Virus record (IMG/VR): IMGVR_UViG_3300024272_000034
Strand: one strand, 5' to 3'
Origin: a virus
Length of the DNA: 64,000 nt
Shown here: piece by piece, positions 1 to 64,000 of the stretch
How the letters are laid out: every line of letters begins with the position of its first letter
Position numbering within the stretch: the first letter of the stretch is position 1
Notes under the pieces: generated by a model
The model's input: the letters and a program-made list of their open reading frames with translations, nothing else
Told to the model about the DNA's origin: nothing
The model's database searches: none
Position numbers and translations under genes: made by a program

Positions 1-2
1 CT

Positions 3-773
3 GGTGCAGGACTTATTGAAGGTTCTAAAGATGTTAAGATTCAAGTCCATGTAGCAGAGCAGACTGACAAGACATATGTTACCAGTGAAGGTGATGCTTT
101 AATTATTACTGAACAAGTAATTTCTAAAGACCCTGATGCTAGTATCTATGTAATGGTTATGAAAGATGGCGAGATTGAGACCGAGCCTTTTGTTGGAACT
201 ATTTTAGATGCTGAAGGAACTTTTGAAGCAGTTAATGTCACTGAAAAGGAACAGGCAGAAATCACAGCAGCTATTGCGGCAGGTAGAGCAATTGTAATTG
301 AGGATATTGCTGACCCAGCTTATACTCCTAATCCTACTGATGTTACTACTGAGGATGTTGATAGTGGTTATACTGAAAAGATTCGTGGTTTCTACGATGG
401 CGCAGTTGTAATGGTTGACTATTATACTGAAAAGGGTAAGGGTGCTCAGCAAATTGAAATTACTCCTGATAAGTTCGGTGGTAACTATTATCTTGAGGCT
501 TCTACTTTATTCCGTGATACTAATGGTGTAGATATGCCTGCTGAGTTTATTATTCCTAACTGTAAGATTCAGTCTAACTTTACCTTTACTATGGCTAGTT
601 CCGGTGACCCATCTACATTTACATTTACTATGGACGCATTCCCGGATTACACTCGTTTTGATAAGACCAAGAAAGTTTTGGCTGCTATCCAGATTATCAA
701 CGAGACTCAGAATGAGGAAGTATATCGTAGCAGAACTATTCATGACCCTGCTCACGATGCTATTTTAGGCTAA
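3..773 (+). CDS. putative major tail (tube) protein, 5' partial (continues upstream of window)
   Basis: Frame 3 is open from position 3 through the TAA at 771-773. It lies two small genes upstream of the tape measure gene. The protein is acidic and beta-rich with a TFTFTM repeat. The functional call rests on synteny only. Confidence 0.45.
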   Translation, partial: GAGLIEGSKDVKIQVHVAEQTDKTYVTSEGDALIITEQVISKDPDASIYVMVMKDGEIETEPFVGTILDAEGTFEAVNVTEKEQAEITAAIAAGRAIVIEDIADPAYTPNPTDVTTEDVDSGYTEKIRGFYDGAVVMVDYYTEKGKGAQQIEITPDKFGGNYYLEASTLFRDTNGVDMPAEFIIPNCKIQSNFTFTMASSGDPSTFTFTMDAFPDYTRFDKTKKVLAAIQIINETQNEEVYRSRTIHDPAHDAILG

Positions 774-778
774 TTTAA

Positions 779-988
779 ATGATTATCCATTCTAGTAGAG
801 CTACCAAGCTTGCGCCAGTGGCTTCTCCCAAGCAGCCTGAGGCTCAGCCTAAAGTGGAGAAAAAGCCTGAACGCAGACGTAAAGAAAAACAAAATCATAT
901 TGAAGTAGCTGAACAGTTACCAGTAGCTGAAAAGGCGAAGAAGATTTTGGAAGAAATAGAAGAAGAAGTTAAAAGTGAAAATGAATAA
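779..988 (+). CDS. small Lys/Glu-rich hypothetical protein (69 aa)
   Basis: ORF directly after the tail gene, followed by a hairpin terminator. Confidence 0.4.
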   Translation: MIIHSSRATKLAPVASPKQPEAQPKVEKKPERRRKEKQNHIEVAEQLPVAEKAKKILEEIEEEVKSENE

Positions 989-993
989 AATAA

Positions 994-1030
994 GGGAAGA
1001 GATAGAAATATCTCTTCCCTTATTTTTATT
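994..1030 (+). terminator. rho-independent terminator
   Basis: GGGAAGAGA-loop-TCTCTTCCC hairpin followed by a T run. Confidence 0.6.
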
Positions 1031-1048
1031 TAAAAGGAGGTTTAAGGA

Positions 1049-2158
1049 ATGAAATTCAATTCATCAGATAATTTATTAAACAAATTAAAGGAAACTAGTG
1101 AAGGAGCAAAACTTGCTAACACCGTTGATGAAATACATAAGTTATTATCTCATATAGGTAATAAAGGGGATGAGACTATAGCTTAGAGGGCTTCTGATTT
1201 TTTAACTTGGCTTTTATTTAATAAATCTATGAAGAATAAACTTTATCTTAGTGATGCAGTAAGAAATCAGTTATTAGAAAATCCTATAATTTTAGATGTA
1301 GTTAATTTTTTTAAGCAAAGCTCTTCAACAAGTCAAAATATTCAACAAAATCTTGCAAATTATAATGAAACCTTTTTGGGTGATTTCTACAATCAAAGAG
1401 GTATTACAACTGAACAAATGTTTGTAAAACTTATAAATAATTTTATTGTAAATGGTGAAAAAATTCAACATAGTGGAAATGATTAGGCTACTGTTTGGTT
1501 ATCTTCATTAGCAAAATATCTTGTTCAAGAGGGTGCTAATGAATTAGATAACTCATTCAAAAATTTGGTTAATGAATCAAATTTAATTAAAGAAAATAGA
1601 AAATTACGTTTTGCTTATAGAGATGTAAAAATAGATACAAGGTCTAACAATCCAAATGCAACAATTTAGTTTGGAGTTGAAGATGAAAAATTATAGGGTG
1701 ATTTACAAGCTGTATATTCAGTATTTTCTAGTGCAACAATTAAATCCAAAAATGATTTAAAAAATATTGATTTAGAGGAAGTAAATATTTTAAAAGCATA
1801 TTCAGCTTTTATCAATTATGCTCGTGGTAAAATTCCGCAATCAGAAATTAAAAATTTATTTGTTAGATATTATAAAGATAATAATGATGATTTTGTACAT
1901 AATCCATATATAACTTTACATATTAATCATATTATTTCAGTATATGCATTAACTGGTATGGGAACCACATTACAATCAGATTTAAATAGTATGCTTAAAG
2001 GTGCTCGCTATATAGTTGTTGTTGATAATATAAAATAGAAAGTAATTATTCATTCTACTCATGAAATCATTAATAAGATTTTATTAACAAAAAAATATAG
2101 CAAAAATATAGTGACAAATATTCAATTGAATTTAACAAGCAAAAGCTTGACAAAATAA
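1049..2158 (+). CDS. hypothetical protein, tail assembly chaperone candidate (369 aa with TAG read as sense)
   Basis: RBS AAAGGAGG upstream. The track ORF 1229..1486 and its flanks are in one frame, interrupted only by in-frame TAG. It ends at TAA 2156-2158. It lies between the major tail and tape measure genes. Confidence 0.5.
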
Positions 2159-2175
2159 AAAATTTTTGGTATAAT
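2147..2175 (+). promoter_or_regulatory. sigma-A type promoter TTGACA-N17-TATAAT
   Basis: Exact consensus -35 and -10 hexamers with a 17-nt spacer, upstream of the gene at 2205. Confidence 0.55.
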
Positions 2176-2204
2176 AATAAAAAAGAGTTAAAGGAGAAAA
2201 TAAT

Positions 2205-2729
2205 ATGGCAAAATTAGCATTTTCAAAACTTGGTTTAAAAGCCAATCAAGAAACTACTGTTATTTAGATTGATGAATACGATGTAGAAATTAAAAATTAT
2301 TTACCTATTAATGATAAGTTAGAATTAATTACGAATGTAATTAATAATTCAATTGATGAACATAATTATATGAATCCTGTTAAAGTAGATATGTATACTG
2401 AATTGGAAATTGTTGAGAAATATACTAATCTTACTTTTACTGATAAACAGAAAGAAGATATTGAAAAGTTATATGATTTACTTAAAGGAAATGGTATTAT
2501 TTTCAAGGTGTGTAATGCTATTCCAATAGAAGAGATTATGGAATTGCGCAACGCAATTAATCGGTCAGTAGATTCAGTTTATACATATCGTAATTCTGTG
2601 CTTGGTATTCTTGAGACAATTTCTACTGATTATTCAAATTTAGATTTTAATGCTACTGAAATACAGAAGAAGTTGGCAGACCCGCAGAACATGGAGTTAC
2701 TTAAGTCTGTATTAACCAAATTAGGCTAA
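2205..2729 (+). CDS. hypothetical protein, second chaperone candidate upstream of the tape measure gene (174 aa, 1 in-frame TAG)
   Basis: RBS AAAGGAGAAAA precedes the ATG. It is in frame with track ORF 2370..2729 across one TAG. Confidence 0.5.
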
Positions 2730-2767
2730 TAATATAACCTATTTTTTTAAAAAGAAATAGGAATAAT

Positions 2768-2800
2768 CGGATGTGAGAGATTGTTCTCACATCCGATTTT
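2768..2800 (+). terminator. rho-independent terminator
   Basis: CGGATGTGAGAG-ATTG-TTCTCACATCCG hairpin followed by TTTTTTATTTT. Confidence 0.65.
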
Positions 2801-2840
2801 TTATTTTGAACGAAAAGAGTGAAAGGAGTAATTATATATT

Positions 2841-5800
2841 ATGGCTCAATAGAGATTTGATTTTACATTAGGTATAAAAGCTGATACAAGTCAAGCCGAA
2901 TAGAAAATGAATGAGTTGGCTAATTCTTTGAAAAAAATTGCGTCAAATCCTCCATCTTTATTAGATGATTAGGATTTAAAAGATGCTACGAAATCAGCGC
3001 AAGAATTAGAAAAACATTTGTCTAAAGCTGTAAATGTAAATACTGGTAAATTAGATTTATCAAAATTTTCAAAAAGTTTATCCTCTGCTGGATAGGATTT
3101 AACATATTTTTAGAAAAATTTATCTAAACTTGGCGTAGAAGGTGAGTAGGCATTTTTAAAACTTGCTGAAAATATTGCTATGGCTGAAGTGCCAACAGTG
3201 CGTTTAAATAATCATTTAAAGAATTTTTTAGATGAATTAATTAAAGTCGGACGTTGGCAATTGAGTTCTAATATTATGCACGGACTGTAGGGAGCCATTT
3301 AGACTGCTTATGGTTATGCGCAAGATTTAAATGAATCATTAACAAACATTAGAATTGTTACTGGTTAGACTACAGATGAAATGGCTAAATTTGCGTTAAG
3401 AGCAAATGATGCGGCAAAAGCTTTAAGTACAACTACTACTAACTATACAGATGCGGCATTAATCTTCTATCAGCAAGGTCTTGCGGAAGATTAGGTTGAA
3501 GAGCGCACAAACACAACAATTAAAATGGCTAATGCTACTGGTGAAAATGTTACAAAGATATCTGACCAATTAACTGCGGTTTGGAATAACTTTGATAATG
3601 GTACCAAGCCATTGGAATATTATGCTGATGTTATGACTGCGTTAGGTGCGGCAACTGCTTCTAGTACTGATGAAATCGCTGAAGGTATTGAAAAGTTTGC
3701 TTCAATTTCTGAAATGATTGGTTTAAGTTATGAGTATGCGGCTTCCGCGCTTACGACCGTAACAGATGTCACTCGTCAAAGTGCCGATGTAGTAGGTACT
3801 GCATTTAAAACGATTTTCGCACGTATTTAGGGTTTAAAACTTGGTGATACATTAGAAGATGGTACATCTTTAAATAAATACTCATAGGCTCTTGCTTCTG
3901 TTGGTATTTCTATTTTTGATTAGAATCAACAATTAAAAGATATGGATGATATCCTTGATGAGATGGGCGCTAAATGGTCATTACTTAGTAGAGACTAGCA
4001 AGCTGCGCTCGCGCAAACTGTTGCTGGCGTAAGACAGTACAATCAGCTTGTATCTCTTATGAATAACTGGGATTTCTTTAAATAGAATGTAAATGTAGCA
4101 AAAGGTTCTGAAGGAACTTTAACTGAACAATCAGCTATTTATGAAGAAAGCTGGGAAGCATCTTTAAAGAGAGTTAGAGCTTCTGCTGAAGGTATTTATG
4201 ATAGTTTAATTGATGAAGAATTTTTTATTAAGATTAATGATATTTTTGCTAAATTATTAGAAGGAATTAATGGAGCAATAGATGGTATTGGCGGATTTGA
4301 AGGAATTTTAAAAACTTTAGGTAGTGTATTTATGTCTTATTTTGCTTCTAAAATGCCGAAAGCATTATCAGGCATAAGCAATACTTTTAGTATTATTACT
4401 GGAAAAGCTTTAAGAGATACTTAGAAAATACAATAGGAAAGTATTAATAGTTTATCTAAAATGCGTCCTGATGCTACTAATGCTGAAAAAATTTAGCAAG
4501 AAGGATTGAAAAAAGTTGCTATTTTAAAGCGTGAATTAACTAATATTTCTAATAAATTAACTGAAGAAGAAAAAGAAGAAAATTAGAATAGAATATAGCA
4601 AACCGCAGATATTTATGCTAATGCTGCTGCCATTGAAAAAGAAGCGGCAGAATTAAGAAAACTTAATGAAGAAAAAATTAAAAGTTCTTCTAATCAAATT
4701 ACAAACGAAGCTTTCGGATTTAGAGAAACTATTGCTGAAGATCAAAATCAAATAAATACATTAAGTTAGATATAGAATAGAACAAAATTAGATGATTCAA
4801 GATTAGATAAAGCTACTTCACGAGTTAATGAATTAACTGAGCAATTTTTTAAATTAAAAGATGCTATGGATGAAGTTATAGAATCTAAACAAATAGCTTT
4901 TGATAAAAAAGATTGGGAAGAATTTTCTAATATGGGAGAATTATTAGATTTTGATAGTAGAGAATCTAAAGAGTATTTCCAATATGTTGGAGAAGGAATT
5001 GATTAGTTAAAAGCAAAATATATTGATTTTAGAAAACAAGAGTAGTAGTATGAATATTTAAAAAATAAAATAGATATTAATAAAGCAGCTTGGACTGCTC
5101 CTGATTTTAATTTATCTTTGGATGAAGCAAAAAATTCTATTTCACAATATTTAAGACAAATAGATGAATTAAAAAAATAGGGATTTGTTTAGTTAGATAT
5201 AGATACAACAGAGTTGTAGTCAAAATTGAAATCAACTGATGTAACTGTTGAGGATTTACAAAAATCATTTATTTCTTTTTTAAATAATTTATCAAATAAA
5301 GCTTCAAAAACTTCTACAAGTTTTTCAAAAGATGGCGATAAGATTCATAGTGCATTATTAAAAATTTTAACTCCTTTAATGGGTGATAAAAGTCAAGCTG
5401 AAAAAGCAATTGAAGGTCTGCGCACAAAATTAGCAGAATTAACAGAAGAAGAAATGGATTCTGTTTTACGCACAACTGGAATGTTATCGGAAAGAGTAGA
5501 TGAACTTCCAAAACATGCTTATAAAGCCTCAGAAGCTATAATGGAACTTGGAAGTGCTTTAATGTCTTTAAATTCTTTTATGAATTCTGTTAGTAGTACT
5601 ACTCAAATACTTGAAGATAATACTGCTTCTATGGCTGATAAAATAGGAGCTGTTGTTGGAGCAGCTTCTACTGGAATTTTTACTTTTAATTAGACTAAAT
5701 AGGCAATGATTGCTGTTGTTGGAGCTGTAAGTAAATTTGCGGGAGCGGCAACTACAGCCGCCAAAAGTGGAGCTGCTTTATCGGGAATTTTAAGTAAAGG

Positions 5801-8800
5801 TTTAGCTGCTATTGGTGGCCCTACAACTTTAATTATTGCAGGTATTACTGCAGCAATAATGGGGTTAGTTGGCTTTTTAGGTACTAAATCAGCTGAAGCT
5901 GAAAAAGAATTAGAAGAAATTGAAAGAAAAACAGAAGAGCTTAATAATAAAATTTCAGAACAGTATACAGAAATTGAAACTAATAATGAATTAATTGAGT
6001 CTTATGAAAAATTATTAAATACTTATAAACTTACAGGTGAAGGAAAAGATTAGCTAGATATAAAAGCTAAAGAATTAGCTGAGGCTTTTAGAATTGAAGG
6101 ATCGGCTTTAGCAACTTTAACTGGTTAGTATGCTGATTATGAAAATTTATTAAATAAAGCTAAAAATAAATCTTATAATAATGTTAATGAACAAATTAAT
6201 TTAGTCCAAAATAAAAGAAATAGTAGTATAAAAGAATTTAATGATATTATTCAAGCTAAAAAGCATACTGATGATGTTGGGCATATAATGAGTAATCTTT
6301 CTTAGATTTCTTTATTTTCACTTAATGATGTTAATCGTAATTATGGCACTAAAAATGAATCTTCAAACGGAGATATGGCTGCTTTTAGAATTATTGATGA
6401 TTATTTAACAAAAAATAATTTAGGAGAAATTGGTAATAAAAATAGAAAAAATGGTACTATAATGACAGCTGAATTATTAGTTTCAGATATGGAAGAAGCT
6501 GTTAAGTTATTTGAATAGTTAGAAAATGAATTATTACCACAAGTAAAAGCTGTTAGTAACGGTCAAGAGACTAAAGAATTTGAAGAAAAAATTAAAAGTG
6601 CTAGAGAAGTTTTGTCAAAATATGTGGCATCAGATTAGGAATTAAAAGGTTTAGAATTAGCTTATAGTTTTAAAGATAAAGATTTTGAATCATTTGAAGA
6701 ATATAATAATTTAATAATTGAAACAGAAAATCGTTTAAAGAGCTGGGGATTTAGTACAAGTGAAATTGAATCTACAATTAATACTGCAATAAATTTAATT
6801 CCAGATTTAAAAATAAAACAATATGAAGAGTTAAGAGAAGTTGTAGAAACTTTATTATCTAATGGAGCTGGTAAAGGCATTACTGAAGGATTTTTAGGGC
6901 AATTATTTAGTGATGCTGAAAAAGGTGTTGGAATTTATGATAAATTAACTCTCGCTTCTTTAAATTGGTCAGTTTTAACAATTGATAATTGGGAGAAAGC
7001 TGCTAGTGCAGTTTAGAATTATACAAATGCAATTAAAGATGCCACTAATGCTCAAGAATTAAGGGATAGTGCTAAAAATGCTTTATCTTTATTAGAAGAT
7101 GGTTTAACTGAAAAAGAAGGCGAAGAGTTAAAAGGACTTATAGATTGGGGTAATGAAGAAAAAGGTATAGTTGAATATACTGAATTCTTAAAAATGAACC
7201 TTGAAGAGCAAAAGTCCTATTTGGAAGATTTTGCTAATATTAATTTATTTGAAAGATGGACCGATGAAATTCAAACTTCTAAAGATTTAATTGAATAGCA
7301 AAAATTACAGTTAGAAGATACAAAAAAAATATTAAAAAATGATTTATTATCTGTTTTAGATAGTGATGGTAGTTATCAGCAAGGTAATTACAGAAAAGTT
7401 TATGAATTATATGATTTAGATAAATGGTTTGAAAGTGAACAAGCTTTTGTTGATGCAATTTCTAACCCTAAAATGTTAGATAAATTGCTTAATAATCAAG
7501 ATTTTCTTATTACTATTGGCATTGATGAAGCTGAACTTATTCAAAATGCTGAAAATACTATTAATTCTGCTGAAGAATCTTTAGAATTAGAATTAAATAC
7601 TACTCCATCTGAACATTCTATAAAATATTTATTAGATGAAATTGAATCTCTTGAAACAGAATTAACAGTTAAAGCAAATACTTTAGAAGCAGATGAAATC
7701 CTTGATGAATTATTAGATAGACAATATCAATTAGATGTCCATGTTAATGCCGTTTTAGGTCAAGAACTTGATAAAAATTTAGAAAAGATAAAAAGTTTTA
7801 GTGATACTTTATCTCTAATTGGGGAAAATTATTAGGTTAGTGCAGATAATCTTCATGCTTTAGAAGCAGTAATTCCTGGAATTACTCAAAAATTAACTGT
7901 AAGTCAAGAAGGATTAATTTAGCTTCATAAAACTGAGGCAATTGCGGCAATTGAAAATACTAAAGCAAATACAATTAGTTCAAAAACAAAAATTTAGAAT
8001 CGTATTGATGAATTAAATGTAACAAAAACAGCTGCTGAAGCTGCTTAGAAAGCAATTCAAGCTGAAATAGATAAAAACTTAAAAGATGAAGAGACTCGTA
8101 CTAATGCTGTTAATAAAATGGCTGAAATTAGAGCCAATTATCAAAAAGCAACTAATGAAGGTGTAGCAGCAGATTATGCTAAAACATCAGCAGAAATGTC
8201 AGAAGATAGTGATGACAATATGGAAAATGATGTTGAAAATGCTAGTATTTCCACAGCTGCTTATGTAGAAAAATTCATTGCTTTACATGCTAATACTGAA
8301 AACTATAAACAAGAATATTTAAAATTTGTTGAAACTATGCTTTTAGCTGATTAGGCTGCTTTAGCTGGAGATCCTGTAGCTTTAAGTGCTTTATTAGGTA
8401 ATGTATAGGCTGTAAAAGATTTAGGTGGTACTGCAGAATAGATTGCTTAGGCAGAATTAGTAGCTAATGAAATGAAATTAACGGCTTCTGAAAAAGGGCA
8501 AGTTATCTAGTATAATGCTGCTATTGTTTAGAATAAAATCAATGATGAAGGCAAATTTGATTTTTCTGGTACGAGAAATGATGAAACTGGAAAAACAATA
8601 AAAGAATCTGAAGAAACGAAGAGAAAAACAGAAGATTATTTAAATAATTTAGCAAAAGAATATGCAAAATTAAATGAAGATACTGCTAACGAATTTTTAC
8701 AAAATCACTATGATTATTATGGTTCAATTATAACTTCTAGTGATGAAGCAATTGCTAAATTAAATATTGATTTAGCTGAAGAAACGGCAGCTCTTAATTC

Positions 8801-11800
8801 TTTAGATTAGATGATAGTAAATATAAAAAATGGAAAAAGTGCTACCGGAACCTCTTCACAATCTTCTGAAACTTTACAAGAAACAGTTAAAGAACATAAC
8901 CCTTATCAAAATGTTGATAATACTATTGAAGCTATTAATCTAAAATTAGAAGAATAGAAAGCTATAACTGAAAATTTAGAAAAAGGCACTGAAGAACATT
9001 TAGCATCTTTAGAAAATGAGCGCTTATTAACAGCAGAAATTGGTAAATATCAACAAGAGAAACTTAATATTGCTGAAAATGAATTAGCTACTTTAGAATA
9101 GAAATTATCTCAATTTGGAGCAGAATATGACCCATTAACTAGAAAAATTGTTAATTATGATGAAATAGTTAATGCTAAAGCAAGAGAAGTTGATAAATTA
9201 AATAAAGAACTTGCGGCCGCTTCTGGTCCTGAAAAAGAAAGATTATAGGAGCAAGTAAATGCTGCTGAAAAGCTTTATAATAATGTTAAAGAGTTAGCTG
9301 ATGAACATAGCAATACTGTTGATATTATTAATGATACTACTACTGCTTTAAGAGAAAATGGTTAGGCTATTGAAGATAATATAAAAACACAGGAAGAGTT
9401 TAATAAAGAATTACAAAAAGCAAGAAAAGAAGTAGAAAAAACAAATAAAGAAATTCAAGAAACCATTGATAATCTTAAAGATGAAGTAGATATTTACCAT
9501 CAATTAAATCATGAATTAGATAAGTAGAATGAAGAATTAGATAGATTAAGTAAATTAAAAGATTCTTTATATGGTGAAAATCATATAAAAGCAGCTAAAT
9601 AGGAATTAGAAGTTGTAAAACAAACATAGAAAACATATGAAGATTTACTTGATACTACATTAGATGACCTTGAAAATGCTATGGGTAAAGCTACTGTACA
9701 TTTTGATACTAAAATTGTATATGATGAAGATGGAGCAATTTTAAATTATCAAGAGTTACAGGAAGAATTAGTTCGTAAAGCTGAAACAGCTGCTAATGAT
9801 TTAACAGCTGCTAACATTCATTCTTTAACACTGCCTGAAGAATAGCGCGAGGAATATTTAAAACCATATCAAGATGCTTATGATAATGCTTTAGCTGCTT
9901 AGAAAGATGGATAGGATGCTATTAATAAAGTTCATGATTTAAGAGATTAGGCTTATAATTATGGACAGCAAGCAAGAGATAGTTTCTATAAAGGTTTAGA
10001 CCTTTAGGCTGAATTATGGGATTATAAATTTAATCTTTAGATTGAAATCAATGATAATGATTTGGAAGAATTAGAAAAGCAATTAGAAAAGATTGAAGAT
10101 AAAGGCTATGAAATGTCTGAAGCAATAGCTTTAATTAATACAGATTTTAGAAGTCTTTATGAAAATAATTATACATATTTACAAAGTGAAATTGATAATT
10201 TATAGAGTATGTATAGTGCTGGAGAAATTACAGAAGAAGCATATATAGAAAGATTAAAGAAAATCCAAGAAGAAGCCAAAGAAGCAGCGAATGAACTTGA
10301 AGAACTTGATGAAAAAGTATATGAATATTATGGCATTACATTAGAGAAAGCTAATGAAGAATTAGAATTCTATATCAAGTAGATGGAACATGCAACTGAG
10401 GTATTAGACCACTATAAAAATATTATTGAATTGGTTAATGGTGAATACGATTATGAGCGTTTAGGTATCGTTCTTGAGGGTTAGGCACATAATCTATAGA
10501 ATGAAATGGAAGTTGCTGTTAAATGGTTTGAGACCTTAGATGCGGAAAAAGCTGCAATTGAAGCTGAGTTAGCTAATCCTGGCATATCTGATGAATAGCG
10601 TGAAAAATTAAAAGAAGCTTATGAACCTATTTATGAAGCTTGGATGGAAGCACATGATGAAATGTTATCTAAAACTACTGAATGGGTTGAAGCAACTAAA
10701 GCAGTTATGGAAAATACTATGGCAAAAGCTGCTAGAGATTTAGAGATGTCTTTCACAGATGGCGTAGGTTTTGATGCCTTAAACGATTCTATGGATAGAT
10801 TAAATGAATATTCTGATATTTATTTAACTAAAACTAATCAAATTTATGAAGTTCAGAAAATGATGCGTACTGCTCAACAAGCCGCAGATAAAACCGACAA
10901 TGCTTCATCTAAACAGAGATTGAAAGCATTTATGGACGAACTGGGAGATTTACAAGAGAAAAATAAATTAAGTAATCTTGAATTAGAAATTGCGCAAAAG
11001 AAATATGATTTACTTGAAGCACAAATTGCTCTTGAAGAAGCTCAAAATGCTAAATCTACAGTTAGATTACAAAGAGATTCTGAAGGTAATTTTGGTTATG
11101 TATATACTGCTAATTAGGAACAAGTTGCTGAAGCTGAAACGCAAGTATATGAAGCAGAGCAAGAGTTATATAATTTAGCATTAGAATCTGCCAATGATTA
11201 CGCATAGAAGCGTATTGAATTGCAGCAATCATTATATGACGATTTAGTTGAGTTAGAAGAAAATCGTGTTGCTGGTATGTATGCAACTGAAGAAGAATAT
11301 AATAAAGCTCGTGAATAGCTGATTAAAGAATATAATGATTTATTTATTGCTTATGAGGATTAGTATAATTTAGCAATTGAAGCTGATGGTTATTTAAGAG
11401 TTTAGATTGCTGAAAGACATAATAAACAACAATTATCTGATACTGTTGGATTTTTAGATGAATCCACATAGAATATTCTTGAAACAACTACATTACAGCA
11501 AGAAACATGGATTACTCATTTTGATAATATTTTAGAAAAAACTCGTGGATGGCGTAATGATACCAATAGTGAATATGATTAGTCTGCTATTGATGCTTCT
11601 GAATGGTTAACAGCAACGCAAGGATATTTGAAAACTTGTGAAGATTCTTATAAAACTTGGTAGACTACAGTTACTGAACAAAATAAATATGTTTAGGAAG
11701 CTTTAGTTCATACTCAGGGAGAAACTGATAAATTAACTACTGAAAGTGATGAATTAAAAACAGCTTTAATTGGTGAAGATGGAAATGGTGGTCTTGTAAA

Positions 11801-12761
11801 AGCTCTTGGAGATGAATTATAGAAAGTTAGAGAGTTAATTACAGAATATGCTTTACAAAGTAATGGATTAGATATTTTAGCTGAAAAATATGAATCTTTA
11901 AGAGGTCAAATTGATAGTTTAATTTCATCAATTAATAGTATTCCTGATTGCGCTGAATGGTGTGTAAAAACATATGGAGATGGCGGAATGGGAGGAGGAG
12001 ATACTGGAGGTAATTTCCCAGTTGATCCTGACCCAGTTTTTTCATCTGATGATGATGATAGTAAATTTGGTTGTGGTGATCATACTGCTACAACAGCAGA
12101 TGATATTAAAGATACATCAATAACATCAAATACTAATAAAAATTATGCTGTAGAATCTGCTAAATATTGGAAAGGTCAACAAAGTATTGGAGAAGCTGCT
12201 GCTAATTTAGGAATTTCTGTTAGTGAAATGAATAAAATAAATATGGCTTTAGCGGGTTAGACTGAAAATTGGAATGGTACTAAAATTTTCACTGAAGAAT
12301 TTGCTGATTAGAATTTATCTGATGATTATGAAAGAACTCAAAAAAGTGGATTTGATGAAATTATTAATAATCAACAATCTGCTGCTAATGTAAATAAATG
12401 GCTTATAGATGAAGGTATAGCAACTGGTGCCACAGGCATGTATACTGGGGCTTGGGGTCCAGAAGGTAGATTAGCGTTATTGCATGAAAAAGAATTAGTA
12501 TTAAATAAAGAAGATACTAAAAATTTCTTACATGCAACCGATATTTTAAGAAGTATATCTGATGTAATAGATTTACAAGCTATGTCAAATCAATTTAATA
12601 CTTTATCTGCTAGTATCTATTCTGGTTCTTCTGGAATATTAGAACAATCAGTTCATATAGAAGCTAATTTCCCGAATGTATCTGATAGGAATGAAATTGA
12701 AGAAGCGTTTAATAATCTTATTAATACAGCTTCTCAATATGCGAATCGTAAAACTATATAA
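2841..12761 (+). CDS. tape measure protein, 3306 codons, with dozens of in-frame TAG codons read as sense
   Basis: All nine >=60-aa ORF fragments between 2841 and 12761 share one frame. The first ~2.4 kb was translated by hand and the only stops are TAG, about 29 in 795 codons. The protein is E/K/Q-rich coiled coil with the hydrophobic segment MIAVVGAVSKFAGAATTAAKSGAALSGILSKGLAAIGGPTTLIIAGITAAIMGLVGFLG. A LysM-like stretch lies near the C-terminus. It ends at TAA 12759-12761. Confidence 0.8.
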
Positions 12762-12766
12762 ATTAT

Positions 12767-12797
12767 AGGGGTCTGATAATTCAGACCCCTTATTTTT
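12767..12797 (+). terminator. rho-independent terminator after the tape measure gene
   Basis: GGGGTCTGA-ATAAT-TCAGACCCC hairpin followed by TTATTTTTATT. Confidence 0.7.
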
Positions 12798-12816
12798 ATT
12801 GGACTAGATTTATTAG

Positions 12817-12845
12817 TTGACTTTAGCAAAAAATTAAGTTATAAT
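12817..12845 (+). promoter_or_regulatory. sigma-A type promoter TTGACT-N17-TATAAT
   Basis: Near-consensus hexamers with a 17-nt spacer, 28 nt upstream of the ATG at 12873. The RBS AAGGAGA is at 12858. Confidence 0.55.
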
Positions 12846-12872
12846 AGAATATGGAGAGAAAGGAGATTGGTT

Positions 12873-15800
12873 ATGTCAAATAAAAATCTTGGAGAACAAT
12901 TGTGTGAAGCTGTTGATATAATTGCTAAAGCAAGAGTTGGCAGTGTAGCATATGACCAAACTATTATATGTACAATAACTAATGATACTTTAAAAGATAA
13001 AGGTCAATATAAAGTATCAAATGGTTCAGCTGAATTTGATGCTTATACTTCTAATACAGAATATCGTTCAGGAGACAATGTATATGTATCTATTCCAAGA
13101 AATGATTGGAATGAACAAAAATTTATTATAGGTAAATATACTAATAAAGATACTGGTGAATATTTTGTATATCAAAATCCTTTTAATACATTAGTTGATA
13201 TTACTGGCAATGTAATTAATGCTAATGTTCCTACTAATGAAAGTGGATTAGTAGCTAATAATCCTAATGAAGAATATATTATTTTATGGTCTTATAATAT
13301 AAATAATGAGGCTTTACGAAAAGAAAATGGTAATATTTTTAGTGGATATACTAGATTAGGATTACAAGCATCTTTTTAGTCACTTATAAATCCTTTTAGT
13401 TATAAAGAATATGAAAAAAATGATGATGGCAGTTTAAAACGCGATGAAGATGGATTATTAATAGTAAAGAATTAGGCTAATTCAAAAATTATTGATGGTG
13501 AATATGGTTTGCGGCTTCGTTTAAAAGTAACTCAAAACTAGACACTTAGTGAAGTTAAAAATGATGGTGCCGCAAATAAAGAGGTAATTTTTTATCTAAA
13601 TACCGCAGATATGAATGGTAATCCATATAATTTTAATAATTTTTTCTAGCAAGAAAAAGTTTTTGATGTTTCTGAATATGAATCAATTCATTCAATTTAG
13701 ATTGAATTTTATCAAATTAAAGATTCTTTCATTGATGCTTCTGGATATAAATTACCTTATTTGGATGAATGGGGAAATATAACTGCTCCAAATTTATATG
13801 TTAAAGATGTATATTTATGTCTTGGATATGATACTAGCGAGTTTGATGATGAAATGATTAAAGTATATACTTTAGATACTTTAACATATTCAAGAAAAAC
13901 AGAGCCCTTTATGGATAATGCTAAACGAATTGATTTGCGTTGGATACATAAAATGCCAGATGGTTCATTTAAATCAATTACTAAAGCAGATGCCGCAAAT
14001 TATAATTTTAAAATTTAGTGGTATAGATATCAATTAGGTTCTCCATCATCTGACCAATATTCAGATAAAGAGTGGATTTGGTTATCTGACCAAGAAACAG
14101 AAAATGGAAAAAATTATTATACAATTTAGGATGAAGATTGGTTAAATAATAATTAGCAATATAAAGGTAGTGAAAAATATCCCGGTTTCTTTAACACTTG
14201 GTTAATTCCAGATGTAGCTTTAAGTACGGAAATGGTTAAAGCAATTATATTTTTTAATGGAAAACCAATTAGAAGTAATATTGTTATTTTAACAAATGAA
14301 AATGAAGTTGTAAGTCGTCCAACAGTAGATGCTTTAGAAGCACTTACAATTCATTGTAATAATGGATTAGATGAAGCTGGGAATCCAATTTATTCTGAAA
14401 ATTATTTAATTTATAATGAAGGTAATGAATTAATTGATGAATCTTAGGCAAAACAACCACGGCAATTTGAATTAAAATTTGACCCAGAAGTTCCAACAGA
14501 AGATGATGAAACTGAAGGTTTAAAATATGCTAGATATGTGGAATGGCGCATTCCAAAAAAGAATACGATGATTGTAATGCCGCCAGATTATAAAGATAAT
14601 AATGCTTTAGAAGATATTACAGACCCAAATTATTATATTATTAGACGTAATGGTGTTTTAAACGCAGATAATAAATATGTTGTTTATAACAAACAATCTT
14701 TTAGAATAGATAATTATTATTCTGCTGAAAAATCAAATAATACTGTTTAGTGTACTATTGAAAAAGAACCAAATACTTTTTATATAGCAACTGTTGATTT
14801 ATTGTTTGGAGTTGCTGGTACTACTGGAACAGATACAACTTTAGTAATTAATTTTGATGATAGTAGTCTTGGAGCAATTGATTCTGCTATATCTGGTAAT
14901 ACAATTATTACTGCTAAATTATATGATAGTGAAAATAAAGATATTACACAAACAGTTATTAATCAAGATTGTGTTTTTGAATGGAAATGGAAAGGTAAAG
15001 AAGAATATCCTCATGAAAAAATACAAATACTTTCTCCGGAAGATTATTCAAATGAATTAAAAGAACAAGTACAAAAAAATCAATGCGTTATTAGTAATAC
15101 AAATAATCTACCTTTAGAACTTAATGAATGGAATATTCTTTAGTGTACTGTTACAGGATGGCAAGATTATCCTTTAGTAGCTTATTTTGCTATTCCATTA
15201 AAAAGAGACCCTGATAATGCAGAAAAGCGCACTTTATTTATGGAGGGCGCCACAAGAATTATCTATGATTCTGCTGGTACGCCTTCTTATTATAAAAATC
15301 CATATAAATTATTTTATTCTGAAGATATGACAGGAGAAAATCAAGAAGGTGAAATAGAAACTATTAATCAAATTAATCAATATTTAGAAGATTAGGATAT
15401 GATTAAAGATGATTATAGTATACGTTGGTAGCTTTCTTATCATCCAGATTTTTAGACTCTAAATTACTTACCTTCTATTGGAATTTCTAAAAATTATAAT
15501 GATGGTTTTAATTATAATATTGGATTAAAAGCTATTAATGTATATGTTAAAGGTTGCGAAGATTATATTACAATTAATTGTATAGATAAAAATGGAACTA
15601 TATTATGGTCTTAGCCTTTATTAATTTTACAAAATAAATATCCATCATCTATGCTAAATAAATGGGATGGTTCATTATCTATTGATGAAACGGAAAATGC
15701 TATTTTAGCAGCTAAAATTGCCGCAGGTAGTAAAGATTCTGAAAATAGATTTAGTGGTGTTATTATTGGTGATTGGGGCAATAAAAAAGAATATAAAGAA

Positions 15801-18230
15801 ACTACTAATGCTTCTGTAGCGGAAATTGGAGTTTATGGTTTTCATGAAGGAGCTATGAGTTTTGGTTTCAAAGAAAGTGGAAAAGCTTTTATAGGTAAAG
15901 ATACTCGCGGACGTATTCATTTTGATGGAAATGATGGTTCAATTTATTCTTCTGCTTGGATTGCTAATTCAGAAGATAATCATAGAGGATTGTATTTGGA
16001 TATTGATGATGGTAATATTCAAATGCGATAGGAGTATGGTTCTGCAAATATAACCACCTTTATACAAGTACCTGTAAATACTATTAATTTTAAATCTAAT
16101 ATATATTATGCTTTTCAAGAATATATATTAAGTAAAGAAGGATATAGTGCCAGTAAAACTTATTATGAACCATATGGATATAAATTAGTTGATATTGAAG
16201 CCGGTGGATATGAACCTGGTATATATTATAAAAGAATAGAATCTTCATCTACTACTGGTTCTGGTGATAATGCTGAAAATATTAAAATAACAGAATATGT
16301 TTTAGATAATGAATCTTTTAATCCAACTAAAAATTATTATTATGTATCTGCTTTTAAAGAAAGTTCAGTGAGTGCTTCTTCTTATTAGATTAATAAATAT
16401 TATATTAAACAAGAGCCAAATAAAGATGAAGCAACAGGTCAAATTTTAATAAATTCATTGATTCCAAAAGAACAGACAACTTATTATAAACCTTTTTTAA
16501 CTTATTATGAATAGACAGAAATTTCTCCTAATAAATATATTGATTTAGCAACTAGTTCTAATGAAACTGATTATAGAAACGTTTATCCTCTATCTATTGG
16601 ATATGAAAAAAATGTTTATGAGCGTGCATTTAGAGTAAGTTGGGATGGAACTATTTATGTAGAAAATGGTGAATTTAATGGTGAAATTCATGCTACTTCT
16701 GGAACTTTAGGAGATTTGGAAGTAACAGGAACGCTTATAGGTGGAACAATTGTTGGTGGTGATATTTCTGGTGCTTGGATTAGTGGTAGTACTATTGAAG
16801 GTAGTAGAGTATACGCTGATGATTTAATCTGTTATAATGGTAATATTGCTGGTTGGCGCATTACTGAAAATTATTTAAGAAATAGTAATGGAACAATTGT
16901 TTTATATTCAGATGGTGAGCGTGGAGAATTGGCAAAATTTGGTGGATGGAAAGTTACTAAGCTTGGTTTTGAAAATCGTCTTGGAACTTATAAAGATGCG
17001 AATAATATTCGCACCACAAATAATTTTAGTTATTTAAAAGGCGGATTGATTAGTGGTAGTATTTTAGATACGCCATCTGGAGGTATGCTTTTAGCTGGTA
17101 AATTTAAATTAGCTTAGAGTTTAAGCCCTGGTTTTGATACTAATACTGGTATTGGAAATTATTTGCTTATTCCTGGCACTATTGGTGTTGTAATGTCTGA
17201 TATTGAAACTAGTCCAGATGCACCAGAATATTATGGTATAGGATTAGAATATGGTGAACCTGTTAAATCTTAGATAAAAGCTACAGCTGTTAATGTTGGT
17301 ATGCGTTATGGAGTTAATCAATCTATATGGATTACTGATAAAACAATCGGTTTAGCATCTAATGATGGTGATTTGTCATTACATTCAAAAGATACTATTC
17401 ATGAATATTCAGCTACAAATGTTAATATTGGTGTAAAAACTGGTTCAGGTAATAATGTTGAGTTATATCCTTAGTTTGAATCTTATTATAATGGTGGATA
17501 GCAAACAGTAACATTAGGAATTTATGCCAATGATGCTATTACTATTGGTCCAGTAGAAAATGTAGGGGCTTCTTCTTGTAATTTAATTAGAATAGGAGAA
17601 CAGTCTTTAACTATGGATATTGGAGCATGGACTACTAATTTAAATATTGGATAGAATGCATAGAATATTAAAATAGGAGAATTTGCTAAAACTATCATAG
17701 AAATTGGTAGTTCGGTTCCAGAGATAAAACTTGGAAGTACTTCCACACCAAAAATAACTATTGGTAATACGGGAGCCGCTGTTACAATATAGAATAATTT
17801 GTTGACACCAAATTTATATATTACAAATGGTTTTGAAGCTATTGATGGTAATTATGCTGGAACTATAGTTATGAATCCTTCAGGTTTTTAGTTATAGGGC
17901 GGTTCCTTTACTTTAGGAAAAGATGGAGCTTCTGTTAGTGGAAATATTTATTATAATGGTTCTATTAATCTTGAAAATGGATTTAATGTTACTAGTGGTT
18001 CAATAAATATTGGCGGCGGAGAAAATGAAGCAATATTTGGTTCTATATATTATTCTGGTAGTGTTAATTTAGGTAATGGTTTATAGATAACTACTGGTGA
18101 TTTAAATATTAAAGGTGGTAGTGCTACTTTTGATAATAATTTAGAAGTAAAAGGAACTGTAACTATTGGAAGCGGATTGACGGTTGCGGAAGGAGCTACT
18201 GTTACTGGAGTTTATGCTACTTTATTATGA
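12873..18230 (+). CDS. giant tail-tip/baseplate structural protein (1785 aa; distal-tail/Tal-like position after the tape measure gene)
   Basis: Seven track ORF fragments are in one frame joined only by TAG, ending at TGA 18228-18230. The C-terminal third has Gly-rich beta-helix-like repeats (IGGTIVGGDISGAWISGSTIEG, GSINIGGGENEAIFGSIYYSGSVNLGNG). Confidence 0.65.
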
Positions 18231-18240
18231 GGTATAATAT

Positions 18241-19152
18241 ATGGCAACAATGAGTAAAATGACTTTAATTAAACCTGTTGGTGATACAACAGTATCTTAT
18301 GAAGGAGAATATATTAAAGATGAATATGGAACAGAATCTAAATCATCAGCCTCTAGCGGAGATAGAGTAAGACGAGAAAGAAATTTTGTAGCACAACGAA
18401 AAGGACCTATAGATGAATGGGATGATGGAACTACTGGAAATTATGCGCGAATTGAAGGTGGTAATGGCTCAGAAACCCAAACTTTATATGGAAGATATAG
18501 ATATTAGTATAGAATTGGAAAATGGTATTGGAAAATTACACAATCATCTGAATTTAACGATCGTACTGGTACAGTAAGTTCTTTAAATGAAATTCCAGAT
18601 GATTATACAACAACTTCTAATGGTAATAGATATACTTATACTTATACATGGGATTCTCGTACAATAAAAGATGGATATTGGAAAGATGATATAGATGAAC
18701 CTTATGAAGATGAAAATGGAAATATTGTATAGCCAGAATGGATTGATACCAGCTATAAGGTTTATGATTGGGAGGAATATTTACAAATAGAAACATTAAC
18801 TATTGATTGGGATTCTTGGACTCCAGAATATACAAAAGAAGATATGAGTGTAGATTTTTATCCGCGTCCTAAAGAATTTTATTTTATTAATTGTGAACCA
18901 GGAAAGCAATGGAGAGTTGATTTAGGTCTTTAGACTTTAATTACTAATATTTATGAATTTCAAGAATATGCTAATTAGTGGTAGGCTTGGAAAAAATAGG
19001 AGGAATATAGCAATACTCCATCATTTGATTCTCCACTTTCAGCTGCTAATATTAATTCAATTTATTCTTCTCTTGGTCATTCAGGAGGATATTCTTCAGG
19101 AAATGAAGTTAGAGCTAGTATATTTAAAGGATTGGAATCTATCATTAATTAA
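18241..19152 (+). CDS. tail-associated hypothetical protein (303 aa, several in-frame TAG)
   Basis: ATG lies 10 nt after the previous stop. The frame is contiguous through TAG codons to TAA 19150-19152. Confidence 0.5.
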
Positions 19153-19186
19153 TAAAAAAATAATTGAGATAAAGGAGATATATATT

Positions 19187-19360
19187 ATGACTTATGAAGA
19201 TATTCAAATATTAGTAAATATTTATAATACATTTTTAAGCGTTCATACATGTGGTGAAGATAGTTTTGCTATGACAGATTGTATGCGTGCTTTATATAAA
19301 TTTATTGAAACTAAACAAAAGGAATATATAGAAAAGCAAAAAGAGAATAAGGAGGCTTAA
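19187..19360 (+). CDS. small hypothetical protein (57 aa)
   Basis: RBS AAAGGAGATA upstream. The stop abuts the next gene's RBS. Confidence 0.4.
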   Translation: MTYEDIQILVNIYNTFLSVHTCGEDSFAMTDCMRALYKFIETKQKEYIEKQKENKEA

Positions 19361-19361
19361 T

Positions 19362-21608
19362 ATGAGCAAATTATATCCTCCAGTTATAGAGGGAATTATT
19401 CCAGCTTTTTATGCTAATGATGATGGGACAGCTAATTTAGTTGTCCCATTTTCTATGAATCCAACGGTTTCTTGGAATGAAGTTGGAAATATTAGATTAC
19501 AATTAAAAACAGTTCAAAATTTAAATACTAGATTAGTTGATACTGGATATTATACAGATTATTCTCAAAAAGATAAAGTAATATTTTCTTTTACAGAGCA
19601 AGCAGTAAAAGAAAATTTAAATATTGGTTAGCATTATAAAGTATAGATAGCTTATCAAGATATTGATGGTGATGTCGGTTATTATTCTACTGTTGGTGTA
19701 ACTAAATTTACAACAAAACCTACAATATATATTGAAAAATTAAATGAAGGAATAAAAAATTATCATCAGTATACTTATATTGGAGTATATTAGAATATTG
19801 ATGATAAAACTGAAAAAGTTTATTCTTATGAATTTAATTTATATGATGAAAATGATAATTTAATTAAAGCATCTGGTGAATTAATTCATGACAATACTTA
19901 GAACACTTAGTTGGGTTCTTCTGAAGATAAATTTGATATTATGAATGATTTAGAAGAAGATAAAATTTATTATTTGTAGTATAAAGTAACTACAATTAAT
20001 GGATTAATTGAATATTCTCCTAAATATAAAATTGTCCAAAAGTAGAGTATTAATGTAGATATTGAAGGTAAATTGACTGCGGAAATAGATAATGAAAACG
20101 GGTGTGTGCGATTATTTATTAATACTGATAATTCAGTAATTGGTGATTTTAGTATTTTACGCTCTAGTATTAAAGATAATTTTACTGAATGGCATGAACT
20201 ATATAAATTTAGATTGTAGAGTCAATTAACACATAGTTTAGAATGGATTGATTTTAATGTAGAACATGGTGTAGAATATAAATATGCTTTATAGCAATTT
20301 AATTTGCATGGAATAAAATCAAATAAACAATTTTCTGTTAATATTATTCCATATTTAGAACATTCTTATTTATATGATGGTGAGCGTTAGTTAAAAATTA
20401 AATTTAATCCTAAAGTTTCTTCTTTTAAAGATATTTTATTGGAACAAAAAACAAATACTATTGGTGGTAAATATCCTTTTATTTTTAGAAATGGAAATGT
20501 TTATTATAAAGAATTTCCAATATCAGGATTAATTTCATATCAAACAGATGAAGATTTTTTCTTTATTAAGCAATAGGAAGAATATAACCCAGTAACTGAT
20601 TTAACTTATGAAAATATTAATAATGAAAAAGATTTTAAACTTGAAGTATTAAAATGGTTAAATAATGGAAAACCTAAACTATTTAAGTCGGCAACAGAAG
20701 GTAATTATATCGTAAGATTAATGAATGCGTCTTTGTCACCGACCGATTAGCTTGGCCGCATGCTCCATACTTTTAGTACAACTGCTTCTGAAATCGCAGA
20801 TTATACATATAATAATTTATTAAAGTATAATATTGCGAGAATAAAAAATCCTATTTATTAGAATCTTAATTGGAAAACTATTGATATTGCTACTGGATTA
20901 AGAGAAGATTATACTGTTAATTTTAATGAAAAAGAAATGTTATCTTTATTAATTGAGGATGGAACCCCAGAAGATTTAATTTTAATTATAAATGGTTAGA
21001 ATTATGGTGATGCTAATCCAAATAATAATACATATATTGATAGTGACAGTAATGAAGTAGAAGAAGAAACTGATGATGGATTAGATGATTCACATGAAAA
21101 TACTTGGGTTGAAGGTGTCGGCACTAATAATTATGGTTTTATTGCTTAGTTAGATAAAAATGGTAAATATTATATAGATTTAAAAAACAATAATAAAATT
21201 ACAGCAGTGCGTTTTATAGATAAATCAATTTAGCATAAAGGTTTATTAACATATGCTTATAATAATATTGAAAAAAGTAATTTTGATTCAATTATTGATT
21301 ATAGTTTAGAAAGTTTTTCAAATTCTTATGAAAATTAGATTTATGATATAATATCTGAAATTGAAGATGAAAATACTACAATACAAAAAATTAATTATAT
21401 TTATGCTACTGTAACTAGTTCCAATAGAGACACAACATTAAATTTTGATGGAAGAATAATTGATGTTAAAGATATTGGAGAATATAAGATGTATGATTTT
21501 GATAGAGTCAATTCTTTAATTTGCGGTGACGGACTTAGAGTTGATATTATGTGCGATATTCAAAAAGTTATTTATGAAGGAGGAGAAAATAATGAATCCT
21601 CTACTTGA
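19362..21608 (+). CDS. baseplate/tail structural protein (748 aa, ~20 in-frame TAG)
   Basis: RBS AAGGAGG upstream. The long frame is interrupted only by TAG and ends at TGA 21606-21608, overlapping the next gene by 17 nt. Confidence 0.6.
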
Positions 21609-24403
21609 TAAAGATTTTTTAATTAAATTAGATGAATAGATTAATAAAGAGGTTTATGTCAGATTAATTACAATGACATATGATGAAGAACCTCTTGAAT
21701 AGATTGAAGGTGTAGCGACCGGAGGTTCTATTAATATTGATGGAACCTCTGCGGTCCGCCGCACTTGCTCTATTAGTTTAGTTACTAAAGAATTAAATAT
21801 TAATTAGTTTTATTGGGGCTTGAATAATAAGTTTAAAGTTGAAGTAGGATTATTAAATTTAATTGATACCAGATATCCTGATATTATTTGGTTCCCGCAA
21901 GGAACATATATAATTACTAATTTTAATATTAATTATACTACTAATAATTTTACTATTAGTATTAGTGGCAAAGATAAAATGTGCTTATTAAATGGTGATA
22001 TTGGTGGTAATTTAACAGCATCAATTGATTTTGGAGTTGAAGAATATGTAGATTTAAAAAATAATATTACATATTATAATCATATTCCAATTAAAGATAT
22101 TGTGCGTGAAGCAGTCCATACATATGCTAGAGAGCCTTACCATAATATTATTATTAATGATTTAGATGAAACAGCTGTTGAACTCTTGGAATATCGTGGT
22201 GATACTCCTTTATATTTATTATATAATGAAATAGCTGGTGTATATGAAAATTATATTTTAAATGGAGATACGCCTTGCTGGATATTATATGAAGATAATA
22301 GTGTTAGTGAAGAGATTACTTTAGCCACAATTGAAAGTATTGGTGGTTCTTATGATTCTAGAGTAGAACTTGCCCCGGATGAAAGCCGAGGAAGTAGTAT
22401 AATTTTTGATAGTAATAAATTTCCAATATATAGAATTGCTAAAATAACATATGGTTAGACTGTTGGATATAGAGCAACTGATTTAACTTATGCTGGTGAA
22501 TTAATTAGTAATACTGGAGATAGTTTGACTTCTATTTTAGATAAAATTATTCAAATGCTTGGTAATTATGAATATTTTTATGATTTGGAAGGTAGATTTA
22601 CGTTTTAGAGAAAAAAGACTTATTTACAAACTTCTTGGAATAATATAAAAAAAGTTGGTGATGAAGAATATGCGGATAGCGCAGCATATACTTCATCTAC
22701 TATCTATAATTTTACCGATAACAAATTAATCACATCTTTTTCTAATCAGCCAAATTTAACTAATTTAAAAAATGATTATTCTATTTGGGGAATGCGAAAA
22801 AGTATATCTGGTATTGATATTCCTATTCATTATAGATATGCGATTGATAAAAAACCAAAAGCATATAGAAAAATTACAGTTACTGAAGAAGATATTAGTG
22901 GTTATAATGCTGATAACCCTGAAACGCCAATGAAACCTACAGAATGGGAAACAATAGAAAATGCGCAAGTTTATCTATCTAAAGATTATGATTGGCGTGA
23001 ATTAATTTATCAAATGGCTTTAGATTATTATGCTTATAATCAATTAGAGAATTTTACTGCTAAAATAATTGAAGCAAATAAAGATTATGCTAATGAAACT
23101 GGAAGCTATTTAGATGGTACTACTGGATATGAATAGTATTATATTGATATATAGGGATTCTGGCGGCAATTATATGACCCACAGTATAATGACCATCCAG
23201 AATATATATTACATAAAGATGAAATAAATAATGAATTTAGTTTAGACGAAGAAAAACCTCTTTATACTGTTGGTCATTATGTTAGAGTTAATGAAGAAGA
23301 TGTTATAGATAGAAATTAGGTATTTACTTTATGGAAAAATTCAGAAACAAATAAATATGAATTACAACCATTATTAAATGTATATCCTATAGATTTTGAA
23401 GGTTCATTTAAAACAGATGAAGATGGTAATTATTTACCTTCTGATACTTTCTATATTGCGAATATAAATGGCACATTTTCACCTATTGCTTACGAAAAAA
23501 AACAATGGGTAGAGAAAGGCGAATTATATATAAAAAATCCTAATCAAAATGAAACTGATACACGAGAATATATTTTATTAATTGATTCAATCTCTTCTAT
23601 AGATTATCCTTTCTATGTATATAAAGATAAAGAAGAGAAAGATGGTATATAGGTTGATTTAATGATAGATATTACCACAGAGGCAGATATTGAATTATAG
23701 TCACTTTATTATGATAGAGAGAGTAAAAAATATCAAAAATATTTAGTAAGAAATTATTTAGATATTAGTGGAACAAAAATTGTAGAAGGTTCTGTTCCTG
23801 ATTATATTAAAATTAATTATTATGAAAAAGATGATAAATTTATTTCTAATGTAGATAATTCTGAAAAATATGGAGAATATAAAAATTGGAATAAAATGAT
23901 AATTGATGAACCTTCATCTTTAAATTTTTGGTTTGATTTTTTAGATGCTGAAAGTGAATTAGGGAAATATTCAGTTTCAATGATTGGAGATAGGACAAAA
24001 GTTATAAATGATAATACAATAACTGCGATATATTTTAGAGAGGTTCCTAATTTAATATTTACTACTTATGAAGATTATAAGAAAAATAATTTAAAATTTA
24101 TGTCTAGTTATTTACCAGTATTTGTTTAGAGTAATCTTGAAAGTTTGTTTAATATAAGCTCACAAGGTAAATCTGCAAAAGATGAATTAGATTAGTTACT
24201 TTATAATTATTCATATTGTATTGAAAATATAACAATTCAGGCTTTACCAATTTATTATTTGACTCCGAATACAAGAATTTTTATTTCAGATAATGAAAGT
24301 CAGATTAATGGAGACTATATAGTTAGTAAAATTTCTCTTCCATTAACTTATAATGGAACGATGTCTATTACTGCGACTAAAGCTCCAAAACGATTGCTTT
24401 AAT
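21592..24403 (+). CDS. baseplate/tail structural protein (937 aa)
   Basis: RBS GAAGGAGGAG upstream. Track ORFs 21820, 22792 and 23896 share its frame across TAG codons. It ends at TAA 24401-24403. Confidence 0.6.
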
Positions 24404-24419
24404 AGAAGGAGGAATTAAA

Positions 24420-24755
24420 ATGGCAAAAACTATTATGTAGTTTAGATATTATAATGAAACTGATAAAACAAAAAATTATCCAAAAAATTTAGCAAAATCG
24501 CAATTAACATAGGGAAGTGTTTTTAAAGATTATTTACCTTTTACATATATGAAAATTTATGCTCCTACTGGAACAAAATTTTTTTTAAATGGAAATAATA
24601 ATTCTCCTATTTTGATTGGCACATCTGGAATATATGAATTAGACTTAGAAGGTATTGCTGAAATTACGAGTTTAAAATTTGATAATACTTCTATTGAGAA
24701 TATTAACAATAATGAAAATAGTTATTTAACTATTGATGTTATTTGTAATAAATAA
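24420..24755 (+). CDS. small tail-associated protein (111 aa, 2 TAG)
   Basis: RBS GAAGGAGG upstream. In frame with track ORF 24549..24755. Confidence 0.45.
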
Positions 24756-24780
24756 AAATTATAAGAAAGGAAAATATTAA

Positions 24781-25808
24781 ATGGCAGATATTGTTTATAA
24801 TTATGTAAAATTTATGCGCGGTACACCTACTGCGTTTAAAAATCTTGCCTCTAAGAATAAAGATACTTTATACTTTATTCATGAAGAAGATGCTATTACT
24901 GGTTAGCTTTATATTGGTGATATTTTAATTTCTGATAATTTAGAAAATGATAGTAGTGCTATAGTTGCTAAATTATCTGATTTAGAAGATGTAAATATTA
25001 CTGGTGTTATTGATAAACAAGTTTTAGGTTATGATGCTAATACTGGTAAATGGATTCCTGTAACTTTAGAACAAGCTATTGATGTTGCTCCAATGATTGG
25101 TGCGACTGCTGATACTGATGGTATTGAAGGTCTTGTTCCTGCTCCAAAAGCTGGAGATGAAGGAAAATTCTTGCGTGGTGATGGTACTTGGGCAGAAGCT
25201 TTAACAGAATCTGGTGAAACTATTACTATCATTCAAGAAGATGTTTCTAATTTAAAAGAGCTTTTAGGAGCTCCTGCTTCTGAATCAGAAACAGCAACGG
25301 GTATTTATTAGATTTTAGATACAAAAGCTAATACTTCAGATGTTGCTAATTTAATTGCTGCTGAAGTAGCAAAGTTAGACCATTTAAAAAGAATAACTGT
25401 TAATTCTATTGACGATATAGATATTTCAGCTGAAAATGCTGAAGAATATATCTATATGGTTCCATCTAATGATTCAGAAGATAAAAATGCTTTTGAAGAA
25501 TATATGGTAATTAATGGAAAACTTGAAAGATTAGGAACTTATTCTATTGGTTCAGTTGGTGAAGAAAATTTAATTAATGCTATTAACACTAACGAATTTG
25601 TTATTTCAACTGATGGAACAAAAACTTTAAATTTATTAGAAGTTCCAGCTACAAAAATCGTTGATTTAGAAAATAATTCTACTTTCACTGTTTTATAGAC
25701 AGAAGTTGGTACATTAACCACTGAATTAACATAGGTGAATACACGCGTAGCTAGTATTGAAGAAGCAATTGCTGAATTACAAGAAAATTCTTCTTGGGGT
25801 TCTATTTA
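24781..25808 (+). CDS. tail fibre-like protein (342 aa)
   Basis: RBS AAAGGAAAA upstream. Track ORFs 25093 and 25456 are in frame across TAG. The C-terminal segment is heptad-like (VASIEEAIAELQEN). Confidence 0.5.
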
Positions 25809-25834
25809 ATTTAATATAAAGGAGATAAAAAATT

Positions 25835-27964
25835 ATGGCTAACGTAATGTTTAAAAGAGGCCTATCTACTGTCCTTCCTTGGAATAATGCGCAAGATGGT
25901 ACTTTTTATTTAACTAGTGATACTAATAGATTATATGTTGGTAATGGTACAACTCTTGCTGAACTTAATCGTTATGTAAAAACCGTTCAAACAATTAATG
26001 ATTTAAGTAATTTAAATGCTCATGAAAATGATTTTGCTTATATTCTTGATAAGAATATTTTAGCAGTATACGCACCAAATAAAGATAATTCTAATGTATT
26101 AGAATGGCATCAAGTAAATGTAAATACTAATACTGATACTTCTGTTACTGAAGTTTCTTTTAGTGATGGTACTGTTGTTGATGCTACTGATGATAGAGAA
26201 AAATCTATTAAAATTGATATGACTTTAATCCAAAAGAATAAAGATGTTCTTACTGGGGTTACAAGTGATGCTGGTTCAATTACTCAATCTTTCTATATTC
26301 CAGCTTCTGCTTTCTCTACAATGGAAACTAATGCTGCTGTTACTGCCACTGTAAATGTAAGTGATGGTGTAGCTACCATTAAAAATACTGGCACTGGAGC
26401 CGCAGGTGAAGGCTTTACTGTTAGTGGTGGTACTAATATTACTATTAGTGGAGATAGCGCTGGTATTACAATTACAAGTAGTGATACTACATATGATGTA
26501 AAAGTTGAAGGCACTGAAATTAGTTTAATTGATTCTAATGATAGTCAATCTATTACTAAAGTAAGTATTGTAGGCGATAATGATTGGATTGAGACTTCTA
26601 ATGAAAATGGTAATATTAAAATTACTCATGCTTCTAAAGAAGTTTCTAAACCAACAGCAGTTAACGGAGGAGAGCTTACAGAAGATAAAAAGTTCACTGT
26701 AATTACTGGTTTAACTGTTGATGATAATAATCATGTTACTGGTATTGCTACTACAGAATATGAAGCGAAAGATACAACCTATGCTCCTGAAATTGGTTTA
26801 AATAGTGATAAAGAATTATATGTGTCATTAGTAAATCAAGATGATTTGATTTGGGATTCAGAATCACTTGATATTTCTCATAAAATTACTATTGATGGCC
26901 AAGAATATAACGTAAAACCTGGAGATAATCTTGGTGAAATTTATTCTAAAGGTGAAATTGATAGACAATTAAAAGCACTTAATGGTATGACTTATAAAGG
27001 TGTGGTCAATAGTGAATCTGAACTTCCAGATGTTGCGCATATTGGTGATACTTATAAAGTTGGCACAGCTTTTGATATGTCAATTAATGGCATTACCATC
27101 AATCTTAAAGTCGGAGATTTATTAATTGTTAATAATTCTGATGAAAATGATGATGGCCAAATAACTGCTGATATTGCATGGGATAGAATTGAATCTGGTG
27201 AAGCTGCTGATACTACTTATGATTTAACTGCTACTAATAATACCATTACTTTAACTGATAGTCATGGTGCAGCAGATATTATTCCAGTTTCTGGCGATGA
27301 AATTATTACTTTAACTGCATCTGATAATGAACTTATAGCAACTCATAAAGAATATGATGAAGCTACTGCCACTGATGGTGGTGACGAAACTATTAGTGCT
27401 GGTGGAACATTTACTGCTGTTACTGGTATTGCTACTGATGGTTTTGGTCATACTACTGGTTTTACTACTAAAGATTTTACTATTCCAGGAGCCGATAAAG
27501 TTACTGCTGATGCTTCTCTTGTAAAACTTACTTTAAAAGATGCTAATGATGTTGAATAGGGTAGTATTGATTTAGATGCTGGTGCAGAATTAACTATTAC
27601 TGGTACTTCTACTGATAGTAAAAATTTAGTAGCTACAATTGCTCATAATAAAGTAACTAAAAATAATACAACTGGAACTGTTGCTCCTGTTCATGGTACT
27701 GGAACATTTGATGTTGTTGAAAGTGTTACCTATAATGATTATGGTCATGTAACTGGTGTAAAGACTACAACAGTGACTCTTCCTGCTGAAACTACTTATT
27801 CAATTCATGGTGTGACTGCCGCAGATAATGTTGCTACTTGGGAATTAAAGAATAATTCTGATGAAGTAATGGGTAATCCTATTGCAATTACTTCTAGTAG
27901 TTTAAAGGTTGCTACTAATGCTAGTTCCTAGGCTACTATTGAACTTGAATGGGGTTCATTTTAA
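25835..27964 (+). CDS. tail fibre / receptor-binding-like protein (709 aa) with repetitive Thr/Gly-rich beta domain
   Basis: RBS AAGGAGATAAAA upstream. The N-terminus (FKRGLSTVLP...DGTFYLTSDTNRLYVGNG) resembles tail-fibre N-terminal motifs. It continues through a TAG at 27557 to TAA 27962-27964. Confidence 0.55.
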
Positions 27965-28026
27965 TAAATAAATTGGACAAATGATATTAGTTTCTTTGAA
28001 AGAAAATTGAAATTTAAAGAAGAAAA

Positions 28027-28060
28027 GGGATGAAGAATTAATTTCTTCATCCCTTATTTT
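28027..28060 (+). terminator. rho-independent terminator
   Basis: GGGATGAAGAA-TTAA-TTTCTTCATCCC hairpin followed by TTATTTT. Confidence 0.65.
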
Positions 28061-28085
28061 AATTTGTGCGAAAGGAGAAATTAAT

Positions 28086-31000
28086 ATGGGAAACAATGCT
28101 GTTTTTCGTGTTGCTCGTGGATTAGATGAAAAAATAAATCAATTACCGTATGATGATGGTAAAGTTTATTTTGCTATTGATACTAAAAAAATTTATTTAG
28201 ATGCGAATGAACAAAGAACACCAATGGGTGGAAATACTGGTATTTATTATGGTAAAGCCGATTTTACTGGTGAAATTGGACCAACTTTTATCTTTAAATT
28301 TGAAGATATTGATGGTGATAATTTACCTAATATTAATGATTTAATTTTAAATAGCGATGGTAGTTTCTATAAAGTTATATAGATTTTAAATGAAGATGGT
28401 GAAATCTTTACCGAAAAATTAACAATTGCTGGTTCTGGTGGAGGAGGAGCTAATCCAGATGAACCTAGAGGAGAAATTAGTGTTGATATAAAATTTGATT
28501 CTACTGTAATTGTTGGTGAAAAAATTTTATTAAAAATTAAATTATTAGCAACAGATGCAGAGGGCCAAAATACTGGTGATGGCCGATATGAAATTAAATT
28601 ATAGAATATATTAAAAAAGAGCGGTACTTTAATTAATTCTGCAGGAGAAGATGAAGCTATTGAAAATTTAATTGATATTACTGATTTGTGTGTATTACCT
28701 GGAGATTATACTTTTAGAGTGAATTGCTATGCAGATACTGGTAATCTTGAACCTGAAGTAGTACCAAGAAACATTAAAATTAAAGTAGTTAATTTTACTA
28801 CTACTTGGAATTATACAGATACTACTATTAATAGTGTTTATTCTGATTTTACTATGACTTGGAGTACTAATGTTCAAGATGATAGTTATAGAGCTTATAT
28901 TGTAATTGATGATATTTATCCTTTTGATATTAAAGGAACTTCACTACATATTGCAAAAGAAAATTTAGCTGATTATGGTTTAAAACATGGCGCTCATAAA
29001 ATTGAATTACAATCTTTCGCTAAATTTGGTAATAGTTTAACTGAAAAATCAAGTAATAAGATTATAAAAAATGTAATCTTTTATGATAATGATCCAAATA
29101 TAACAAATTATATTATTGCTTGTGATTTCTTTGAAACTAATGTATAGCAATATAATACAATTCAATTACCAGTAATGATTTATCATGCAAGTAATATAAA
29201 TGGTACAGCAACAATTACATTTAAAACAAATAATAAAGTAACTGAATTAACAAATTGTAAAAATTTAACTAAATATATTTTTACTTATACTCCAGATAAA
29301 GCAGGATTTATTCCATTACAATTTTTAAGTGGTGGAACGACATTAGATTTAAATTTAAATGTAGAAGCTTTAGATATTAATGTTCAAGAAGTTTCTGGTT
29401 ATGAATTTAAATTTAAAGCAACAGATTTTGCTAATGATGAAGAAGTTAAACAATGGACTTGTAAGAATAAGCAAATTGAATTTTCTGAAAATTTTGACTG
29501 GATTAATGGCGGTTTAAAAAATGGAGATAATGATATCGGACCTTATTTTAGAATACAAGCTGGACATTGGATGAAAATTCCTTATAAACTTTTTGAAGAA
29601 GATTTAAAAAATACTGGTGCTTGTTTTAAAATGGTTTTTAAAGCTTATAATTGTAGAGATTATGATGCTACATTTATTAATTGTTTATCAAATGATAAAG
29701 GATTGGAAATGAAAGCATAGGGTGCTAATATCATATTAAATTCTAAAAAATCATTAAATACTCGTTATTGTGAAGATACATATATTGAATATGAATTTGA
29801 TATATGCAAATTTAATGAATCTAATAGAAGTGACCAATATTATACAATTTGGTTAGATGGTATACCTGCCAATGTTGATAATATGGGTATTACAGATTCA
29901 TTTTTACAAGCTAATGCGCAAGATTTAATTATTGGTTCAGAAGATTGTGATGTATTTATTTATTTAATTAAATTTTATAAAAAACATTTAACATTTAATG
30001 AACATTTATAGAATTTTATTATTGATGTACCAAATGCTAATGAAATTTTATCAAGATATGTACGTAATGATATAATTCTTAAAGATTCTTATGGTAATGA
30101 ATATATATCTCCTGAATTATTAGCTGAAAAAAATCCAGAATGTAATGTCTATTTGCTTGAAGTGCCATACATTCCAACTTCCAAAGATGATGTAAGTATT
30201 CCTAATCCAGATGATCCAAATAATCCTAATAAAGAATGTTGTACTTTTTCTCATTTAAAAGGTAGTAAAAATCATTTACGTGATTATAGTGGTGTTAAAG
30301 TACGCGCGCAAGGTACATCTTCAATGGACTATGGCATAGCGGCTTATAATATGGATATTAAATTTCCAGAAAAATGGAGTATGGATGAAGAAGCAATTCC
30401 AGTAAATTATATGAATATGAAAGTTAATGTTGCTTCTTGTGAAGGAGCAAATAATGCTTTAAATCAAGAATGGTATAATAGATATTAGCCATATAAAACT
30501 CAAAAACGTTTAGCTAATAAAAATGCTCGTGATACAATGGAATTTAAAAATGGCGTTGTATTTATTAAAGATAATAATACAAGTACAAATAGTGCTCCAA
30601 CAAATAATAATGCTTTTGTTGAAATTGAAGGATATGTAAATAAACCTTATCATCGTATGTATTCTATTTGTAATTTAGGTAATTCAAAAAAGAATATAGA
30701 TGTATTCCATGGTCAAGGTAATTAGTATGAGTGCTGTGTTGAAGTAAATGATAATAATACTAGCGGACAACGTATGGTTTCACTTAATGGTTTTTATGAA
30801 GCTAATAAAGACTTAGGTGTTGAAGAACATGAAGTAGAATTAAATTTAAGTGATGATTTATTTGATGAAAACGGTTTTGTTAAACCAGGAGTTGATTGGG
30901 GAAAAACCTATGATGCCCAACTTGAAGGCAATGAAAATTTTACTGAAGAATAGAGATGGATTGATAATAAAATGCTATGGAATAATGCAATAATAAAAGA

Positions 31001-34000
31001 AGGTATTTATGGTTTTAGATATTGCATTGATAAAGATGATTTTATTGCATCTGAAGAATTTCCTACTTATGATGATTATGAATAGGAAATTAGTAATAGA
31101 TTTTTAAGATTAGTTAGATGGTTTGTAAAAAATAATCCTTCTCAAGCTACTAACGCTCCATTAGAAAATCCAATTGAATTTCCAACTTATATAATTAAAG
31201 GTATTAAAGAAACCGCTTATGCTAACTATAATGCTACTGAAATATTAGCTGGTACAGAAGTTAAAGAAGGACTTACATTTACAGTAGATTCTTCTGCCTA
31301 TAGAGTTGCAAAAATGCTTAGAGAGAGTGAAAATTATTTAATTTTAGACTCTATTTTCTATCATTATATTTTTATTGAACGACACAGTATGTTAGATAAT
31401 GTTGCTAAGAACACGTTCTGGAATACTGAAGATGGTATTCATTGGGAATTAACTAAAAACTATGATAATGATACAGCGGATGGAATTAATAATAGTGGAC
31501 ATTTAGCACTTGATTATGGCGTTGAAATTATGGATAATACAACTGATGGAAAAGAAATATTTAATGCTAGACCTTCATCATGGTTACATTTCGCACACGG
31601 ATGTTTATCATTAAGAGAAAAAATGTATTCTGCATTATTTAATACAAAGGATGATACTAATGCTTGGTCTGCTAATAAATACTTAGAATTATTTGAAAGT
31701 TGGCAAAATGCTATTCCAGAAATTTGTTGGATTCAAGATTTTTATAGAAAATATTTTAGACCTAATGATATTTATGGTGATGCATCTTATTTAGCGCGTT
31801 TAGCGAGTGGTAAAAAAACACATCAAAGAAAATAGTATGAACTTTATCAAGAACAATATCTTGATTCTGAATATAAAACATGTGCTAGACGTGGTGAAGC
31901 TATTTCCTGGCGTTCTATGTAGCCAAGTGATCCTGAAATTATGATTGATAATAAATATGTTTTAGGAGCTACTGTAAAAATGTATGCTGATGGATATTTT
32001 GCTATGGCTCTTGCTAATGGAGCTGGTACAGAAGAATCTGTAAATATTCATATAAGAGGTAAAAAAGGTTAGTTAATTAATTTCTCAAAATCTTAGGAAA
32101 CAAATTTTAATGATGCGACTTGTTATATATATGGTCCAAGTTTATATCAAGAATTTATTCATGCTGAATCAATATATCCTAGTTATATTACAGCTACAAA
32201 TGCAACTAAATTAAGAAAATTTAGTCTTGAACCAATGTATAATAGTTAGAAAATTATGCTTAAAACTAGCTTATCTTTTGGAGATAATTTAGAAGAATTA
32301 ATTTTAAAAGATTGTTTAAGTATTCTTGATGAAACTAGTGGAAAACCAACCAGTATTGACTTAAATTTAAAGAATTGTGTACGCTTAAAAAAGATTGATA
32401 CAACTAATAGTACTTTATTTGCAAGTTATGAAATTGCAGATGGTGCTCCATTAGAAGAATTTTATATTCATCAACCAACTGGTTTATATTTATAGAATTT
32501 AAGATATTTAAATAAAAATAAATTCAATATTGAAAATTATGATTCATTAACATCTATTTAGATTAATAATATTGATTATAATGATATTAATAGTATTGAT
32601 ATTTTAAATAATGTTTATAGACATAATAATTCAATTATATATAATTTAGAAAATGTAAAATGGAAGTTTAATAATGAAGATAATATCACCGATACTAATA
32701 TTCCACTATTGGATTATTTGTTAACTCAATCATTAGCAATTGCTGGCAAAACGAAAGCTTTATCTTTAACAGGTTCAGCAATTATACCATATGAAGCATA
32801 TGATGGAATTAACTTATTAAGTTTATATGAAAAATATGGATTAGATTCTGGTGAAAAAGATAATACTTATCCAAATTTAATTTTAAATTTCCTTGATAAT
32901 AATGAAAATTCTAGATTATATACTATCAATATTGAAAATGGTGATGGTTAGATTGTTTGGACAAGATAGGTAGATAATTTTAATACATTAACAAATGAGA
33001 TTTTATCCAATAGTGCTTTGGGAGCTTTTGACGCAACTGCTGCAATTGCTAAATCTTATAGCAATGAATTTGTTTATAATTTTGCCAATTCTTGGGAATA
33101 TATAATTAATAATGAAATTAAACCTATAGAACCATTAGATGAATAGGGAATGTATTAGTATTTAGATATGTCTAAATTATAGAATGTTAATGAATCTAAT
33201 ATTACTATTCGTCCAGTATATATAACAGATACTCGTTATTATACAATTCAAATATATGATGTGTGGGGAGAAAAAATTCATGAAGCAAAAGTTGAATATT
33301 TAGCTTCTTTTGATGAAGTGCGTCCTCCAGTTCTTCCATTAATGAATGATTCTAATTTGGAATTAGAAAAGACATATTATTTAAAAGGATATGGAACTGT
33401 TAGAACTGATAATAGTATCATTAATGAACAAGATTGGAAAGCCACAGCTGATTTAATTTTATATACAAAATTTGAAGAAAAAAATGTATATGATATTGAT
33501 TATTCTTCTTATTTAGATATAGATACAACTGGTACTGTATTAAATGGTTTAAAGAAAAATAAAAATGATGAATATATTTATTAGGGGCAGAAAATTGTAA
33601 TTCCAAAGTCTATTCAAACGATAGCAACTAAGGCTTTTGGTTTTGAACAAAACGATAAAGCACAAAGTAGTAAAACTAATTTAACAAAAGTTTTTTTTGA
33701 AACAAATAGTAATTTAATGTATATTAATAAAGCTGCTTTTGGTTATTCTAACCTTGAATATTTTGAATTTGTTAATTCTATTGAAAGAATTGGTGAACAA
33801 GCTTTTAGAGGATGTAATTTATAGGCTATTAATTATAATGGTATATTAAAATTACCAACTTCTTTAAAACAAATTGGTTAGCATGCTTTTAATAGTTCTT
33901 TCGGTTCAATAACATAGAATGTAGAATTATTCGTGCAGATCCCATCAACTATTATAGAAATAGATAGTTATGGTTTAGCTCACTGGGGACCAATAAAAGC

Positions 34001-34238
34001 TGATATTGCTATTGGTTCTTCCAATAGTTTTTCTAATTTAAGTTTAGAAAAAACTCAAGGTGGAGTACCAATTATAAGTAGTAACTATGGTAATGATAAA
34101 GATATTTGTAATATTTATTTTTATACTAAAAATTATAAAGATAATAGCATTATTAATGGTATTCTTATTGGTGAATTTTTTGATGATAAAAATTTAAGTA
34201 GTAATTATAATATTACTGTTCATTATATTGATTCGTGA
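28086..34238 (+). CDS. giant (2050 aa) host-recognition/tail protein with C-terminal BspA-type leucine-rich repeats
   Basis: RBS AAAGGAGAAA upstream. Ten track ORF fragments are in one frame joined only by TAG, ending at TGA 34236-34238. The C-terminal region (IPKSIQTIATKAFGF...INKAAFGYSNLEYFEF...IGEQAFRGCNL...LKQIGQHAF) matches the BspA-like LRR pattern. Confidence 0.65.
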
Positions 34239-34247
34239 GGTAAGAAA

Positions 34248-34451
34248 ATGAAAAAAACAAAAATATATACTTATTTAGGTACAAATGGAACAATAACTTC
34301 TCCTATTCATTTAGAAAATATTTATAGTGTAGTAAAATATAATTTAATACCACAAGATGGTTATAAATTAACTAATGATGGTATTAATTTTTATAACTAT
34401 AAAGTTATAAGTGAAAATGAATTAGATCAATGGTATGAGGTTAAAGTTTAA
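34248..34451 (+). CDS. small hypothetical protein (67 aa)
   Basis: RBS GGTAAGAAA upstream. There are no internal stops. Confidence 0.4.
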   Translation: MKKTKIYTYLGTNGTITSPIHLENIYSVVKYNLIPQDGYKLTNDGINFYNYKVISENELDQWYEVKV

Positions 34452-34504
34452 GGACAAAAATAATTAAAATAAATTATTTTAATTGCATATAATATAGAAA
34501 TAAA

Positions 34505-34542
34505 TATTGATAGAGAATAATTTAAATTATTCTCTATCAATA
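34505..34542. repeat. perfect 18/18 inverted repeat (terminator or operator)
   Basis: TATTGATAGAGAATAATT / AAATTATTCTCTATCAATA lies between genes, preceded by the -10-like TGCATATAAT. Confidence 0.5.
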
Positions 34543-34568
34543 TAATTCTATAGAAAGGATGAATATAA

Positions 34569-36471
34569 ATGATTACAAAAGTAACGGAACAAAATTCTGT
34601 AAAATATCAAAAATTATTCAGAGAAGCTGAAGAATTATTAAAAAGTACTGGTACTGAAGATATTGTAGTTGGAGAAACAATTGACGATTTATATGAATAT
34701 TTTATTGCTTTTCCTTCAATCTTAAATGCGGCCGCTATTAAAGATGCTTCTGATGATAATAAAACTGGTGATCCTGAATATTACCAAAAGTATTTTACTA
34801 TATTACCTTTAGATGAACCAGTATTTGAAATTAATGCTGATACTCGTGCGATTACAATTCCACAGCAATTTAAAAGTATTGGTGTAACTGGTGATAATAT
34901 TGCGGAAATTGTTTTCTTTTCTATTGATAGATTCTTTGATGCTGTTGATTTTGGTGCTCCTGAAATTGAAGCTGTAATTGAATGGCATCGTACTACCGGA
35001 GATAATCAAGATACTTATGTTGATAAAGCTTATATAAAAGAATTAACATTAAAAGAAAATAAAGTTTTAATTGGATGGGTTATTGATGAACGCATTACTG
35101 AAGAGCCTGGTACAATTGAATTTGCTGTAAGATTGGTTATGAAAGACGAAAAAAATGAAATTATTTATAGTTTTAGTACATCAGCAGCAAAAGTAAATAT
35201 TAATAAAACACTTAATTTTTATCCAGATGCTACTGAAATTGATAATACGGCGATTGCGCAAGTTAAAGCTCGTATTTTAGCAACTAATTCGCCTGATGTA
35301 TCAAATGAAAATTCTTTAAATGCTCCAGCATATAATATTATAGAAGACGATGGTGATGAAATATCTACAAATATTGATTCTATGGTTGATGATGAAGGAA
35401 AACCATTAACATATTCTTATACTTCTACTAATGATTTTTATGCCGATTTTAATGATGAAGATAATGCTTTAGTAGTAAATGTTAAAGCTAGAAGTACTAA
35501 TGGTAATGGAGATGAACGTCTTCTTTATCGTTGGTTTAAATGGAATGAAAATGATAAAAACTGGCAAGCTTATCCTATTGGAGCTGTTGAAGCAGTTGAT
35601 GGAAATCAAACTATTATTGATTCTATTGGTAAATTTAAATGTGTAGCAATAGATAATGTTGGTATTCGTAGAGCGACAAAAGATAGCCAAATTCTTCATA
35701 TTCTTGGTCCATAGAAACCAGAAGTTAAAACTGCTGATGAAGGAGTTTATACTTCTATAATTTTAACCAATGAAGCAGATGGTATGGAATTAAATGTAAA
35801 ACCAGGTCATGAAAATGATGTATTTTATGTTGATAATTATGATATTAATAATAAAACAAAATTATCTTATGAATGGAAAAAGAGCAATAATCTTAATGAT
35901 ACTATTAAGATTGATATTGAAGATGCTTATGAACAAAAATATCAAGCAAAAGAAGAGGGCTATTATTATGGTTATGCTATAACTTAGCGTAATTTAAAAA
36001 TTGAAACATCTGATGAAGCTAGTATATATCGTGTAACTAAGCCTTTAATTCAACCTACTTTATAGTATACTGTATTAGGATTATAGAATGGTACTAATGG
36101 TAAAATTGGAGAAACTATTGAAATTGATTTTAGCACTTATGATGATGAAGGCAATGTATTAACAACTTATGCTTATGATACAATTGATTATTAGTGGTAT
36201 CGTTCTATGAATCAAAATCAAGGTGATAGTAGTTATCAAAAAGTTGAAGATGAAGACTATAATCAAGGACATCTTACAGCTACTGATAGAAAAATTTTAT
36301 TTACACCAAAAACTCCAGCAGCTTATAGAATTAAATTATTGGTTAAACGTAATGGATAGAGTATTCCTGAAAAAGATTTTGATGAAAATGATTCATCCAC
36401 TTGGCCAATGTTAAATCAATTATAGACCAATGGAACTTATGATGAATTAACTATTTCAATGAGCATAGATT
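34569..36471 (+). CDS. structural protein with Ig-like C-terminal region (634 aa); N-terminal domain paralogous to the gene at 36496
   Basis: RBS AAAGGATGAA upstream. Track ORFs 34569 and 35784 are joined through TAG. It ends at TAA 36469-36471. Confidence 0.55.
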
Positions 36472-36495
36472 AATCAATAAAGGAGGTTATAAGAT

Positions 36496-37059
36496 ATGAT
36501 AACCAATCCGGTTGATTATTACAATAAAATATTATAGATAAAAGATTTAAATAAACCTCAATATGCGCTTTTGCTTCCAACAGATGAAACAATTTATGAT
36601 ATTGATTTATCTACAAGAGAAGTTAAAGCACCTAAATTTTTAAGTTTACACAAAGATCATTATGCGGAAACCATTTATTTTAAAGTTGATAGATTTTTTG
36701 ATAATATGGATTTAGCAGATACAGTTTGTACTATTTAGTATGTAAATGATGGTGTAAAAAAACTTACAGGTGAAGCTGATGCGGGTCGCATTTATTTAGT
36801 ACCATTTTTTGATATTTTTACATATCGTGATGACAATAAAATGCTTATTCCTTGGCAAATTAGTGGTTTAGTAGCTAGAGCTCCTGGTAATATAACCTTT
36901 TCATTTAGATTTTATAAATTAAATGAAACAGGAGATTTTATTTATTGTTTAAATACTTCTCCTGCTACAAGTAAAATTCTTAATGGATTAGATTTAAAAC
37001 TTCCAGAAAATGATGAAGGTTATATGGAAGCAGGAATTGTAGATGATATTTATCATTAG
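36496..37059 (+). CDS. hypothetical protein (187 aa), paralog of the N-terminal domain of the gene at 34569
   Basis: RBS AAGGAGG upstream. Shared motif: LPxDEx[FY][ED]I[ND]xxTRx[IV]xxP ... AExx[FY]F.[IV]DRFFD.[VM]D[FL]. Confidence 0.5.
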
Positions 37060-37114
37060 ATAGATATTGTGAGTAAAGCTACTGATTTATATTGGATTGA
37101 AGTTGAATAAAAAT

Positions 37115-37143
37115 TTGACATAAATAAAAATTTATGTTATAAT
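37115..37143 (+). promoter_or_regulatory. consensus sigma-A promoter TTGACA-N17-TATAAT at the head of the rSAM cassette
   Basis: Exact hexamers with a 17-nt spacer. Confidence 0.6.
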
Positions 37144-37177
37144 AATATAAAAGAAAAGAAAGGTTAGGTATTTAATT

Positions 37178-37483
37178 ATGGCAACTACTTTAACAATTAA
37201 TTATTCTGTAAATGGAGTAGAAAAGAATCTTATATTAACTGAAATTACTAGATGTTCTGAAGATTTTAAATCTGAATATGTTTCTTTAAATATTTCTTGT
37301 AATGATATTGTTGAAAATAGTATTTTAGGTGAATTAATGAATTCTATAATTTCTGATATCATTTTTATAGAAGACTCTGAAACTACCACTTTTACTAATT
37401 ATACTCGTCTTTATAATATTAATCGTTCTTATAAAGGTGAAGGTTCTTCTTTAACTTTTAATTTAAGAGAATATTTTAATTAA
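37178..37483 (+). CDS. hypothetical protein (101 aa, no TAG), first gene of the cassette
   Basis: RBS AAAGGTTAGG upstream. A clean ORF. Confidence 0.45.
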   Translation: MATTLTINYSVNGVEKNLILTEITRCSEDFKSEYVSLNISCNDIVENSILGELMNSIISDIIFIEDSETTTFTNYTRLYNINRSYKGEGSSLTFNLREYFN

Positions 37484-37519
37484 TTTATTAAATTAAAATG
37501 AATAAAGGAGGAATAATTT

Positions 37520-38689
37520 ATGGCAGCTGATGATAAAATATTAGCAACGTAGATTAGTACAAATTCTTCTTCCTGGTATCAAAGATTAAGAGCTATTTAG
37601 GCAAATAATAAAACAGGTATAGGCGGGTCTGCTTTATAGCAGACCGCCGACCCTGGTATCACTTCAGGAACGAAGATGACAGCAACACATATTAATAATT
37701 TTATTAATGCTTTAACAGCTTTAAAATCAAATGTATTTTTAGCTTATGCGGATTGGACTAATTATACTCCTTCTACTGTTTCTAGTGGTGGAAAAGCTAA
37801 TGCTTCTACTACATAGACTAAAATTAATAATATGTTAACATCACTAGAAAGTATATGTAGTAATTGTTAGACATATAGTACAAATAGTTATTCTAATACT
37901 TGTTCAAATAATGCTACAACTAGTTATTCAACCTATTCGGAAAGTATTGATAAATATAATTATTCTAATACATGTAAAACTACTTATAATTCCACAGAAT
38001 CTACAAACTCTACTTGGAGTGAAAGCTGTAAAACAACTTCTAATAGTACTAATAGCTATTGTTCTGATGCTAATTGTAGCGCTTATAGCGAGAATGAAAC
38101 TTGTGCAGAATTTTATGTTGGTAATAGCACTTATTCTACAGATAGCACTAGCTCAAATTCTACTTATGGAGTTGGAGATTCTACTTAGGCAACAGATGCT
38201 ACTTCTGTTTGTGCTACTTTATCAACTTATAATGATGAAATATCTTATAGTACAGATTGTAGTGATGGTTGTTGGGATTGTACTTTTCATTCTTATTGTC
38301 CTGCAGCTGAAGTAGCTACTTATAGCGTCGGAGAGTGTTCAACTAATGCTACTAATTCTGAAAATTCAACAGAAGGAGTTTGTAGCACTTGTAGTACTAA
38401 TTCTACTGATTTTTATTGTAATGAAAACTCTTGTACTGAACATACAAATAGAGGTACATATTCAAATCATTCACAATGTAGTACTTGTGGAAAAAACAGT
38501 ACATATAATGATACTTGTCAAACTTGTGAGACTGATTCAACCACATCAAATACAACTTATACTTAGTCAAATTCTACATATACTAACACTAATGATGGTT
38601 ATAGTACATATTCAAAAAAAGCTACATATGGAACATATACTAATACAAGTGGTAATTCAACATATTAGACTTATACGGTAAAAAATTAA
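37520..38689 (+). CDS. Cys/Ser/Thr/Asn/Tyr-rich protein (389 aa, 22 Cys, 9 in-frame TAG); candidate rSAM substrate
   Basis: RBS AAAGGAGGAA upstream. Codon-by-codon translation gives an ordinary ~100-aa N-terminal region, then ~290 aa of low-complexity S/T/N/Y-rich sequence with CxxC and Cx2-6C spacings (SICSNCQTY, SYCSDANCSAY, DCSDGCWDCTFHSYCP, CSTCSTNS, CNENSCTEH, CSTCGKNS, CQTCETDS). It ends at TAA 38687-38689. Confidence 0.6.
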
Positions 38690-38719
38690 TTGAAATGAGA
38701 TAAAGGAGAAAATATTTTA

Positions 38720-40078
38720 ATGTTACAAGATAGAGAAACAATTATTTTATATACTACAGCAGTATGTAATTTAAATTGTACTTATTGTTTTATTGATAAA
38801 AATCCAAGTTTAAAAAAGATAGATCAATGGCTTGATGATAGTTTTTTAAAAACTCCAGATTATTATTTTGAATATGCAAAAAAAGCCGTTTTACAAGAAA
38901 AACTAAAAGAAGTATAGATTTGGGGTGGAGAACCTTTTTTGGGTATGCATAGAGCCTATGCAACAATAGATAAATTTATTAATTATTTTCCAAATTTAAA
39001 AAATTTTATGACTTCTACAAATTTTGTATCTCATTGTTTTTTTGAAGAATTTTATGGACTTCTTGATATTTTTAGAAAGCATCCAAATAGAAATTTTACA
39101 TATAGTTTATAGTTATCATTAGATGGTGTAAAGGAAATAAATGATATTAATAGAGGTAATGGAGTTACTGATCGTTTTATTATTAATTTTGAAAAATTTG
39201 TTAAAGAATTACAAACTTTATTACCAAACAATTTAACATTAAAAATGCATTTAAAGCCCACTATTGATACAAATTCTTTGAAAAAATTATAGACTAAAGA
39301 ACAAGTTTTTGAACAATTTATCTTTTTTGAAAGCTTCAATGAAGTATATTTGAAATATAATAAAAAAAATAATTTACTATTTTCACTTCCAATTCCTAAT
39401 ACAGCTTGCCCATCTCCTCATACTCAAGAAGATGGAATAATGTTTGCAAATTATTGTAAAATAACAAGAGAGCTTGAAAAAGAAAATAAAAATAATAAAA
39501 TTTTTAAATTTTATAATAATATTACAAGCTTTACTCCAAGAAGAAAAATTCAATATGACAAACTTTCATTATCAGGATATTGTCAAGGTCATTGTGGTAA
39601 TGGAAAAAGAGCTATTGGTCTTTTACCTAACAATATGGTTTCTTGTTGTCATAATGGTTTTGTTGATTTGCTAGCTGAATATAAAAAGAATGTATTAACA
39701 AATAGTGAACATATGGATAATGTTACTATTGAAAAAAGTTTATTTAAAAATAAACGTAATACTTTAATTTTCCCTTATGATAGTAAAGAATTTGAAATGT
39801 ATCAAAAACAATTAGAAGTTTTTTATCAAAATGATGATACTGCCAAAATTTCTAATTGTGCTTCTTTAATTAAATTATTGGCTGATTTTGAACAAATTGA
39901 TAAAAAATATCAAGATAAAAAAGAAGCTGTTAAAGGTGCTTATTTTATTTTTAATACTACATCATATTGTGTTAGAGATAATTTAGGTGTGACTGGAAGC
40001 ATCTATATGTATCCTGTTGGTTTAATTAAATTATTGCTAAATGGAGCTAGAGAATATATTGAGGAAGGATGTAATTAA
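38720..40078 (+). CDS. radical SAM enzyme with C-terminal Cys-rich (SPASM/twitch-like) region (452 aa, 3 TAG)
   Basis: CNLNCTYC (CxxxCxxC) near the N-terminus and GGEP in IWGGEPFL. C-terminal cluster CQGHCGNGKRA...SCCHNGF. Track ORFs 38720 and 39350 are in frame across TAG. Confidence 0.7.
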
Positions 40079-41467
40079 ATGGCAAAGTGTTTAAATTTTT
40101 AGGAAGAAAAAGATGTTATTTTATGGTCATTAATTAATGATACATTTGGAAGACTTTTTTCTAAAGAAAAAAAAGAAGATATTGAACATGATATGGGGTT
40201 AGAAATTTATATAACCCCTGAATGTAATTAGAATTGTTCTTATTGTTATTTATGTAAAAATGGTGATGAACTTTATCCTAAAGAATTAAGAAATCCTACA
40301 ATAATTTTAAATAATTTAAAAATTATGTTAGATTATTGTATTGATAATAATTGGAATCCTGGAAGATTTGATTTTTTTTCTGGAGAAATTTGGGATACTG
40401 ATTTAGGTTATAATGTTTTAAGCATTACAGAAGAAGCAATAGAAAGAGGTTTTCACCCTAGACTAATTGTAATTCCATCAAATTTTAGTTTTATTTTAAA
40501 TGAAGAAGCTAAAAATAGAGTTGAAAAATTTATGGAAAAATGTAGACAATTTAATATAAAGCCATGTTGGTCTTGTTCTAATGATGGTTTATTGTTAGAT
40601 TTAGAGACAAGACCATTTAATTCAGATGAATTAAATGCAAAAAAAGATACTGAAGATTATTATAAAAAATTATTTGAATTTTGTAAAAAATGGAATTTAG
40701 GTTTTCATCCAATGGTGGCAGCACACGGAATTGAAAAATGGTCAGAAAATTTTTTATGGTGGATGTCAGAATTAAAGAAATATAAATTTGAAAGAAATTC
40801 TTCAATAATGTTTTTAGAAGTTAGAAACGATGATTGGACAGATGATAAAATTTATCATTATTTAAAATATTTAAATACTAGTATTAATTATTTAAATGAT
40901 GAATGTATTAATTTAAATACATTGTCTTTTGAAGATTATGTTAGAAAAACTAATAAAAATATTAAATACAATTATACACCTGTTATTTTAGAAAAATCAA
41001 GTTTATAGCCTGGATGCACTATTCATAGATCTTTAGTTATTCGTTTAGGTGATTTAGCAATAGTTCCTTGTCATAGAACTTCTTATGAAGAATTTATTAT
41101 AGGACATTTTAAAGTAGAGAATAATAAAATTATAGGAGTTACAGCTAAAAATATTCAAATAATGAATTAGGTATGGCTAAATAATATGAGTGGTAATGCT
41201 AAATGCACTAATTGTCCTTATAGCAATTACTGTATGAAAGGATGTTATGGTTCTTAGTTTGAATCTACTGGAGAATTATTATATCCAATAGAATCAGTAT
41301 GCAATTTATATAAAGCAAGAGCAATATTTATTTTTTATAAATATTTAAAAATGGGTATTTATAGAGAAGATAATCCCGAGGATAAAAAATATTTTGATTT
41401 TATTCAATCAATTAAAGATACGAAGGAGTTTAAAAAATGGTACAAAATTGTTTAGGAATTGATTTAA
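40079..41467 (+). CDS. second radical SAM enzyme with C-terminal Cys cluster (462 aa, 5 TAG)
   Basis: Start overlaps the upstream stop (TAAATG). The rSAM motif is CN(TAG)NCSYC, i.e. CxxxCxxC if TAG is sense. C-terminal CTNCPYSNYCMKGCYGS resembles SPASM. Track ORF 40325..41008 is in frame. Confidence 0.65.
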
Positions 41468-42036
41468 TTAATATTTATGAAAATCTTATCATAAATGGAT
41501 TAAATGTAGAATTAGCAAAAGATATTGAAAAATATTTGATTTATTTTTTAGACAATAACACTAATGAAAATTAGTTATTATTATATAATTTATTAAATAT
41601 TTTAAAACGTCAATAGAATACATCAATTCTTCTAAATTTTTTAATTCAAGAAGTTGAATTAAAGTTATTAAGATTAAGTTTTTCTAATAATGATATAAAA
41701 AATAATAAAGATTGTTATAATATTTCATCTTGTCAAAAAAATGAATCTAAAGAAGAATTAAAGAAAATTTTAAAAGTAACTAATAAAGATTTATTCCCTC
41801 CAAAAGGGACTACAACTCGTATTATTAATAAAAGAAAAGAAGAAAATGAAGAACATGAATATGTTTTAGAGATAGATGATCAAGGTAATGTTTTAGAAAT
41901 TTTAGAACATTATATAACAAAAAATGATGCAGATTCTATTGATATATTAAATGATTCTCCTTTAAGCAAACTTAAAGAAAAATATCTTAAAGAAGATAAA
42001 GAAAATAATTCTTTAACAGAAAATGATTTAGAATAA
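41437..42036 (+). CDS. hypothetical protein (199 aa, 2 TAG) overlapping the rSAM gene end
   Basis: Frame +2 relative to the previous gene. Acidic C-terminal half. Function unknown. Confidence 0.45.
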
Positions 42037-42061
42037 TATTAATAATTTAAATATTTCTAAA

Positions 42062-43138
42062 ATGGGATTAGGAATTATGCGTCATAATTCTAATCAACAA
42101 TATACAAAACAACTAATAGAATATGCTTTAAATAATAAAATTAATTATTTTGAAGCTTGTGATTTCTATTTACAAAACGCTTGTGAAATACGTCTTGGGG
42201 ATGCTTTAAAATAGCATCCTCGGACTTCATATAAATTATGTGATAAACTTCCATTATCTACAATTCCTTATTTTATTCAAAAAAATAAAAATTGGAATTT
42301 AAATGATTATTTTAATAATCAATTAGCAAAATGTAGAACTGATTATTTTGATGTTTATTTGATTTAGGCTTTAGATGAACGTAATTTTAATTACTTGGAA
42401 AAATATCAAATTATTGATTTCTTTTTAAAACAAAAAGAACAAGGAAAAATTAAATTATTGGGTTTTTCTTTTCATGGAAAAGTTGATATTTTAAAAAAAT
42501 TATTAGAAATGAAATGTTGGGATATCGTTTAGTTTCAATTAAATTATTATGATTGGATTTTAGGTGAGGCGAAAGAATTATATTTTTTAACAAAAGAATA
42601 TGATTTACCTATTATTACAATGGGACCAACTAAAGGCGGATTATTAATAAATAATTTACCTAAAAAATCATTAGATAGATTAAAAGAAAACAATATTAAT
42701 CCAGTCTATTTATGTTATTCTTTTTTAGAAACTTTAGACAACGTTAAAATTATTTTATCAGGAGCAGAAACTTATGAAATGATTAAAGATAATTTAAATT
42801 ATTTTGAAAATGAATCTCATAAATTAACTCCAGAAGAGTGGTAGCATATTAAACAAAATATTCAAGATTATCAAGAATAGAGTTTAATTCAATGTACGGG
42901 ATGTCGTTATTGTGTTCAAAGATGTCCTGCTAATTTACCAATAGATAAAATTTTTAAAGAATATAATAATTTTATTCAATCTAAAGATTTATAGTCAAGA
43001 GAATTTTTATATTAGAATATTCATAGTTCTAACTCTACACAGAATTGTAAAAATTGTGGTCAATGTGTAAAAATTTGTCCGCAACATTTAAATATTCCAG
43101 AAATTTTTCATAAACAAATTTTCCCAGTAAGGAGATGA
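42062..43138 (+). CDS. aldo/keto reductase-fold oxidoreductase fused to a 2x[4Fe-4S] ferredoxin domain (358 aa, 7 TAG)
   Basis: N-terminal AKR-like pattern (LGIMR...INYFEACDFY...LGDALK...KLLGFSFHG...ITMGPTKGGLL). C-terminal CTGCRYCVQRCP and CKNCGQCVKICP. Ends at TGA 43136-43138. Confidence 0.65.
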
Positions 43139-43142
43139 AAAA

Positions 43143-43553
43143 ATGGTAGTATCTGAATTAGTAGCTACAATTTTTCAAGTTTGTATAATTCCATTATTGG
43201 GTGTATTAACTACTTTTTTTGTAAAATGGGTTAATTCCAAAAGCGCAGAAATCTCAAATAAAATTGATGATGAAACATTAAATAAATATTTAAATATGCT
43301 TACTGAAACAATTAATACTTGCGTTTTAGCAACCAATTAGACATATGTTGAAAGTTTAAAACAACAAGGAAAGTTTGATGCGGAAGCGCAGAAAGAAGCA
43401 TTTAATTTAACTTGTTCAGCAGTAATGGATATTTTAAGTGAGGACGCAAAAGAATATTTAACTTCTGCTATTGGAGATTTACAAATTTATATTACAAAGA
43501 AAATTGAAGCTGAAGTACATACAAATAAAGTTACACCTTGTGTAAATCAATAA
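43143..43553 (+). CDS. small membrane protein (136 aa, 1 TAG), N-terminal TM helix
   Basis: RBS AAGGAGATGAAAAA upstream. Hydrophobic N-terminus LVATIFQVCIIPLLGVLTTFFV. Last gene before the terminator. Confidence 0.5.
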
Positions 43554-43563
43554 AATAAATATA

Positions 43564-43604
43564 GGGGAACCTTTAGTATAATCTAAAGGTTCCCCTTATT
43601 TTTG
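43564..43604 (+). terminator. rho-independent terminator closing the cassette
   Basis: GGGGAACCTTTAG-TATAAT-CTAAAGGTTCCCC hairpin followed by TTATTTTTG. Confidence 0.75.
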
Positions 43605-43620
43605 TTTATATTAAATTCTA

Positions 43621-44314
43621 TTATAAGTAAGCCAACGTTCACGAATTAAATCATGAGATTTTTTGGGAAAATATAATACTTCATCATTTTCAAAAGTTAA
43701 ATGGTCAGTATCAATAATCTTAATTTCACTTAAATTAATCAATAAACTTGTGCTAAAAATAAAAATTGCGGATGTTGGTTCAATGGAGTTATTGCTTTTT
43801 CAAAAGATGAGCGCAATGACTAACCATCAAACATTGTTCCATTTTTTAAATGATAACATAAACAACGTTTTACAATGTTAATATAATTAACTTGACTTGA
43901 GCGTATTCTTCTTTCACCTTCCGCAGTTTTAATTACCAAACTATCTTCTCTTATCTCTTTTTTAATTATATTAAATAATTCAAACAATTCTTCTTTTTCT
44001 ATTGGTTTTAAAAAATAATGATCTGCATGCACTTTATAAGCAGGATAAGCGAGAGAAGGATCTTCTCCAATAAAAATAAAATAACTATTTGGGTCTATTT
44101 TATCCATGCGATGACTTAACTCATATAGATTTTCTGATGAATCAGTGTCCATAATATAAACATCAAAACTTGCAGGAACAACAAGTAAATCTTCTGATTT
44201 ATCAAAAATTGATACTTTTGCCACAGACTTAGATTCTATTAAATATTCTTGAATCATCTCACGCAATTCATTTAAATATGTTTTGTTGTCATCATAAATA
44301 GCAATAGAGAGCAT
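43621..44314 (-). pseudogene. LytTR-family response regulator (receiver + LytTR DNA-binding domain), interrupted by an apparent -1 frameshift
   Basis: Track ORF 43820..44314 encodes the receiver-like N-terminus and the start of LytTR (VIKTAEGERRIRSSQVNYINIVKRCLCYHLKNGTMFDG). The domain continues through a TAG. It ends in another frame (LINLSEIKIIDTDHLTFENDEVLYFPKKSHDLIRERWLTYNRI, stop at 43621-43623). The shift falls in a T-rich tract (CAATTTTTATTTTTAGC). The cause could be a true frameshift, programmed slippage or a sequencing error. Confidence 0.5.
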
Positions 44315-44349
44315 ATTTAAACTCCTCCTTTAAAATTTTTTACAATATT

Positions 44350-44378
44350 ATTATAACATAAATTTGTGAGAAAATCAA
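44350..44378 (-). promoter_or_regulatory. sigma-A type promoter (TTGATT-N17-TATAAT on minus strand) for the LytTR gene
   Basis: Reverse complement reads TTGATT TTCTCACAAATTTATGT TATAAT, about 30 nt upstream of RBS AAAGGAGG and the ATG at 44314. Confidence 0.5.
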
Positions 44379-44386
44379 ATTTTTTT

Positions 44387-44501
44387 GTGTAAAAAGTGTA
44401 AAAAATTTTAATTTTTGAGTATTTGATTTTTAAATTTACTTTTTGACATTCGGATTTTAAAAATAAAATTGTAATTTTGAAAAATTGAATAAAAATTGTA
44501 A
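44387..44501. promoter_or_regulatory. direct-repeat cluster in the divergent intergenic region (candidate operators)
   Basis: Tandem GTGTAAAAA x2 at 44387-44404. AAATTGTAA / AAATTGAAT / AAATTGTAA at 44466, 44482 and 44493. Confidence 0.4.
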
Positions 44502-44626
44502 GGATGAAAAATCAGACAAAAAATGTGTGAGTGTTTCTTGTTTAAAAATCTGAAACAATTTTTATATAGTAATGGAAGGGTAAGAGAAAAATAAAAAAAA
44601 TGAATAAATACCTTGGAGGTGAATAT

Positions 44627-45103
44627 ATGAATTATCAATATAATCAGTAGCAGGTGAGTCCACCGCAGAATTAGACGACTCAGCAGTATTCTTACCAACG
44701 ACAAGTTCCTTATACTTCTGGAACTTGGAATGCGAGAGTCAGACCGGTTTCTTCAATTGAAGAAGTAAGAGCATCTTCAATTGATTTTGATGGCTCAATT
44801 TTTTATTTCCCAGATGTTGCTAATAAAAAAATCTATACTAAATTTATTAATTTAGATGGCTCTGTGGCAATTAATGTATATGAGTTAAAAGAAATGCCAA
44901 CAGGTTAGGCAGCAGATTCATCTTACATTACAAGAGAAGAATTTGAAAACGTAATTATGTAGTTAAAAATGATGTATAATAATTCTTCTGCGCCTTCTAC
45001 TCCAATAGAAGAATAGCAATAGGTATAGTAGTAGATGAATAGTAATTAGTTTGCGGCACCACCCGCACAATAGCAACATAATGTTTCGCCATTACAATTT
45101 TAA
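44627..45103 (+). CDS. hypothetical protein (158 aa) with Gln-rich C-terminus encoded by mixed CAA and TAG codons
   Basis: RBS GGAGGTGAA upstream. The C-terminus reads TAG CAA TAG GTA TAG TAG TAG ATG ... GCA CAA TAG CAA, which is QQQVQQQ...AQQQ if TAG=Gln. Ends at TAA 45101-45103. Confidence 0.55.
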
Positions 45104-45116
45104 GGAGGTATGAAGA

Positions 45117-45362
45117 ATGGCACAAGTTGATCCGAGACAATTAATAGCTATGATTAGAAATGGTCAAAATCCTCAACAACTTATGTTAAGTGTTTTAGAG
45201 ACGATGCAAGATACTCCTTTTGGAGCCAATTTATTGAATCTCGCTCGCAATGGTTAGACTGCGGAGATTGAAAAAATTGCTCGGAATATCACATCTCAAA
45301 GAGGTATGGATTATGATAAAGAGTTTAATGCCTTTAAACAATAGTTTTTTGGCTTTAAATAA
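45117..45362 (+). CDS. small hypothetical protein (81 aa, 2 TAG)
   Basis: RBS AAGGAGGTATGAAGA upstream. Ends at TAA 45360-45362. Confidence 0.45.
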
Positions 45363-45399
45363 ATAAAATATTTTTTTTAATTAAAGGAGGGTTTCTTTT

Positions 45400-46194
45400 A
45401 TGTTTAATTCTAATGGTTACAGTTTGGCAGATATCGTTGCCGCAACAGGTGGCGGTAGAGAGAATTGCGGCGGCTTCGGCGGCTGGGGCGGAGATGGATG
45501 GTGGATTATCCTCTTATTCTTGCTCTGGGGTAACAACGGCTGGGGCGGCAATCAAGGTGGACGTGGAACAGTTCGTGAAGAAATTGCTTATGGTTTTGAT
45601 ATGAACGGTTTAGAAAATAGCGTCCGTGGTGTTCAGCAAGGTATTTGTGATGGTTTCTATGCCATGAATACTGGTATGTTAAATGGATTTAGTAACATTC
45701 AAAATACTCTATGTCAAGGTTTCTCTGGTATCAATCAAGGTACAGCTCAGTAGACATTTGATTTATCTACTCAGTTACATGGTATGGCAGCTGATAATGC
45801 GGCTTGTTGCTGCGAAACTCAGCGCGCTATTGAAAGAGGATTTGCTGAAACCAACTATAACATGGCAACTCAAGCTTGCGATACTCGTAGAGCAATTGCT
45901 GATAGCACTCGTGATATTATTGACAGTAATAACGCAGGTGTTCGTTCTATTTTAGATTTCTTAACTCAGGATAAGATTGCTACTCTTACCGCAGAAAATC
46001 AGAGTCTAAAATTCGCAGCTTCTCAGGCAGCTCAGAACGCTTTCATTGCAGCTAATCAGGAAGCTCAAACCGCAGAACTTATTCGCAGACTTGATACCCC
46101 ATGTCCTATTCCCGCTTATGTAGTTCCTAATCCTAATTGTTGCTATCCATCTTATGGATATGGGTATGGCAACACTGGATGCTGCGGTGGTTAA
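45400..46194 (+). CDS. Gly/Trp/Cys-rich protein with one hydrophobic segment (264 aa, 1 TAG)
   Basis: RBS AAAGGAGGG upstream. Track ORFs 45400 and 45784 are in frame across the TAG at 45751. N-terminus GGFGGWGGDGWWIILLFLLWGNNGWGGNQGG. Cys clusters CCCETQ and NPNCCYPSYGYGYGNTGCCGG. Confidence 0.55.
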
Positions 46195-46219
46195 TTAACA
46201 AAGGAGGTAAAAAATCTGT

Positions 46220-46639
46220 ATGGAAATTATTGCTAATGCTTTATAGACAGTTCCAGCAAATCAGACTGTTTATTTCACAGATACCGCCGTATGCGGTGGC
46301 CCATCTATGACTCATAGAGCTGGTAGTGGTTTAATTACTCTTAGAGGAATTACTAATCAATGTAGAGCAAGATTCCGCATCACTTTTGGAGCAAATATTG
46401 CTGTTCCAACAGGAGAAACAGTTGGACCAATTTCATTGGCTATTGCGATAGAGGGTGAACCTCTTCAAGCTACTACAATGATTGAAACACCAGCGGCTGT
46501 TGAAGAGTTCTCAAATGTTTCAAGAACTACCTTTATTGATGTTCCTCGTGGATGTTGTGTAAGTGTAAGTGTAAGAAATGTAAGTGATATTCCAGTAAAT
46601 GTACAAAACGCAAACTTAATTGTTGAACGTGTTGCTTAA
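46220..46639 (+). CDS. BclA C-terminal-domain-like (C1q/TNF-like) protein (139 aa, 1 TAG)
   Basis: RBS AAGGAGGTAAAAAA upstream. The C-terminus ...NVQNANLIVERVA and the internal RFRITFGANI...GPISLAIAIEGEPL pattern resemble the BclA exosporium CTD, which ends ...IIIEKVA. The assignment is by motif recall only. Confidence 0.4.
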
Positions 46640-46657
46640 TGAAAGGAGGTCTTATAA

Positions 46658-47305
46658 ATGGAGAAAAGATTAGAACATATGAAAGAATCTTTAATGGCTT
46701 GCGTTGAAAGTCAATTAACTCATTTAGATACAGTTGATACTAAAGAATTAGGTGAAGCCATTGATATGATTAAAGACCTTGAAGAAGCAATCTATTATTG
46801 TACTATTACAAAAGCAATGAAGGAACAGGATAAAGGAGAAAAAGAATCTCATAAATATTATCCAGTAATGTATAATAGAGATATGGATAGAGATATGGGA
46901 AAAATGTATTATGAAAACCCAAATTATATGGGTGGTAATGATACAAAACGTCAATATTCATCTGGAAATGGAGGAGGCAACTCCTCCTCCATGAGTAATT
47001 CTTCTGGAAGCGGAGGAGGTAATTCATCCTCTGGAAATACTGGTTCAAAACAATATAGTGAAACAGAATATAATTTAATGCGCGACCAGCGTGAAGGACG
47101 TAGTCCTCAGTCGCGCCGCATGTATATGGAATCAAAAGAAATGCATTCAGATAAAGCAACTCAAATGCGTGAATTAGAAACTTATATGCAAGAGTTAACT
47201 CAAGATGTAGTTGAAATGGTTGAAGGTGCAACTGTTGAAGAAAAGCAGTATTTAAGTAAACGAGTAGCAGCTCTTGCAAACAAATTGGCTCAATTAAATG
47301 ATTAA
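46658..47305 (+). CDS. hypothetical protein with Gly/Ser/Asn low-complexity core (215 aa, no TAG)
   Basis: RBS AAAGGAGGTC upstream. A clean ORF. The core repeats NGGGNSSSMSNSSGSGGGNSSSGN. Confidence 0.5.
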   Translation: MEKRLEHMKESLMACVESQLTHLDTVDTKELGEAIDMIKDLEEAIYYCTITKAMKEQDKGEKESHKYYPVMYNRDMDRDMGKMYYENPNYMGGNDTKRQYSSGNGGGNSSSMSNSSGSGGGNSSSGNTGSKQYSETEYNLMRDQREGRSPQSRRMYMESKEMHSDKATQMRELETYMQELTQDVVEMVEGATVEEKQYLSKRVAALANKLAQLND

Positions 47306-47561
47306 CATTAATGGTGAACAATGGAGAGTGTTTTTAACCTCTCCATTTCACCCTGCTTTAAAACGCAGTGATGGTGCTTATACTCTAGGATGCTGTGATG
47401 ATGTAACAAAAACAATTTATATAAGTAATGATGTAAGTGATAAATATTTAAAAAAAGTTTTATGCCACGAACTCACTCACGCCGCAATGTTTAGCTACAA
47501 CGTAGATTTGACTTATGAGCAAGAGGAAGTTCTCGCTGATATTATAGCAACATATGGATAG
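47298..47561 (+). CDS. small HExxH-motif protein, putative minimal zinc metallopeptidase (87 aa)
   Basis: LCHELTHAAMF contains HExxH. Overlaps the previous gene by 8 nt. Confidence 0.4.
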   Translation: MININGEQWRVFLTSPFHPALKRSDGAYTLGCCDDVTKTIYISNDVSDKYLKKVLCHELTHAAMFSYNVDLTYEQEEVLADIIATYG

Positions 47562-47630
47562 GAAATTATTCATATGGCAAATCTTCTCTTTAAGAGGTTA
47601 AAAGATGAAAGAGAAGAAGAAAGAAAAAAT

Positions 47631-47668
47631 GGGAGTATCTAATAATTTAGATACTCCCATTTTTTTTG
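47631..47668. terminator. bidirectional rho-independent terminator between the convergent modules
   Basis: GGGAGTATCT-AATAATTT-AGATACTCCC hairpin with an A run upstream and a T run downstream. Confidence 0.7.
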
Positions 47669-48106
47669 TTATATATTACAATCTCGTACTTCTAACTTCA
47701 TCGCACTTTCATAATAATTTTTAGCTTGACCATTGCCGCCCAAAGAAGTATATAATTTATAAAATTCAGTTAATTGGTCATACTAGTCGGGAGTCATAAA
47801 TCCTTGTCTAATAAATCCTTTGCATAATTGAACTAAACGGAAACGATAAGAAGAAATAATTAAATTCATGTGATTCTTTTCTACTTGACCCACATTATAG
47901 ATATAAGACCTTAATTCTTCAAGCTCCTATTGAATTGGTTCAATTTTACTGTCAATTGTTTCATTCAATTTGTCAGTCTCTTGGTCTGCTAAAAGCTTTT
48001 TATAATTTTTCATTTGACTATGCATATATTTACAAAAAGCTAAAGCACCAGCAGAAATTAAACCAAAAATAATTTCAATGAAATGTTCAGTTAAAAAAGC
48101 TAACAT
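47669..48106 (-). CDS. membrane protein with N-terminal TM helix (145 aa, 2 in-frame TAG)
   Basis: The reverse-strand frame is open through two TAG codons. N-terminal hydrophobic FIEIIFGLISAGALAF. It was missing from the ORF track because TAG splits it. Confidence 0.45.
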
Positions 48107-48172
48107 TATAACAAATCCCCTTTCTTAAAATTTTTTCTCACACTATATCAATTTTAAGTAAGGGGATTTTAT

Positions 48173-48664
48173 TTATTCAGACCAATCAAATGATTTTGCC
48201 TAAGAGTTTAGATACCAGTGACCAATACATATTGCGTCACTTTCATCTTCTGTAGCTTGTTTATTATAAAGCGTTTTTATTAATAACTAAGCTTCTTTTT
48301 TCTACTCTGGACGAGTTCTACTTTTTATACCGATTTTACTTTTCCATACTGTAGCTAATACAGCTTCAACTGGTATATCTAATTCTACAATCAATTCATA
48401 AATAACACCAAATACTTCTGCTAATGTTTTAAAGGTTTGAACATTTCCTGTTACATTAGATTGAAGTTGTATATCTTCCATTATAACTTTATTAATAGAA
48501 TAAGTATCAATTAATTGATGAACATTTTTTCTAATATTAAGCAATCTATCTCCTAAATCGGATTGATTACAAGTAAAATGTCCATAATCAATTAATTGAT
48601 TATCTTCAAATATAGCATATCCAGTTATTTTAGAAGACTAATCTAAAGATAAGATTCTGCTCAT
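48173..48664 (-). CDS. ruvC: RuvC-family Holliday junction resolvase (163 aa, 4 in-frame TAG)
   Basis: N-terminus MSRILSLD(TAG)SSKITGYAIFED matches the RuvC/YqgF catalytic motif. C-terminal DESDAICIGHWY matches the acidic motif. ATGA start/stop overlap with dut. Confidence 0.6.
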
Positions 48665-49356
48665 ACTGATTCAAAAACATCTGCTTTTAATCCAAGAGAA
48701 TTAAAAACATCAAGTAATTTTTCATCAATTTTAATTTCGTTATTTAAATTAATTGATTGTAAAGAAGTAGAACCAAATCCGCCTGTTCGTAAGCCAATAG
48801 CTACATCATCTTCAATGGTATAATAAGGTTTAATAATTCCTTGACCAATAATATCTCCTCGTTTTAATTGAATATCAAATGGAGATAAATTAATTAATTG
48901 AAAGAAAATTTCACCTTCATTATCAGGATTATTATAATAATCAGCGTCAATAATACCAACTCCATTAGCAAGAATAAGCCAATATTTTAAAGGAGTAGAA
49001 GACCGCACGCTTAATTCAAGATAAGTATTTGGAAGTAATTCACATTTCATTCCAGTAGAAACTAAAGAAGGTTTAATTTTTGATGCTTTAGTAACAGCGG
49101 CAACATCTTCAAGAGTATAAGGTTTACTCATCTTTTGCGCAAGCTCATATTCAGCCTTCTTCTTTTCTTCTGAGTCAATTACATTCTAATGTAATTGGAA
49201 TAGTTCATATCTACCAAGCCAATTCAATTCTTCAGAACAAGATGGAATTATAATATCTTCAGCTACAACAAAATCATATCCAGCGCTCTGTTCTGTTTTT
49301 CTAATTGGTAAAGGTAAATCAATATCATTAAATCTACTTACTTTTTCAAATTTCAT
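48661..49356 (-). CDS. dut: dUTPase-family protein (231 aa) with an ~80-aa insert carrying one in-frame TAG
   Basis: Track ORF 48661..49131 carries motifs 2-5 (GIIDADYYNN, RTGGFGST). The same frame continues upstream through one TAG to ATG 49354-49356, adding motif 1 (SAGYDF). Confidence 0.6.
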
Positions 49357-49601
49357 TATTCTACCTCATAATTAATATTAACAAAACTTATCGGGTCTTT
49401 TTCATCATTGAAATGTTTGTTTAAAGTAACTTTATACCAACTATCAATAACTGCACCTTTAGATTTTCTTTCTTTAAATTCACTAGAATATTTTGCTAAT
49501 GAAAATTCAGTAGCATTCTTAGCTTCATCAATAATTTCTTTTACTTCATTTTCATTATCTACTCTATATACTTCAATTGTACTTACAAGATATTTTGACA
49601 T
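49356..49601 (-). CDS. hypothetical protein (81 aa)
   Basis: RBS GAGGT upstream. TAATG overlap with dut. Confidence 0.4.
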   Translation of the reverse strand: MSKYLVSTIEVYRVDNENEVKEIIDEAKNATEFSLAKYSSEFKERKSKGAVIDSWYKVTLNKHFNDEKDPISFVNINYEVE

Positions 49602-49602
49602 T

Positions 49603-49863
49603 TTAATTTACCTCAATATTAATTTTTTTAGTATTATAATTTTTTACATTATACATTTGAATATCTTCAATAAAACCTTCAAGATATCCTTCATTACCAT
49701 ATAGGTGAATATTGTATATATCATATGTATAACAACTACTAACAATTACTTCTGCTAAATTATCAATAGTTGTTGAAGCTATTTCTCGCTTACCATTATC
49801 ATCATAAATAAATATATACTAATCAGTATTAAATAAATTAACTGAACTAACAATATAACTCAT
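49603..49863 (-). CDS. hypothetical protein (86 aa, 1 in-frame TAG)
   Basis: Reverse frame is open from ATG 49861-49863 through one TAG to TAA. Confidence 0.35.
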
Positions 49864-49864
49864 T

Positions 49865-50215
49865 TTATCCTCCATATGAAACCATTAAACCTTCACAATC
49901 AAATAAGCACATACATAAATTTTCATCTTCATTTGTCCGCACCCAAATTTCAATTGTATCAGAAGCTTCCATATAATCAACAGTAATAATCTTACCAATA
50001 TCTAAAGCGCAAGTAAGAACTGCTTTTCCTTTATTTTCAAAATCCGATTCGTTTGCTTTTGGATAGAAAATAGTATAATAAGAAATTTCTTTACATAAAA
50101 GCATTAAATTTGAATAATTTTTCATTTTATCATTAATTAATTCAATATAAGGGTCTATATTATCTGCTATTGGAAGCTATGAAACAATAGATTTATTTAA
50201 ATCATATAGATTCAT
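49865..50215 (-). CDS. hypothetical protein (~116 aa with upstream extension through one TAG; start uncertain, alternative start at 50125)
   Basis: Track ORF 49865..50125. The frame stays open upstream through a TAG to ATG 50213-50215. Confidence 0.35.
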
Positions 50216-50299
50216 AGAAATATTTCCATAATCTTTAGATTCTTTTTTTAAATTACACTTCATTATTTATCTCCTTTTTTATTTTATATAATAATTATA

Positions 50300-50782
50300 T
50301 CATATTTTTTTATTTTTGTCAAGATAAATAATACGTTGATTGCGGCTTCCTCTCATAGGAAGTGTAATGTCTCTTTCAGCTTCAATATAAGGTCCATCAA
50401 TTAAACAAGTAATTAATTCTAAAATTTCTTTTATATTTGGATTATGAGGTAAATCATCGTAAGTATACCCTGTCCATAAATAAATTTCTGTATCTGGTAA
50501 TTTTTCTTTAACAGTTTTTATTACCAATAAAGTCAAAAAAGTATTTTCAGGACATAAAGGTTCTCCACCCAAAATACTTAAAGAACGCTTAATACCATTA
50601 GCTTGAAGAGCTTCAATTATTTCATTAATTACATCAGTAGTAAATTCTAGTCCTCCGTCATAATCCCAAGTTTCGGGATTATGACAGCCAAGACAATGAT
50701 GCGGACATCCTTGAGTATAGAAAGAAACTGATACACCAGTTGCCGCAGAAAAATCATTTTTAATTAAACCTGCATATCGCAT
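50300..50782 (-). CDS. nrdG: anaerobic ribonucleotide reductase activating protein (160 aa)
   Basis: GCPHHCLGCHNPETW (CxxxCxxC radical-SAM cluster) after the GVSVSFYTQ motif. Adjacent to nrdD. No TAG. Confidence 0.75.
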   Translation of the reverse strand: MRYAGLIKNDFSAATGVSVSFYTQGCPHHCLGCHNPETWDYDGGLEFTTDVINEIIEALQANGIKRSLSILGGEPLCPENTFLTLLVIKTVKEKLPDTEIYLWTGYTYDDLPHNPNIKEILELITCLIDGPYIEAERDITLPMRGSRNQRIIYLDKNKKI

Positions 50783-51411
50783 TATTCTTCCTCCTCTAAG
50801 TCTAAATCATGAACATCATCTGGATTAGCTACTTCGTAATAAAATATACATCTACAACTGGGATGATATGGTGGGAGATTAACATCTTCATCTGGCGGAT
50901 ATTCTCCGCCTTCACACATATCACATCCACTTTCAATTACTAATAAAGTAGCATTAATAGGTCTTTTATTTTTCTTTACTGCATTTTCTACATTTTTAGT
51001 TTCTGTATTTAAAATTCTTTCAAATTTATAAACTAAATTATCTCTTATTTCTTTATAAGTTTTTTCTTTTAAAATATCTTGTCTTGTCTCTTCCCAAATT
51101 AAAGACAATCTATCTTGAATTGTTTTTCCATCTTCTTTATAAGTTAAATCAAAGATATTTTTGATATTAAATTCTTCTACTTCTTCATATAATTTTTCTA
51201 TATATTTACTTGTAATAAGATATGTTTCAGTTAATGATTCATAAAATAAATCTTCAATTTTTTTATATGCTTTATCCCAAAGTTTAATATTAAAATTATT
51301 TGAATATTCTCTGACAGCTTTTAAAGATTTATTTATAATTTTTTCAAAATATTTATCTTTAGATTCGTCAATTAAATCTTCTAATTTAAGTATTTCTTTT
51401 CTGATACTCAT
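50782..51411 (-). CDS. hypothetical protein with C-terminal zinc-ribbon-like Cys motif (209 aa)
   Basis: Clean ORF between nrdD and nrdG. The C-terminus has CDMCEGG...HPSCRC. Confidence 0.45.
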   Translation of the reverse strand: MSIRKEILKLEDLIDESKDKYFEKIINKSLKAVREYSNNFNIKLWDKAYKKIEDLFYESLTETYLITSKYIEKLYEEVEEFNIKNIFDLTYKEDGKTIQDRLSLIWEETRQDILKEKTYKEIRDNLVYKFERILNTETKNVENAVKKNKRPINATLLVIESGCDMCEGGEYPPDEDVNLPPYHPSCRCIFYYEVANPDDVHDLDLEEEE

Positions 51412-51416
51412 AACAA

Positions 51417-53708
51417 TTATCCATGTTTAACCCTTCGCTCTACCTCATCTTGTTTACCAAGGTTAAAAGCAGTTTTATAATTACCAGTTAAATAACCAGT
51501 AACTCTACGCAATTGTTGAATTTCTTTACTTCCGCATTCTGGACATTCATCATTAAATTCATCAGTATATCCGCATTTAAGACAAGTATCATTTGGAACA
51601 TTTACTGCGAAATAAGGAATATCTTTATCCATAGCATAATTTACTAAAATTTCTAATGCCTCAAGATTATTTTTAATTCCACTATCCAATTCAACATAAG
51701 TAATACATCCAGCAGAAGAATAACAGGTTAATTGAGATTCAATATCAATTTTTTCAAATGGAGACATCTCTATCCACACAGGTACATGCATAGAATTAGT
51801 AAAGAATTCTTTATCGGAAACATTCTCAATTACACCATATTTATCTTTAAATTTCTTTAAAGCAGTATGACATAGGTTTTCCGCAGGTGAATAATAAACA
51901 CCAAAATTTAATTTATATTCATTTTTAAATTGAGCACAACGAGTTTTAAACAATTCTTCAATTCGTTTTGCTAATTCCATTCCTTCTGGAGTAGTATGAT
52001 TTTTTCCAATAAGAATTTGAAGCGTTTCAGCAAGACCTAATTGTCCAAGAGCAAGGGTACCATGCTTAAGAGCGGAACGTATTCCTTCTTCTGGAATATA
52101 TCCTGCCATAAGTCCATTTTCATACATAAACTTAGCAGAATCAGGAGATTGACTACAAATCCATTCAAATCTTTCAATAAGCATATCTTTAGCATCATAT
52201 ATTGCTTTATCAAGAATTTCCATAAAAATATCTACAAGTTCAGTAGTATATTTATATTTATCTGTAAATTGATTTTCCCACTCTTCTTTTGCTTCCATGG
52301 CTAATGTAGGAAGAATAATTGTTACAGGACAAATATTACCTCTACCATCTTTGAGTTGACCAAAACCATTAATATCCCAACCATTTGCTGTGCGGCATCC
52401 CATCGTTGAGAAATAAGTTCTTGGGTCATTAATATCATATCCAGCATTACCAGACCAATCAACATTTGCGTAATTGGGATATAGTCTTTGAGCGGTTGAT
52501 TTTAAAGCCAATTGGAATAAATCATAATTGGGGTCTCCAGGTTTACGATTTACACCTTTCATACATTGAAAGATTCCACAAGGGAAAATAGATGTTTTAT
52601 GTAAAGCTCCAATACCTTCAATGGATACTTCAAGCAAAGCTTTAGTCACCATTCTACCTTCTGGTAAAGTACAAGTACCATAATTAATAGAAGTAAATGG
52701 CAACTGATTGCCTGAACGAGATTGAAGTGTATTAAGATTATGATACATTCCTTCTACGGCTTGATGTGTTTCTTTTTTTGTTTCAAATAGAGCTGCTTGA
52801 CTTAAATATTTATCAAGATTAACAATATTACTAAAAGTGAAATCTTCATATTTAAGATTAAATTCTTTTAAATATTTTTCTTTATGATTTTCAACCCAAT
52901 TATCTAATTCTTCATTTGGCATATCCAAAAGAGACAGAGCTAAAAATTCGTCAGTATGTTTTACATATTCTAATACATAATGTTTAAAAAATGATTTGCG
53001 TATATAAGGCACCATGGTCCAGTCAATATGTGTCGCAGAAACACCACCAAATTGTTGTAAACTTTGTAATTGGAAAATAACCGCTACAAGCTGAAATGCT
53101 GTATTTACAGAACCTGCGGGACGCACATCTGTTTGTCTGGTATTAAATCCTTTAGCAAGCAAATCATCAAAAGGAATAGATAAGCAATTATGTGAACCAA
53201 CATAATAACTATTTAAGTCATGAATATAAATACGATTATTTAAATGATTTTCTCTTGCTTTTGGTGATACAATAAAATCTAATGCTAATTGTTTCGTGAC
53301 CACATCTCCAGCTTCACCTGTGCGGCCTCCAAAAGATGCTTCATCTACATTAGCATTTTGGTTTTGGATATTTGTAGCATTTAATTTTTCTTTAACTGCG
53401 TCAATAAAATCATTTTCATAATGTCTAGCAACTTCTTTTTTATATCTATAACGAATATATTCTCTTGCTACATCACTGCGTTCAGAACGCATTAAATATT
53501 CTTCAACTTTATCTTGAACTTTTTCAACAGTAAATGGTTTATCTGAATTATGTACAGCATCTTTATAAATAGCTTCCGCTATATCAGCAGCTGTATCTGT
53601 TTCATAAAGTTTTCCATCAACTTCAAGAAAAGCTTTATTTATTGCGGTAATAATTTTACCTTTATTAAAAGGAACAAGTGTTCCATCTCTTTTATAAATT
53701 TGTACCAT
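51417..53708 (-). CDS. nrdD: anaerobic ribonucleoside-triphosphate reductase (763 aa)
   Basis: ATP-cone-like N-terminus. C-terminal zinc ribbon CLKCGYTDEFNDECPECGS. Glycyl-radical motif RRVTGYL. No TAG. Confidence 0.85.
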   Translation of the reverse strand: MVQIYKRDGTLVPFNKGKIITAINKAFLEVDGKLYETDTAADIAEAIYKDAVHNSDKPFTVEKVQDKVEEYLMRSERSDVAREYIRYRYKKEVARHYENDFIDAVKEKLNATNIQNQNANVDEASFGGRTGEAGDVVTKQLALDFIVSPKARENHLNNRIYIHDLNSYYVGSHNCLSIPFDDLLAKGFNTRQTDVRPAGSVNTAFQLVAVIFQLQSLQQFGGVSATHIDWTMVPYIRKSFFKHYVLEYVKHTDEFLALSLLDMPNEELDNWVENHKEKYLKEFNLKYEDFTFSNIVNLDKYLSQAALFETKKETHQAVEGMYHNLNTLQSRSGNQLPFTSINYGTCTLPEGRMVTKALLEVSIEGIGALHKTSIFPCGIFQCMKGVNRKPGDPNYDLFQLALKSTAQRLYPNYANVDWSGNAGYDINDPRTYFSTMGCRTANGWDINGFGQLKDGRGNICPVTIILPTLAMEAKEEWENQFTDKYKYTTELVDIFMEILDKAIYDAKDMLIERFEWICSQSPDSAKFMYENGLMAGYIPEEGIRSALKHGTLALGQLGLAETLQILIGKNHTTPEGMELAKRIEELFKTRCAQFKNEYKLNFGVYYSPAENLCHTALKKFKDKYGVIENVSDKEFFTNSMHVPVWIEMSPFEKIDIESQLTCYSSAGCITYVELDSGIKNNLEALEILVNYAMDKDIPYFAVNVPNDTCLKCGYTDEFNDECPECGSKEIQQLRRVTGYLTGNYKTAFNLGKQDEVERRVKHG

Positions 53709-53778
53709 TAATAAATCCTCCGAAAATATTAATTTGGGGCGACCCTATTATATTTAATAGTTGTTTTTTTATGGTTAA

Positions 53779-54333
53779 TTACTTCTGCCCAATGATGCTT
53801 AAAATTGTCTTTACGTTCTTCATTAAGTCTAATGTATTATCATTTTGTAATTCAATATATTCAAAAGGTAAATCTGAAAAATCTTTTTTATCAGTTCCAT
53901 AACGTCTAACAATTTCATCAACATTTGGTTCATCTTCTCTATTTAATTGTCTTAAAAGTCTTTGTTTATCAGAAGCTTTTATATAAAAAATAGTTACATC
54001 AATTTGAGGGTCTGATAGTAAAAATTCAACACGAGATGGGTCAAATACTCCTATATTTATAACATCTGAACGTAAACATTCATAATCAGTTCCATAAAAC
54101 CAATCATTAAAAGTTGCCATTTCTACTAATTCATTATTAATAGCTTTTTGCGCAAATTGCTCTGGTGTTATAAAATAGTAATTAATACCTTCAATTTCAT
54201 TATCTCTACGAGGACGTGTAGTATAACTAATAATAGAATGAACATCATTAGTATTTTCTAAAATCATTCTTAATAATGTATCTTTACCAGAACCAGATTG
54301 CCCAATTAAAGCAATTATTTTATACTTCTTCAT
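53779..54333 (-). CDS. gmk: guanylate kinase-like nucleoside monophosphate kinase (184 aa)
   Basis: P-loop GQSGSGKDTL and YTTRPRRDNEIEGINYYF (TTRxPRxGExxGxDYxF pattern). Confidence 0.6.
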   Translation of the reverse strand: MKKYKIIALIGQSGSGKDTLLRMILENTNDVHSIISYTTRPRRDNEIEGINYYFITPEQFAQKAINNELVEMATFNDWFYGTDYECLRSDVINIGVFDPSRVEFLLSDPQIDVTIFYIKASDKQRLLRQLNREDEPNVDEIVRRYGTDKKDFSDLPFEYIELQNDNTLDLMKNVKTILSIIGQK

Positions 54334-54559
54334 TTATGTCAATAGCCTCATCTTCATATTCATATTTTAATTGATTAGGTAATTCATTACGATAAAAAGT
54401 ATATTTCCTTTTACAGGTAGGACAAAAATAAACATACTGTTCAGGATAAGTACATAAAACTTTACCAGTACTTTTTATTTCTTCATTACAATCTTCACAA
54501 TAAAAGCTATCTATATAGATAGCTTTTACATATCGTCTTTTAATTTTCATCTTCTTCAA
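54320..54559 (-). CDS. small zinc-ribbon protein (79 aa)
   Basis: CEDCNEE...CPTCKRKY. Overlaps its neighbours. Confidence 0.4.
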   Translation of the reverse strand: MKKMKIKRRYVKAIYIDSFYCEDCNEEIKSTGKVLCTYPEQYVYFCPTCKRKYTFYRNELPNQLKYEYEDEAIDINEEV

Positions 54560-57047
54560 TTCCTCCTTGATAACGTTCCGAAGTTAATTTTAAATCAGTT
54601 TTATTTACAATTTCTTCAATTTTATACAACTGATGACCTGGCGTACTATTGTATTTTTTAACAATAAAATTATCTCCAGAACGAATACCCATAACCGCAA
54701 TCATATTACCACGATTAAACCAAGATTTTTCTACAATCTTTTTAGTTCCATCAGGATTTTTGATAGAAATTTGTTTATCAAATAAAGAAAAATATTCTTT
54801 TCTAAATTTAACTTCTACAACTCCATGAGTTGTTAATAACGTTACTGTGCTTTTAACCTTATTTTTTGCTATACAGGTTCCGCAAATTTTATGAAGTTTA
54901 AACATATGAATTTCTTTTCCTCCACGAGCAAACACTTGGTCTACTATTGGTTCTTCTGGCAAAGCAAAGAAATCAACAAATCCATATTTATTATGATTTA
55001 CATCAATTAATTCATGTTCGTGATAATAAAAACATAAAACTTCCATCTCCCAAGCAGAAATTGTACCTGAAGCATATTTCTCCCAATCTTCAAGAAAAAC
55101 AGCATCATTTATTTTTACTAAGATTTCATCTTTATTTTCATTAATCCATGTTCTAAAAATATCCATCCAATTTTGATAAATTTTTTCCCATTGCTTAATA
55201 TTCATAAAGAAAATTGTATCTTTTGTTATAATCAAATTATCACAATGTACTTCAATAAGAAAATTAATAGCTCTTTCATCTAATTTATATAATTCATTAT
55301 TAAATTTACAAATTGCTTTTAAATAACGATTAAATTCATATACTCTTCTTGCTAAAATTTGTTCTTCAGTTTCAGATGGAAGTAGATTATATTTAATTAA
55401 TCCACCCATATTTTGTAGAGTAATTCTTTTTTTTCTATCGCAAGTTTCCCAAATATACCAAGCCATACAAGTTTTACGTTCCATCATATCATCAAAAGCT
55501 CCACCCTTAATCAATGAAATCATAGCTTGCTTGCCTGGATTTACTTTATTCAAAAAATCTCGCGGAGATACATAAGGTCTATGTTCAATGATAGATGCTA
55601 CGACATCATCACCAACATTTAATAATCCTTTTAAACCAAAAAGAATTCTATTGTTCTCAGCATCTGGCGCAAAGCCATATTTAGATTTATTAATATTTGC
55701 TAAACTAACTTTAATACCAGCAGCTTGAATATCACCAATAGCTTTCGCAATTTTACCATAATCAGTACTTGCGCCAGCTTCTTCATCAGTTGCGCCACTA
55801 TTAACAATTAAACAAGCTGTATTCCAATAGATAGGATTAAATTTAGTTGCCAATAAAATTGTTTGAATACCAACAAATGAATAAGGTAATGAATGATTTA
55901 AACTAAAAGCATATCCAAGTTGTGGAGCGACCGCAACTTCCCAGACATAATCTGCTATATTAGAATTTCCAATTTTTTCATACACTTGCGCTTTTAATTC
56001 CGGAATTTTTGACATCTGTTTTTTTGCTACTATTTTACGAGCAGCGTTTGCTTCACCTAAAGTAAAATTAGCAACCTCCATCAAAATTTCCATCATTTGC
56101 TCTTGGATAGGACAGCAACCATAATATTTATCACAATGTTTATGCATTAACTCAATCATTTTTTCAGGCAAATGATTAAATTTCATTTCTTTATCAAAAA
56201 TATTAATTCCTGATTTTTGAATGCGAGCATATCTATCTTGCTGACTTTCTTTACCTTTTTCAGACATAAGTCTCATCATAGCATTTGCGGCAGTCATCTC
56301 TAAAGGATTTTGTGGTTTAAGTTTTTTCGCAATTGCTAATCCAACACCACCACTAAACTGAAATACATCCAATATATCACCTGCGGCTAAATGATTCCAA
56401 ATATAATTTTCAGATGTGTCAATTATTTCTGGATGAATATATTTATTATAAGTTTCTCTTAAACCAATATTTTCAATTAAATTATCCTCATGTAACATTT
56501 CAAAACATTTAATAATTTTATCAGAAACTTCAGTTACAAGAAAATCATATTTAGTATCACCTGCTGCTTCCGCCGCATGTAAGTCAAAACAAGTAATTAA
56601 ATCTCCATTTGGTGCTCTCATAAAAGATGCTGTATCAAATGGATTTTTATCATAAAGAATTACACCAGAAGCATGAATGCCACGTTTATTTACTAATCCC
56701 TCTATTGAAATGATAATATCAACCAATCCAGGATATTGATTAACTTCTTTTATAAAAGTTGTAACTGGTTTTCTATCTTTTTCTTCATCACCATATAATA
56801 CTTCTGAAATAGACCATAAAAATCCACGTTCTTGAGGAATTAATGATGACATATATTGCGCTACATCTACATCTATTCCTTCTGGATATTCTTCACTTCT
56901 ATAACCACGACAAGCTGTAAGAACAGCTGATTTAGTTCCTTCAGTTCCAAAAGTTGCTACCTGAACCAAACCAAATTCTCCACGTTCTTTACGAATTGCT
57001 TCAAAAATCGCTGGTCTTTTACTTGGAGCCAGGTCTATATCAATATC
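54540..57047 (-). CDS. dnaE: DNA polymerase III alpha subunit, exon 2 (836 codons), begins DIDIDLAPSKRPAIFEAIRKERG
   Basis: The track ORF from 56969 extends in frame to 57047 with no stops. The conserved PDIDIDF / GEFGLVQVATFGT motifs are reconstituted across the splice. Confidence 0.8.
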   Translation of the reverse strand, partial: DIDIDLAPSKRPAIFEAIRKERGEFGLVQVATFGTEGTKSAVLTACRGYRSEEYPEGIDVDVAQYMSSLIPQERGFLWSISEVLYGDEEKDRKPVTTFIKEVNQYPGLVDIIISIEGLVNKRGIHASGVILYDKNPFDTASFMRAPNGDLITCFDLHAAEAAGDTKYDFLVTEVSDKIIKCFEMLHEDNLIENIGLRETYNKYIHPEIIDTSENYIWNHLAAGDILDVFQFSGGVGLAIAKKLKPQNPLEMTAANAMMRLMSEKGKESQQDRYARIQKSGINIFDKEMKFNHLPEKMIELMHKHCDKYYGCCPIQEQMMEILMEVANFTLGEANAARKIVAKKQMSKIPELKAQVYEKIGNSNIADYVWEVAVAPQLGYAFSLNHSLPYSFVGIQTILLATKFNPIYWNTACLIVNSGATDEEAGASTDYGKIAKAIGDIQAAGIKVSLANINKSKYGFAPDAENNRILFGLKGLLNVGDDVVASIIEHRPYVSPRDFLNKVNPGKQAMISLIKGGAFDDMMERKTCMAWYIWETCDRKKRITLQNMGGLIKYNLLPSETEEQILARRVYEFNRYLKAICKFNNELYKLDERAINFLIEVHCDNLIITKDTIFFMNIKQWEKIYQNWMDIFRTWINENKDEILVKINDAVFLEDWEKYASGTISAWEMEVLCFYYHEHELIDVNHNKYGFVDFFALPEEPIVDQVFARGGKEIHMFKLHKICGTCIAKNKVKSTVTLLTTHGVVEVKFRKEYFSLFDKQISIKNPDGTKKIVEKSWFNRGNMIAVMGIRSGDNFIVKKYNSTPGHQLYKIEEIVNKTDLKLTSERYQGGIEEDEN

Positions 57048-58229
57048 CGTTTATTGGACTATATTTTTCATAATGACTTACTAAGAGCATTTTACTTCAG
57101 TCATTACTAGAACATCTTTCAGACGGTGCTTATCTCCGCCTTACATAAATAGTCTCTACACATTTAATCTTATTTTTCTATTTGTTTCCAATAATAGCCT
57201 TTATATAAAGTTCCATTTTTAATCGCTTTATCTAATTGAGTGTGTCCTTTCATTCCTAAGAATTGTAAGACTGCGGTTTTAGCATTAAATATTTGAATTA
57301 AATTGTAATTTTCATCATACATTTCAATTCGTTTTCCATTTAATGCTTGATTACCACTTTTACCATACATACCATTTTTTTCGCCAGCGGTTTTACCTTT
57401 ACTATTTACAGACATTTTCTACTTAGACTCTTCTGTATGTTTTTTACCATACATTCCATTATTAGAACCTTTTGTTTTTTCACTCATTTTTTGTTTAAAC
57501 TCTTCAGTTCTATAAGGAGAGTTGTCTCTTTCAAATTCTGCCCAATAAGATAAAAATGCTTTAGTTTTTTCACTATGGTATTTTCCATACATTCCATTAT
57601 TCTTACCACGATTTACTTCACTTAATTTTCGGCACAAAACTTCTTTTTCTTCTGGTGTATATCCTGCGGTAGTGTTTCCTCCACAACCGCCCTCATGAAT
57701 ATTATAAAACAATGGATTTGATGTGGCATTATATAAGGCAATAAATTGTTTTTCTTTTTCACTATTTTCTAAATCATTTTTAGAAACAAATAAAATGGAC
57801 TTTGTAAAACAGTCTTTTCCATATTTGGCAATTTCTTTTTTCAATTCTTTTCCGCTGCCTAAATATGAATCATCTAATTCTCCATAATGTTTTCCGATAT
57901 ATTTCATACCATTTATATTATTAGTAGTTAAATAAATATAATGTTGTTTCATTTAAACAACCCCCTTTCATATATATTTAACTTTTAGAATTAGACAATG
58001 ACCTGACTTTGTCCAAGATTTTTAGCACGGTATTCCCAATCTAACCTTTTTTAGGTCATAGGGTCTCTTAGTCAGTTGATTCGCATTTATATAACATAAA
58101 TCTTATTTCGCTGATACCGTTAGCCTGCGGTTACTCGTCTCGCCGGTCGGATGACCGGGCCGCCGCAGACACCCATTAAGCAATGGTTAATGTTCTTTTT
58201 TTACAACTGCCCAATATCAATATTAGACT
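57048..58229 (-). mobile_element. group I intron in dnaE carrying a GIY-YIG homing endonuclease gene
   Basis: Exon 1 ends ...NKERAELP at 58230 and exon 2 starts at 57047. Joining them restores the conserved DnaE motif. The intron follows a U and ends in G. Its 5' part (58090-58170) is GC-rich and structured. The read-through tail after exon 1 (SLILILGSCKKRTLTIA) is unconserved. Confidence 0.7.
57170..57952 (-). CDS. GIY-YIG homing endonuclease with four NUMOD3 (NGMYGK) repeats (260 aa) containing one in-frame TAG
   Basis: The N-terminus YIYLTTNNINGMKYIGKH is the GIY-YIG motif. Track ORFs 57419..57952 and 57170..57415 are in one frame separated only by a TAG (TEESK-TAG-KMSVNSKGK). The C-terminus has an HTH-like IKNGTLYKGYYW. 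RBS GGGGG upstream. Confidence 0.7.
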
Positions 58230-59600
58230 AGGCAGTTCGGCTCTCTCTTTATTTAAAAATCTCCAATAAGGGAGACCCCAACGAATTGGGTCAAGTTGAG
58301 TAATACCAAGCAAATAATTTGAAAGAAAACCGGTCGCAGAACCTCGTCCAGGTCCAACAATTGAACCGCATTCCCAAAACAAATCAATATAATGTTTAAA
58401 AGTATTGAAATAAGCGAAAAGACAATCATCAAGTTTTTCTCCAATAAACTTAATTACATCTGCCTCAATTTCAATACGATTAATATATTCTTCATTAAAT
58501 AAATTTTTATTTATTAATTCTTGTAGACATTCATTAATCCAATATCTTTCTTGAGATTCATCAGATATTAAAAGTGATTTAATAATCGGCCAATTAGTAT
58601 CTAATTCATCTTTTAATGAATTATTAATACCAAAATAAGATAAAGTTTTAGGATAATCTTTTACTTTTACTTTTGGAATAATTTGTTTTCTTTCAATTGA
58701 ATAAAATTCAATTTTATTTTTTATTTCATTTGTATTATTTAAAATCCATTCTGAAATATCATCATCTTGATAAGCATATGTTAATAATTCTTTAGCTTCA
58801 TTATAATCCATTAAACGAGCAAATTCATAAAATGAATCAACTTCTCGTTCTCCACCTTTAGAATTTAAATAAGCTTTATGAACCCATCTATCTTGACTTG
58901 TATAATAATGAGCATCAGTTCCTGCGACTAATTTAATTCCAAAAGATTGAGAAATAGAGTATAATTTTTTATTAACCAATACTTGGTCTTTTGTAGTTGC
59001 TGGGGCGCATTCTAAATAGAAATCATCACCAAATAATTCAAGACAATAATTAATAAAATCAATTATTTTTGAATAATATACTTTCATTGTTTCCATGTCT
59101 TGAACTTCTTCAGCTAAACAAAATTGTAATAAATTTGATGATAATTCTCCACCAAGACAAGCTGTTGTAGCTATTAAATGTCCTTTATATTTATTAACAA
59201 TAGTTGATAATTCTTTTTTTAAAACTGGAACTCTTTCCATTTTTCTATCAACATATAAATTATACCAAGCTATTGAACTTAATTCTTTTAATGCCATATA
59301 ACCAATTTTATCTTTGGCAATTAAAATAAAGTGATAATATTTTTGACCACTACTTCTATCATCTGTTAAATAAATTTCATTACCAAGTGCAATTGTAAAA
59401 TCTGGATTTGTCTCTCTCAATTTCTTAGCATATTGATTTACTTCCATGTGCGCAGATAAACATTCATGGTCTGTAATTGCTATACCGTTTAAACCCAATT
59501 CAATTGCTTTATCAATTAAATCTTTAGGTCTATTTATACAATCAAGTAAGCGAATATTTGAATACATTGTATGATTATGACAATTAAAATAACTGTTCAT
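58230..59600 (-). CDS. dnaE: DNA polymerase III alpha subunit, exon 1 (PHP domain, 457 codons)
   Basis: N-terminal PHP motifs CHNHTMYS, AITDHEC. Ends ...RFLNKERAELP before the intron. Confidence 0.8.
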
Positions 59601-59662
59601 ATATATTCACTCTCCATTTTTATTTTTTCATATAAATATTATACCATATTTTATATGAAAAA

Positions 59663-59857
59663 TCAAGTTGTATATTCTTGAAGTACAGAAGCTAATGTAC
59701 GCCTAAAATCTTCATTTCTTTGAACTCGTAATTTTAAATCATCCATTTCAGCTTTTTCTTTATCTAATTGTTTTGCCATAGCTAATAATGAATGAGCGGC
59801 TGCTTCTAAATCGCGAGCAGCTTGTGTTAAGTTTTTTGAAGTTTCGTTTTCATCCAT
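59663..59857 (-). CDS. small hypothetical coiled-coil protein (64 aa)
   Basis: Clean ORF. Confidence 0.35.
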   Translation of the reverse strand: MDENETSKNLTQAARDLEAAAHSLLAMAKQLDKEKAEMDDLKLRVQRNEDFRRTLASVLQEYTT

Positions 59858-59860
59858 AGA

Positions 59861-61051
59861 TTAACTACTCCTTATTAATACTAATTTATCTTTAGCTCTT
59901 GTGATTGCTGTATATAACCATTTTTGATGTTCTTCTTTATTGAATGGAAATCTTTCTTCAAATACTAAAACTTTATTCCATTCACTACCTTGTGCTTTAT
60001 GACAGGTAATAGCATAAGCATATGCAAAATCATATGGTGGCTCTAAATCACAATTTTTATTTTTTTTCATTTTATATATTTCAATTGGAGTTAATGTTGA
60101 AGTATTATTAACTAAATAATTATAATCAATTGGAATATTCATAAAAGTATCATCTTCAAAATCCATATGAGTCATCATATATTCAATTGGTGCCGTTCTA
60201 ATATATCTAAATGTATATTTATTTTGTTTAAAAAAAGAATCTATTGTTCCAATAGAGCCATTTGTGAGTGGCCAATTTCCATTAGCAGAATAGAATTCCC
60301 AATGATTAGATAGACTGATAATCTTATCTCCGACACATGGCTCTGGGCCATATCCCTTTTTTTCTCTAATAAAATTATTTATGTAATTTCTTGTATCATT
60401 AGTGGCGCAAAGAATTTGGTCTGCCCAATCATACATTCCAGTACAAATTTCGTTTTTAGAAAATAATTTTACTTGTTCTCCTAATGCTTGAAAGCTACTT
60501 AAAGGCTTACCCTCTCTTACATGCATTGATAGTCTAATAATTTCACTATCTTGCGCTTGCCGCATAATTTCATCAAGAAAAATATGCGGATTATCTAATA
60601 CATGATTATTGTCTTCTGGATTTACAGGTGGTAACTGGCCGGGGTCGCCGCAAGCTAATACATATATTTTATGACTTAATAACAAATCCCACATAGGCTT
60701 AGGTAACATAGATACTTCATCAACAACAATTACTTTATAAGCATCTTCTAAGTTTTTCCGTGGTTCATGAATAAACTTTCCACTTGGTAATTGTTTAGAA
60801 TAATAAAGTAATTTATGCGCAGTAGTAGCATTATAGCATCCTTTTTGTTTAAGAACAGTAGCTGCTTTACCAGTAAAAGCTATATAACAAACTTCAGTTA
60901 CTGGGTCTACTGGTAAAGCTGAAATAATATATTTAATTAAAGTACTTTTACCACTACCAGCATATCCTGAAATTATAGTATATGGTTCTTTATCAAAATA
61001 TCTTTTAATAGAAATAGTTAAACCTTCTGTTTGTTTATTTGTTAATATCAT
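59861..61051 (-). CDS. SF1 DNA helicase, RecD/Dda-like (396 aa)
   Basis: Walker A GYAGSGKST. Walker B VIVVDEVSML. ACGDPGQLPPV. ITCHKAQGSEW. YTAITRAKDKLVLI. Confidence 0.75.
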   Translation of the reverse strand: MILTNKQTEGLTISIKRYFDKEPYTIISGYAGSGKSTLIKYIISALPVDPVTEVCYIAFTGKAATVLKQKGCYNATTAHKLLYYSKQLPSGKFIHEPRKNLEDAYKVIVVDEVSMLPKPMWDLLLSHKIYVLACGDPGQLPPVNPEDNNHVLDNPHIFLDEIMRQAQDSEIIRLSMHVREGKPLSSFQALGEQVKLFSKNEICTGMYDWADQILCATNDTRNYINNFIREKKGYGPEPCVGDKIISLSNHWEFYSANGNWPLTNGSIGTIDSFFKQNKYTFRYIRTAPIEYMMTHMDFEDDTFMNIPIDYNYLVNNTSTLTPIEIYKMKKNKNCDLEPPYDFAYAYAITCHKAQGSEWNKVLVFEERFPFNKEEHQKWLYTAITRAKDKLVLIRSS

Positions 61052-61053
61052 TT

Positions 61054-61287
61054 TTAATCCTCTTTATTATTTACATGAGCATGTACTAATTGTTCTAAAC
61101 AATTATAAAAGTGCATTTTTTGAGTTTCTGCTTGATTATGTTCTTGTTCATAATCATGACTACGCTCTGCTTTTAATCTAGCAACTTCGTCACAGAGAAT
61201 AGCATATCTAAAATAAATGCTATCAAAACCAAAATCTAATCTATCTTTATATAAATTTTCTAATGCTTTTTCCTCTATTGTAATCAT
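61054..61287 (-). CDS. small hypothetical protein (77 aa)
   Basis: Clean ORF with a 4-nt overlap to its neighbour. Confidence 0.35.
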   Translation of the reverse strand: MITIEEKALENLYKDRLDFGFDSIYFRYAILCDEVARLKAERSHDYEQEHNQAETQKMHFYNCLEQLVHAHVNNKED

Positions 61288-61643
61288 AAGTTAAACTCCT
61301 TTATAAAATTTTCGTACCATTTATCAATTTGCTCAAAAATTTCTAAATCACTTTTTTCTTTTGGTTTCTCGGTCTCAGCTTCCAACACCGGCCGGAGCAA
61401 TTTTTCCTCCATTAAATAGACAGTATTCATTATATGGTCATATGTAAGCAATTTATTTTCAGTATCATTAATCCTAGCATCTAAATTTCTCACCTAATCT
61501 TCTATTGTGTCTATACGACCGTAACGACCAAGTGCTTTAACTATATCTGTAACTTCATATAATGAAATTCTATATTTATCTTCAAATTGATTTTCAAACC
61601 ATGTGAAATTATCTTCACCAAGCTTTATTTGAGTTTGTATCAT
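61284..61643 (-). CDS. hypothetical protein (119 aa with N-terminal extension through one TAG)
   Basis: Track ORF 61284..61493 starts at a GTG. The frame continues upstream through a TAG to ATG 61641-61643 (MIQTQIKLGEDNF...). Confidence 0.4.
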
Positions 61644-61723
61644 AAATATATTTACCCCTCACTTATTATTATTTCTATATATATTATATCATATTTTTTT
61701 ATAAAAATCAAAAAGGGAAGATT

Positions 61724-62554
61724 TTATTCTTCCCTTACAAAATATTCATATGCTTTTAAAGCATTTGTTTTTCTTACAGAATAATAAGCAGAATTGCAAC
61801 GTTCATAACTTTTAGCAAAAGCTAGTGCTACTTCTTGAGCATCTTGTAATGCTAAAAACTTTTCATATGAAAAATCTTTTTGATAAGCGCGCCCAAAAGT
61901 ATTAATTTCATATTCAATAGTATCTCTTAAAAAATCACATTGCTCTTGTAAACTTCCACCCACAATAGAACTATAATATGTGGTATTCCATTGGCACATT
62001 CCATAATGAACTTTGCCACCATATAGCCAATATTGAATATCTAAAGTATTACCTCCAACTTCAGCCATTATATTTCCTAAAATACCAGCAATTACATAAT
62101 TATTATATCCTAAATTTTTTAAATATAACCAAATTTCTGTTGCTACTGGATAATCTGTTTTTCTTTCTAACCAGAAATTATAATCATTTGTATATTTAGT
62201 ATATAATTCATGTGCTTCTTCCCATTCTCTTTTGGCTAATTGAATAATTAAATGATTATCTTCATATCTAAGAGCCCGAGCCATTTCTGCCATTTGATGA
62301 GCAATTTCTTTTTTATCCTGATAGTAAGAAATTTTTGTTGTTAAAATTTCTAAATCATCGGTTTCAATATATTCATGTGGAATAGTTTTTTCTGTTGAAT
62401 ATACTGGTTCACATTCTTCAGCCGGTACATCAGCTACACAAGTTGAAACTGGTGATAATATAATTGGTTCATCAGCTTTAATTAAAGTAGTATTTGGATT
62501 TATGTGAAAGAAAATAGATAAAGTTAAAGTGAATACAATAATATATTTTTTCAT
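61724..62554 (-). CDS. secreted protein with signal peptide and putative lysozyme-like/cell-wall hydrolase domain (276 aa)
   Basis: RBS AGGAGAAAAATT precedes ATG 62552-62554. Signal peptide MKKYIIVFTLTLSIFFHINP. The motif AGILGNIMAEVGG...YGMCQW is recalled as tail-lysozyme-like; this is weak. Confidence 0.45.
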   Translation of the reverse strand: MKKYIIVFTLTLSIFFHINPNTTLIKADEPIILSPVSTCVADVPAEECEPVYSTEKTIPHEYIETDDLEILTTKISYYQDKKEIAHQMAEMARALRYEDNHLIIQLAKREWEEAHELYTKYTNDYNFWLERKTDYPVATEIWLYLKNLGYNNYVIAGILGNIMAEVGGNTLDIQYWLYGGKVHYGMCQWNTTYYSSIVGGSLQEQCDFLRDTIEYEINTFGRAYQKDFSYEKFLALQDAQEVALAFAKSYERCNSAYYSVRKTNALKAYEYFVREE

Positions 62555-62592
62555 AATTTTTCTCCTAATATTTCTATTAGGTCTATCGTGTT

Positions 62593-64000
62593 TTAAAAAT
62601 AGTATGTTTGTTTTCCTGTAATTTCGTAATCTTCTATAATAATTTGCGGACTTACAATACCATTCCAAATATTTCGCTCGCATTTGCCAACGATATTAAT
62701 TGTTACACAACCTAAATTAGAATATAAAGATTCATATTCTTCTTTAGACGACCTGAATTTAATTAAACTCATCCCATTTGGAAGTGTAATCTTTAGAGTA
62801 GGATTTTTATCTTCAGACATTAACTTTAAATTTTCATTATTAATTTTAATATTTTCAATCGCAATTAATGGTTCTTCTACTCCTTGACCCCAAATTGTTT
62901 TTAAGTTGGCTAATTCTAAAACATCATTAACATTCATGTCATTATGATTAAAAATATAATCAACTTTATAACTAGGGATAAACTCAAAATCCTTTAAATT
63001 ATCATTAGCATATTCAATAAACTTATCAATTCTATCATTTGTAAAAGCGCATCCAAAGGCTTGAGCATGACCTTCCGCAAATTCGTCAAGATGGCTTGAT
63101 ATAATAAATTCTCTAAAATTATCAAATTTAGAATTACTTAAACCTCTACCAGAACCTTCCCAAGAATTATCATCTTGTTCATTTAAAAGTAATACTGGCT
63201 TTTGATATTTAGACATTAATTGATTTGCGATTAAGCCTGTTAAATTCTTATCAATAGAATATTTTTTTGGTAATTGAATTACTAAAATTTTATTTTTTAA
63301 AAGATTTTGTTCTTGAATGAGATTTTCAATTATTTCCAAGCTCGTGTCTCTTGCTTTAGTTTGTCTATTTTTAATATTAGAGCAATTACGACAAGCTTGT
63401 TCTACCCTTGTCTCTGTTTGACCTTGACATCCACGCTTAGTTGAAGAAATCATTTTATAACCTAAATGGTCTAACATAGATTCAAATAGAATTAGCTTTT
63501 CATTTTGCGTGCCAACCCGAATGGTTGCGTTGACATAAGGAGCAATATAAAAAGCTATACCGAATGGTGTTAACTCACCTTTTAATGAAAAGGCTTGTTT
63601 ATCTACCATTCCTTTAAAAAATGGATTACGAACTTGTTTAATACCACATCTAATTAAATGTGTAGTTTCAAAATCTCGTAAATCCATCATATCTGCTACC
63701 ATACCAAGAGCAACTAAATCAAGAAATTGATTAGCATAATCTACATCTAAAAGTTCATCAATATATGAACAAAATTTATAAACCATACCAACACCAGACA
63801 GTGATTTTGTAGGATAATCACATAGTTGATTATTAATTACGCAGGCATCTTCACATTCATATTCAGCTTCATGATGGTCAATAACTAATACATCTATATT
63901 TTTAGATTTTAATTCTTTACATTCATCATAGCTATTGGAACTAGAATCTGGAGCAATAACTAATTTAATGTTATTAGTAATAGTTTCTGGAATTATACCA
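62593..64000 (-). CDS. RecJ-like DHH-family single-strand exonuclease, 5' end beyond window
   Basis: The frame is open from the window edge. DHH motif VLVIDHHEAE lies upstream of the track ORF. DHHA1-like GHAQAFG lies within it. Confidence 0.65.
   Translation of the reverse strand, partial: GIIPETITNNIKLVIAPDSSSNSYDECKELKSKNIDVLVIDHHEAEYECEDACVINNQLCDYPTKSLSGVGMVYKFCSYIDELLDVDYANQFLDLVALGMVADMMDLRDFETTHLIRCGIKQVRNPFFKGMVDKQAFSLKGELTPFGIAFYIAPYVNATIRVGTQNEKLILFESMLDHLGYKMISSTKRGCQGQTETRVEQACRNCSNIKNRQTKARDTSLEIIENLIQEQNLLKNKILVIQLPKKYSIDKNLTGLIANQLMSKYQKPVLLLNEQDDNSWEGSGRGLSNSKFDNFREFIISSHLDEFAEGHAQAFGCAFTNDRIDKFIEYANDNLKDFEFIPSYKVDYIFNHNDMNVNDVLELANLKTIWGQGVEEPLIAIENIKINNENLKLMSEDKNPTLKITLPNGMSLIKFRSSKEEYESLYSNLGCVTINIVGKCERNIWNGIVSPQIIIEDYEITGKQTYYF

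Follow-up and report, generated by a model that had tools for sequence, protein, structure and literature searches.

The assignment of TAG to glutamine and its concentration in late genes have been described for alternatively coded gut phages (bioRxiv 10.1101/2021.08.26.457843), and peptide proof of the TAG-to-Gln assignment has been obtained by metaproteomics, in crAss-like phages only (PMC9523058). The Lak megaphages and the phAss-1 group, with genomes of about 550 kb and 136 kb, respectively, encode their own suppressor tRNAs (bioRxiv 10.1101/356790; PMC10607447). A release factor 2 helper is present in only a few of the published recoded phage genomes. The recoding of gut-phage late genes from TAG to Gln is already established by bioinformatics and metaproteomics, and the locus presented here is a clear but ordinary example of it that introduces no new principle.

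The DNA analysed here, referred to as the window, is a 64,000-nucleotide stretch of the IMG/VR virus record IMGVR_UViG_3300024272_000034. Our findings point toward a large uncultured gut phage of low G+C content, in which UAG is read as Gln (code 15) while TAA and TGA act as stops, and toward the gene at 44627-45103 (the 44627 gene) as an ordinary late gene with a Gln-rich product; we assign this reading a probability of about 0.92. The coordinates of the features discussed below are collected in Table 1.

Table 1. Features of the window and of related loci. Positions are those of the window unless a locus label (L) precedes them.
Feature	Position	Strand	Remark
Late block: virion, tail and radical-SAM genes, holin, unit headed by the 44627 gene	153-47642	+	234 TAGs in 15,099 codons
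Three giant late ORFs, visible only with TAG as sense	2841-12761, 12867-18230, 28086-34238	+	3306, 1787 and 2050 aa; 78, 28 and 25 TAGs
Gene group between tail genes and holin	37520-43138	+	starts with a 389-aa protein
Radical-SAM-like genes	38720-40078, 40079-41467	+	after the 389-aa protein; followed by a 199-aa ORF
Aldo/keto-reductase fused to 4Fe-4S dicluster domain	42023-43138	+	
Terminator-like hairpins bracketing the six-gene unit	43563-43596, 47622-47667		the first directly after the holin
191-aa ORF, weak response-regulator receiver-domain match (Pfam, sub-threshold)	43739-44314	-	divergent from the 44627 gene
Best promoter-like site of the region, extended -10	44378-44350	-	belongs to the 191-aa ORF
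Weak sigma-70-like promoter match, 9/12	44541-44570	+	57 nt upstream of the start; consensus match only
Shine-Dalgarno-like GGAGG	44615-44619	+	7 nt upstream of ATG 44627
44627 gene	44627-45103	+	ATG 44627, TAA 45101-45103; 158 sense codons
In-frame TAG starts of the 44627 gene	44648, 44672, 44906, 44960, 45014, 45020, 45026, 45029, 45032, 45047, 45071	+	codons 8, 16, 94, 112, 130, 132, 134, 135, 136, 141, 149
TAG codons 8 and 16	44648-44674	+	in Q-rich N-terminal region
TAG codon 94	44906-44908	+	CAG in the 75%-identical relative L083
TAG codon 112	44960-44962	+	in conserved helix (..VIxQLK..)
Cluster TAG CAA TAG GTA TAG TAG TAG	45014-45034	+	codons 130-136, read QQQVQQQ
TAG codons 141 (45047) and 149 (45071)	45047-45073	+	in the tail; 141 is CAA in L084/L086
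Conserved C-terminus PLQF, then TAA stop	45089-45103	+	beyond all 11 TAGs
Six-gene unit headed by the 44627 gene	44627-47642	+	G+C 33-35% vs about 25-29% around
Genes downstream of the 44627 gene	45117-47642	+	264-aa Gly/Trp/Cys-rich protein with hydrophobic segment (phrog_16490); 139-aa protein (phrog_20016); 215-aa Gly/Ser-rich protein; IrrE/SprT-like zinc-metalloprotease (HELTH)
Replication/nucleotide-metabolism block	47669-63786	-	11 TAGs in 5,152 codons; split PolIII-alpha/YorL-like polymerase, NrdD, Dda-like helicase, RecJ-like exonuclease, guanylate kinase
Presumed RuvC-like ORF	48173-48664	-	4 TAGs; read from sequence
Presumed dUTPase-like ORF	48661-49356	-	1 TAG; read from sequence
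Split polymerase and intervening ORF	54540-56969, 57170-57952, 58176-59600	-	
543-aa ORF of the same phage	L382 8386-10017		11 TAGs; about 81-83 kb, window-equivalent
Group I intron (Rfam RF00028)	L383 8369-8700		90.7 bits
CTA-anticodon tRNAs of related contigs	L393 4314-4404; L419 826-899; L422 842-915; L424 1711-1781; L428 1013-1083; L430 1781-1854; L441 7219-7308; L460 3008-3098; L461 2027-2100		
RAGATH-33 (Rfam)	L470 3698-3826; L471 3426-3554		above gathering threshold

Eleven of the codons of the 44627 gene are in-frame TAGs. An earlier note on this DNA had quoted a codon string from the 3' end of the gene, which is found in the window exactly as given, and had counted five TAGs within nine codons; the count is right and the cluster is even tighter, with all five lying within seven codons (130-136). 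The same note had spoken of a poly-Gln tail in which CAA and TAG codons alternate. Such alternation occurs as TAG-CAA-TAG and as CAA-TAG-CAA and is otherwise overstated, and the tail, which reads EEQQQVQQQMNSNQFAAPPAQQQHNVSPLQF with TAG as Gln, is Gln-rich (10 Gln among the last 31 residues) but not poly-Gln, a mild exaggeration. As to the 5' end, a start at the ATG of 44627 is favoured over the ATG at 44600 because the homologues begin with MNY.

From its N- to its C-terminus, the predicted protein has a Q/P/Y-rich stretch, a conserved core (about residues 37-119) and a tail rich in Q that ends in PLQF. The family, with 818 database relatives, comprises uncharacterised phage proteins of 110-160 aa, whose invariant core reads ..RPVSSIEEVRAS.IDFDGS.FYFPD.ANK.IYTK..DG....YELKE...YITR.EF...I.QLK.. 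and whose tail is variable and P/Q-rich, nearly always ending in Phe followed by the stop. In the AlphaFold model a small alpha/beta core is flanked by two disordered ends, residues 123-151 of the tail (pLDDT below 50) being predicted as disordered; the mean pLDDT of 56 is too poor, and the model is therefore unfit for a fold search. Searches of Pfam and PHROGs for a function gave sub-threshold matches only, a PDB profile search returned no match, and the GenBank homologues are all annotated as hypothetical.

ORFs of 80 aa or more cover 51% of the window under the standard code and 95% when TAG is taken as sense. Recoding of the other two stops was rejected: TGA as sense gives 54% coverage, which is no gain, and TAA as sense yields overlapping spurious ORFs only, in DNA of 28% G+C. 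Both triplets are kept as stops: each gene stops at a TAA or TGA located where the homologues have their C-terminus.

Under table 11 the frame of the 44627 gene breaks after seven codons, and a suppressor tRNA was not found in 130 kb of this phage, two observations that would suit TAG being a normal stop and the long frame being a pseudogene, non-coding DNA or an assembly or sequencing artefact. The distribution of stops argues strongly against this view. The frame holds 11 TAGs, no TGA and the terminal TAA only, against 8 and 15 TAA/TGA triplets in the two alternative frames; this pattern is not due to chance, since a frame free of both TAA and TGA was obtained in only 10 of 200,000 shuffles of the gene body. 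About 30 neighbouring genes are likewise interrupted by TAG alone, including the ORF of 3306 aa with its 78 TAGs. Across the late genes chosen, frame 0 carries 234 TAGs and, by construction, no TAA or TGA, and frames 1 and 2 are full of the latter. Additionally, contigs from independent samples that are 96% identical in protein bear the same TAGs, and the sequence is therefore not an assembly artefact. The phage itself is present in IMG metagenomes 3300022661, 3300023371, 3300024268-70 and 3300018878, and the 96% relative in SRR29277944 and SRR29277953.

Comparison with relatives leads in the same direction. After the first TAG, the 44627 frame shows a dN/dS of 0.15 against the 96%-identical contig L081 and of 0.07 against the 75%-identical L083, values consistent with purifying selection acting on the frame 3' of the TAGs; the tail appears less constrained (dN/dS of 0.35 against L081). 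All indels that separate the gene from its near relatives are multiples of three, and the 818 homologues share both the conserved core and the C-terminus. In this regard, the C-terminal Phe directly precedes the stop in 57 of 59 distinct IMG/VR homologues, and it is likewise the last residue in 104 of the 120 database homologues listed; because this conserved residue lies past every one of the 11 TAGs, all of them need to be read through. Termination at the first TAG, the case that the earlier note had set against its own claim, is excluded, as it would leave a peptide of seven residues with the conserved core and the Phe downstream under purifying selection. Programmed leaky readthrough, in which a single stop follows a complete ORF and precedes an extension domain, was also rejected: the TAGs number 11, start at codon 8 and fall in part inside the conserved core. 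Taken together, these comparisons argue for translation of TAG in the 44627 gene and make a normal stop at these positions vanishingly improbable.

The identity of the residue inserted was addressed through the codons and residues that relatives carry at the same positions. The earlier note had proposed to look for CAA or CAG opposite the TAGs in related phages, and the predicted outcome was obtained in near relatives. The TAG at 44960 is CAA in the 96%-identical contigs L081 and L082 and in L084, and the converse swap is also seen, several CAA and CAG codons of the window being TAG in L083; at codon 8 the homologues bear TAG (17) or CAA/CAG (19). Over 146 pairs of homologues with an amino-acid identity of at least 70%, the codon opposite TAG is CAA (84) or CAG (74) in 158 of 235 cases (67%), while the next commonest codons reach at most 12 occurrences (GAA/GAG 11, TAT 12). 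In the whole family, Gln accounts for 31.6% of the residues aligned to TAG against a background of 7%, Lys is depleted (3.5% versus 5.4%), and Glu and Tyr are minor. The column of codon 112 holds Gln in at least 90% of the aligned family members and in 6 of 9 standard-code relatives.

Standard-code relatives, defined as those with equal coding density under tables 11 and 15 (about a dozen in the first batch and 68 loci overall), provide a further comparison. At two TAG sites of neighbouring genes, residue 66 of the holin and residue 9 of the gene at 46220, Gln is found in 10 of 10 such relatives in each case, and in well-conserved contexts the count for Gln is 27 of 53, against a background of 5%. 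The near relatives of the 44627 gene are themselves recoded, since their database proteins fail to translate under table 11. Against distant homologues the alignment of the tail is unreliable, with P, E and K often standing opposite the TAGs. Therefore, given that the tail is poorly conserved and aligns poorly, the firmest Gln calls are those based on the TAGs of the core, the near relatives and the neighbouring genes rather than on the Q-run, and Gln in the tail would follow from the near relatives together with consistency with the rest of the genome.

A sense codon for a residue other than Gln, such as pyrrolysine, Glu (e.g., from an un-amidated Glu-tRNA of the Gln type), Lys, Tyr, Leu, Ser or Trp, was weighed against these data. 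Some positions of the tail align most often with E or K, and ARAGORN tags the CUA tRNAs of relatives as 'Pyl', although by convention only. Three of the seven distinct suppressor tRNAs of relatives are 90-91 nt long and have an additional arm or insert following the anticodon stem, and sequence similarity was not decisive as to isoacceptor class for any of them, giving no firm class. U1 mispaired with position 72, together with G73, is present in four of the seven; in E. coli these are identity features of the Gln type. The codon interchange cited above, the depletion of Lys and the conserved sites of standard-code relatives, which are Q and not E, K or Y, render another residue highly improbable. 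Pyrrolysine in particular was rejected, as UAG makes up 1.55% of late-gene codons, occurs in nearly all late genes and aligns with Gln, and the annotated ORFs of the regions examined include no pyl gene. The reading of TAG as Gln is thus borne out by the CAA/CAG interchange with near relatives and by Gln at conserved sites of standard-code relatives, and we hold with high confidence that, at the level of sequence, the residue at TAG behaves evolutionarily as Gln.

The genes of the window fall into two blocks of opposite orientation, and the GC skew switches sign at their junction. The gene set chosen holds 245 in-frame TAGs in total. In the plus-strand block TAG represents 234 of 627 Gln-type codons (37%), and in the minus-strand block 11 of 174 (6%), with none in the polymerase, NrdD, helicase, RecJ and Gmk genes. 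Most of the recoding lies in the block of structural, tail and lysis genes, and very little of it in the replication block. With TAG at 11 of its 23 Gln codons (48%), the 44627 gene is typical of the late block. Its TAG density, 7% of codons against 1.55% in the block, is high mainly because the protein is Gln-rich, the TAG share itself being block-typical, and the QQQVQQQ run is accounted for in the same way, by Gln-richness combined with the block-wide share. About half of the Gln codons of the gene would have drifted from CAG or CAA to TAG, which from CAG takes a single C-to-T change.

Some genes of the minus-strand block, within 47669-50263, 57170-57952 and 61284-61643, do contain internal TAGs, among them two that we take to be RuvC-like and dUTPase-like from their sequence (Table 1). 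Recoding is therefore not strictly divided between early and late genes. Elsewhere in the same phage, an ORF of 543 aa with 11 TAGs lies in an otherwise TAG-poor early region; by eye it presumably encodes a cell-wall amidase or endolysin and, if so, it would match published reports that lysis genes are preferentially recoded.

Other observations concern the gene content of the two blocks. The polymerase of the minus-strand block is split into an N-terminal ORF of 474 aa and a C-terminal ORF of 809 aa, which match consecutive parts of one PHROG profile, and the ORF between them, with one TAG, resembles a GIY-YIG/NUMOD3 homing endonuclease. A group I intron is present in a related phage contig of 175 kb. 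Between the tail genes and the holin of the late block, a group of genes starts with a Ser/Thr/Asn/Cys-rich low-complexity protein and continues with the radical-SAM-like and aldo/keto-reductase genes of Table 1; it looks like a peptide- or protein-modification cassette.

The 44627 gene is the first of a unit of six genes, bracketed by terminator-like hairpins, that is kept in both standard-code and recoded relatives. This position, about 1 kb past the holin and at the head of its own transcription unit, raises the idea that the TAG density of the gene is functional in itself: 11 TAGs, three of them in a row, would make its yield a very steep function of suppression efficiency and so gate the unit to the latest phase of infection, the first gene having a lysis-timing or checkpoint role. 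Such a function would add to the reading of TAG as Gln and not replace it. Preferential recoding of lysis genes has been proposed (bioRxiv 10.1101/2021.08.26.457843), and in 49 recoded related loci the TAG share of the homologue exceeds that of its neighbours (median 0.36 versus 0.23, Wilcoxon p=3e-5, a p-value inflated because the loci are phylogenetically redundant). In the window, however, the share of the 44627 gene (0.48) is near the block average (0.37) and no outlier, its TAG count is accounted for by its 23 Gln codons, and several recoded relatives have only 0-2 TAGs in the homologue. We therefore regard a functional density as unlikely, and a still more specific form of it, in which the 44627 family is preferentially loaded with TAGs, including consecutive ones, as a suppression-gated switch that heads the six-gene unit near the holin, as slightly more doubtful again. 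If such a gate were true, the product would appear only at near-complete UAG decoding and, in a recoded lineage that infects Bacillota, would time the end of infection or serve as its checkpoint.

Under the preferred reading, of TAG as Gln in an ordinary late gene, the course of infection may be pictured from the literature and from relatives. Early genes would be translated with the standard code of the host; a CUA-anticodon tRNA of the phage, which host enzymes would load with Gln, would then accumulate and permit the late genes that contain TAG to be made. With 11 TAGs to pass, three of them consecutive, no full-length 44627 product is expected before suppression becomes efficient.

Suppressor tRNAs are detectable in only 35-40% of recoded phages (bioRxiv 10.1101/2021.08.26.457843), and for that reason a missing one is not unusual here. 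No tRNA was detected in the window by ARAGORN or Rfam. The same phage was tiled at 100% nucleotide identity over 129.8 kb, from about -19.0 kb to about +110.8 kb in window coordinates, and ARAGORN gave no tRNA in this tile; the spike-in control was positive. Rfam likewise gave none in the tile, whose loci were all scanned apart from L384. A metagenome scan did not recover the same phage. A search for the GGQ motif in the window and loci L001-L387, with L388-L501 outside the search, gave no release factor. As a suppressor tRNA was not found in the 130 kb read, we infer the decoding mechanism of this phage from its relatives and from the literature.

Nine more distant related contigs do carry a tRNA with a CTA anticodon inside a tRNA array (Table 1), and three of these also bear recoded homologues of the 44627 gene (L070, L013 and L016). 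In the relatives, the arrays with suppressor tRNAs lie 3-9 kb upstream of an RNA-ligase gene. The part of the array fetched from the closest relatives (about 65% identity) includes Thr, Ser, Leu, Gly, Lys and Cys tRNAs and no CUA tRNA. By synteny, the tRNA array of the present phage should lie just beyond the last tile position; going by the relatives, it would follow the major-vault-like gene and include a tRNA(CUA). In the early region of the same phage, at about 101-132 kb in window-equivalent coordinates (L384 and L388), there are genes that we take to encode an RNA ligase, a Thg1-like tRNA-His guanylyltransferase, a macro domain and a major-vault-protein-like product, together with presumed NAD-salvage genes for nicotinamidase, NMN adenylyltransferase, nicotinate phosphoribosyltransferase and NAD synthetase; a gene set of this kind often adjoins phage tRNA arrays. 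As a separate observation, Rfam RAGATH-33 elements were found inside the arrays of the relatives of about 65% identity, the one in L471 immediately 3' of a tRNA-Leu(UAA).

With respect to the lineage, a 6-kb stretch centred on the region of the 44627 gene had no nucleotide match among GenBank phages, and an exact-protein look-up with two proteins encoded near the window ends gave no record. The best GenBank matches of the polymerase and RecJ-like proteins are SPbeta-group Bacillus phages and Enterococcus phages, at 35-40%, and the replication module of this phage is thus SPbeta-like on the basis of its protein matches. The core of the 44627 protein is also present in Clostridium perfringens phages and in a lemur-gut virus. 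Among species-representative genomes, the homologues of the 44627 gene lie on contigs of 60-176 kb that are binned mostly to Clostridia and other Bacillota, binning being weak evidence, and the related IMG/VR contigs measure 160-200 kb. The relatives are probably phages of Bacillota. A crAss-like origin, first suggested by the two-block layout and the giant ORFs, disagrees with the polymerase and RecJ matches and was rejected; PHROG matches typical of crAss-like phages were absent among the window ORFs.

These findings bear on how such DNA is to be translated. The window needs translation table 15, which pipelines already use for near-identical contigs; table 11 loses about half of the coding capacity, including the giant tail genes, the holin unit and the 44627 gene. 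Our results also place recoding in a lineage that has an SPbeta-like replication module, probably infects Bacillota and lacks any isolate or GenBank entry within 40% protein identity. In many Bacillota, Gln-tRNA is formed indirectly, by transamidation; if the host is one of these, the route by which the suppressor is charged would be less obvious than in the phages of Bacteroidota in which Gln has been demonstrated. In this regard, the tail of the 44627 protein would give a very diagnostic peptide, ...EEQQQVQQQMNSNQF..., for Gln insertion outside crAss-like phages, the predicted peptide QQQVQQQMNSNQF having Gln at every TAG; the last tryptic peptide of the protein spans 44 residues.

Compared with known systems, the E. 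coli tRNA-Gln(CUA) of the supE type likewise puts in Gln at UAG, in competition with RF1. In the present phage, however, 11 UAGs must be passed in one gene and 78 in another, and this comes down to reassignment, not leaky suppression. The Lak megaphages and the phAss-1 group (bioRxiv 10.1101/356790; PMC10607447) share TAG recoding and an origin in human or animal gut viromes, but differ in genome size, and the 6-kb query from the window showed no detectable nucleotide similarity to any GenBank phage record. Code-15 crAss-like phages (PMC7886860) resemble the present phage in reading TAG as Gln in late genes and in having two oppositely oriented blocks. They represent another lineage, however: the polymerase found here is of the split PolIII-alpha/YorL type, 40% identical to those of SPbeta and Enterococcus phages, and the 44627 homologues come from Clostridium perfringens phages and from MAG bins that carry a Bacillota label, and not from a Bacteroidota context. 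With respect to the code-15 gut phages of Borges et al., the present phage differs in that neither a suppressor tRNA nor an RF2 gene was seen in its readable 130 kb, although in those phages, too, a tRNA(CUA) is detectable in some genomes only. The likeness is otherwise close, comprising low G+C content, in-frame TAGs that align with Gln, close relatives that use the standard code, and recoding that favours structural and lysis genes, with little of it in replication genes. The phage fits among the alternatively coded gut phages of large size and low G+C content for which Firmicutes hosts are predicted (bioRxiv 10.1101/2021.08.26.457843).

Follow-up and report, generated by a model that had tools for sequence, protein, structure and literature searches.

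A conserved phage gene pair encoding a Cys-rich, predicted helical protein and a predicted stand-alone C1q/TNF-type jelly roll

Two genes, here called gA and gB, are conserved together in thousands of phages, and in the phage studied here they encode a Gly/Trp/Cys-rich protein of 264 aa that is predicted to be mostly helical and a protein of 139 aa that is predicted to fold as a stand-alone C1q/TNF-type jelly roll. They form an almost obligate adjacent pair (in 71 of 79 loci gA is the upstream gene) and make up the core of a cassette of five to seven genes, which many gut Firmicutes phages carry distally in their late region. Tentatively, we propose that the two proteins assemble into a two-part stalk-and-head complex, which would be a dispensable accessory binding structure; the pair is probably neither the primary receptor-binding protein nor specific to spores. 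The window denotes the whole stretch of DNA analysed, 64 kb of a phage with 28% GC; coordinates are window positions on the plus strand unless stated otherwise.

The two genes exist as described in the original prediction only when TAG is read as sense, a read-through that the prediction had left unmentioned. gA (45400..46194) and gB (46220..46639) are intact because TAG is read as Gln. Under the standard bacterial code, the in-frame TAG at codon 118 of gA (45751..45753) splits the frame into ORFs of 117 and 136 aa, and the TAG at codon 9 of gB (46244..46246) leaves an ORF of 110 aa starting at 46307; as a practical warning, both genes look like split fragments when the standard genetic code is applied. 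The late genes of this phage read TAG as Gln. Indeed, when TAG was treated as sense, ORFs of 100 aa or more covered 71.3 kb of the window instead of 41.9 kb, one late ORF alone contains 78 in-frame TAGs, and in-frame TAGs are concentrated in the late genes, the early genes being nearly TAG-free. When the TAG positions of six genes were pooled, Gln was the commonest residue aligned to them in related loci (106 Q). Gln occupies position 9 of gB in every one of the 113 homologues with a length of exactly 139 aa, and in 53 of 62 related loci; codon 118 of gA falls at a variable position (Q, N, L, G or a gap in relatives, Q in the closest) and is probably read as Gln as well. These in-frame TAGs imply that gA and gB are late, suppressor-dependent genes. 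ARAGORN found no tRNA, and hence no suppressor with a CUA anticodon, in the 64-kb window of a genome of roughly 71 kb.

The start sites and the homologues agree with the full-length frames. An AGGAGG ribosome-binding site was read from the sequence 9 nt before the start codon of gA (45385..45390) and 12 nt before the 46220 start of gB (46202..46207), and inspection found no AGGAGG before the internal ATG of the gA frame or before the internal ATG at 46307 of the gB frame. The PHROG profiles run across both TAGs: gA matched phrog_16490 over residues 14-263 (E 7e-57) and gB matched phrog_20016 over residues 2-139 (E 4e-58). Database searches returned at least 8,000 homologues for each protein, far more than chance could explain, and those of gB fall into 842 clusters at 50% identity. 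All peptides quoted in the original prediction are present in the two frames: GGFGGWGGDGWW (residues 24-35), WWIILLFLLW, CCC and the C-terminal NPNCCYPSYGYGYGNTGCCGG (residues 244-264) in gA, and RFRITFGANI (residues 51-60), ISLAIAIEGEPL (residues 71-82) and the final NLIVERVA in gB.

As had been anticipated from these motifs, gB resembles the C1q/TNF-like C-terminal domain of BclA. Its model is a compact jelly-roll beta sandwich that superposes on the C1q, TNF and BclA heads, and the best structural matches were F-BclA, BclA and ExsFA/BxpB, all exosporium or endospore-appendage proteins. gB itself had no Pfam match at E of 10 or below and no NCBIfam match. Among 51 diverse members of its family scanned against Pfam, three matched BclA_C (PF18573, best E 1.2e-7) and one weakly matched C1q; because the matches come from other members, gB is linked to BclA_C by transitive, remote homology only. 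We class gB as a stand-alone jelly roll within the C1q/TNF superfamily, remotely related to the family of the BclA C-terminal domain. The protein consists of the head domain alone, with neither a shaft nor an attachment domain in its 139 aa, and no signal peptide was apparent in its sequence. The best 150 of the 842 representative clusters are all 83-196 aa long, and none of these 150 contains the collagen-like GXX repeats of BclA-type proteins. The exosporium leader, whose consensus we take to be a Pro-rich motif of the LIGPTLPPIPP type (PMC12357932), is absent from the gB N-terminus, MEIIANALQTVPANQTVYF, which belongs to the folded domain in the model. Searching PDB sequences with the gB profile turned up nothing meaningful, and neither ExsF nor BxpB was matched up to an E of 10. 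An Ena endospore-appendage subunit (DUF3992) was also considered for gB and rejected, with neither a DUF3992 match nor a jelly roll of the Ena type, which has a Cys-bearing connector at its N-terminus.

From its topology, gB is presumably a trimer. A Cys-Cys pair (residues 112-113, 46553..46558), located from conservation and the modelled strands in the hairpin between strands 98-109 and 113-120, is invariant in close relatives and 77-79% conserved among diverse representatives. Judged from the jelly-roll topology, the predicted place of this pair is the base of the domain, close to the two termini, and the conserved Cys48 is predicted at the base as well. At the other end, the strand order would place the loops GNIAVPTGGT and TPAAVE distally; both are conserved, together with HREGSG, among representatives that are 36-63% identical to the window protein, and the two predicted distal loops rank among the most conserved segments of the family.

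The partner protein gA is Gly/Trp/Cys-rich and Lys-poor. AF2 modelled it as mostly alpha-helical, with helices at residues 34-43, 68-117 and 122-231, in a model of low confidence (pLDDT 54, pTM 0.20) that was of no use for a fold search because of that pLDDT. Helix 122-231 gave no heptad signal in a simple periodicity test, which leaves a canonical coiled coil unsupported. gA had no Pfam match at E of 1 or below and no NCBIfam match, and its profile found no meaningful match among PDB sequences. The case for gA as an anchored protein is weaker than first described. A hydrophobic core, WWIILLFLLW (residues 34-43, 45499..45528), sits between Gly/Trp-rich stretches, is kept across the family and may anchor the protein in a membrane or particle. 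Its Kyte-Doolittle maximum is 2.17 over 11 residues and only 1.09 over 19, and at about 10 residues the core is too short for a classical transmembrane helix; gA has no lipobox. The Cys residues are conserved in two places. C136, C137 and C138 form a CCC motif (45805..45813) that is invariant in the family alignment and is found also in the homologues from Bacteroides phages, Edwardsiella phages and coliphages. The Pro/Cys-rich C-terminal tail (residues 233-264, 46096..46191), running from TPCPIPAYVVPNPNCCY to CCGG, has conserved residues at P234, C235, P236, P238, A239, Y240, P243, N244, P245, N246, C248 and Y249, and shares its motif with Bacteroides phage C3_41T2LP.

Several identities were considered for gA and dropped. 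A lysis protein of the spanin or holin type found no matching PHROG lysis family and would have a hydrophobic core of only about 10 aa; a spanin would also have no lipoprotein partner in the cassette, and most carriers are assigned to monoderm Clostridia or Bacilli. YSLADIVAATGG resembles the leader of a double-glycine bacteriocin precursor, but homologues have S, R, A or other residues in place of the second Gly, and the cassette contains no ABC transporter. ExsY and CotY are Cys-rich like gA; this candidate was abandoned because gA reached no Pfam family with an E of 1 or less.

The cassette is probably a transcription unit of its own, as suggested by the terminator-like hairpins that flank it, both of them bidirectional and given no strand. 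The first (43563..43596, 14-bp stem) follows the holin gene and closes the long late operon that precedes the cassette; the second (47622..47667, stem of about 20 bp) lies at the cassette end, where it converges with the minus-strand early genes. Upstream of the pair, the gene at 44600..45103 carries 11 in-frame TAGs and encodes a Gln/Pro/Tyr-rich N-terminus followed by a small conserved domain; its family is found upstream of gA in 63 related loci. The next gene (45117..45362, 81 aa) is syntenic in 20 loci. Downstream, the gene at 46658..47305, whose product has a Tyr/Arg/Ser/Gly-rich low-complexity centre, is syntenic in 22 loci by tblastn; its wider family was seeded from another locus (L020) and comprises 50 loci, in an iteration that did not recover the window copy. 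The last gene (47298..47642) encodes a 114-aa HExxH metallopeptidase-like protein that matched phrog_1233 (E 8e-18) and, weakly and below all cut-offs, the Pfam families DUF6782, Peptidase_M78 and SprT. For the papain-like (Cys-His-Asp) members found in the cassette, Pfam scans gave no match, and neither their profile nor that of the Gln/Pro-rich family matched PDB sequences. The cassette follows the holin gene in the window and the lysis genes in Butyrivibrio virus Ceridwen and Dulem virus 33. In the window it lies about 10 kb from the tail genes, with other genes, the holin and the strong terminator in between, and the same phage has large fibre or adhesin candidates elsewhere, one of 1785 aa and one of 2050 aa that contains BspA-type leucine-rich repeats.

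The only cultured host of a phage that carries the pair is Butyrivibrio fibrisolvens, the host of Ceridwen and a non-sporulating species. Some of the loci were recovered from Selenomonadaceae bins. The gA family extends further, to phages of Bacteroides, Edwardsiella, E. coli, Salmonella and Yersinia. In the enterobacterial phages no recognisable gB adjoins the gA-like genes, and therefore gA can work without the gB head. In Bacteroides phage C3_41T2LP, a 180-aa neighbour of the gA-like gene was compared with gB as a possible diverged copy and rejected (hhalign probability 0.1%); the two proteins are alike only in an '...ID..CC' hairpin. In Yersinia phage PY100, a related four-gene unit stands alone between blocks of opposite strand, away from the tail genes, and PHROG and Pfam searches with the three partner genes of this enterobacterial cassette, which include one for a protein of 150-176 aa, gave only matches of unknown function. 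In CAjan, T1-like and T5-like coliphages, the gA-like genes come directly after tail-fibre or tail genes. Annotators of the BASEL collection guessed a 'lateral tail fiber chaperone' or a 'sugar-binding protein' for such genes; the publication on phage 9g contains no virion mass spectrometry. The viable coliphage JakobBernoulli carries a nonsense codon (CAA to TAA) in its gA-like gene, and truncated copies are found in other isolates; the pair is therefore regarded as accessory.

In the complex that we tentatively favour, the stalk would be a helical oligomer of gA, and the Trp-flanked hydrophobic segment would hold it in a membrane or in the particle. The base of the gB trimer, with the predicted Cys48 and Cys112-Cys113, would grip the Pro/Cys-rich tail of gA, or be linked to it by disulfide or metal. 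Adjacency of the genes and the shared Cys-richness are circumstantial arguments for this contact. It would have parallels in two known arrangements (PMC12357932): BclA and F-Anchor have a Pro-rich leader that is gripped by a stand-alone TNF-like trimer, ExsF/BxpB, with ExsF doing so in clefts at its trimer interface, and CC motifs occur in the protomers of ENA (the endospore appendage) and in the N-terminal connector of L-BclA. The conserved distal loops of gB would then bind a conserved ligand, for example a glycan of the cell wall or a further protein of the phage. Since gB lacks a signal peptide, assembly would take place in the cytoplasm at a late stage of infection, and the complex would become exposed at lysis or on the particle.

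Several other readings must be weighed against the stalk-and-head complex. The strongest of them, although somewhat unlikely, is a membrane function outside the virion: gA would be a small membrane protein acting in superinfection exclusion, in masking of receptors on debris or in lysis timing, comparable to Cor, Llp or antiholins encoded at the same genomic position, and gB would either serve as its cofactor, in the cytoplasm or released, or have nothing to do with it. The Trp-flanked hydrophobic segment of gA suits such a role, as does the place of the cassette behind the holin in the window and behind the lysis genes in Ceridwen and Dulem virus 33. Just after tail-fibre or tail genes is the typical place of the genes for the exclusion lipoproteins Cor and Llp, and CAjan, T1-like and T5-like phages have their gA-like genes there; the apparent dispensability of the gA-like gene in a viable coliphage points in the same direction. 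Nevertheless, the in-frame TAGs make both genes late and suppressor-dependent, an export signal is missing from gB and a lipobox from both proteins, and the hydrophobicity of gA over 19 residues stays under the usual transmembrane level. Moreover, conservation over hosts with very different envelopes disfavours a receptor-specific exclusion protein.

That the genes encode fibre tips, as the original prediction had proposed, could not be confirmed, and we consider it distinctly unlikely that gA forms the shaft of a tail or head fibre and gB its receptor-binding head. The lateral tail-fibre genes that precede gA-like genes in several coliphages, and the guesses of the BASEL annotators, speak for it. 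Against it, gB has no shaft or attachment domain, and the distal loops are conserved despite the many host lineages, which is the opposite of what characterises a host-range determinant. The unit follows the holin outside the tail module, the distance and the strong terminator separate it from the tail genes in the window, the PY100 cassette is likewise distant from tail genes, and the phage already has its two large fibre or adhesin candidates; the nonsense allele in a viable phage also argues against a fibre tip.

More speculative, and improbable on present evidence, is that the cassette builds an unrecognised phage appendage or coat by an exosporium-style logic, located on virions or at the surface of cells undergoing lysis. 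Here a Cys-rich, self-assembling helical gA would be cross-linked to gB as a stand-alone TNF-like adaptor or head, and the gA core would be common to Clostridia phages and to T1-, T5- and Seuratvirus-like coliphages. If true, current phage annotation would have missed an ancient, widespread and experimentally tractable structure.

A connection to spore surfaces, the other proposal of the original prediction, fared worse and is now very improbable: the pair would derive from exosporium proteins and either target the host spore or display spore-like proteins. Such a link would fit the best structural matches (F-BclA, BclA and ExsFA/BxpB), the BclA_C matches of some gB-family members, a Cys-rich partner reminiscent of ExsY/CotY and the many presumed hosts among the Clostridia. 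However, collagen repeats and exosporium leader are both missing, gA matches no Pfam family and no sequence match to ExsF was found for gB. The sole cultured host of a pair-carrying phage does not sporulate, phages of Bacteroides, Edwardsiella, E. coli, Salmonella and Yersinia carry gA homologues, a number of loci belong to Selenomonadaceae bins, and the pair is expressed with the lytic late genes. The weakest reading, that the frames are chance ORFs or pseudogenes broken by stops, has in its favour the TAG that interrupts each of them under translation table 11 and is refuted by the in-frame TAGs of late genes throughout the window, the PHROG profiles that span both stops at full length, the thousands of full-length homologues, the Gln residues aligned to the TAGs and the ribosome-binding sites found solely at the upstream starts.

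A BclA_C/ExsF-like head with a Cys-rich helical partner offers a concrete hypothesis for two very large families. If the stalk-and-head complex exists, the coupling principle of ExsF and BclA would extend from spores to phages, and a common block of gut-virome dark matter would gain an annotation. Cultivable systems are at hand: the pair can be studied in Butyrivibrio virus Ceridwen (QHJ73768 and QHJ73769), and gA by itself in CAjan (AJT60506), eiAU (gp08), PY100 and T1-like coliphages.

Compared with known systems, the recoding is that of the gut phages which read TAG as Gln (genetic code 15): the late genes of the window are TAG-rich, the early ones nearly free of TAG, and Gln is the aligned residue; unlike in those phages, no suppressor tRNA was found within the 64-kb window of the roughly 71-kb genome. 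The direct relatives of gB and gA, phrog_20016 and phrog_16490, are filed under 'unknown function' in PHROGs. The resemblance of the fold to BclA has already been recorded by automatic annotation of uncharacterised gut-virome proteins: the UniProt entries A0A8S5S925 and A0A8S5SGY1 ('BclA protein') are predicted structural neighbours of gB (TM 0.76-0.88), and such entries are, like gB, stand-alone phage proteins of 130-145 aa. A literature search found no description of the conserved gA-gB pairing, of the cassette, of phage BclA/C1q pairs or of Cys-rich partners. The TNF-like heads known from phage fibres and spikes (tail fibres of cyanophages A4 and A-1(L), the Sf6 tail-needle knob, PRD1 P5 and TM4 gp23) are fused to shafts and encoded in tail modules, whereas gB has a gene of its own, in a cassette apart from the tail module, and its distal loops are conserved. 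BclA and F-BclA (PF18573; PDB 1wck, 9h38) are long, collagen-like glycoproteins that carry a targeting or docking motif at the N-terminus; gB, in contrast, is the head domain alone and has no Pfam match at E of 10 or below. Closest in architecture is ExsF/ExsFA/BxpB, the exosporium adaptor of the Bacillus cereus group (PDB 7r1m, 8d02, 9h3d), which is also a stalkless, stand-alone TNF-like domain. gB differs from it in having no detectable sequence similarity, in being encoded by a phage and expressed with the lytic late genes, and in having as its partner a helical Cys-rich protein instead of a collagen-like one. The pair is an uncharacterised variant of a known fold family.

Under the standard bacterial code, the region 45400-46639 contains three ORFs of 117, 136 and 110 aa. 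The first two share one frame and are parted by a single TAG (45751-45753), and the third extends 5' across another TAG (46244-46246) to an ATG at 46220. When both TAGs were read as sense, we recovered the two proteins of the original prediction, gA (45400-46194, plus strand, 264 aa) and gB (46220-46639, plus strand, 139 aa), and all the peptide strings quoted for them were found in the translated frames; the two-protein description stands once both codons are read through, but the stop codons themselves had gone unmentioned. Reading through them is legitimate, and in the late genes of the window TAG is most likely a sense codon for glutamine. AGGAGG motifs are found upstream of 45400 and 46220, and none precedes the internal ATGs. 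The phrog_16490 profile spans the TAG of gA (aa 14-263, E = 7e-57) and the phrog_20016 profile that of gB (aa 2-139, E = 4e-58). Codon 9 of gB, the TAG, is Gln in 113 of 113 homologues of exactly 139 aa; with the TAG positions of six genes pooled, the commonest states in related loci were Gln, seen 106 times, and another stop codon, seen 37 times. Over the whole window, ORFs of 100 aa or more add up to 41.9 kb with TAG as a stop and to 71.3 kb with TAG counted as sense; the longest grows from 837 to 3310 aa. In-frame TAGs occur in nearly all long ORFs of the plus strand (1-47642), with 78 in the 3306-aa ORF at 2841-12761 (+), and almost none in the early, minus-strand replication and nucleotide-metabolism genes (48-64 kb, 47669-64000). 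This usage fits the pattern of a known class of gut phages in which TAG is recoded to Gln. No tRNA gene was found within the 64-kb window. The window is nearly identical to a 71-kb ENA metagenome contig: protein identity is 99-100% for nine compared genes of the cassette and its flanks. Within the window, gA and gB are compositional outliers, with a GC content of 43% and 38%, respectively, versus 28% for the window, and 0.8% and 0% Lys versus about 7% in the other proteins; low Lys is common to both families.

Modelled by AlphaFold2 from 56 aligned homologues, gB is predicted to be an all-beta protein of about eleven strands (mean pLDDT 89.4, pTM 0.81). Foldseek repeated the structural ranking and added BxpB (8d02, TM 0.77) and the ExsF/F-Anchor complex (9h3d). 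The window protein matched nothing in Pfam even at an E of 10; among 51 diverse family members, three match BclA_C (PF18573, best E 1.2e-7) and one shows a weak C1q match. The original fold call was right, structure and family searches having returned both the jelly roll and the BclA/C1q matches; because family members match these two Pfam families, the likeness probably reflects remote homology, beyond a mere common fold. A profile search of 1.84 billion representatives yielded 842 gB clusters, the best 150 of which are all 83-196 aa long, the longer ones resembling fusions with adjoining genes. The collagen-like GXX arrays that the original prediction had raised for orthologues were absent from these best 150 of the 842. 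Neither an N-terminal leader nor a signal peptide was seen in the gB sequence and model, where the N-terminus belongs to the folded domain. Stand-alone and devoid of GXX arrays or leader, gB is therefore closer in organisation to the stand-alone adaptor ExsF/BxpB than to BclA. Across representatives 36-63% identical to the window protein, conservation peaks in HREGSG, GNIAVPTGGT, GE, TPAAVE and Cys-Cys at 112-113, with Cys48. Because strands alternate in a jelly roll, the strand order of the predicted model suggests that GNIAVPTGGT and TPAAVE should form distal loops, and that the Cys positions should lie at the base, near both termini.

The partner protein gA has no match in Pfam, NCBIfam or PDB sequences. 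Its AlphaFold model is poor (pLDDT 54) and consistently contains a short helix over WWIILLFLLW (aa 34-43) and long helices at 68-117 and 122-231, with disordered ends that are Gly-rich at the N-terminus and Cys/Pro-rich at the C-terminus. Invariant or nearly so in the family are an N-terminal motif (MF..GYSL.DIAA.TG), a hydrophobic core flanked by Trp, Cys83, Cys105, Cys136-138 (CCC), Cys160 and the tail PCPxPAYxVPNPNCCY. At about 10 residues the core is short (Kyte-Doolittle 2.17 over 11 aa, 1.09 over 19 aa), and a periodicity test gave no clear heptad signal, so that a membrane-anchored coiled coil is a plausible but putative description.

The gA family reaches far. Bacteroides phage C3_41T2LP encodes a full-length phrog_16490 member with both the CCC motif and the tail PAPIPAYCVPNPNCCY as in gA. 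Distant homologues (hhalign probability 97.6%, E 4e-12) are encoded by Edwardsiella phage eiAU, by Seuratvirus and Nonagvirus coliphages (CAjan, JenK1), by T1-like Hanrivervirus, by Yersinia phage PY100 and by T5-like Salmonella phages. Their N-terminus is Gly-zipper-like, they carry a CCCE motif, and some (CAjan, JakobBernoulli) have a C-terminus that is rich in Pro and finishes with CC. In eiAU, CAjan, JakobBernoulli and PY100, the gA-like gene is the first of a four-gene unit, usually 3' of lateral tail-fibre or tail genes, in which no partner gene has a known function; the PY100 unit is isolated between opposite-strand blocks. In the T1-like Escherichia phage JakobBernoulli (MZ501079, locus L083), a CAA-to-TAA nonsense codon interrupts the gene at position 6058, the annotation being split into two CDSs; truncated copies occur in several further coliphage isolates (hits H112, H135, H136). 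This suggests that the gA-like gene is dispensable for plaque formation under laboratory conditions, the nonsense codon being a single observation and a possible sequencing error.

By tblastn with the window proteins, gA lies directly upstream of gB in 71 of 79 related loci (3 phage records, 4 near-identical metagenome contigs and 72 loci from species-representative genomes), and the others are mostly cut off a short way upstream of gB. Pairing of gB with the very widespread, Cys-rich helical gA is thus almost obligate. The MAG labels of these loci, which are bin labels and in some cases clearly mis-binned, point mainly to Oscillospiraceae, Acutalibacteraceae, Lachnospiraceae, Ruminococcus, Bacilli and Selenomonadaceae. 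Synteny with the window extends over the whole block holin-g44600-g45117-gA-gB-g46658-g47298 (genes named by start coordinate) in about 20 loci. When profile searches were iterated over these 79 loci, a broader cassette emerged, which contains, besides gA and gB, the g44600 family (63 loci), a g46658-like protein with a Tyr/Arg/Ser/Gly-rich centre (50 loci; the iteration itself missed the window g46658), an additional small protein (19 loci) and a small papain-like-looking protein with an invariant Cys-His-Asp pattern (41 loci), absent from the window. The latter, at 7068-7445 in locus L001 and in 41 other related loci (e.g. 2242-2631 in L020), is 125-130 aa long, has no Pfam or PDB match, and has invariant Asp-Cys, His and Asp resembling a papain-type catalytic triad. 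It is often the first cassette gene in temperate relatives; the window instead carries an HExxH protein at the opposite cassette end. The usual cassette site in temperate relatives is flanked on one side by the lysis genes or the last large tail gene and on the other by the integrase.

In the window, a strong, bidirectional terminator-like hairpin at 43563-43596 directly follows the holin gene, and another such hairpin, at 47622-47667, lies where g47298 ends. Bounded in this way, the cassette (44600-47642) looks like a separate late transcription unit. Between the post-holin terminator and the cassette, just upstream of the latter and on the minus strand, is a response-regulator receiver-like gene (43739-44314; phrog_8810; Pfam Response_reg E 1e-4, below its cut-off), shared by the closest phage relatives only. 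The holin itself (43143-43553) matches phrog_13712 (E 1e-31); among the late proteins screened, a part of the window ORFs, none matched an endolysin, which may be encoded outside the window or be too divergent for detection. Just upstream of the holin, the late operon encodes a 389-aa Cys/Ser/Thr/Asn-rich protein (37520-38689), a radical-SAM enzyme (38720-40078), a second protein, in which the motif CxxxCxxC occurs (40079-41467), and a 4Fe-4S-domain aldo/keto reductase (42023-43138), which together look like a peptide- or protein-maturation cluster.

By analogy, we tentatively suggest a stalk-and-head mechanism, to which we grant somewhat less than an even chance. The base of a gB trimer, where the Cys residues are predicted to lie, would grip the Pro/Cys-rich tail conserved at the C-terminus of gA, whether non-covalently, by a disulfide or through a bridging metal. 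The helices of gA would form the stalk and its Trp-flanked hydrophobic segment the anchor, while the distal gB loops, themselves conserved, would recognise a conserved ligand. Since gB lacks an export signal and full translation of either gene depends on suppression of TAG, assembly would take place in the cytoplasm late in infection, with later exposure on the particle or at lysis. The main rival, which we judge unlikely, is that gA acts at a membrane and not in the virion, to exclude superinfection, mask debris or time lysis, in the manner of Cor and Llp, which are encoded at positions equivalent to those of gA-like genes. That gB is a true receptor-binding fibre tip, as first proposed, keeps some standing but is more doubtful still: gB is stand-alone, its cassette is separate and bounded by terminators, and its predicted distal loops are conserved, the reverse of host-range-determining tips. 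Moreover, the window has other large candidates, a very large 1785-aa late protein (12873-18230) and a 2050-aa late protein with BspA-type leucine-rich repeats near its C-terminus (28086-34238), both probable host-adhesion or fibre proteins. The proposed connection with spores is very improbable: collagen stalk and exosporium leader are both missing; the sole host in culture for a pair-carrying phage, Butyrivibrio fibrisolvens, does not sporulate; and gA relatives occur in phages of Gram-negative, non-sporulating hosts.

TNF/C1q heads are well known in phages, and among the structural neighbours of gB some stand-alone proteins from gut viromes already bear the automatically assigned name "BclA protein"; our literature search found no description of the stand-alone ExsF-like organisation of gB, its pairing with gA or the surrounding cassette. 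In practical terms, what is most useful is that cultivable systems exist in which the pair can be tested. For the stalk-and-head mechanism, the nearest precedent is the exosporium anchoring system, in which ExsF, a stand-alone TNF-like trimer, has at its trimer interface a cleft that grips the Pro-rich leader at the N-terminus of BclA or F-Anchor, and in which ENA protomers and the N-terminal connector of L-BclA carry CC motifs (PMC12357932).

Follow-up and report, generated by a model that had tools for sequence, protein, structure and literature searches.

Why does a tailed phage use TAG densely as a sense codon in some genes and spare it in others, and what allows this codon to be read at all? 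Both questions are raised by the 64,000-nucleotide stretch analysed here in full (the window; IMG/VR record IMGVR_UViG_3300024272_000034). For positions 47669-64000, a preliminary description had counted in-frame TAG gene by gene, contrasted dense late genes with TAG-free core replication genes, likened this to other recoded phages and placed the recoding machinery elsewhere in the genome. All per-gene counts in this interval are reproduced exactly, the gene annotations agree with Pfam, and the distribution matches the published pattern (bioRxiv 10.1101/2021.08.26.457843; PMC10607447). A count of in-frame TAG over 143 kb indicates, furthermore, that the pattern holds throughout.

The phage and its reading of TAG

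The window belongs to a siphophage of ~186 kb, a tailed phage with Bacillota-type gut or rumen bacteria as probable hosts, which is distantly related to phAss-1, the Enterococcus phages EF1 and VRE9, and SPbeta. Public contigs of 100% identity allowed 143 kb (77%) of its ~186.5 kb to be assembled. The closest complete genome found is phAss-1 (OQ749652.1), from the proposed Phassvirus group ('Caudoviricetes code 15 clade') described by Babkin et al. 2023 (PMC10607447). In both phages, virion genes on one strand are followed by a long arm on the opposite strand that carries DnaE, helicase, RecJ, NrdDG, gyrase, PhoH and NAD salvage genes, and homologs of the phAss-1 portal, TerL, putative MCP, tail proteins, DnaE, RecJ, NrdDG, gyrase and PhoH provide the synteny and signature genes of the wider group. 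Amino-acid identity is 40% for the portal, 41% for TerL, 49% for the putative MCP, 38-41% for DnaE and 23-53% for the proteins overall. The phage falls outside the genus Phassvirus itself, whose members share 80-86% nucleotide identity: a 16-kb megablast reveals no nucleotide-level similarity to phAss-1, its sole match being nrdD, at 76% nucleotide identity with Thomasclavelia phages. The genomes also differ in size and composition (~186 kb and GC 0.28 here, 136 kb and GC 0.40-0.50 in phAss-1). MT836163, the closest relative, is a standard-code phage of equal GC without any in-frame TAG. With EF1, VRE9 and SPbeta-like phages, the phage shares the head-to-tail gene order followed by a giant tape measure, PHROG families 2739, 35301, 4088, 30998, 3853, 31155 and 30570, and a YorL-like DnaE (39% identity), but these phages use the standard code and their portal identity is only 24-29%.

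Several lines of evidence bear on how TAG is read. Treating TAG as sense lifts the share of the window covered by long ORFs from 42% to 95%, and Pfam or PHROG matches extend over TAG sites in RuvC, portal, TerL and RecJ; as in code 15, conserved protein-coding genes thus contain in-frame TAG that requires read-through. The residue most often facing TAG in homolog alignments is Gln: against the closest relative it is seen at 17 of 44 ungapped sites, a rate equal to that at CAA/CAG sites (30/75), and against standard-code relatives at 8 of 14. In the NUMOD3 internal repeat of the homing endonuclease, one TAG stands where the neighbouring repeat has a CAA/CAG-encoded Gln. Glutamine is further supported by a Gln-rich 167-aa ORF whose TAGs cluster inside poly-Q runs (QqQ, EEqQqVqqq, AQqQ; q = TAG). 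Alignments, internal repeat and poly-Q runs together indicate that TAG is decoded as Gln, and TAG as an apparent stop is seen only in the early region. In dut, the TAG is flanked on both sides by dUTPase sequence, preceded by an AGYDF stretch that we take to be dUTPase motif 1.

Table 1. Features of the window, with strand and in-frame TAG.
Feature	Position	Strand	TAG	Remark
Late (virion) arm within window	1-43553	+	15 per 1000 codons	
Putative major tail protein	3-773	+	0	
Tape measure	2841-12761	+	78	3306 aa
Large tail/baseplate protein	12873-18230	+	28	
Large tail/baseplate protein	19362-21608	+	17	
Large tail/baseplate protein	21574-24402	+	12	
Large tail/baseplate protein	28086-34238	+	25	
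Radical-SAM cassette	37520-43138	+		
Gln-rich ORF	44600-45103	+	11	167 aa
Intrinsic terminator	47622-47667	.		bidirectional, 20-bp stem; convergence of + and - arms
145-aa protein	47669-48106	-	2	N-terminal transmembrane helix; no Pfam match
RuvC-like Holliday junction resolvase	48173-48664	-	4	three within full-length Pfam RuvC match
dut (dUTPase)	48661-49356	-	1	Pfam dUTPase match (residues 94-181) after TAG
Three small genes	49356-50263	-	1, 1, 0	132, 90 and 81 aa; start of distal, TAG-bearing transcription unit; TAG-bearing members at 49603-49875 and 49865-50263
Perfect sigma-A-type promoter	50294-50322	-		TTGACA-17-TATAAT with TG extension; between TAG-free nrdG and distal unit
Nucleotide-metabolism block	50300-54550	-	0	
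NrdG	50300-50782	-	0	
209-aa ORF	50782-51411	-	0	
NrdD	51417-53708	-	0	763 aa
gmk (guanylate kinase)	53779-54333	-	0	
Zinc-ribbon protein	54320-54550	-	0	76 aa
dnaE exon 2	54540-57038	-	0	PolIII alpha, similar to SPbeta YorL; coding starts at DIDIDLAPSK
Intervening sequence in dnaE	57039-58232	-		splits catalytic PDIDID motif
GIY-YIG/NUMOD3 homing endonuclease	57170-57952	-	1	within dnaE intervening sequence
dnaE exon 1	58233-59600	-	0	PHP domain, start of NTPase domain
Extended -10 promoter	59638-59666	-		precedes dnaE exon 1
64-aa ORF	in 59663-61643 block	-		
SF1 (UvrD/RecD-like) helicase	59861-61051	-	0	
77-aa ORF	in 59663-61643 block	-	0	
119-aa ORF	61284-61643	-	1	
Promoter	61683-61711	-		
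Terminator	61713-61736	-		
Phage_lysozyme2-domain protein	61724-62683	-	0	membrane-anchored
RecJ-like exonuclease	62593-64000	-	0 inside window	C-terminal 468 aa

Where TAG is used and where it is avoided

TAG makes up 0.375 of TAG+CAA+CAG in the + (virion) arm versus 0.075 in the - arm (Fisher P=1.4e-26). Within the - arm, ten core replication and nucleotide genes contain no TAG and 153 Gln codons, whereas the other genes have 24 TAG against 142 CAA+CAG (P=7e-8). Out-of-frame TAG is about equally dense in the two arms (15.6 per kb in +, 13.7 per kb in -), and the in-frame distribution goes beyond chance or base composition. Across the 143 kb, the late + arm has 15.2 TAG per 1000 codons, with 84% of its genes TAG-bearing; its long conserved genes hold 282 TAG, ~37% of the Gln-type codons there. 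The - arm has 0.9 per 1000 codons at 50.3-64.3 kb and 2.5 at 64.3-111.5 kb. In the early-left region (2.4 per 1000 codons), most TAGs lie upstream of called starts and vanish upon start correction, and one is apparently a true stop; the early region is promoter-rich and compatible with the standard code.

At the level of genes, TAG use is graded, from none of the Gln codons in the core replisome through 0.08-0.36 in recombination and nuclease genes to ~0.4 in virion genes. The standard code suffices for immediate-early genes, nucleotide and NAD metabolism and the core replisome (DnaE, DnaB, primase-like protein, SF1 helicase, ligase, gyrase, RNase H). Read-through is required for terminase, portal, tape measure, baseplate and fibre proteins, the phage sigma factor and the holin-like/endolysin pair. 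Few TAGs each are found in recJ (2), PhoH, Dut and an AAA_24 protein (1 each), a Sak4-like ATPase and two GIY-YIG nucleases. The early/late split of the preliminary description therefore captures the concentration of TAG in virion and lysis genes, but is too simple, since recJ, the Sak4-like ATPase, PhoH and the GIY-YIG nucleases carry TAG. For recJ, described as TAG-free, this holds for the part in the window but not for the full ORF (62593-64338, from an identical contig), whose conserved N-terminus has both TAGs just past the window edge.

Nor are late genes uniformly TAG-dense. Little or no TAG is found in what are probably the most abundant virion proteins, namely the presumed major capsid, decoration and major tail proteins: the putative MCP has 2 TAG in 371 aa, while two head proteins (272 and 195 aa) and the putative major tail protein (344 aa) have none or nearly none. 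These genes prefer CAG and have a GC of ~0.40. Transcription units are also mixed, as TAG-bearing and TAG-free genes occur together in apparent operons and sigma-A-type promoters lie ahead of TAG-free and TAG-rich units alike. The lysis cassette, with the endolysin (11 TAG in 543 codons) and a holin-like protein (2 TAG), belongs to the - arm, where it is flanked by TAG-free genes on the PhoH side and by GyrB/RNase H on the other; the search for a sigma-A-type promoter or a terminator in the PhoH-endolysin interval came up empty. With a TAG-dense lysis cassette inside the replication arm, TAG is predicted by gene function rather than by position.

The comparison with phAss-1, which also reads TAG as Gln, extends this view. 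The same orthologs are TAG-free or TAG-rich in both phages, and per-ortholog TAG densities correlate (Spearman 0.61, P=4e-4), yet of 74 aligned TAG sites no more than 2 coincide. The unshared positions suggest independent or fast-turnover recoding, and the pairing of correlated densities with differing sites indicates that selection on TAG works at the level of the gene.

Late-gene-biased recoding is known from code-15 (TAG->Gln) gut phages (Borges et al., bioRxiv 10.1101/2021.08.26.457843), recoding in crAss-like phages has been validated by proteomics (PMC9523058), a recoded intron homing endonuclease within an early gene is part of the published pattern (bioRxiv 10.1101/2021.08.26.457843; PMC10607447), and the lysis-gene bias recurs in independent lineages (Borges et al.). 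The present phage shares with the Borges code-15 phages a low GC, a replication machinery in the standard code beside structural and lysis genes in which in-frame TAG is concentrated, standard-code close relatives, a lysis cassette among the most recoded genes, and the recoded homing endonuclease, whose surrounding sequence in dnaE has no Rfam group I intron match. It differs in lineage, being a ~186-kb Bacillota-type siphophage with SPbeta-like DnaE outside the named clades as far as can be tested, in the little or no TAG of its probably most abundant virion proteins, in a lysis cassette placed within a replication-arm unit that has a sigma-A promoter, and in the lack of any suppressor tRNA, release factor or aminoacyl-tRNA synthetase in the 143 kb seen here. 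As both pattern and model are already published (Borges et al.; Babkin et al., PMC10607447), the phage adds another member.

A proposed translational gate and its alternatives

The available data are compatible with a model, which we hold to be fairly probable, in which a TAG-decoding phage uses TAG as a translational gate on late and lysis genes while its early and replication genes stay TAG-free. Early in infection, RF1 would terminate at TAG, so that TAG-bearing products remain unmade even from mRNAs of host-type sigma-A promoters. As a TAG-decoding activity accumulates (normally a phage tRNA-Gln(CUA)), late and lysis proteins would be translated, and the gate would thereby back up transcriptional timing and guard against premature lysis. 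In a second layer, TAG would be shunned, in early and late genes alike, wherever translation must be maximal or highly dependable; the lack of TAG in the putative capsid and tail-tube genes would be accounted for in this way. Against the gate speak the absence of any tRNA from the 143 kb, the sigma-A-type promoters and apparent operons common to TAG-free and TAG-bearing genes, the TAG in RecJ, the AAA_24 protein, PhoH and Dut, and the near-absence of TAG from the probably most abundant late proteins.

Alternatively, the pattern may reflect tolerance rather than regulation, an explanation that is possible but on balance less likely. CAG would drift to TAG by C-to-T change in an AT-rich genome once suppressor activity exists; TAG would stay where slow or leaky decoding harms little and be purged where efficient, accurate translation is most strongly selected, with the early/late contrast as a by-product. 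The graded use of TAG and the mixed operons are in line with this, as are the nearly TAG-free putative MCP, head and major tail genes, whose phAss-1 orthologs are also TAG-free. Less readily accommodated are the strong enrichment of TAG in the lysis cassette within an otherwise TAG-poor arm, the same lysis bias in Borges et al., and the 4 TAG in the sigma factor that heads the late arm. TAG in replication and recombination genes and TAG-free, probably most abundant late proteins fit tolerance as well as a gate, and the two models are not mutually exclusive.

History rather than selection is an improbable cause. TAG-free genes could be recent arrivals from standard-code phages or hosts, too young to have gained TAG, as the nrdD match in an otherwise unmatched 16-kb region, NrdD relatives (60-80% amino-acid identity) on many large contigs, and several GC-richer, CAG-preferring TAG-free genes (head/tail genes, Band_7, NAPRTase, MVP_shoulder protein) might suggest. 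However, DnaE, DnaB, primase-like protein, helicase, ligase and gyrase have genome-like GC (0.25-0.30), prefer CAA and carry no TAG, and their phAss-1 orthologs, no more than 23-41% identical in amino acids, lack TAG as well, which points to long-term constraint.

It is hardly credible that wrong starts, fused ORFs or a host that itself reads TAG as Gln (hence no switch) produce the pattern: the early-left corrections and apparent stop and some TAGs a few codons ahead of a TAA/TGA stop (RuvC codon 154/163) invite this reading, but correcting starts does not flatten the distribution, domain matches span TAG in the long conserved late genes, and the starts of the small TAG-bearing genes are pinned by strong ribosome-binding sites and promoters, so that their TAGs are truly internal. 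A TAG-reading host is unlikely because the avoidance of TAG in early and replication genes, and its apparent use as the stop of one early gene, would be needless in such a host, and because the closest relative, at equal GC, uses the standard code.

The source of TAG decoding

As expected, the recoding machinery is not in the window: neither ARAGORN nor Rfam finds a tRNA in it, and no intergenic gap resembles one. Beyond the window, no tRNA of any kind, the predicted tRNA-Gln(CUA) included, is found in the 143 kb, searched throughout with ARAGORN, which recovered all 36 phAss-1 tRNAs as a positive control, and in part with Rfam (window and loci L001, L003, L004, L008-L012, L022, L027, L032 and L034). 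Specifically, the whole 64-kb replication arm (47.7-111.7 kb) is without tRNA, including the 70-nt nrdD-gmk gap, whereas three of the tRNAs of phAss-1 are Sup-CUA in its replication arm, two of them directly upstream of nrdD. Among the annotated genes, no release-factor or aminoacyl-tRNA synthetase domain is found. The source of suppression is present neither in the window nor in the 143 kb reconstructed.

Recoded phages without a suppressor tRNA have already been published (PMC10607447), and the present phage may likewise encode none at all, a possibility we take seriously while leaning towards the opposite; this is a rough estimate, from a prior of about three quarters for a suppressor tRNA updated by 77% of the genome, including the arm that holds the relative's tRNAs, showing none. 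If true, the reading of TAG would rely on a suppressor of host or co-resident origin, on RF1 inactivation, or on near-cognate read-through by tRNA-Gln, and the phage would offer a tractable case for studying late-gene decoding in recoded phages that lack a suppressor tRNA.

TAG as glutamine, gene by gene

The new data provide solid support both for the reading of TAG as glutamine and for its uneven use among genes. Treating TAG as a sense codon raises the long-ORF coverage of the window (GC 28%) from 42% to 95%; recoding of TGA is rejected, with no gain in coverage, as is recoding of TAA, which inflates coverage non-specifically. In homologs, TAG aligns with glutamine more often than with any other residue: at 17 of 44 ungapped sites in MT836163, which equals the rate for CAA/CAG codons (30/75), at 8 of 14 sites in standard-code relatives and at 17 of 71 in phAss-1 (OQ749652.1), a relative that itself reads TAG as glutamine. 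Two further lines agree with these alignments and with the earlier assignment: the NUMOD3 repeats of the homing endonuclease read FKQKMS in one copy and SK-TAG-KMS in the next, which puts TAG at the Gln position, and the highest TAG density of the window falls inside the poly-Q runs of a 167-aa ORF that has no family match.

The preliminary description had seen TAG concentrated in late genes and absent from core replication genes, and its per-gene counts are all reproduced, with the annotation of each counted minus-arm gene borne out by Pfam. In the window, NrdD, NrdG, Gmk, both DnaE exons, the SF1 helicase and the in-window part of RecJ contain no TAG, and on the minus arm TAG occurs four times in RuvC, twice in a 145-aa transmembrane protein and once each in Dut, three small ORFs and the GIY-YIG/NUMOD3 homing endonuclease. 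The claim of a TAG-free recJ holds for the part inside the window only, as the full ORF extends 338 nt past it and carries 2 TAG in its conserved N-terminal lead-in. TAG makes up 37.5% of TAG+CAA+CAG codons in the plus arm and 7.5% in the minus arm (Fisher P=1.4e-26), and none of the 153 Gln codons in ten core genes of replication and nucleotide metabolism is TAG, versus 24 TAG to 142 CAA+CAG in the remaining minus-arm genes (P=7e-8), so that the proposed concentration is upheld. Base composition does not explain this in-frame contrast, as the two arms are alike in their density of out-of-frame TAG trinucleotides (15.6 per kb in the plus arm, 13.7 in the minus arm).

Public contigs 100% identical to the window extend the sequence to 143,045 bp (window coordinates -28,828 to +114,216); scans of viral contigs and protein-anchored cluster look-ups served for this extension, and scans of metagenomes and genomes came back empty. 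Proteins from both ends of this reconstruction co-occur on one 186,545-bp contig, which indicates a genome of ~186 kb, of which ~43 kb lie outside the reconstruction. The regional densities are given in the table. An "early versus late" label misses several nuances. On the minus arm, the primase-like protein, DnaB, LigA, GyrA, GyrB, RNase H and the NAD-salvage genes are free of TAG, and TAG is present in some replication and recombination genes (RecJ 2, a Sak4-like AAA_24 protein 1, PhoH 1, Dut 1) and in GIY-YIG nucleases (6 and 1). TAG is rare (0-2) in what are probably the most abundant virion proteins, whose genes favour CAG and have a GC of ~0.40; these are a 272-aa phrog_35301 protein, a 371-aa phrog_4088 protein at the MCP position, a 195-aa protein and a 344-aa putative major tail protein, with roles assigned solely from gene order. 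The Band_7, NAPRTase and MVP_shoulder proteins are likewise GC-richer, CAG-preferring and nearly without TAG. A second codon-usage class, with the putative MCP, the major tail protein, Band_7/flotillin proteins, NAPRTase and the MVP_shoulder protein among its members, could reflect high expression or foreign origin.

Regions and features of the reconstruction, in window coordinates unless a fetched locus (L-number) is named
Feature	Position	Strand	Content
Early-left region		-	28 small genes; 2.4 TAG per 1000 codons
Promoter array	L009 1-3000 (window -18.6 to -16.0 kb)	-	Eight near-identical very strong promoters, ctaTTGACAAAt-N-tGTGGTATAATATATACAGA; spacing 120-450 nt; one small ORF per promoter
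105-aa early protein	L009 798-1115 (window about -18118..-17801)	-	ORF ends in TAG
Phage sigma factor (phrog_5767)	-13967..-12909 (L009)	+	First gene of late arm; 4 in-frame TAG; sigma-A-type promoter
Late arm		+	15.2 TAG per 1000 codons; TAG in 84% of genes
Second codon-usage class	3-773, 779-988 (+); -6294..-3677; 85157-86620, 91110-92333, 97915-98862, 108632-111094 (-)		GC ~0.36-0.43; CAG > CAA (e.g. 26 CAG vs 0 CAA); TAG almost never
Radical-SAM cassette	37520-43138	+	Own sigma-A-type promoter at about 37135
Response-regulator-receiver-like gene	43739-44314	-	Divergent; own promoter
Gln/Asn/Tyr-rich 167-aa ORF	44600-45103	+	11/167 codons TAG
Strong bidirectional terminator	47622-47667		Where the plus arm (genes at 1-47.6 kb of the window) and the minus arm (47.7-64 kb) meet
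Distal unit	47.67-50.27 kb	-	10.7 TAG per 1000 codons; RuvC, Dut, transmembrane protein
Promoter of distal unit	50294-50322		Region's only 12/12 consensus match
Core replication and nucleotide genes	50.3-64.3 kb	-	0.9 TAG per 1000 codons
dnaE insertion	57039-58232	-	GIY-YIG/NUMOD3 endonuclease; 5' 280 nt GC-rich (0.39)
Phage_lysozyme2-domain protein	61724-62683	-	Membrane-anchored; 0 TAG; among replication genes
Upper minus arm	64.3-111.5 kb	-	2.5 TAG per 1000 codons; of 37 TAG, 13 in lysis pair, 6 in one GIY-YIG nuclease
Lysis pair	80915-82934 (L012/L022)	-	Holin-like membrane protein (2 TAG); amidase-type endolysin (11 TAG in 543 codons); directly downstream of PhoH
NAD-salvage block	L022/L027/L032 (about 85-111 kb)	-	NAPRTase, NAD synthase, NMNAT-like protein, isochorismatase/nicotinamidase, NADAR, Macro
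Second structural block	L032 1-2578 (about 111.7-114.2 kb)	+	Mtd_N-domain proteins; past divergent start of minus arm

Relatives and gene-level selection

Low GC together with TAG recoding had prompted a crAss-like or Lak-like identity, which is ruled out by a YorL-like DnaE and a phAss-1/EF1-like portal and TerL. The split DnaE is 39% identical to SPbeta YorL, and nucleotide comparison of the 16-kb region gave a single match, between nrdD and Thomasclavelia phages (76% identity). By portal, the closest complete genome is phAss-1 (40%), followed by Enterococcus EF1/VRE9 phages (29%). The 3306-aa ORF is recognised as the tape measure from gene order and PHROG families, both of which match these siphophages. 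The phage belongs to the wider phAss-1 group and falls outside the genus Phassvirus by genus-level criteria.

Per-ortholog TAG density correlates between phAss-1 and the window phage (30 pairs; Spearman 0.61, P=4e-4). Specifically, DnaE, NrdD, the primase-like protein, the SF1 helicase, GyrA, GyrB, the major tail protein and the 272-aa and 195-aa head proteins are TAG-free in both phages; the tape measure, the 313-aa, 241-aa and 942-aa proteins and RecJ bear TAG in both, and the putative MCP differs, with 2 TAG in the window phage and 0 in phAss-1. Yet only 2 of 74 aligned TAG sites are common to the two, and in MT836163, the nearest relative (55-59% amino-acid identity, GC 0.29), every aligned ortholog has 0 in-frame TAG. 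Recoding is thus patchy and fast-evolving in the group and nevertheless settles on the same genes, which speaks for selection and against a general origin of the TAG-free genes by recent transfer. That the same orthologs are TAG-free or TAG-rich with almost no shared sites is good evidence for selection at the level of the gene.

The likeness to other recoded phages, proposed from the sequence, is likewise borne out by the literature. Borges et al. (bioRxiv 10.1101/2021.08.26.457843) reported recoded structural and lysis genes alongside replication machinery in standard code, a preference for recoding lysis genes, a recoded intron homing endonuclease within an early gene, standard-code close relatives, and low GC as a precursor to recoding, and Babkin et al. 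(PMC10607447) described the related phAss-1 group. Given this precedent, the pattern itself is already known, and the window phage is a new, divergent addition to it.

The insertion in dnaE splits the catalytic PDIDID motif, as seen from the junction (...RFLNKERAELP / DIDIDLAPSKR...). It matches no group I or other intron family in Rfam, even at E<=1, and may represent an unmodelled intron class or carry an ORF insertion large enough to defeat the model. NrdD matches were uninformative as to the host, the best being large contigs binned into unrelated taxa and probably of phage origin. Contigs of 120-180 kb with close NrdD homologs (L041-L120) carry MAG labels from Bacilli, Mollicutes, Clostridia, Bacteroidales, Treponema and Methanobrevibacter and are probably mis-binned phage genomes of the same family; several of their nrdD copies contain insertions of ~0.8-1 kb (intron or intein).

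Lysis genes, promoters and timing

The late arm opens with the sigma factor, followed by TerL and the portal (9 TAG each). If this sigma factor drives late transcription, TAG suppression would act upstream of the transcriptional switch. The lysis pair lies in the opposite arm, with no sigma-A-type promoter or terminator detected between PhoH, a TAG-poor gene of early type, and the endolysin, which standard-code gene calls break into fragments of 37-109 aa. A TAG-dense lysis pair within the TAG-poor minus arm indicates that TAG density tracks gene function rather than strand or position. The Phage_lysozyme2-domain protein could be a second muralytic enzyme, possibly synthesized early, unlike the TAG-laden endolysin.

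Early-left genes sit behind near-perfect TTGACA-N17-TGnTATAAT promoters, and their few TAGs lie upstream of called gene starts. Public code-15 gene calls, in which TAG is read as Gln, lengthen the 105-aa early protein to 121, 128 or 155 aa; the added tails differ in length and run into the next promoter, ...VWYNIYRER... being the translation of TGTGGTATAATATATACAGAGAG. On these grounds, TAG is probably still a true stop in early genes. The eight-promoter array looks like a classic immediate-early, host-takeover array.

The promoter of the distal unit serves TAG-bearing genes (a 132-aa ORF, Dut and RuvC), and TAG-free and TAG-bearing genes share apparent operons. A search for a distinct late-promoter motif found none, and sigma-A-type promoters also precede plus-arm units, so promoter type is unusable as a proxy for timing. 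With mixed operons and such promoters in both arms, any gating would be translational and act gene by gene. TAG-based control of timing is a plausible hypothesis.

Further loci accompany these genes. The radical-SAM cassette of the late arm encodes two radical-SAM proteins, a 199-aa ORF, an aldo/keto-reductase fused to 2x[4Fe-4S] and a 389-aa Cys/Ser/Thr/Asn-rich low-complexity protein with 8 TAG, and looks like a peptide-maturation, RiPP-like cassette; the response-regulator-receiver-like gene follows it. The upstream half of the minus arm, which holds the NAD-salvage set, also encodes possible tRNA- or RNA-repair enzymes (Thg1-like, a KTI12/AAA_33 kinase, two Metallophos proteins and RNase T) together with a T7 Gp5.9-like protein and two Band_7/flotillin proteins, and no tRNA genes occur near the salvage or possible repair genes. 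In the second structural block, Mtd_N is the fold of the major tropism determinant of diversity-generating retroelement systems, and a 458-aa protein shares 85-98% identity among many phages of 150-290 kb, a conservation that suggests a mobile tail-fibre module.

Suppressor tRNAs and implications for the family

The recoding machinery had been expected outside the window, and ARAGORN and Rfam indeed find no tRNA within it; nothing tRNA-like was seen when every intergenic gap of its minus arm was read directly, and Rfam at permissive thresholds gave no hit in the dnaE gap or at the GC-rich, ORF-poor left end. As a positive control, ARAGORN recovered all 36 phAss-1 tRNAs, three with a CUA anticodon. 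phAss-1 has two of its tRNA-Sup(CUA) genes immediately upstream of nrdD and the third farther up that arm, within an array of 32 tRNAs beside the NAD-salvage genes. The former arrangement is rejected for the window phage, whose nrdD-gmk gap is 70 nt, and the whole 64-kb minus arm up to its divergent start at ~+111.7 kb, NAD-salvage block included, contains no tRNA; nor does the rest of the 143 kb. Among 60 NrdD-bearing relatives, none has a suppressor tRNA within 3 kb either side of nrdD, the only tRNAs there being tRNA-Tyr, Thr or Ala, in 4 of the 60. Pfam detected no release-factor or aminoacyl-tRNA synthetase domains among minus-arm genes and the precomputed annotations of the fetched loci, a set without several large plus-arm proteins. 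The final homology search returned only non-identical representatives, which sit in tail-fibre modules of other phages, with no tRNA nearby. Since Babkin et al. (PMC10607447) reported recoded relatives that lack suppressor tRNAs, a true absence is possible, and the window phage may encode no suppressor tRNA at all.

These findings add an independent, large Bacillota-phage lineage in support of amber recoding by gene function. On the practical side, standard-code gene calling breaks up most virion genes of this family, and contigs of 120-180 kb that belong to it appear to have been assigned wrongly to bacterial and archaeal MAGs. A model in which TAG blocks late and lysis translation until suppressor activity builds has three natural test cases in this genome: the endolysin embedded in the minus arm (11 TAG), the late-arm sigma factor (4 TAG) and the early gene that apparently ends in TAG. 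What remains new is mainly that the phage may have no suppressor tRNA of its own; should its genome really be without one, this phage would be a useful model for tRNA-independent or host-dependent recoding.

Follow-up and report, generated by a model that had tools for sequence, protein, structure and literature searches.

The window analyzed here, a 64,000-nucleotide stretch of an incomplete gut-phage genome, carries on its minus strand a dnaE gene in two parts, which lie on either side of a 1182-nt insert (Table 1). The insert contains an open reading frame (ORF) for a putative homing endonuclease, and this frame holds an in-frame TAG. The remainder of the insert can be folded into a series of helices, two of which engage the adjoining ends of dnaE. 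All positions below are those of the window.

Table 1. Features assigned at the dnaE locus
Feature	Position	Strand	Description
dnaE exon 1	58230..59600	-	457 codons; PHP domain and first part of the Pol III alpha domain
Predicted group I intron	57048..58229	-	1182 nt; first base A 58229, last base G 57048
dnaE exon 2	54540..57047	-	835 codons and stop; DIDID motif at the start
P1	58205..58237	-	exon strand AACUGCCU (58237-58230) with internal guide GGGCAGUU (58212-58205)
P10 target	57037..57047	-	first 11 nt of exon 2 (GAUAUUGAUAU), pairing with 58223-58213
P3 5' strand	58189..58196	-	AGAACAUU, partner 57116-57109
Two hairpins between P3 and P4	58123..58186	-	CCAUU/AAUGG (58186-58173); UCUGC.../...GCAGG (58170-58123)
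P4 and P5 domain	58027..58120	-	P4, ACGGUAU (58120-58114) with AUACCGU (58033-58027), encloses the P5 domain
P5 domain	within 58027..58120	-	P5 CAGC/ACUG; P5a hairpin 58101-58085; P5b hairpin 58063-58035
P6	57166..58020	-	AAUC (58020-58017) with GAUU (57169-57166)
Homing endonuclease gene	57170..57952	-	260 codons and TAA; N-terminal GIY-YIG domain, NUMOD3 repeats, C-terminal DNA-binding domain
In-frame TAG	57419..57421	-	codon 178 of the endonuclease gene; the only TAG in frame
R element	57149..57164	-	AAUGUGUAGAGACUAU; P7 5' strand is G (57156), bulged A, GACUA (57154-57150)
Hairpin between P7 and P3'	57121..57141	-	AGGCGG/CCGUCU, loop AGAUAAGCA; compensatory changes at four pairs
P3 3' strand	57109..57116	-	GAUGUUCU
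P8 hairpin	57070..57107	-	9 bp in the RNAalifold consensus
S element	57048..57068	-	AAAAAUAUAGUCC: J8/7 and P7 3' strand UAGUCC (57061-57056), 7-nt tail, terminal G 57048

The dnaE Exons and Their Junction

The initial annotation had proposed that removal of about 1182 nt restores the conserved DnaE motif. Indeed, the motif reads ...RFLNKERAELP/DIDIDLAPSKRP... without a break once exactly 1182 nt (58229..57048, minus strand) are excised, the slash marking the junction. Exon 1 ends in ...GAA CTG CCT, the last base of which (T 58230, minus strand) is the U of the P1 U·G pair, and exon 2 opens at 57047 with GAT ATT GAT ATA GAC (minus strand), placing the insertion site between the Pro and Asp codons of ...ELP/DIDID.... 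We take the DIDID motif to hold the catalytic aspartates of the polymerase. In RNA form, the predicted ligated junction reads CCU/GAU, within the longer stretch ...GAACUGCCU/GAUAUUGAUAUAGAC.

The spliced reading frame specifies a product of 1292 aa. The Pfam DNA_pol3_alpha profile runs across the junction, exon 1 covering its positions 9-100 and exon 2 its positions 103-259, and alignment of the spliced protein with intron-less DnaE sequences, a comparison suggested at the outset, is colinear, with no gap at the junction in any of the 120 best full-length homologs (120/120; 70-78% identity). The exon 1 frame continues for just 17 codons beyond the junction before a stop is reached, and the exon 2 frame is closed by a TAA one codon upstream, its earliest possible start codon lying 26 codons downstream, past the DIDID motif. 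Both exons were also described as free of TAG, and the count of in-frame TAG codons is 0 in each. Together, as far as sequence can tell, dnaE here is a single gene with an intron placed at the DIDID motif, and not two genes.

Structure of the Intron RNA and Its Relatives

The same insert is found at the same site in 27 related metagenomic loci, which reduce to 16 distinct sequences. In every case, T is the last base of exon 1, and G is the last base of the intron (16/16). These relatives were retrieved with a more degenerate P1 pattern. Exact 20-23-mers of the window's intron had no match in IMG/VR, and blastn against isolated phages returned only short dnaE and endonuclease similarities. Two of the related introns, L021 (310 nt) and L023 (304 nt), have no ORF, and since neither length is a multiple of 3, these inserts must be removed as RNA. 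An HMMER search gave 797 homologs of the endonuclease at E <= 1e-5, by which measure introns of this family are frequent in gut-phage metagenomes.

The structure model comprises 83 pairs (Table 1), and its core follows the order P3-[P4-P6]-P7-P3'-P8-P7', that is, the P3/P7 pseudoknot is present. The group I core from P3 to P7, whose absence would have spoken against the initial annotation, is found here as P3-P8 and P4-P6. At the 5' end, the 8 pairs of P1 are invariant in 13 sequences, with U·G at the 5' splice site in 13/13, and the P1 loop carries the P10 guide AUAUUGAUAUU (58223-58213, minus strand). P10 has 11 pairs, with 95.8% of cells paired; one pair changes from AU to GC on both sides, others vary among GU, GC, and AU, and the changes in the guide track the synonymous codon choices GAU/GAC and AUU/AUC in exon 2. 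P3 is 100% paired, with compensatory changes at three pairs. Compensatory changes are also seen in both hairpins between P3 and P4, the second of which (58170-58123) bears a 73% GC extension that is missing from the ORF-less relatives, and at six of the seven P8 pairs of the hand-built model. P5, P5a, and P5b covary and P4 is invariant; P4, P6, and P7 are always paired but never vary, so that covariation is silent for or against these three helices.

Across the 13 relatives, 98.6% of cells are paired, compared with 32-43% when the 3' partners are slid. Changes on both sides occur at 30 pairs in these sequences, compared with 3-8 in the slid controls, and the covariation score of 0.32 (at most 0.078 in the slid controls) was reached by 0/500 shuffles. 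RNAalifold, run independently, recovers all nested helices of the model. Two earlier assignments were dropped. An initial model placed P4 at CUGCGG/CCGCAG and P7 at the first GACUA (58072-58068), and this 'P4' is an empty 5-bp hairpin in the ORF-less relatives; GCUA/UAGC as P3 crosses the AGAACAUU/GAUGUUCU helix, fails in L026, and uses 3' bases that belong to P8.

The P6 loop accommodates a hairpin, P6a (58014-57993), a Shine-Dalgarno sequence, GAAAGGGGG (57969-57961), and the endonuclease ORF, and is reduced to GGAA or UUAACUAA in L021 and L023. No P9 helix was found after P7', where the window has only 7 nt before the terminal G; in the relatives, the conserved UAGUCC and exon 2 are 8-25 nt apart. 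The lack of P9 and the two hairpins between P3 and P4 depart from the textbook group I layout. The ends of the insert had been described as GC-rich and structured, which holds for the one 5' hairpin extension but not for the 3' end (33% GC).

The scan with the Rfam Intron_gpI covariance model (RF00028) that had been proposed as a check gave no match in the window, at the gathering threshold or at E <= 10; L021 and L023 likewise had no match at E <= 10, nor did six ORF-containing relatives at the gathering threshold. The absence of P9, the two hairpins between P3 and P4, and the large P5 domain are likely the cause of this miss. Core motifs are nevertheless held in common with introns that Rfam scores at 59-70 bits: AAUACCGUGC matches their P4'/P6 element, the 15-mer AAUGUGUAGAGACUA is identical in them and aligned there to P6'/J6-7/P7, and AAAUAUAGUCC matches their J8/7-P7' element. 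In L073, AAUGUGUAGAGACUA, AAUACCGxGC, and AUAUAGUCC align to P6'/J6-7/P7, P4'/P6, and J8/7-P7', respectively. Furthermore, P7 has a bulged A beside a G-C pair, the signature of the guanosine-binding site. By its structure, its covariation, its ORF-less relatives, and these shared motifs, and not by the Rfam scan, the insert is a group I intron, as initially proposed. The intron family escapes RF00028, and a dedicated covariance model would find many overlooked introns. Extra helices between P7 and P3' are a trait of subgroup IA; the window has one covarying hairpin at this place (57141-57121). In the literature, we found no description of hairpins of the P3.1/P3.2 type or of group I introns in phage dnaE.

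The Endonuclease Gene and Its TAG Codon

The endonuclease had been annotated as GIY-YIG with four NUMOD3 repeats, and the type stands but not the repeat count. NUMOD3 (PF07460) scores 62.3 bits against a cutoff of 20.4, with just two stretches passing individually in Pfam, and three NGMYGK repeats and three xTEExKxKMS-type helices can be recognized by eye. The Pfam GIY-YIG profile (PF01541) reaches 21.6 bits, below its cutoff of 22.6 (E = 2.8e-4), and the GIY-YIG catalytic fold was confirmed separately from Pfam. The protein matches a PHROG homing endonuclease family (3e-34), and some of its homologs are assigned PF01541 or PF19835 in the source database. YIY (5-7), YIG (18-20), E67, and N84 are present, all except YIY in invariant columns, and match by eye Y6, Y17, E75, and N90 of I-TevI; a counterpart of R27 was not assigned. 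PDB sequence searches with the endonuclease and with the family profile gave nothing significant, the best match being the I-TevI DNA-binding domain at E = 0.29. When the leader was folded, the Shine-Dalgarno sequence was not significantly buried (z = -1.2). The endonuclease region and that of L003 share 91.5% nucleotide identity, far more than the flanking exons (70-75%), which we count as support for mobility.

The single TAG reported in the endonuclease frame lies at codon 178 of 260. Treating TAG as a sense codon raises the summed ORF length in the window from 8900 to 20287 codons; one late ORF of 3310 codons has 78 in-frame TAGs, the highest count, and TAG makes up 41% of the Gln-type codons in five large late ORFs. 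On the evidence of these reading frames, TAG has a sense meaning in the late genes of the phage, and the TAG at codon 178 is therefore most likely read as glutamine. In nine DNA-verified relatives, the counterpart of codon 178 is CAA (Gln) in eight and GAA in one. Within the endonuclease family, relatives most often have Gln (CAA) at 5/10 TAG-holding columns and K, E, H, or A at the others. A second TAG in the replication block, at 61494, may be a stop between two small ORFs.

A full-length endonuclease was initially held to need a suppressor. The need for TAG decoding is borne out by the sense use of TAG in late genes; the suppressor itself was not found, as a tRNA scan detected no tRNA in the 64-kb window or in 24 related loci.

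Proposed Mechanism, Alternatives, and Known Systems

We consider it highly probable that the insert is a mobile, subgroup-IA-like group I intron with an I-TevI-like endonuclease gene, whose TAG is read through as a probable glutamine. In splicing, as judged from the structure, the guide would bind the 3'-terminal 8 nt of exon 1 (P1) and the 5'-terminal 11 nt of exon 2 (P10), and the core of P3-P8 and P4-P6, with the guanosine-binding site in P7, would catalyze two transesterifications. The ligated mRNA would encode an unbroken DnaE. For mobility, the GIY-YIG/NUMOD3 gene in the P6 loop would be translated from its own Shine-Dalgarno sequence, and the endonuclease would presumably cut intron-less dnaE alleles of co-infecting relatives, with repair copying the intron in. 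Where TAG decoding is available, codon 178 would be read through to yield the 260-aa enzyme; where it is not, translation would end after 177 aa, and the C-terminal DNA-binding domain would be missing from the sole product. It is likely that the full-length enzyme is made with a delay as a consequence of the TAG.

A different account of the locus would have dnaE 'fractured', its halves translated separately, as a split intein or as two subunits, next to a free-standing endonuclease, or would have the insert be an intein. Such loci, with split inteins and free-standing endonucleases, are known from phage-rich metagenomes (Dassa et al., 2009, PMC2677866) and are alike in that a replication gene, including dnaE, appears as two ORFs around an endonuclease gene; gene callers and GenBank annotators moreover treat dnaE halves as separate genes. 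This account is nonetheless extremely improbable. There is no room for intein halves between the junction and the limits of the two exon frames, 17 codons beyond it for exon 1 and one codon before it for exon 2, and Pfam finds only DnaE domains in both halves. An intein-like in-frame insertion, named initially as an alternative, is contradicted by the stop 17 codons into the insert and by the lack of a Pfam intein domain. Furthermore, ORF-less inserts of 304 and 310 nt stand at the same site, and unlike in the fractured genes, the spacer outside the ORF folds into a conserved, covarying RNA structure with a guide complementary to the ends of both exons. The endonuclease gene, for its part, might be a decaying pseudogene, its TAG a true nonsense mutation, so that the intron splices but is immobile and only the 177-aa fragment is made. 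Endonuclease loss is seen within the family (L021 and L023), and a lone stop codon, which by itself looks no different from a new nonsense mutation, is the expected first lesion. In addition, neither the window nor the 24 related loci scanned yielded a suppressor tRNA, and a truncated 177-aa form (P0225) is recorded on 22 contigs, one of them 186,545 nt long. Against this, TAG is plainly a sense codon in the phage genome, and relatives have Gln where the TAG stands. The 82 codons downstream hold no second lesion, with 7 synonymous and 3 non-synonymous substitutions there on the window's branch; related endonuclease genes in which 1, 3, or 8 TAGs lie in frame are free of TAA and TGA; and the identical allele occurs in three independent assemblies. 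We regard decay as improbable.

Readthrough of the TAG may also be viewed as a selected switch, with the endonuclease untranslatable while dnaE is expressed early and homing confined to the late phase, when TAG is decoded. The endonuclease would then exploit a mid-infection code change, with DNA cutting and homing occurring only once replication by the product of the intron's host gene is under way. The same timing was proposed for TGA-recoded Agate gut phages, in which an intron endonuclease lies in an early gene and in-frame stops should block its production until late infection (Borges et al., bioRxiv 10.1101/2021.08.26.457843, section 8). No gene but that of the endonuclease has a certain in-frame TAG within the promoter-proximal 14 kb of the replication block on the minus strand, and this gene is probably carried on the dnaE transcript, given that no sigma-70-like promoter was found inside the intron upstream of it by a scan that is blind to phage-specific promoters. 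TAG is also more frequent in endonuclease genes (13/95) than in host dnaE (10/372) when lineages are pooled, with related sequences counted as independent (p = 9e-5), as in L025 (3/6 versus 1/38) and L030 (8/12 versus 7/34). In the window, however, the contrast among Gln-type codons, 1/9 in the endonuclease gene versus 0/37 in dnaE, is not significant (p = 0.20). Nor is the TAG conserved: of the ten related lineages compared, six lack any TAG in the endonuclease gene, among them L149 and L150, whose examined flanks do carry TAGs in nearby genes, and the others have 1-8 at differing positions, as expected also from drift under relaxed constraint. Endonuclease genes tend to have more TAG than the host gene, yet the codon comes and goes between lineages, a pattern equally compatible with a designed switch and with relaxed constraint on a gene that is dispensable early on. 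The earlier proposal that homing is tied to the late phase is thus not established; a selected switch seems to us unlikely, and selection of the codon-178 TAG for delay, though plausible, is not proven by the present evidence. Similarly doubtful is the joint proposition of a widespread P9-less subclass of IA-like introns in gut-phage dnaE, unseen by Rfam, together with a TAG clock kept by selection.

Returning to the reading as a mobile intron with a read-through TAG, the Agate case is alike in the recoded stops in the endonuclease, their absence from the host gene, and the stop-codon-recoded gut phage. It differs in that TGA (Trp) is recoded there with a statistically preferential recoding of the gene family, whereas here a single TAG (probably Gln) is missing in several relatives. 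The dnaE intron is the TAG counterpart of this published TGA case, and the timing idea is already in print.

The T4 td intron with I-TevI (subgroup IA2) is likewise a phage group I intron in a gene of nucleotide or DNA metabolism, with a GIY-YIG ORF looped out of P6. The P4'/P6 sequence ...CCGUGCUAAA... of the dnaE intron may also resemble that of td. Compared with td, the dnaE intron lacks P9, P9.1, and P9.2, has just one hairpin between P7 and P3', two P3-P4 hairpins, and a much larger P5 domain, resides in dnaE, and holds a recoded TAG in its ORF.

Two Staphylococcus phages with cultured hosts, PT1-1 (PP212900) and an SPbeta-like phage (KT429160, annotated dnaE_1/dnaE_2), have homologous, unannotated introns at the same dnaE site, which in these phages lies between ...RFLNKERPELP and DIDID. 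Gene callers and the GenBank records of isolated Staphylococcus phages give dnaE as two genes, and we found no paper on either intron in the literature. By eye, their introns are alike in the P3 strand, the two hairpins, the GCUAACGG P4, the R element GUGUAACGACUAU, the GAGAUAAGCA-loop hairpin, and AUAUAGUC. They have two hairpins between P7 and P3', the second of which corresponds to that of the window (57121..57141) by loop sequence and position. Unlike the window, they retain the P7.1 hairpin and two hairpins after P7' (P9 and P9.1), and the PT1-1 intron carries an HNH endonuclease in place of GIY-YIG. Bacillus phage SPO1 likewise harbors a mobile group I intron, with I-HmuI, in the gene of its replicative DNA polymerase; there the polymerase is of Pol I type and the endonuclease HNH.

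The split dnaE gene and its insert

The dnaE reading frame is interrupted on the minus strand. Its first part encodes a PHP domain together with positions 1-100 of Pfam DNA_pol3_alpha, and its conserved part stops at ...RFLNKERAELP, after which the frame continues for 17 further codons past 58230 to a stop. The second frame, open from 57050 and reading DIDIDLAPSKRP... starting at 57047, encodes DNA_pol3_alpha positions 103-259, the finger domain and HHH_6 (Pfam). Joining 58230 to 57047 yields a DnaE of 1292 aa, whose best 120 database homologs (70-78% identity; 97-100% coverage, essentially full length) contain no insertion and in every case read RFLNKERAELPDIDID or DIDVD, gapless within 10 residues of the junction. 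The junction, the 1182-nt length and the single-TAG endonuclease ORF described by the initial annotation were all recovered, and the alignment of the spliced DnaE with intron-less homologs that it proposed as a check is gapless (120/120).

Features of the dnaE insert, its predicted RNA helices and selected genes
Feature	Position	Strand	Description
Last base of dnaE exon 1	T 58230	-	conserved end ...RFLNKERAELP
Insert	58229..57048	-	1182 nt between dnaE exons
Endonuclease ORF	57952..57170	-	260 codons; one in-frame TAG at 57421..57419
P1			AACUGCCU pairs with GGGCAGUU; U·G at splice site
P10			guide AUAUUGAUAUU pairs with first 11 nt of exon 2
P3			AGAACAUU pairs with GAUGUUCU
Between P3 and P4			two hairpins; GC-rich extension on the second
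P4			ACGGUAU pairs with AUACCGU
P5 domain			large
P6			AAUC pairs with GAUU; endonuclease ORF in P6 loop
P7			G, bulged A, then GACUA; partner UAGUCC
Between P7 and P3'			one hairpin
P8			9 bp (RNAalifold consensus)
Intron 3' end			7-nt tail, then terminal G
Late ORF	2832-12761	+	3310 codons, 78 TAG
Late ORF	12780-18230	+	1817 codons, 28 TAG
Late ORF	28011-34238	+	2076 codons, 25 TAG
RuvC-like gene	48173-48664	-	4 TAG
dUTPase-like gene	48661-49356	-	1 TAG

The endonuclease matches NUMOD3 (62 bits) and GIY-YIG (21.6 bits, just below the 22.6 cutoff) in Pfam, and a homing endonuclease family in PHROGs (3e-34). Its AlphaFold model (27 homologs) is confident at residues 1-78 and 205-260, with matches of the C-terminal domain to I-HmuI and to a small DNA-binding protein. 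There are 797 homologs at E <= 1e-5. Related loci, gathered through look-ups of eight endonuclease homologs and pattern scans of IMG/VR, share both the insert and its exact position in dnaE; the complete insert was extracted from 27 of them (16 distinct sequences), always with T as the final base of exon 1 and G as the final base of the insert. At two loci, L021 and L023, the insert lacks the ORF and is 310 and 304 nt long, respectively; since neither length is a multiple of three, translation through it is impossible and removal as RNA is required. The endonuclease region is 91.5% identical in nucleotides between the window and the related locus L003, far above the 70-75% of the flanking exons, which at the sequence level is the signature expected of an element moving between diverged genomes.

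Some relatives have two or three insertions within dnaE. Further exon 2 insertions in three related loci (L016 3755-4603 and 5765-5783; L017 3755-4603; L019 2039-2887) comprise an HNH_3/NUMOD4 ORF and, further downstream, a second GIY-YIG ORF, with up to three interruptions of a single dnaE gene. In another related locus, L150, LAGLIDADG ORFs adjoin dnaB and lie within nrdD (among 615-1445, 3153-3974 and 15256-16128), and a free-standing GIY-YIG gene has 5 in-frame TAGs, the dnaE-intron endonuclease 0.

A tblastn search with the junction region found Staphylococcus phages in which dnaE is divided at this position. The PT1-1 halves end in ...RFLNKERPELP and begin with DIDID, respectively, and the gene between them encodes an HNH rather than a GIY-YIG/NUMOD3 endonuclease; the two halves in an SPbeta-like Staphylococcus phage carry the annotations dnaE_1 and dnaE_2. 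Judged by eye, these inserts share the layout of the window's insert but differ in having a P7.1 hairpin and, following P7', two more. A literature search found no paper describing them. For two isolated Staphylococcus phages, the GenBank records (KT429160 and PP212900; L151 and L152) list the intron-split dnaE not as one gene but as dnaE_1/dnaE_2 or as hypothetical proteins.

Predicted RNA structure and the nature of the insert

The structure model was built by stripping the ORF from 13 distinct sequences and aligning them; an initial model based solely on the window did not fit the ORF-less relatives and was abandoned. Standard pairs occupy 98.6% of 1061 alignment cells, compared with 32-43% in controls with the 3' partners shifted 1-3 columns, and 30 pairs are changed on both sides (3-8 in the shifted controls), with a covariation score of 0.32 (<= 0.078 in the shifted controls). 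None of 500 shuffles reached the observed values. P3, P5, P5a, P5b, the hairpin after P7 and P8 covary, while P1, P4, P6 and P7 are invariant across the alignment, and RNAalifold, blind to the model, gives the same nested helices. The GC-rich structure noticed earlier is present, as the extension of the second P3-P4 hairpin. Furthermore, changes in the P10 guide track the synonymous GAU/GAC and AUU/AUC choice in exon 2, a co-variation that would be hard to explain without a splicing function.

The Intron_gpI covariance scan proposed by the initial annotation was negative: Rfam RF00028 finds nothing in the window, and the same holds for six ORF-containing relatives and, even at E <= 10, for the ORF-less L021 and L023. 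We infer that the miss is due to the absent P9, the two P3-P4 hairpins, the long P5 domain and the post-P7 hairpin. The window's 15-mer AAUGUGUAGAGACUA recurs in many IMG/VR contigs, and three sites with it score as Intron_gpI in Rfam (59-70 bits). In the Rfam alignment of the contig L073, this 15-mer covers the end of P6, J6/7 and the P7 5' strand, AAUACCGAGC covers J5/4-P4'-P6, and AAGAUAUAGUCC covers J8/7-P7'; the window has, in the same order, AAUACCGUGC, the identical 15-mer and AAAUAUAGUCC.

An intein, or a fractured dnaE gene with a split intein as in a known system (Dassa et al., 2009), is excluded by stop codons on either side of the junction, the lack of intein domains, the existence of ORF-less inserts and the covarying RNA structure. 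Together, the covarying predicted structure, the ORF-less inserts and the shared core motifs bear out the group I intron originally proposed in dnaE, and the sequence evidence points to a real group I intron, IA-like and probably mobile, that encodes a predicted I-TevI-like endonuclease. The intron is ordinary in kind, and that its architecture escapes Rfam is a modest point of interest.

Several other RNAs were seen in these searches. L021 holds, at 8797-9091 (-), another group I intron, this one Rfam-positive (66 bits), ~8 kb from the ORF-less dnaE intron on the same contig. The 15-mer AATGTGTAGAGACTA is common to many phage contigs in IMG/VR (L057, L058, L068, L073, L089, L104, L117 and L141), only some of which pass the Rfam threshold; the sequence around it resembles compact group I introns with a tRNA T-arm behind them, which suggests introns inside tRNA genes. 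The 15-mer scan also led, in other phage contigs, to a ROOL RNA (299 bits; L068 6054-6628, -) and a tmRNA (90 bits; L063 1656-2061, +).

TAG as a sense codon and the endonuclease gene

The window's genome uses TAG as a sense codon. When TAG is read as sense, ORFs of 150 codons or more total 20287 codons instead of 8900, and the plus-strand 1-43 kb block resolves into a series of long genes; this late-gene block (1-43000, +) is readable only in this way, and TAG makes up 41% of TAG+CAA+CAG in five large late ORFs. In the minus-strand replication block (50.3-64 kb), TAG occurs only in the endonuclease ORF and at the ambiguous site 61494, which either splits two small ORFs or lies within one 119-codon read-through ORF (61284-61643, -). 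The minus-strand genes further down (47.7-50.3 kb; 47669-50263) have 1-4 TAGs each, and TAG use climbs along the minus-strand block from 64 kb to 47.7 kb. Scans of 1-64000 detected neither tRNA nor tmRNA genes, nor any Rfam family at gathering threshold; the means of TAG decoding would have to be elsewhere in the genome.

The most economical reading of the endonuclease TAG (codon 178) is a Gln codon, as in the window's late genes. The codon is CAA in eight DNA-verified relatives and GAA in one, and of 117 database homologs, 74 have Q at this position, 20 have R and 13 have K, although some Q may be translated TAGs. Gln (CAA) is the commonest residue in relatives at 5 of the 10 alignment columns with a TAG. 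Other lineages have in-frame TAGs of their own, at codon 125 in L016, L017 and L020 (the aligned position is also TAG in L025, which has three in all) and eight in L030, and their TAG-bearing endonuclease genes have no in-frame TAA or TGA. A pseudogene with a genuine stop, possible for any single stop, is disfavoured, since TAG serves as a sense codon in this genome's late genes, codon 178 mostly aligns with CAA and the downstream part still looks constrained, albeit on small numbers: on the window's own branch there are 17 synonymous and 4 non-synonymous substitutions before the TAG, and after it 7 and 3.

The initial annotation had further tied homing to the late phase, noting that the host dnaE is TAG-free. 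The latter is confirmed (0/37 Gln-type codons), and late or delayed endonuclease production is a plausible consequence of the TAG. That the TAG is a designed switch, selected for delay, is unproven. Endonuclease genes do hold more TAG than their dnaE hosts across lineages: per Gln-type codons, 3/6 vs 1/38 in L025 and 8/12 vs 7/34 in L030 (p = 0.006 each), and 13/95 vs 10/372 in pooled lineages, a test that treats related sequences as independent. Several observations count against a designed switch. Six lineages lack TAG in the endonuclease gene, neighbouring genes carry TAGs in the two of these with flanks examined, TAG positions differ between lineages, and within the window itself the contrast amounts to 1/9 vs 0/37 (p = 0.20). 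Selection for delay accounts for the data no better than relaxed constraint on a gene not needed early. Borges et al. put forward the same idea for Agate phages, in which TGA rather than TAG is recoded and an early gene contains a group I intron with an endonuclease; the recoded TAG is a counterpart to that hypothesis, without proving it.

The endonuclease ORF has a strong Shine-Dalgarno sequence, and a promoter scan inside the intron detected none for it. Just 3' of the Shine-Dalgarno sequence, a 7-bp hairpin (GUUGUUU/AAACAAC; 57940-57965, -) with the endonuclease AUG in its loop, partly kept in relatives, could damp translation initiation.
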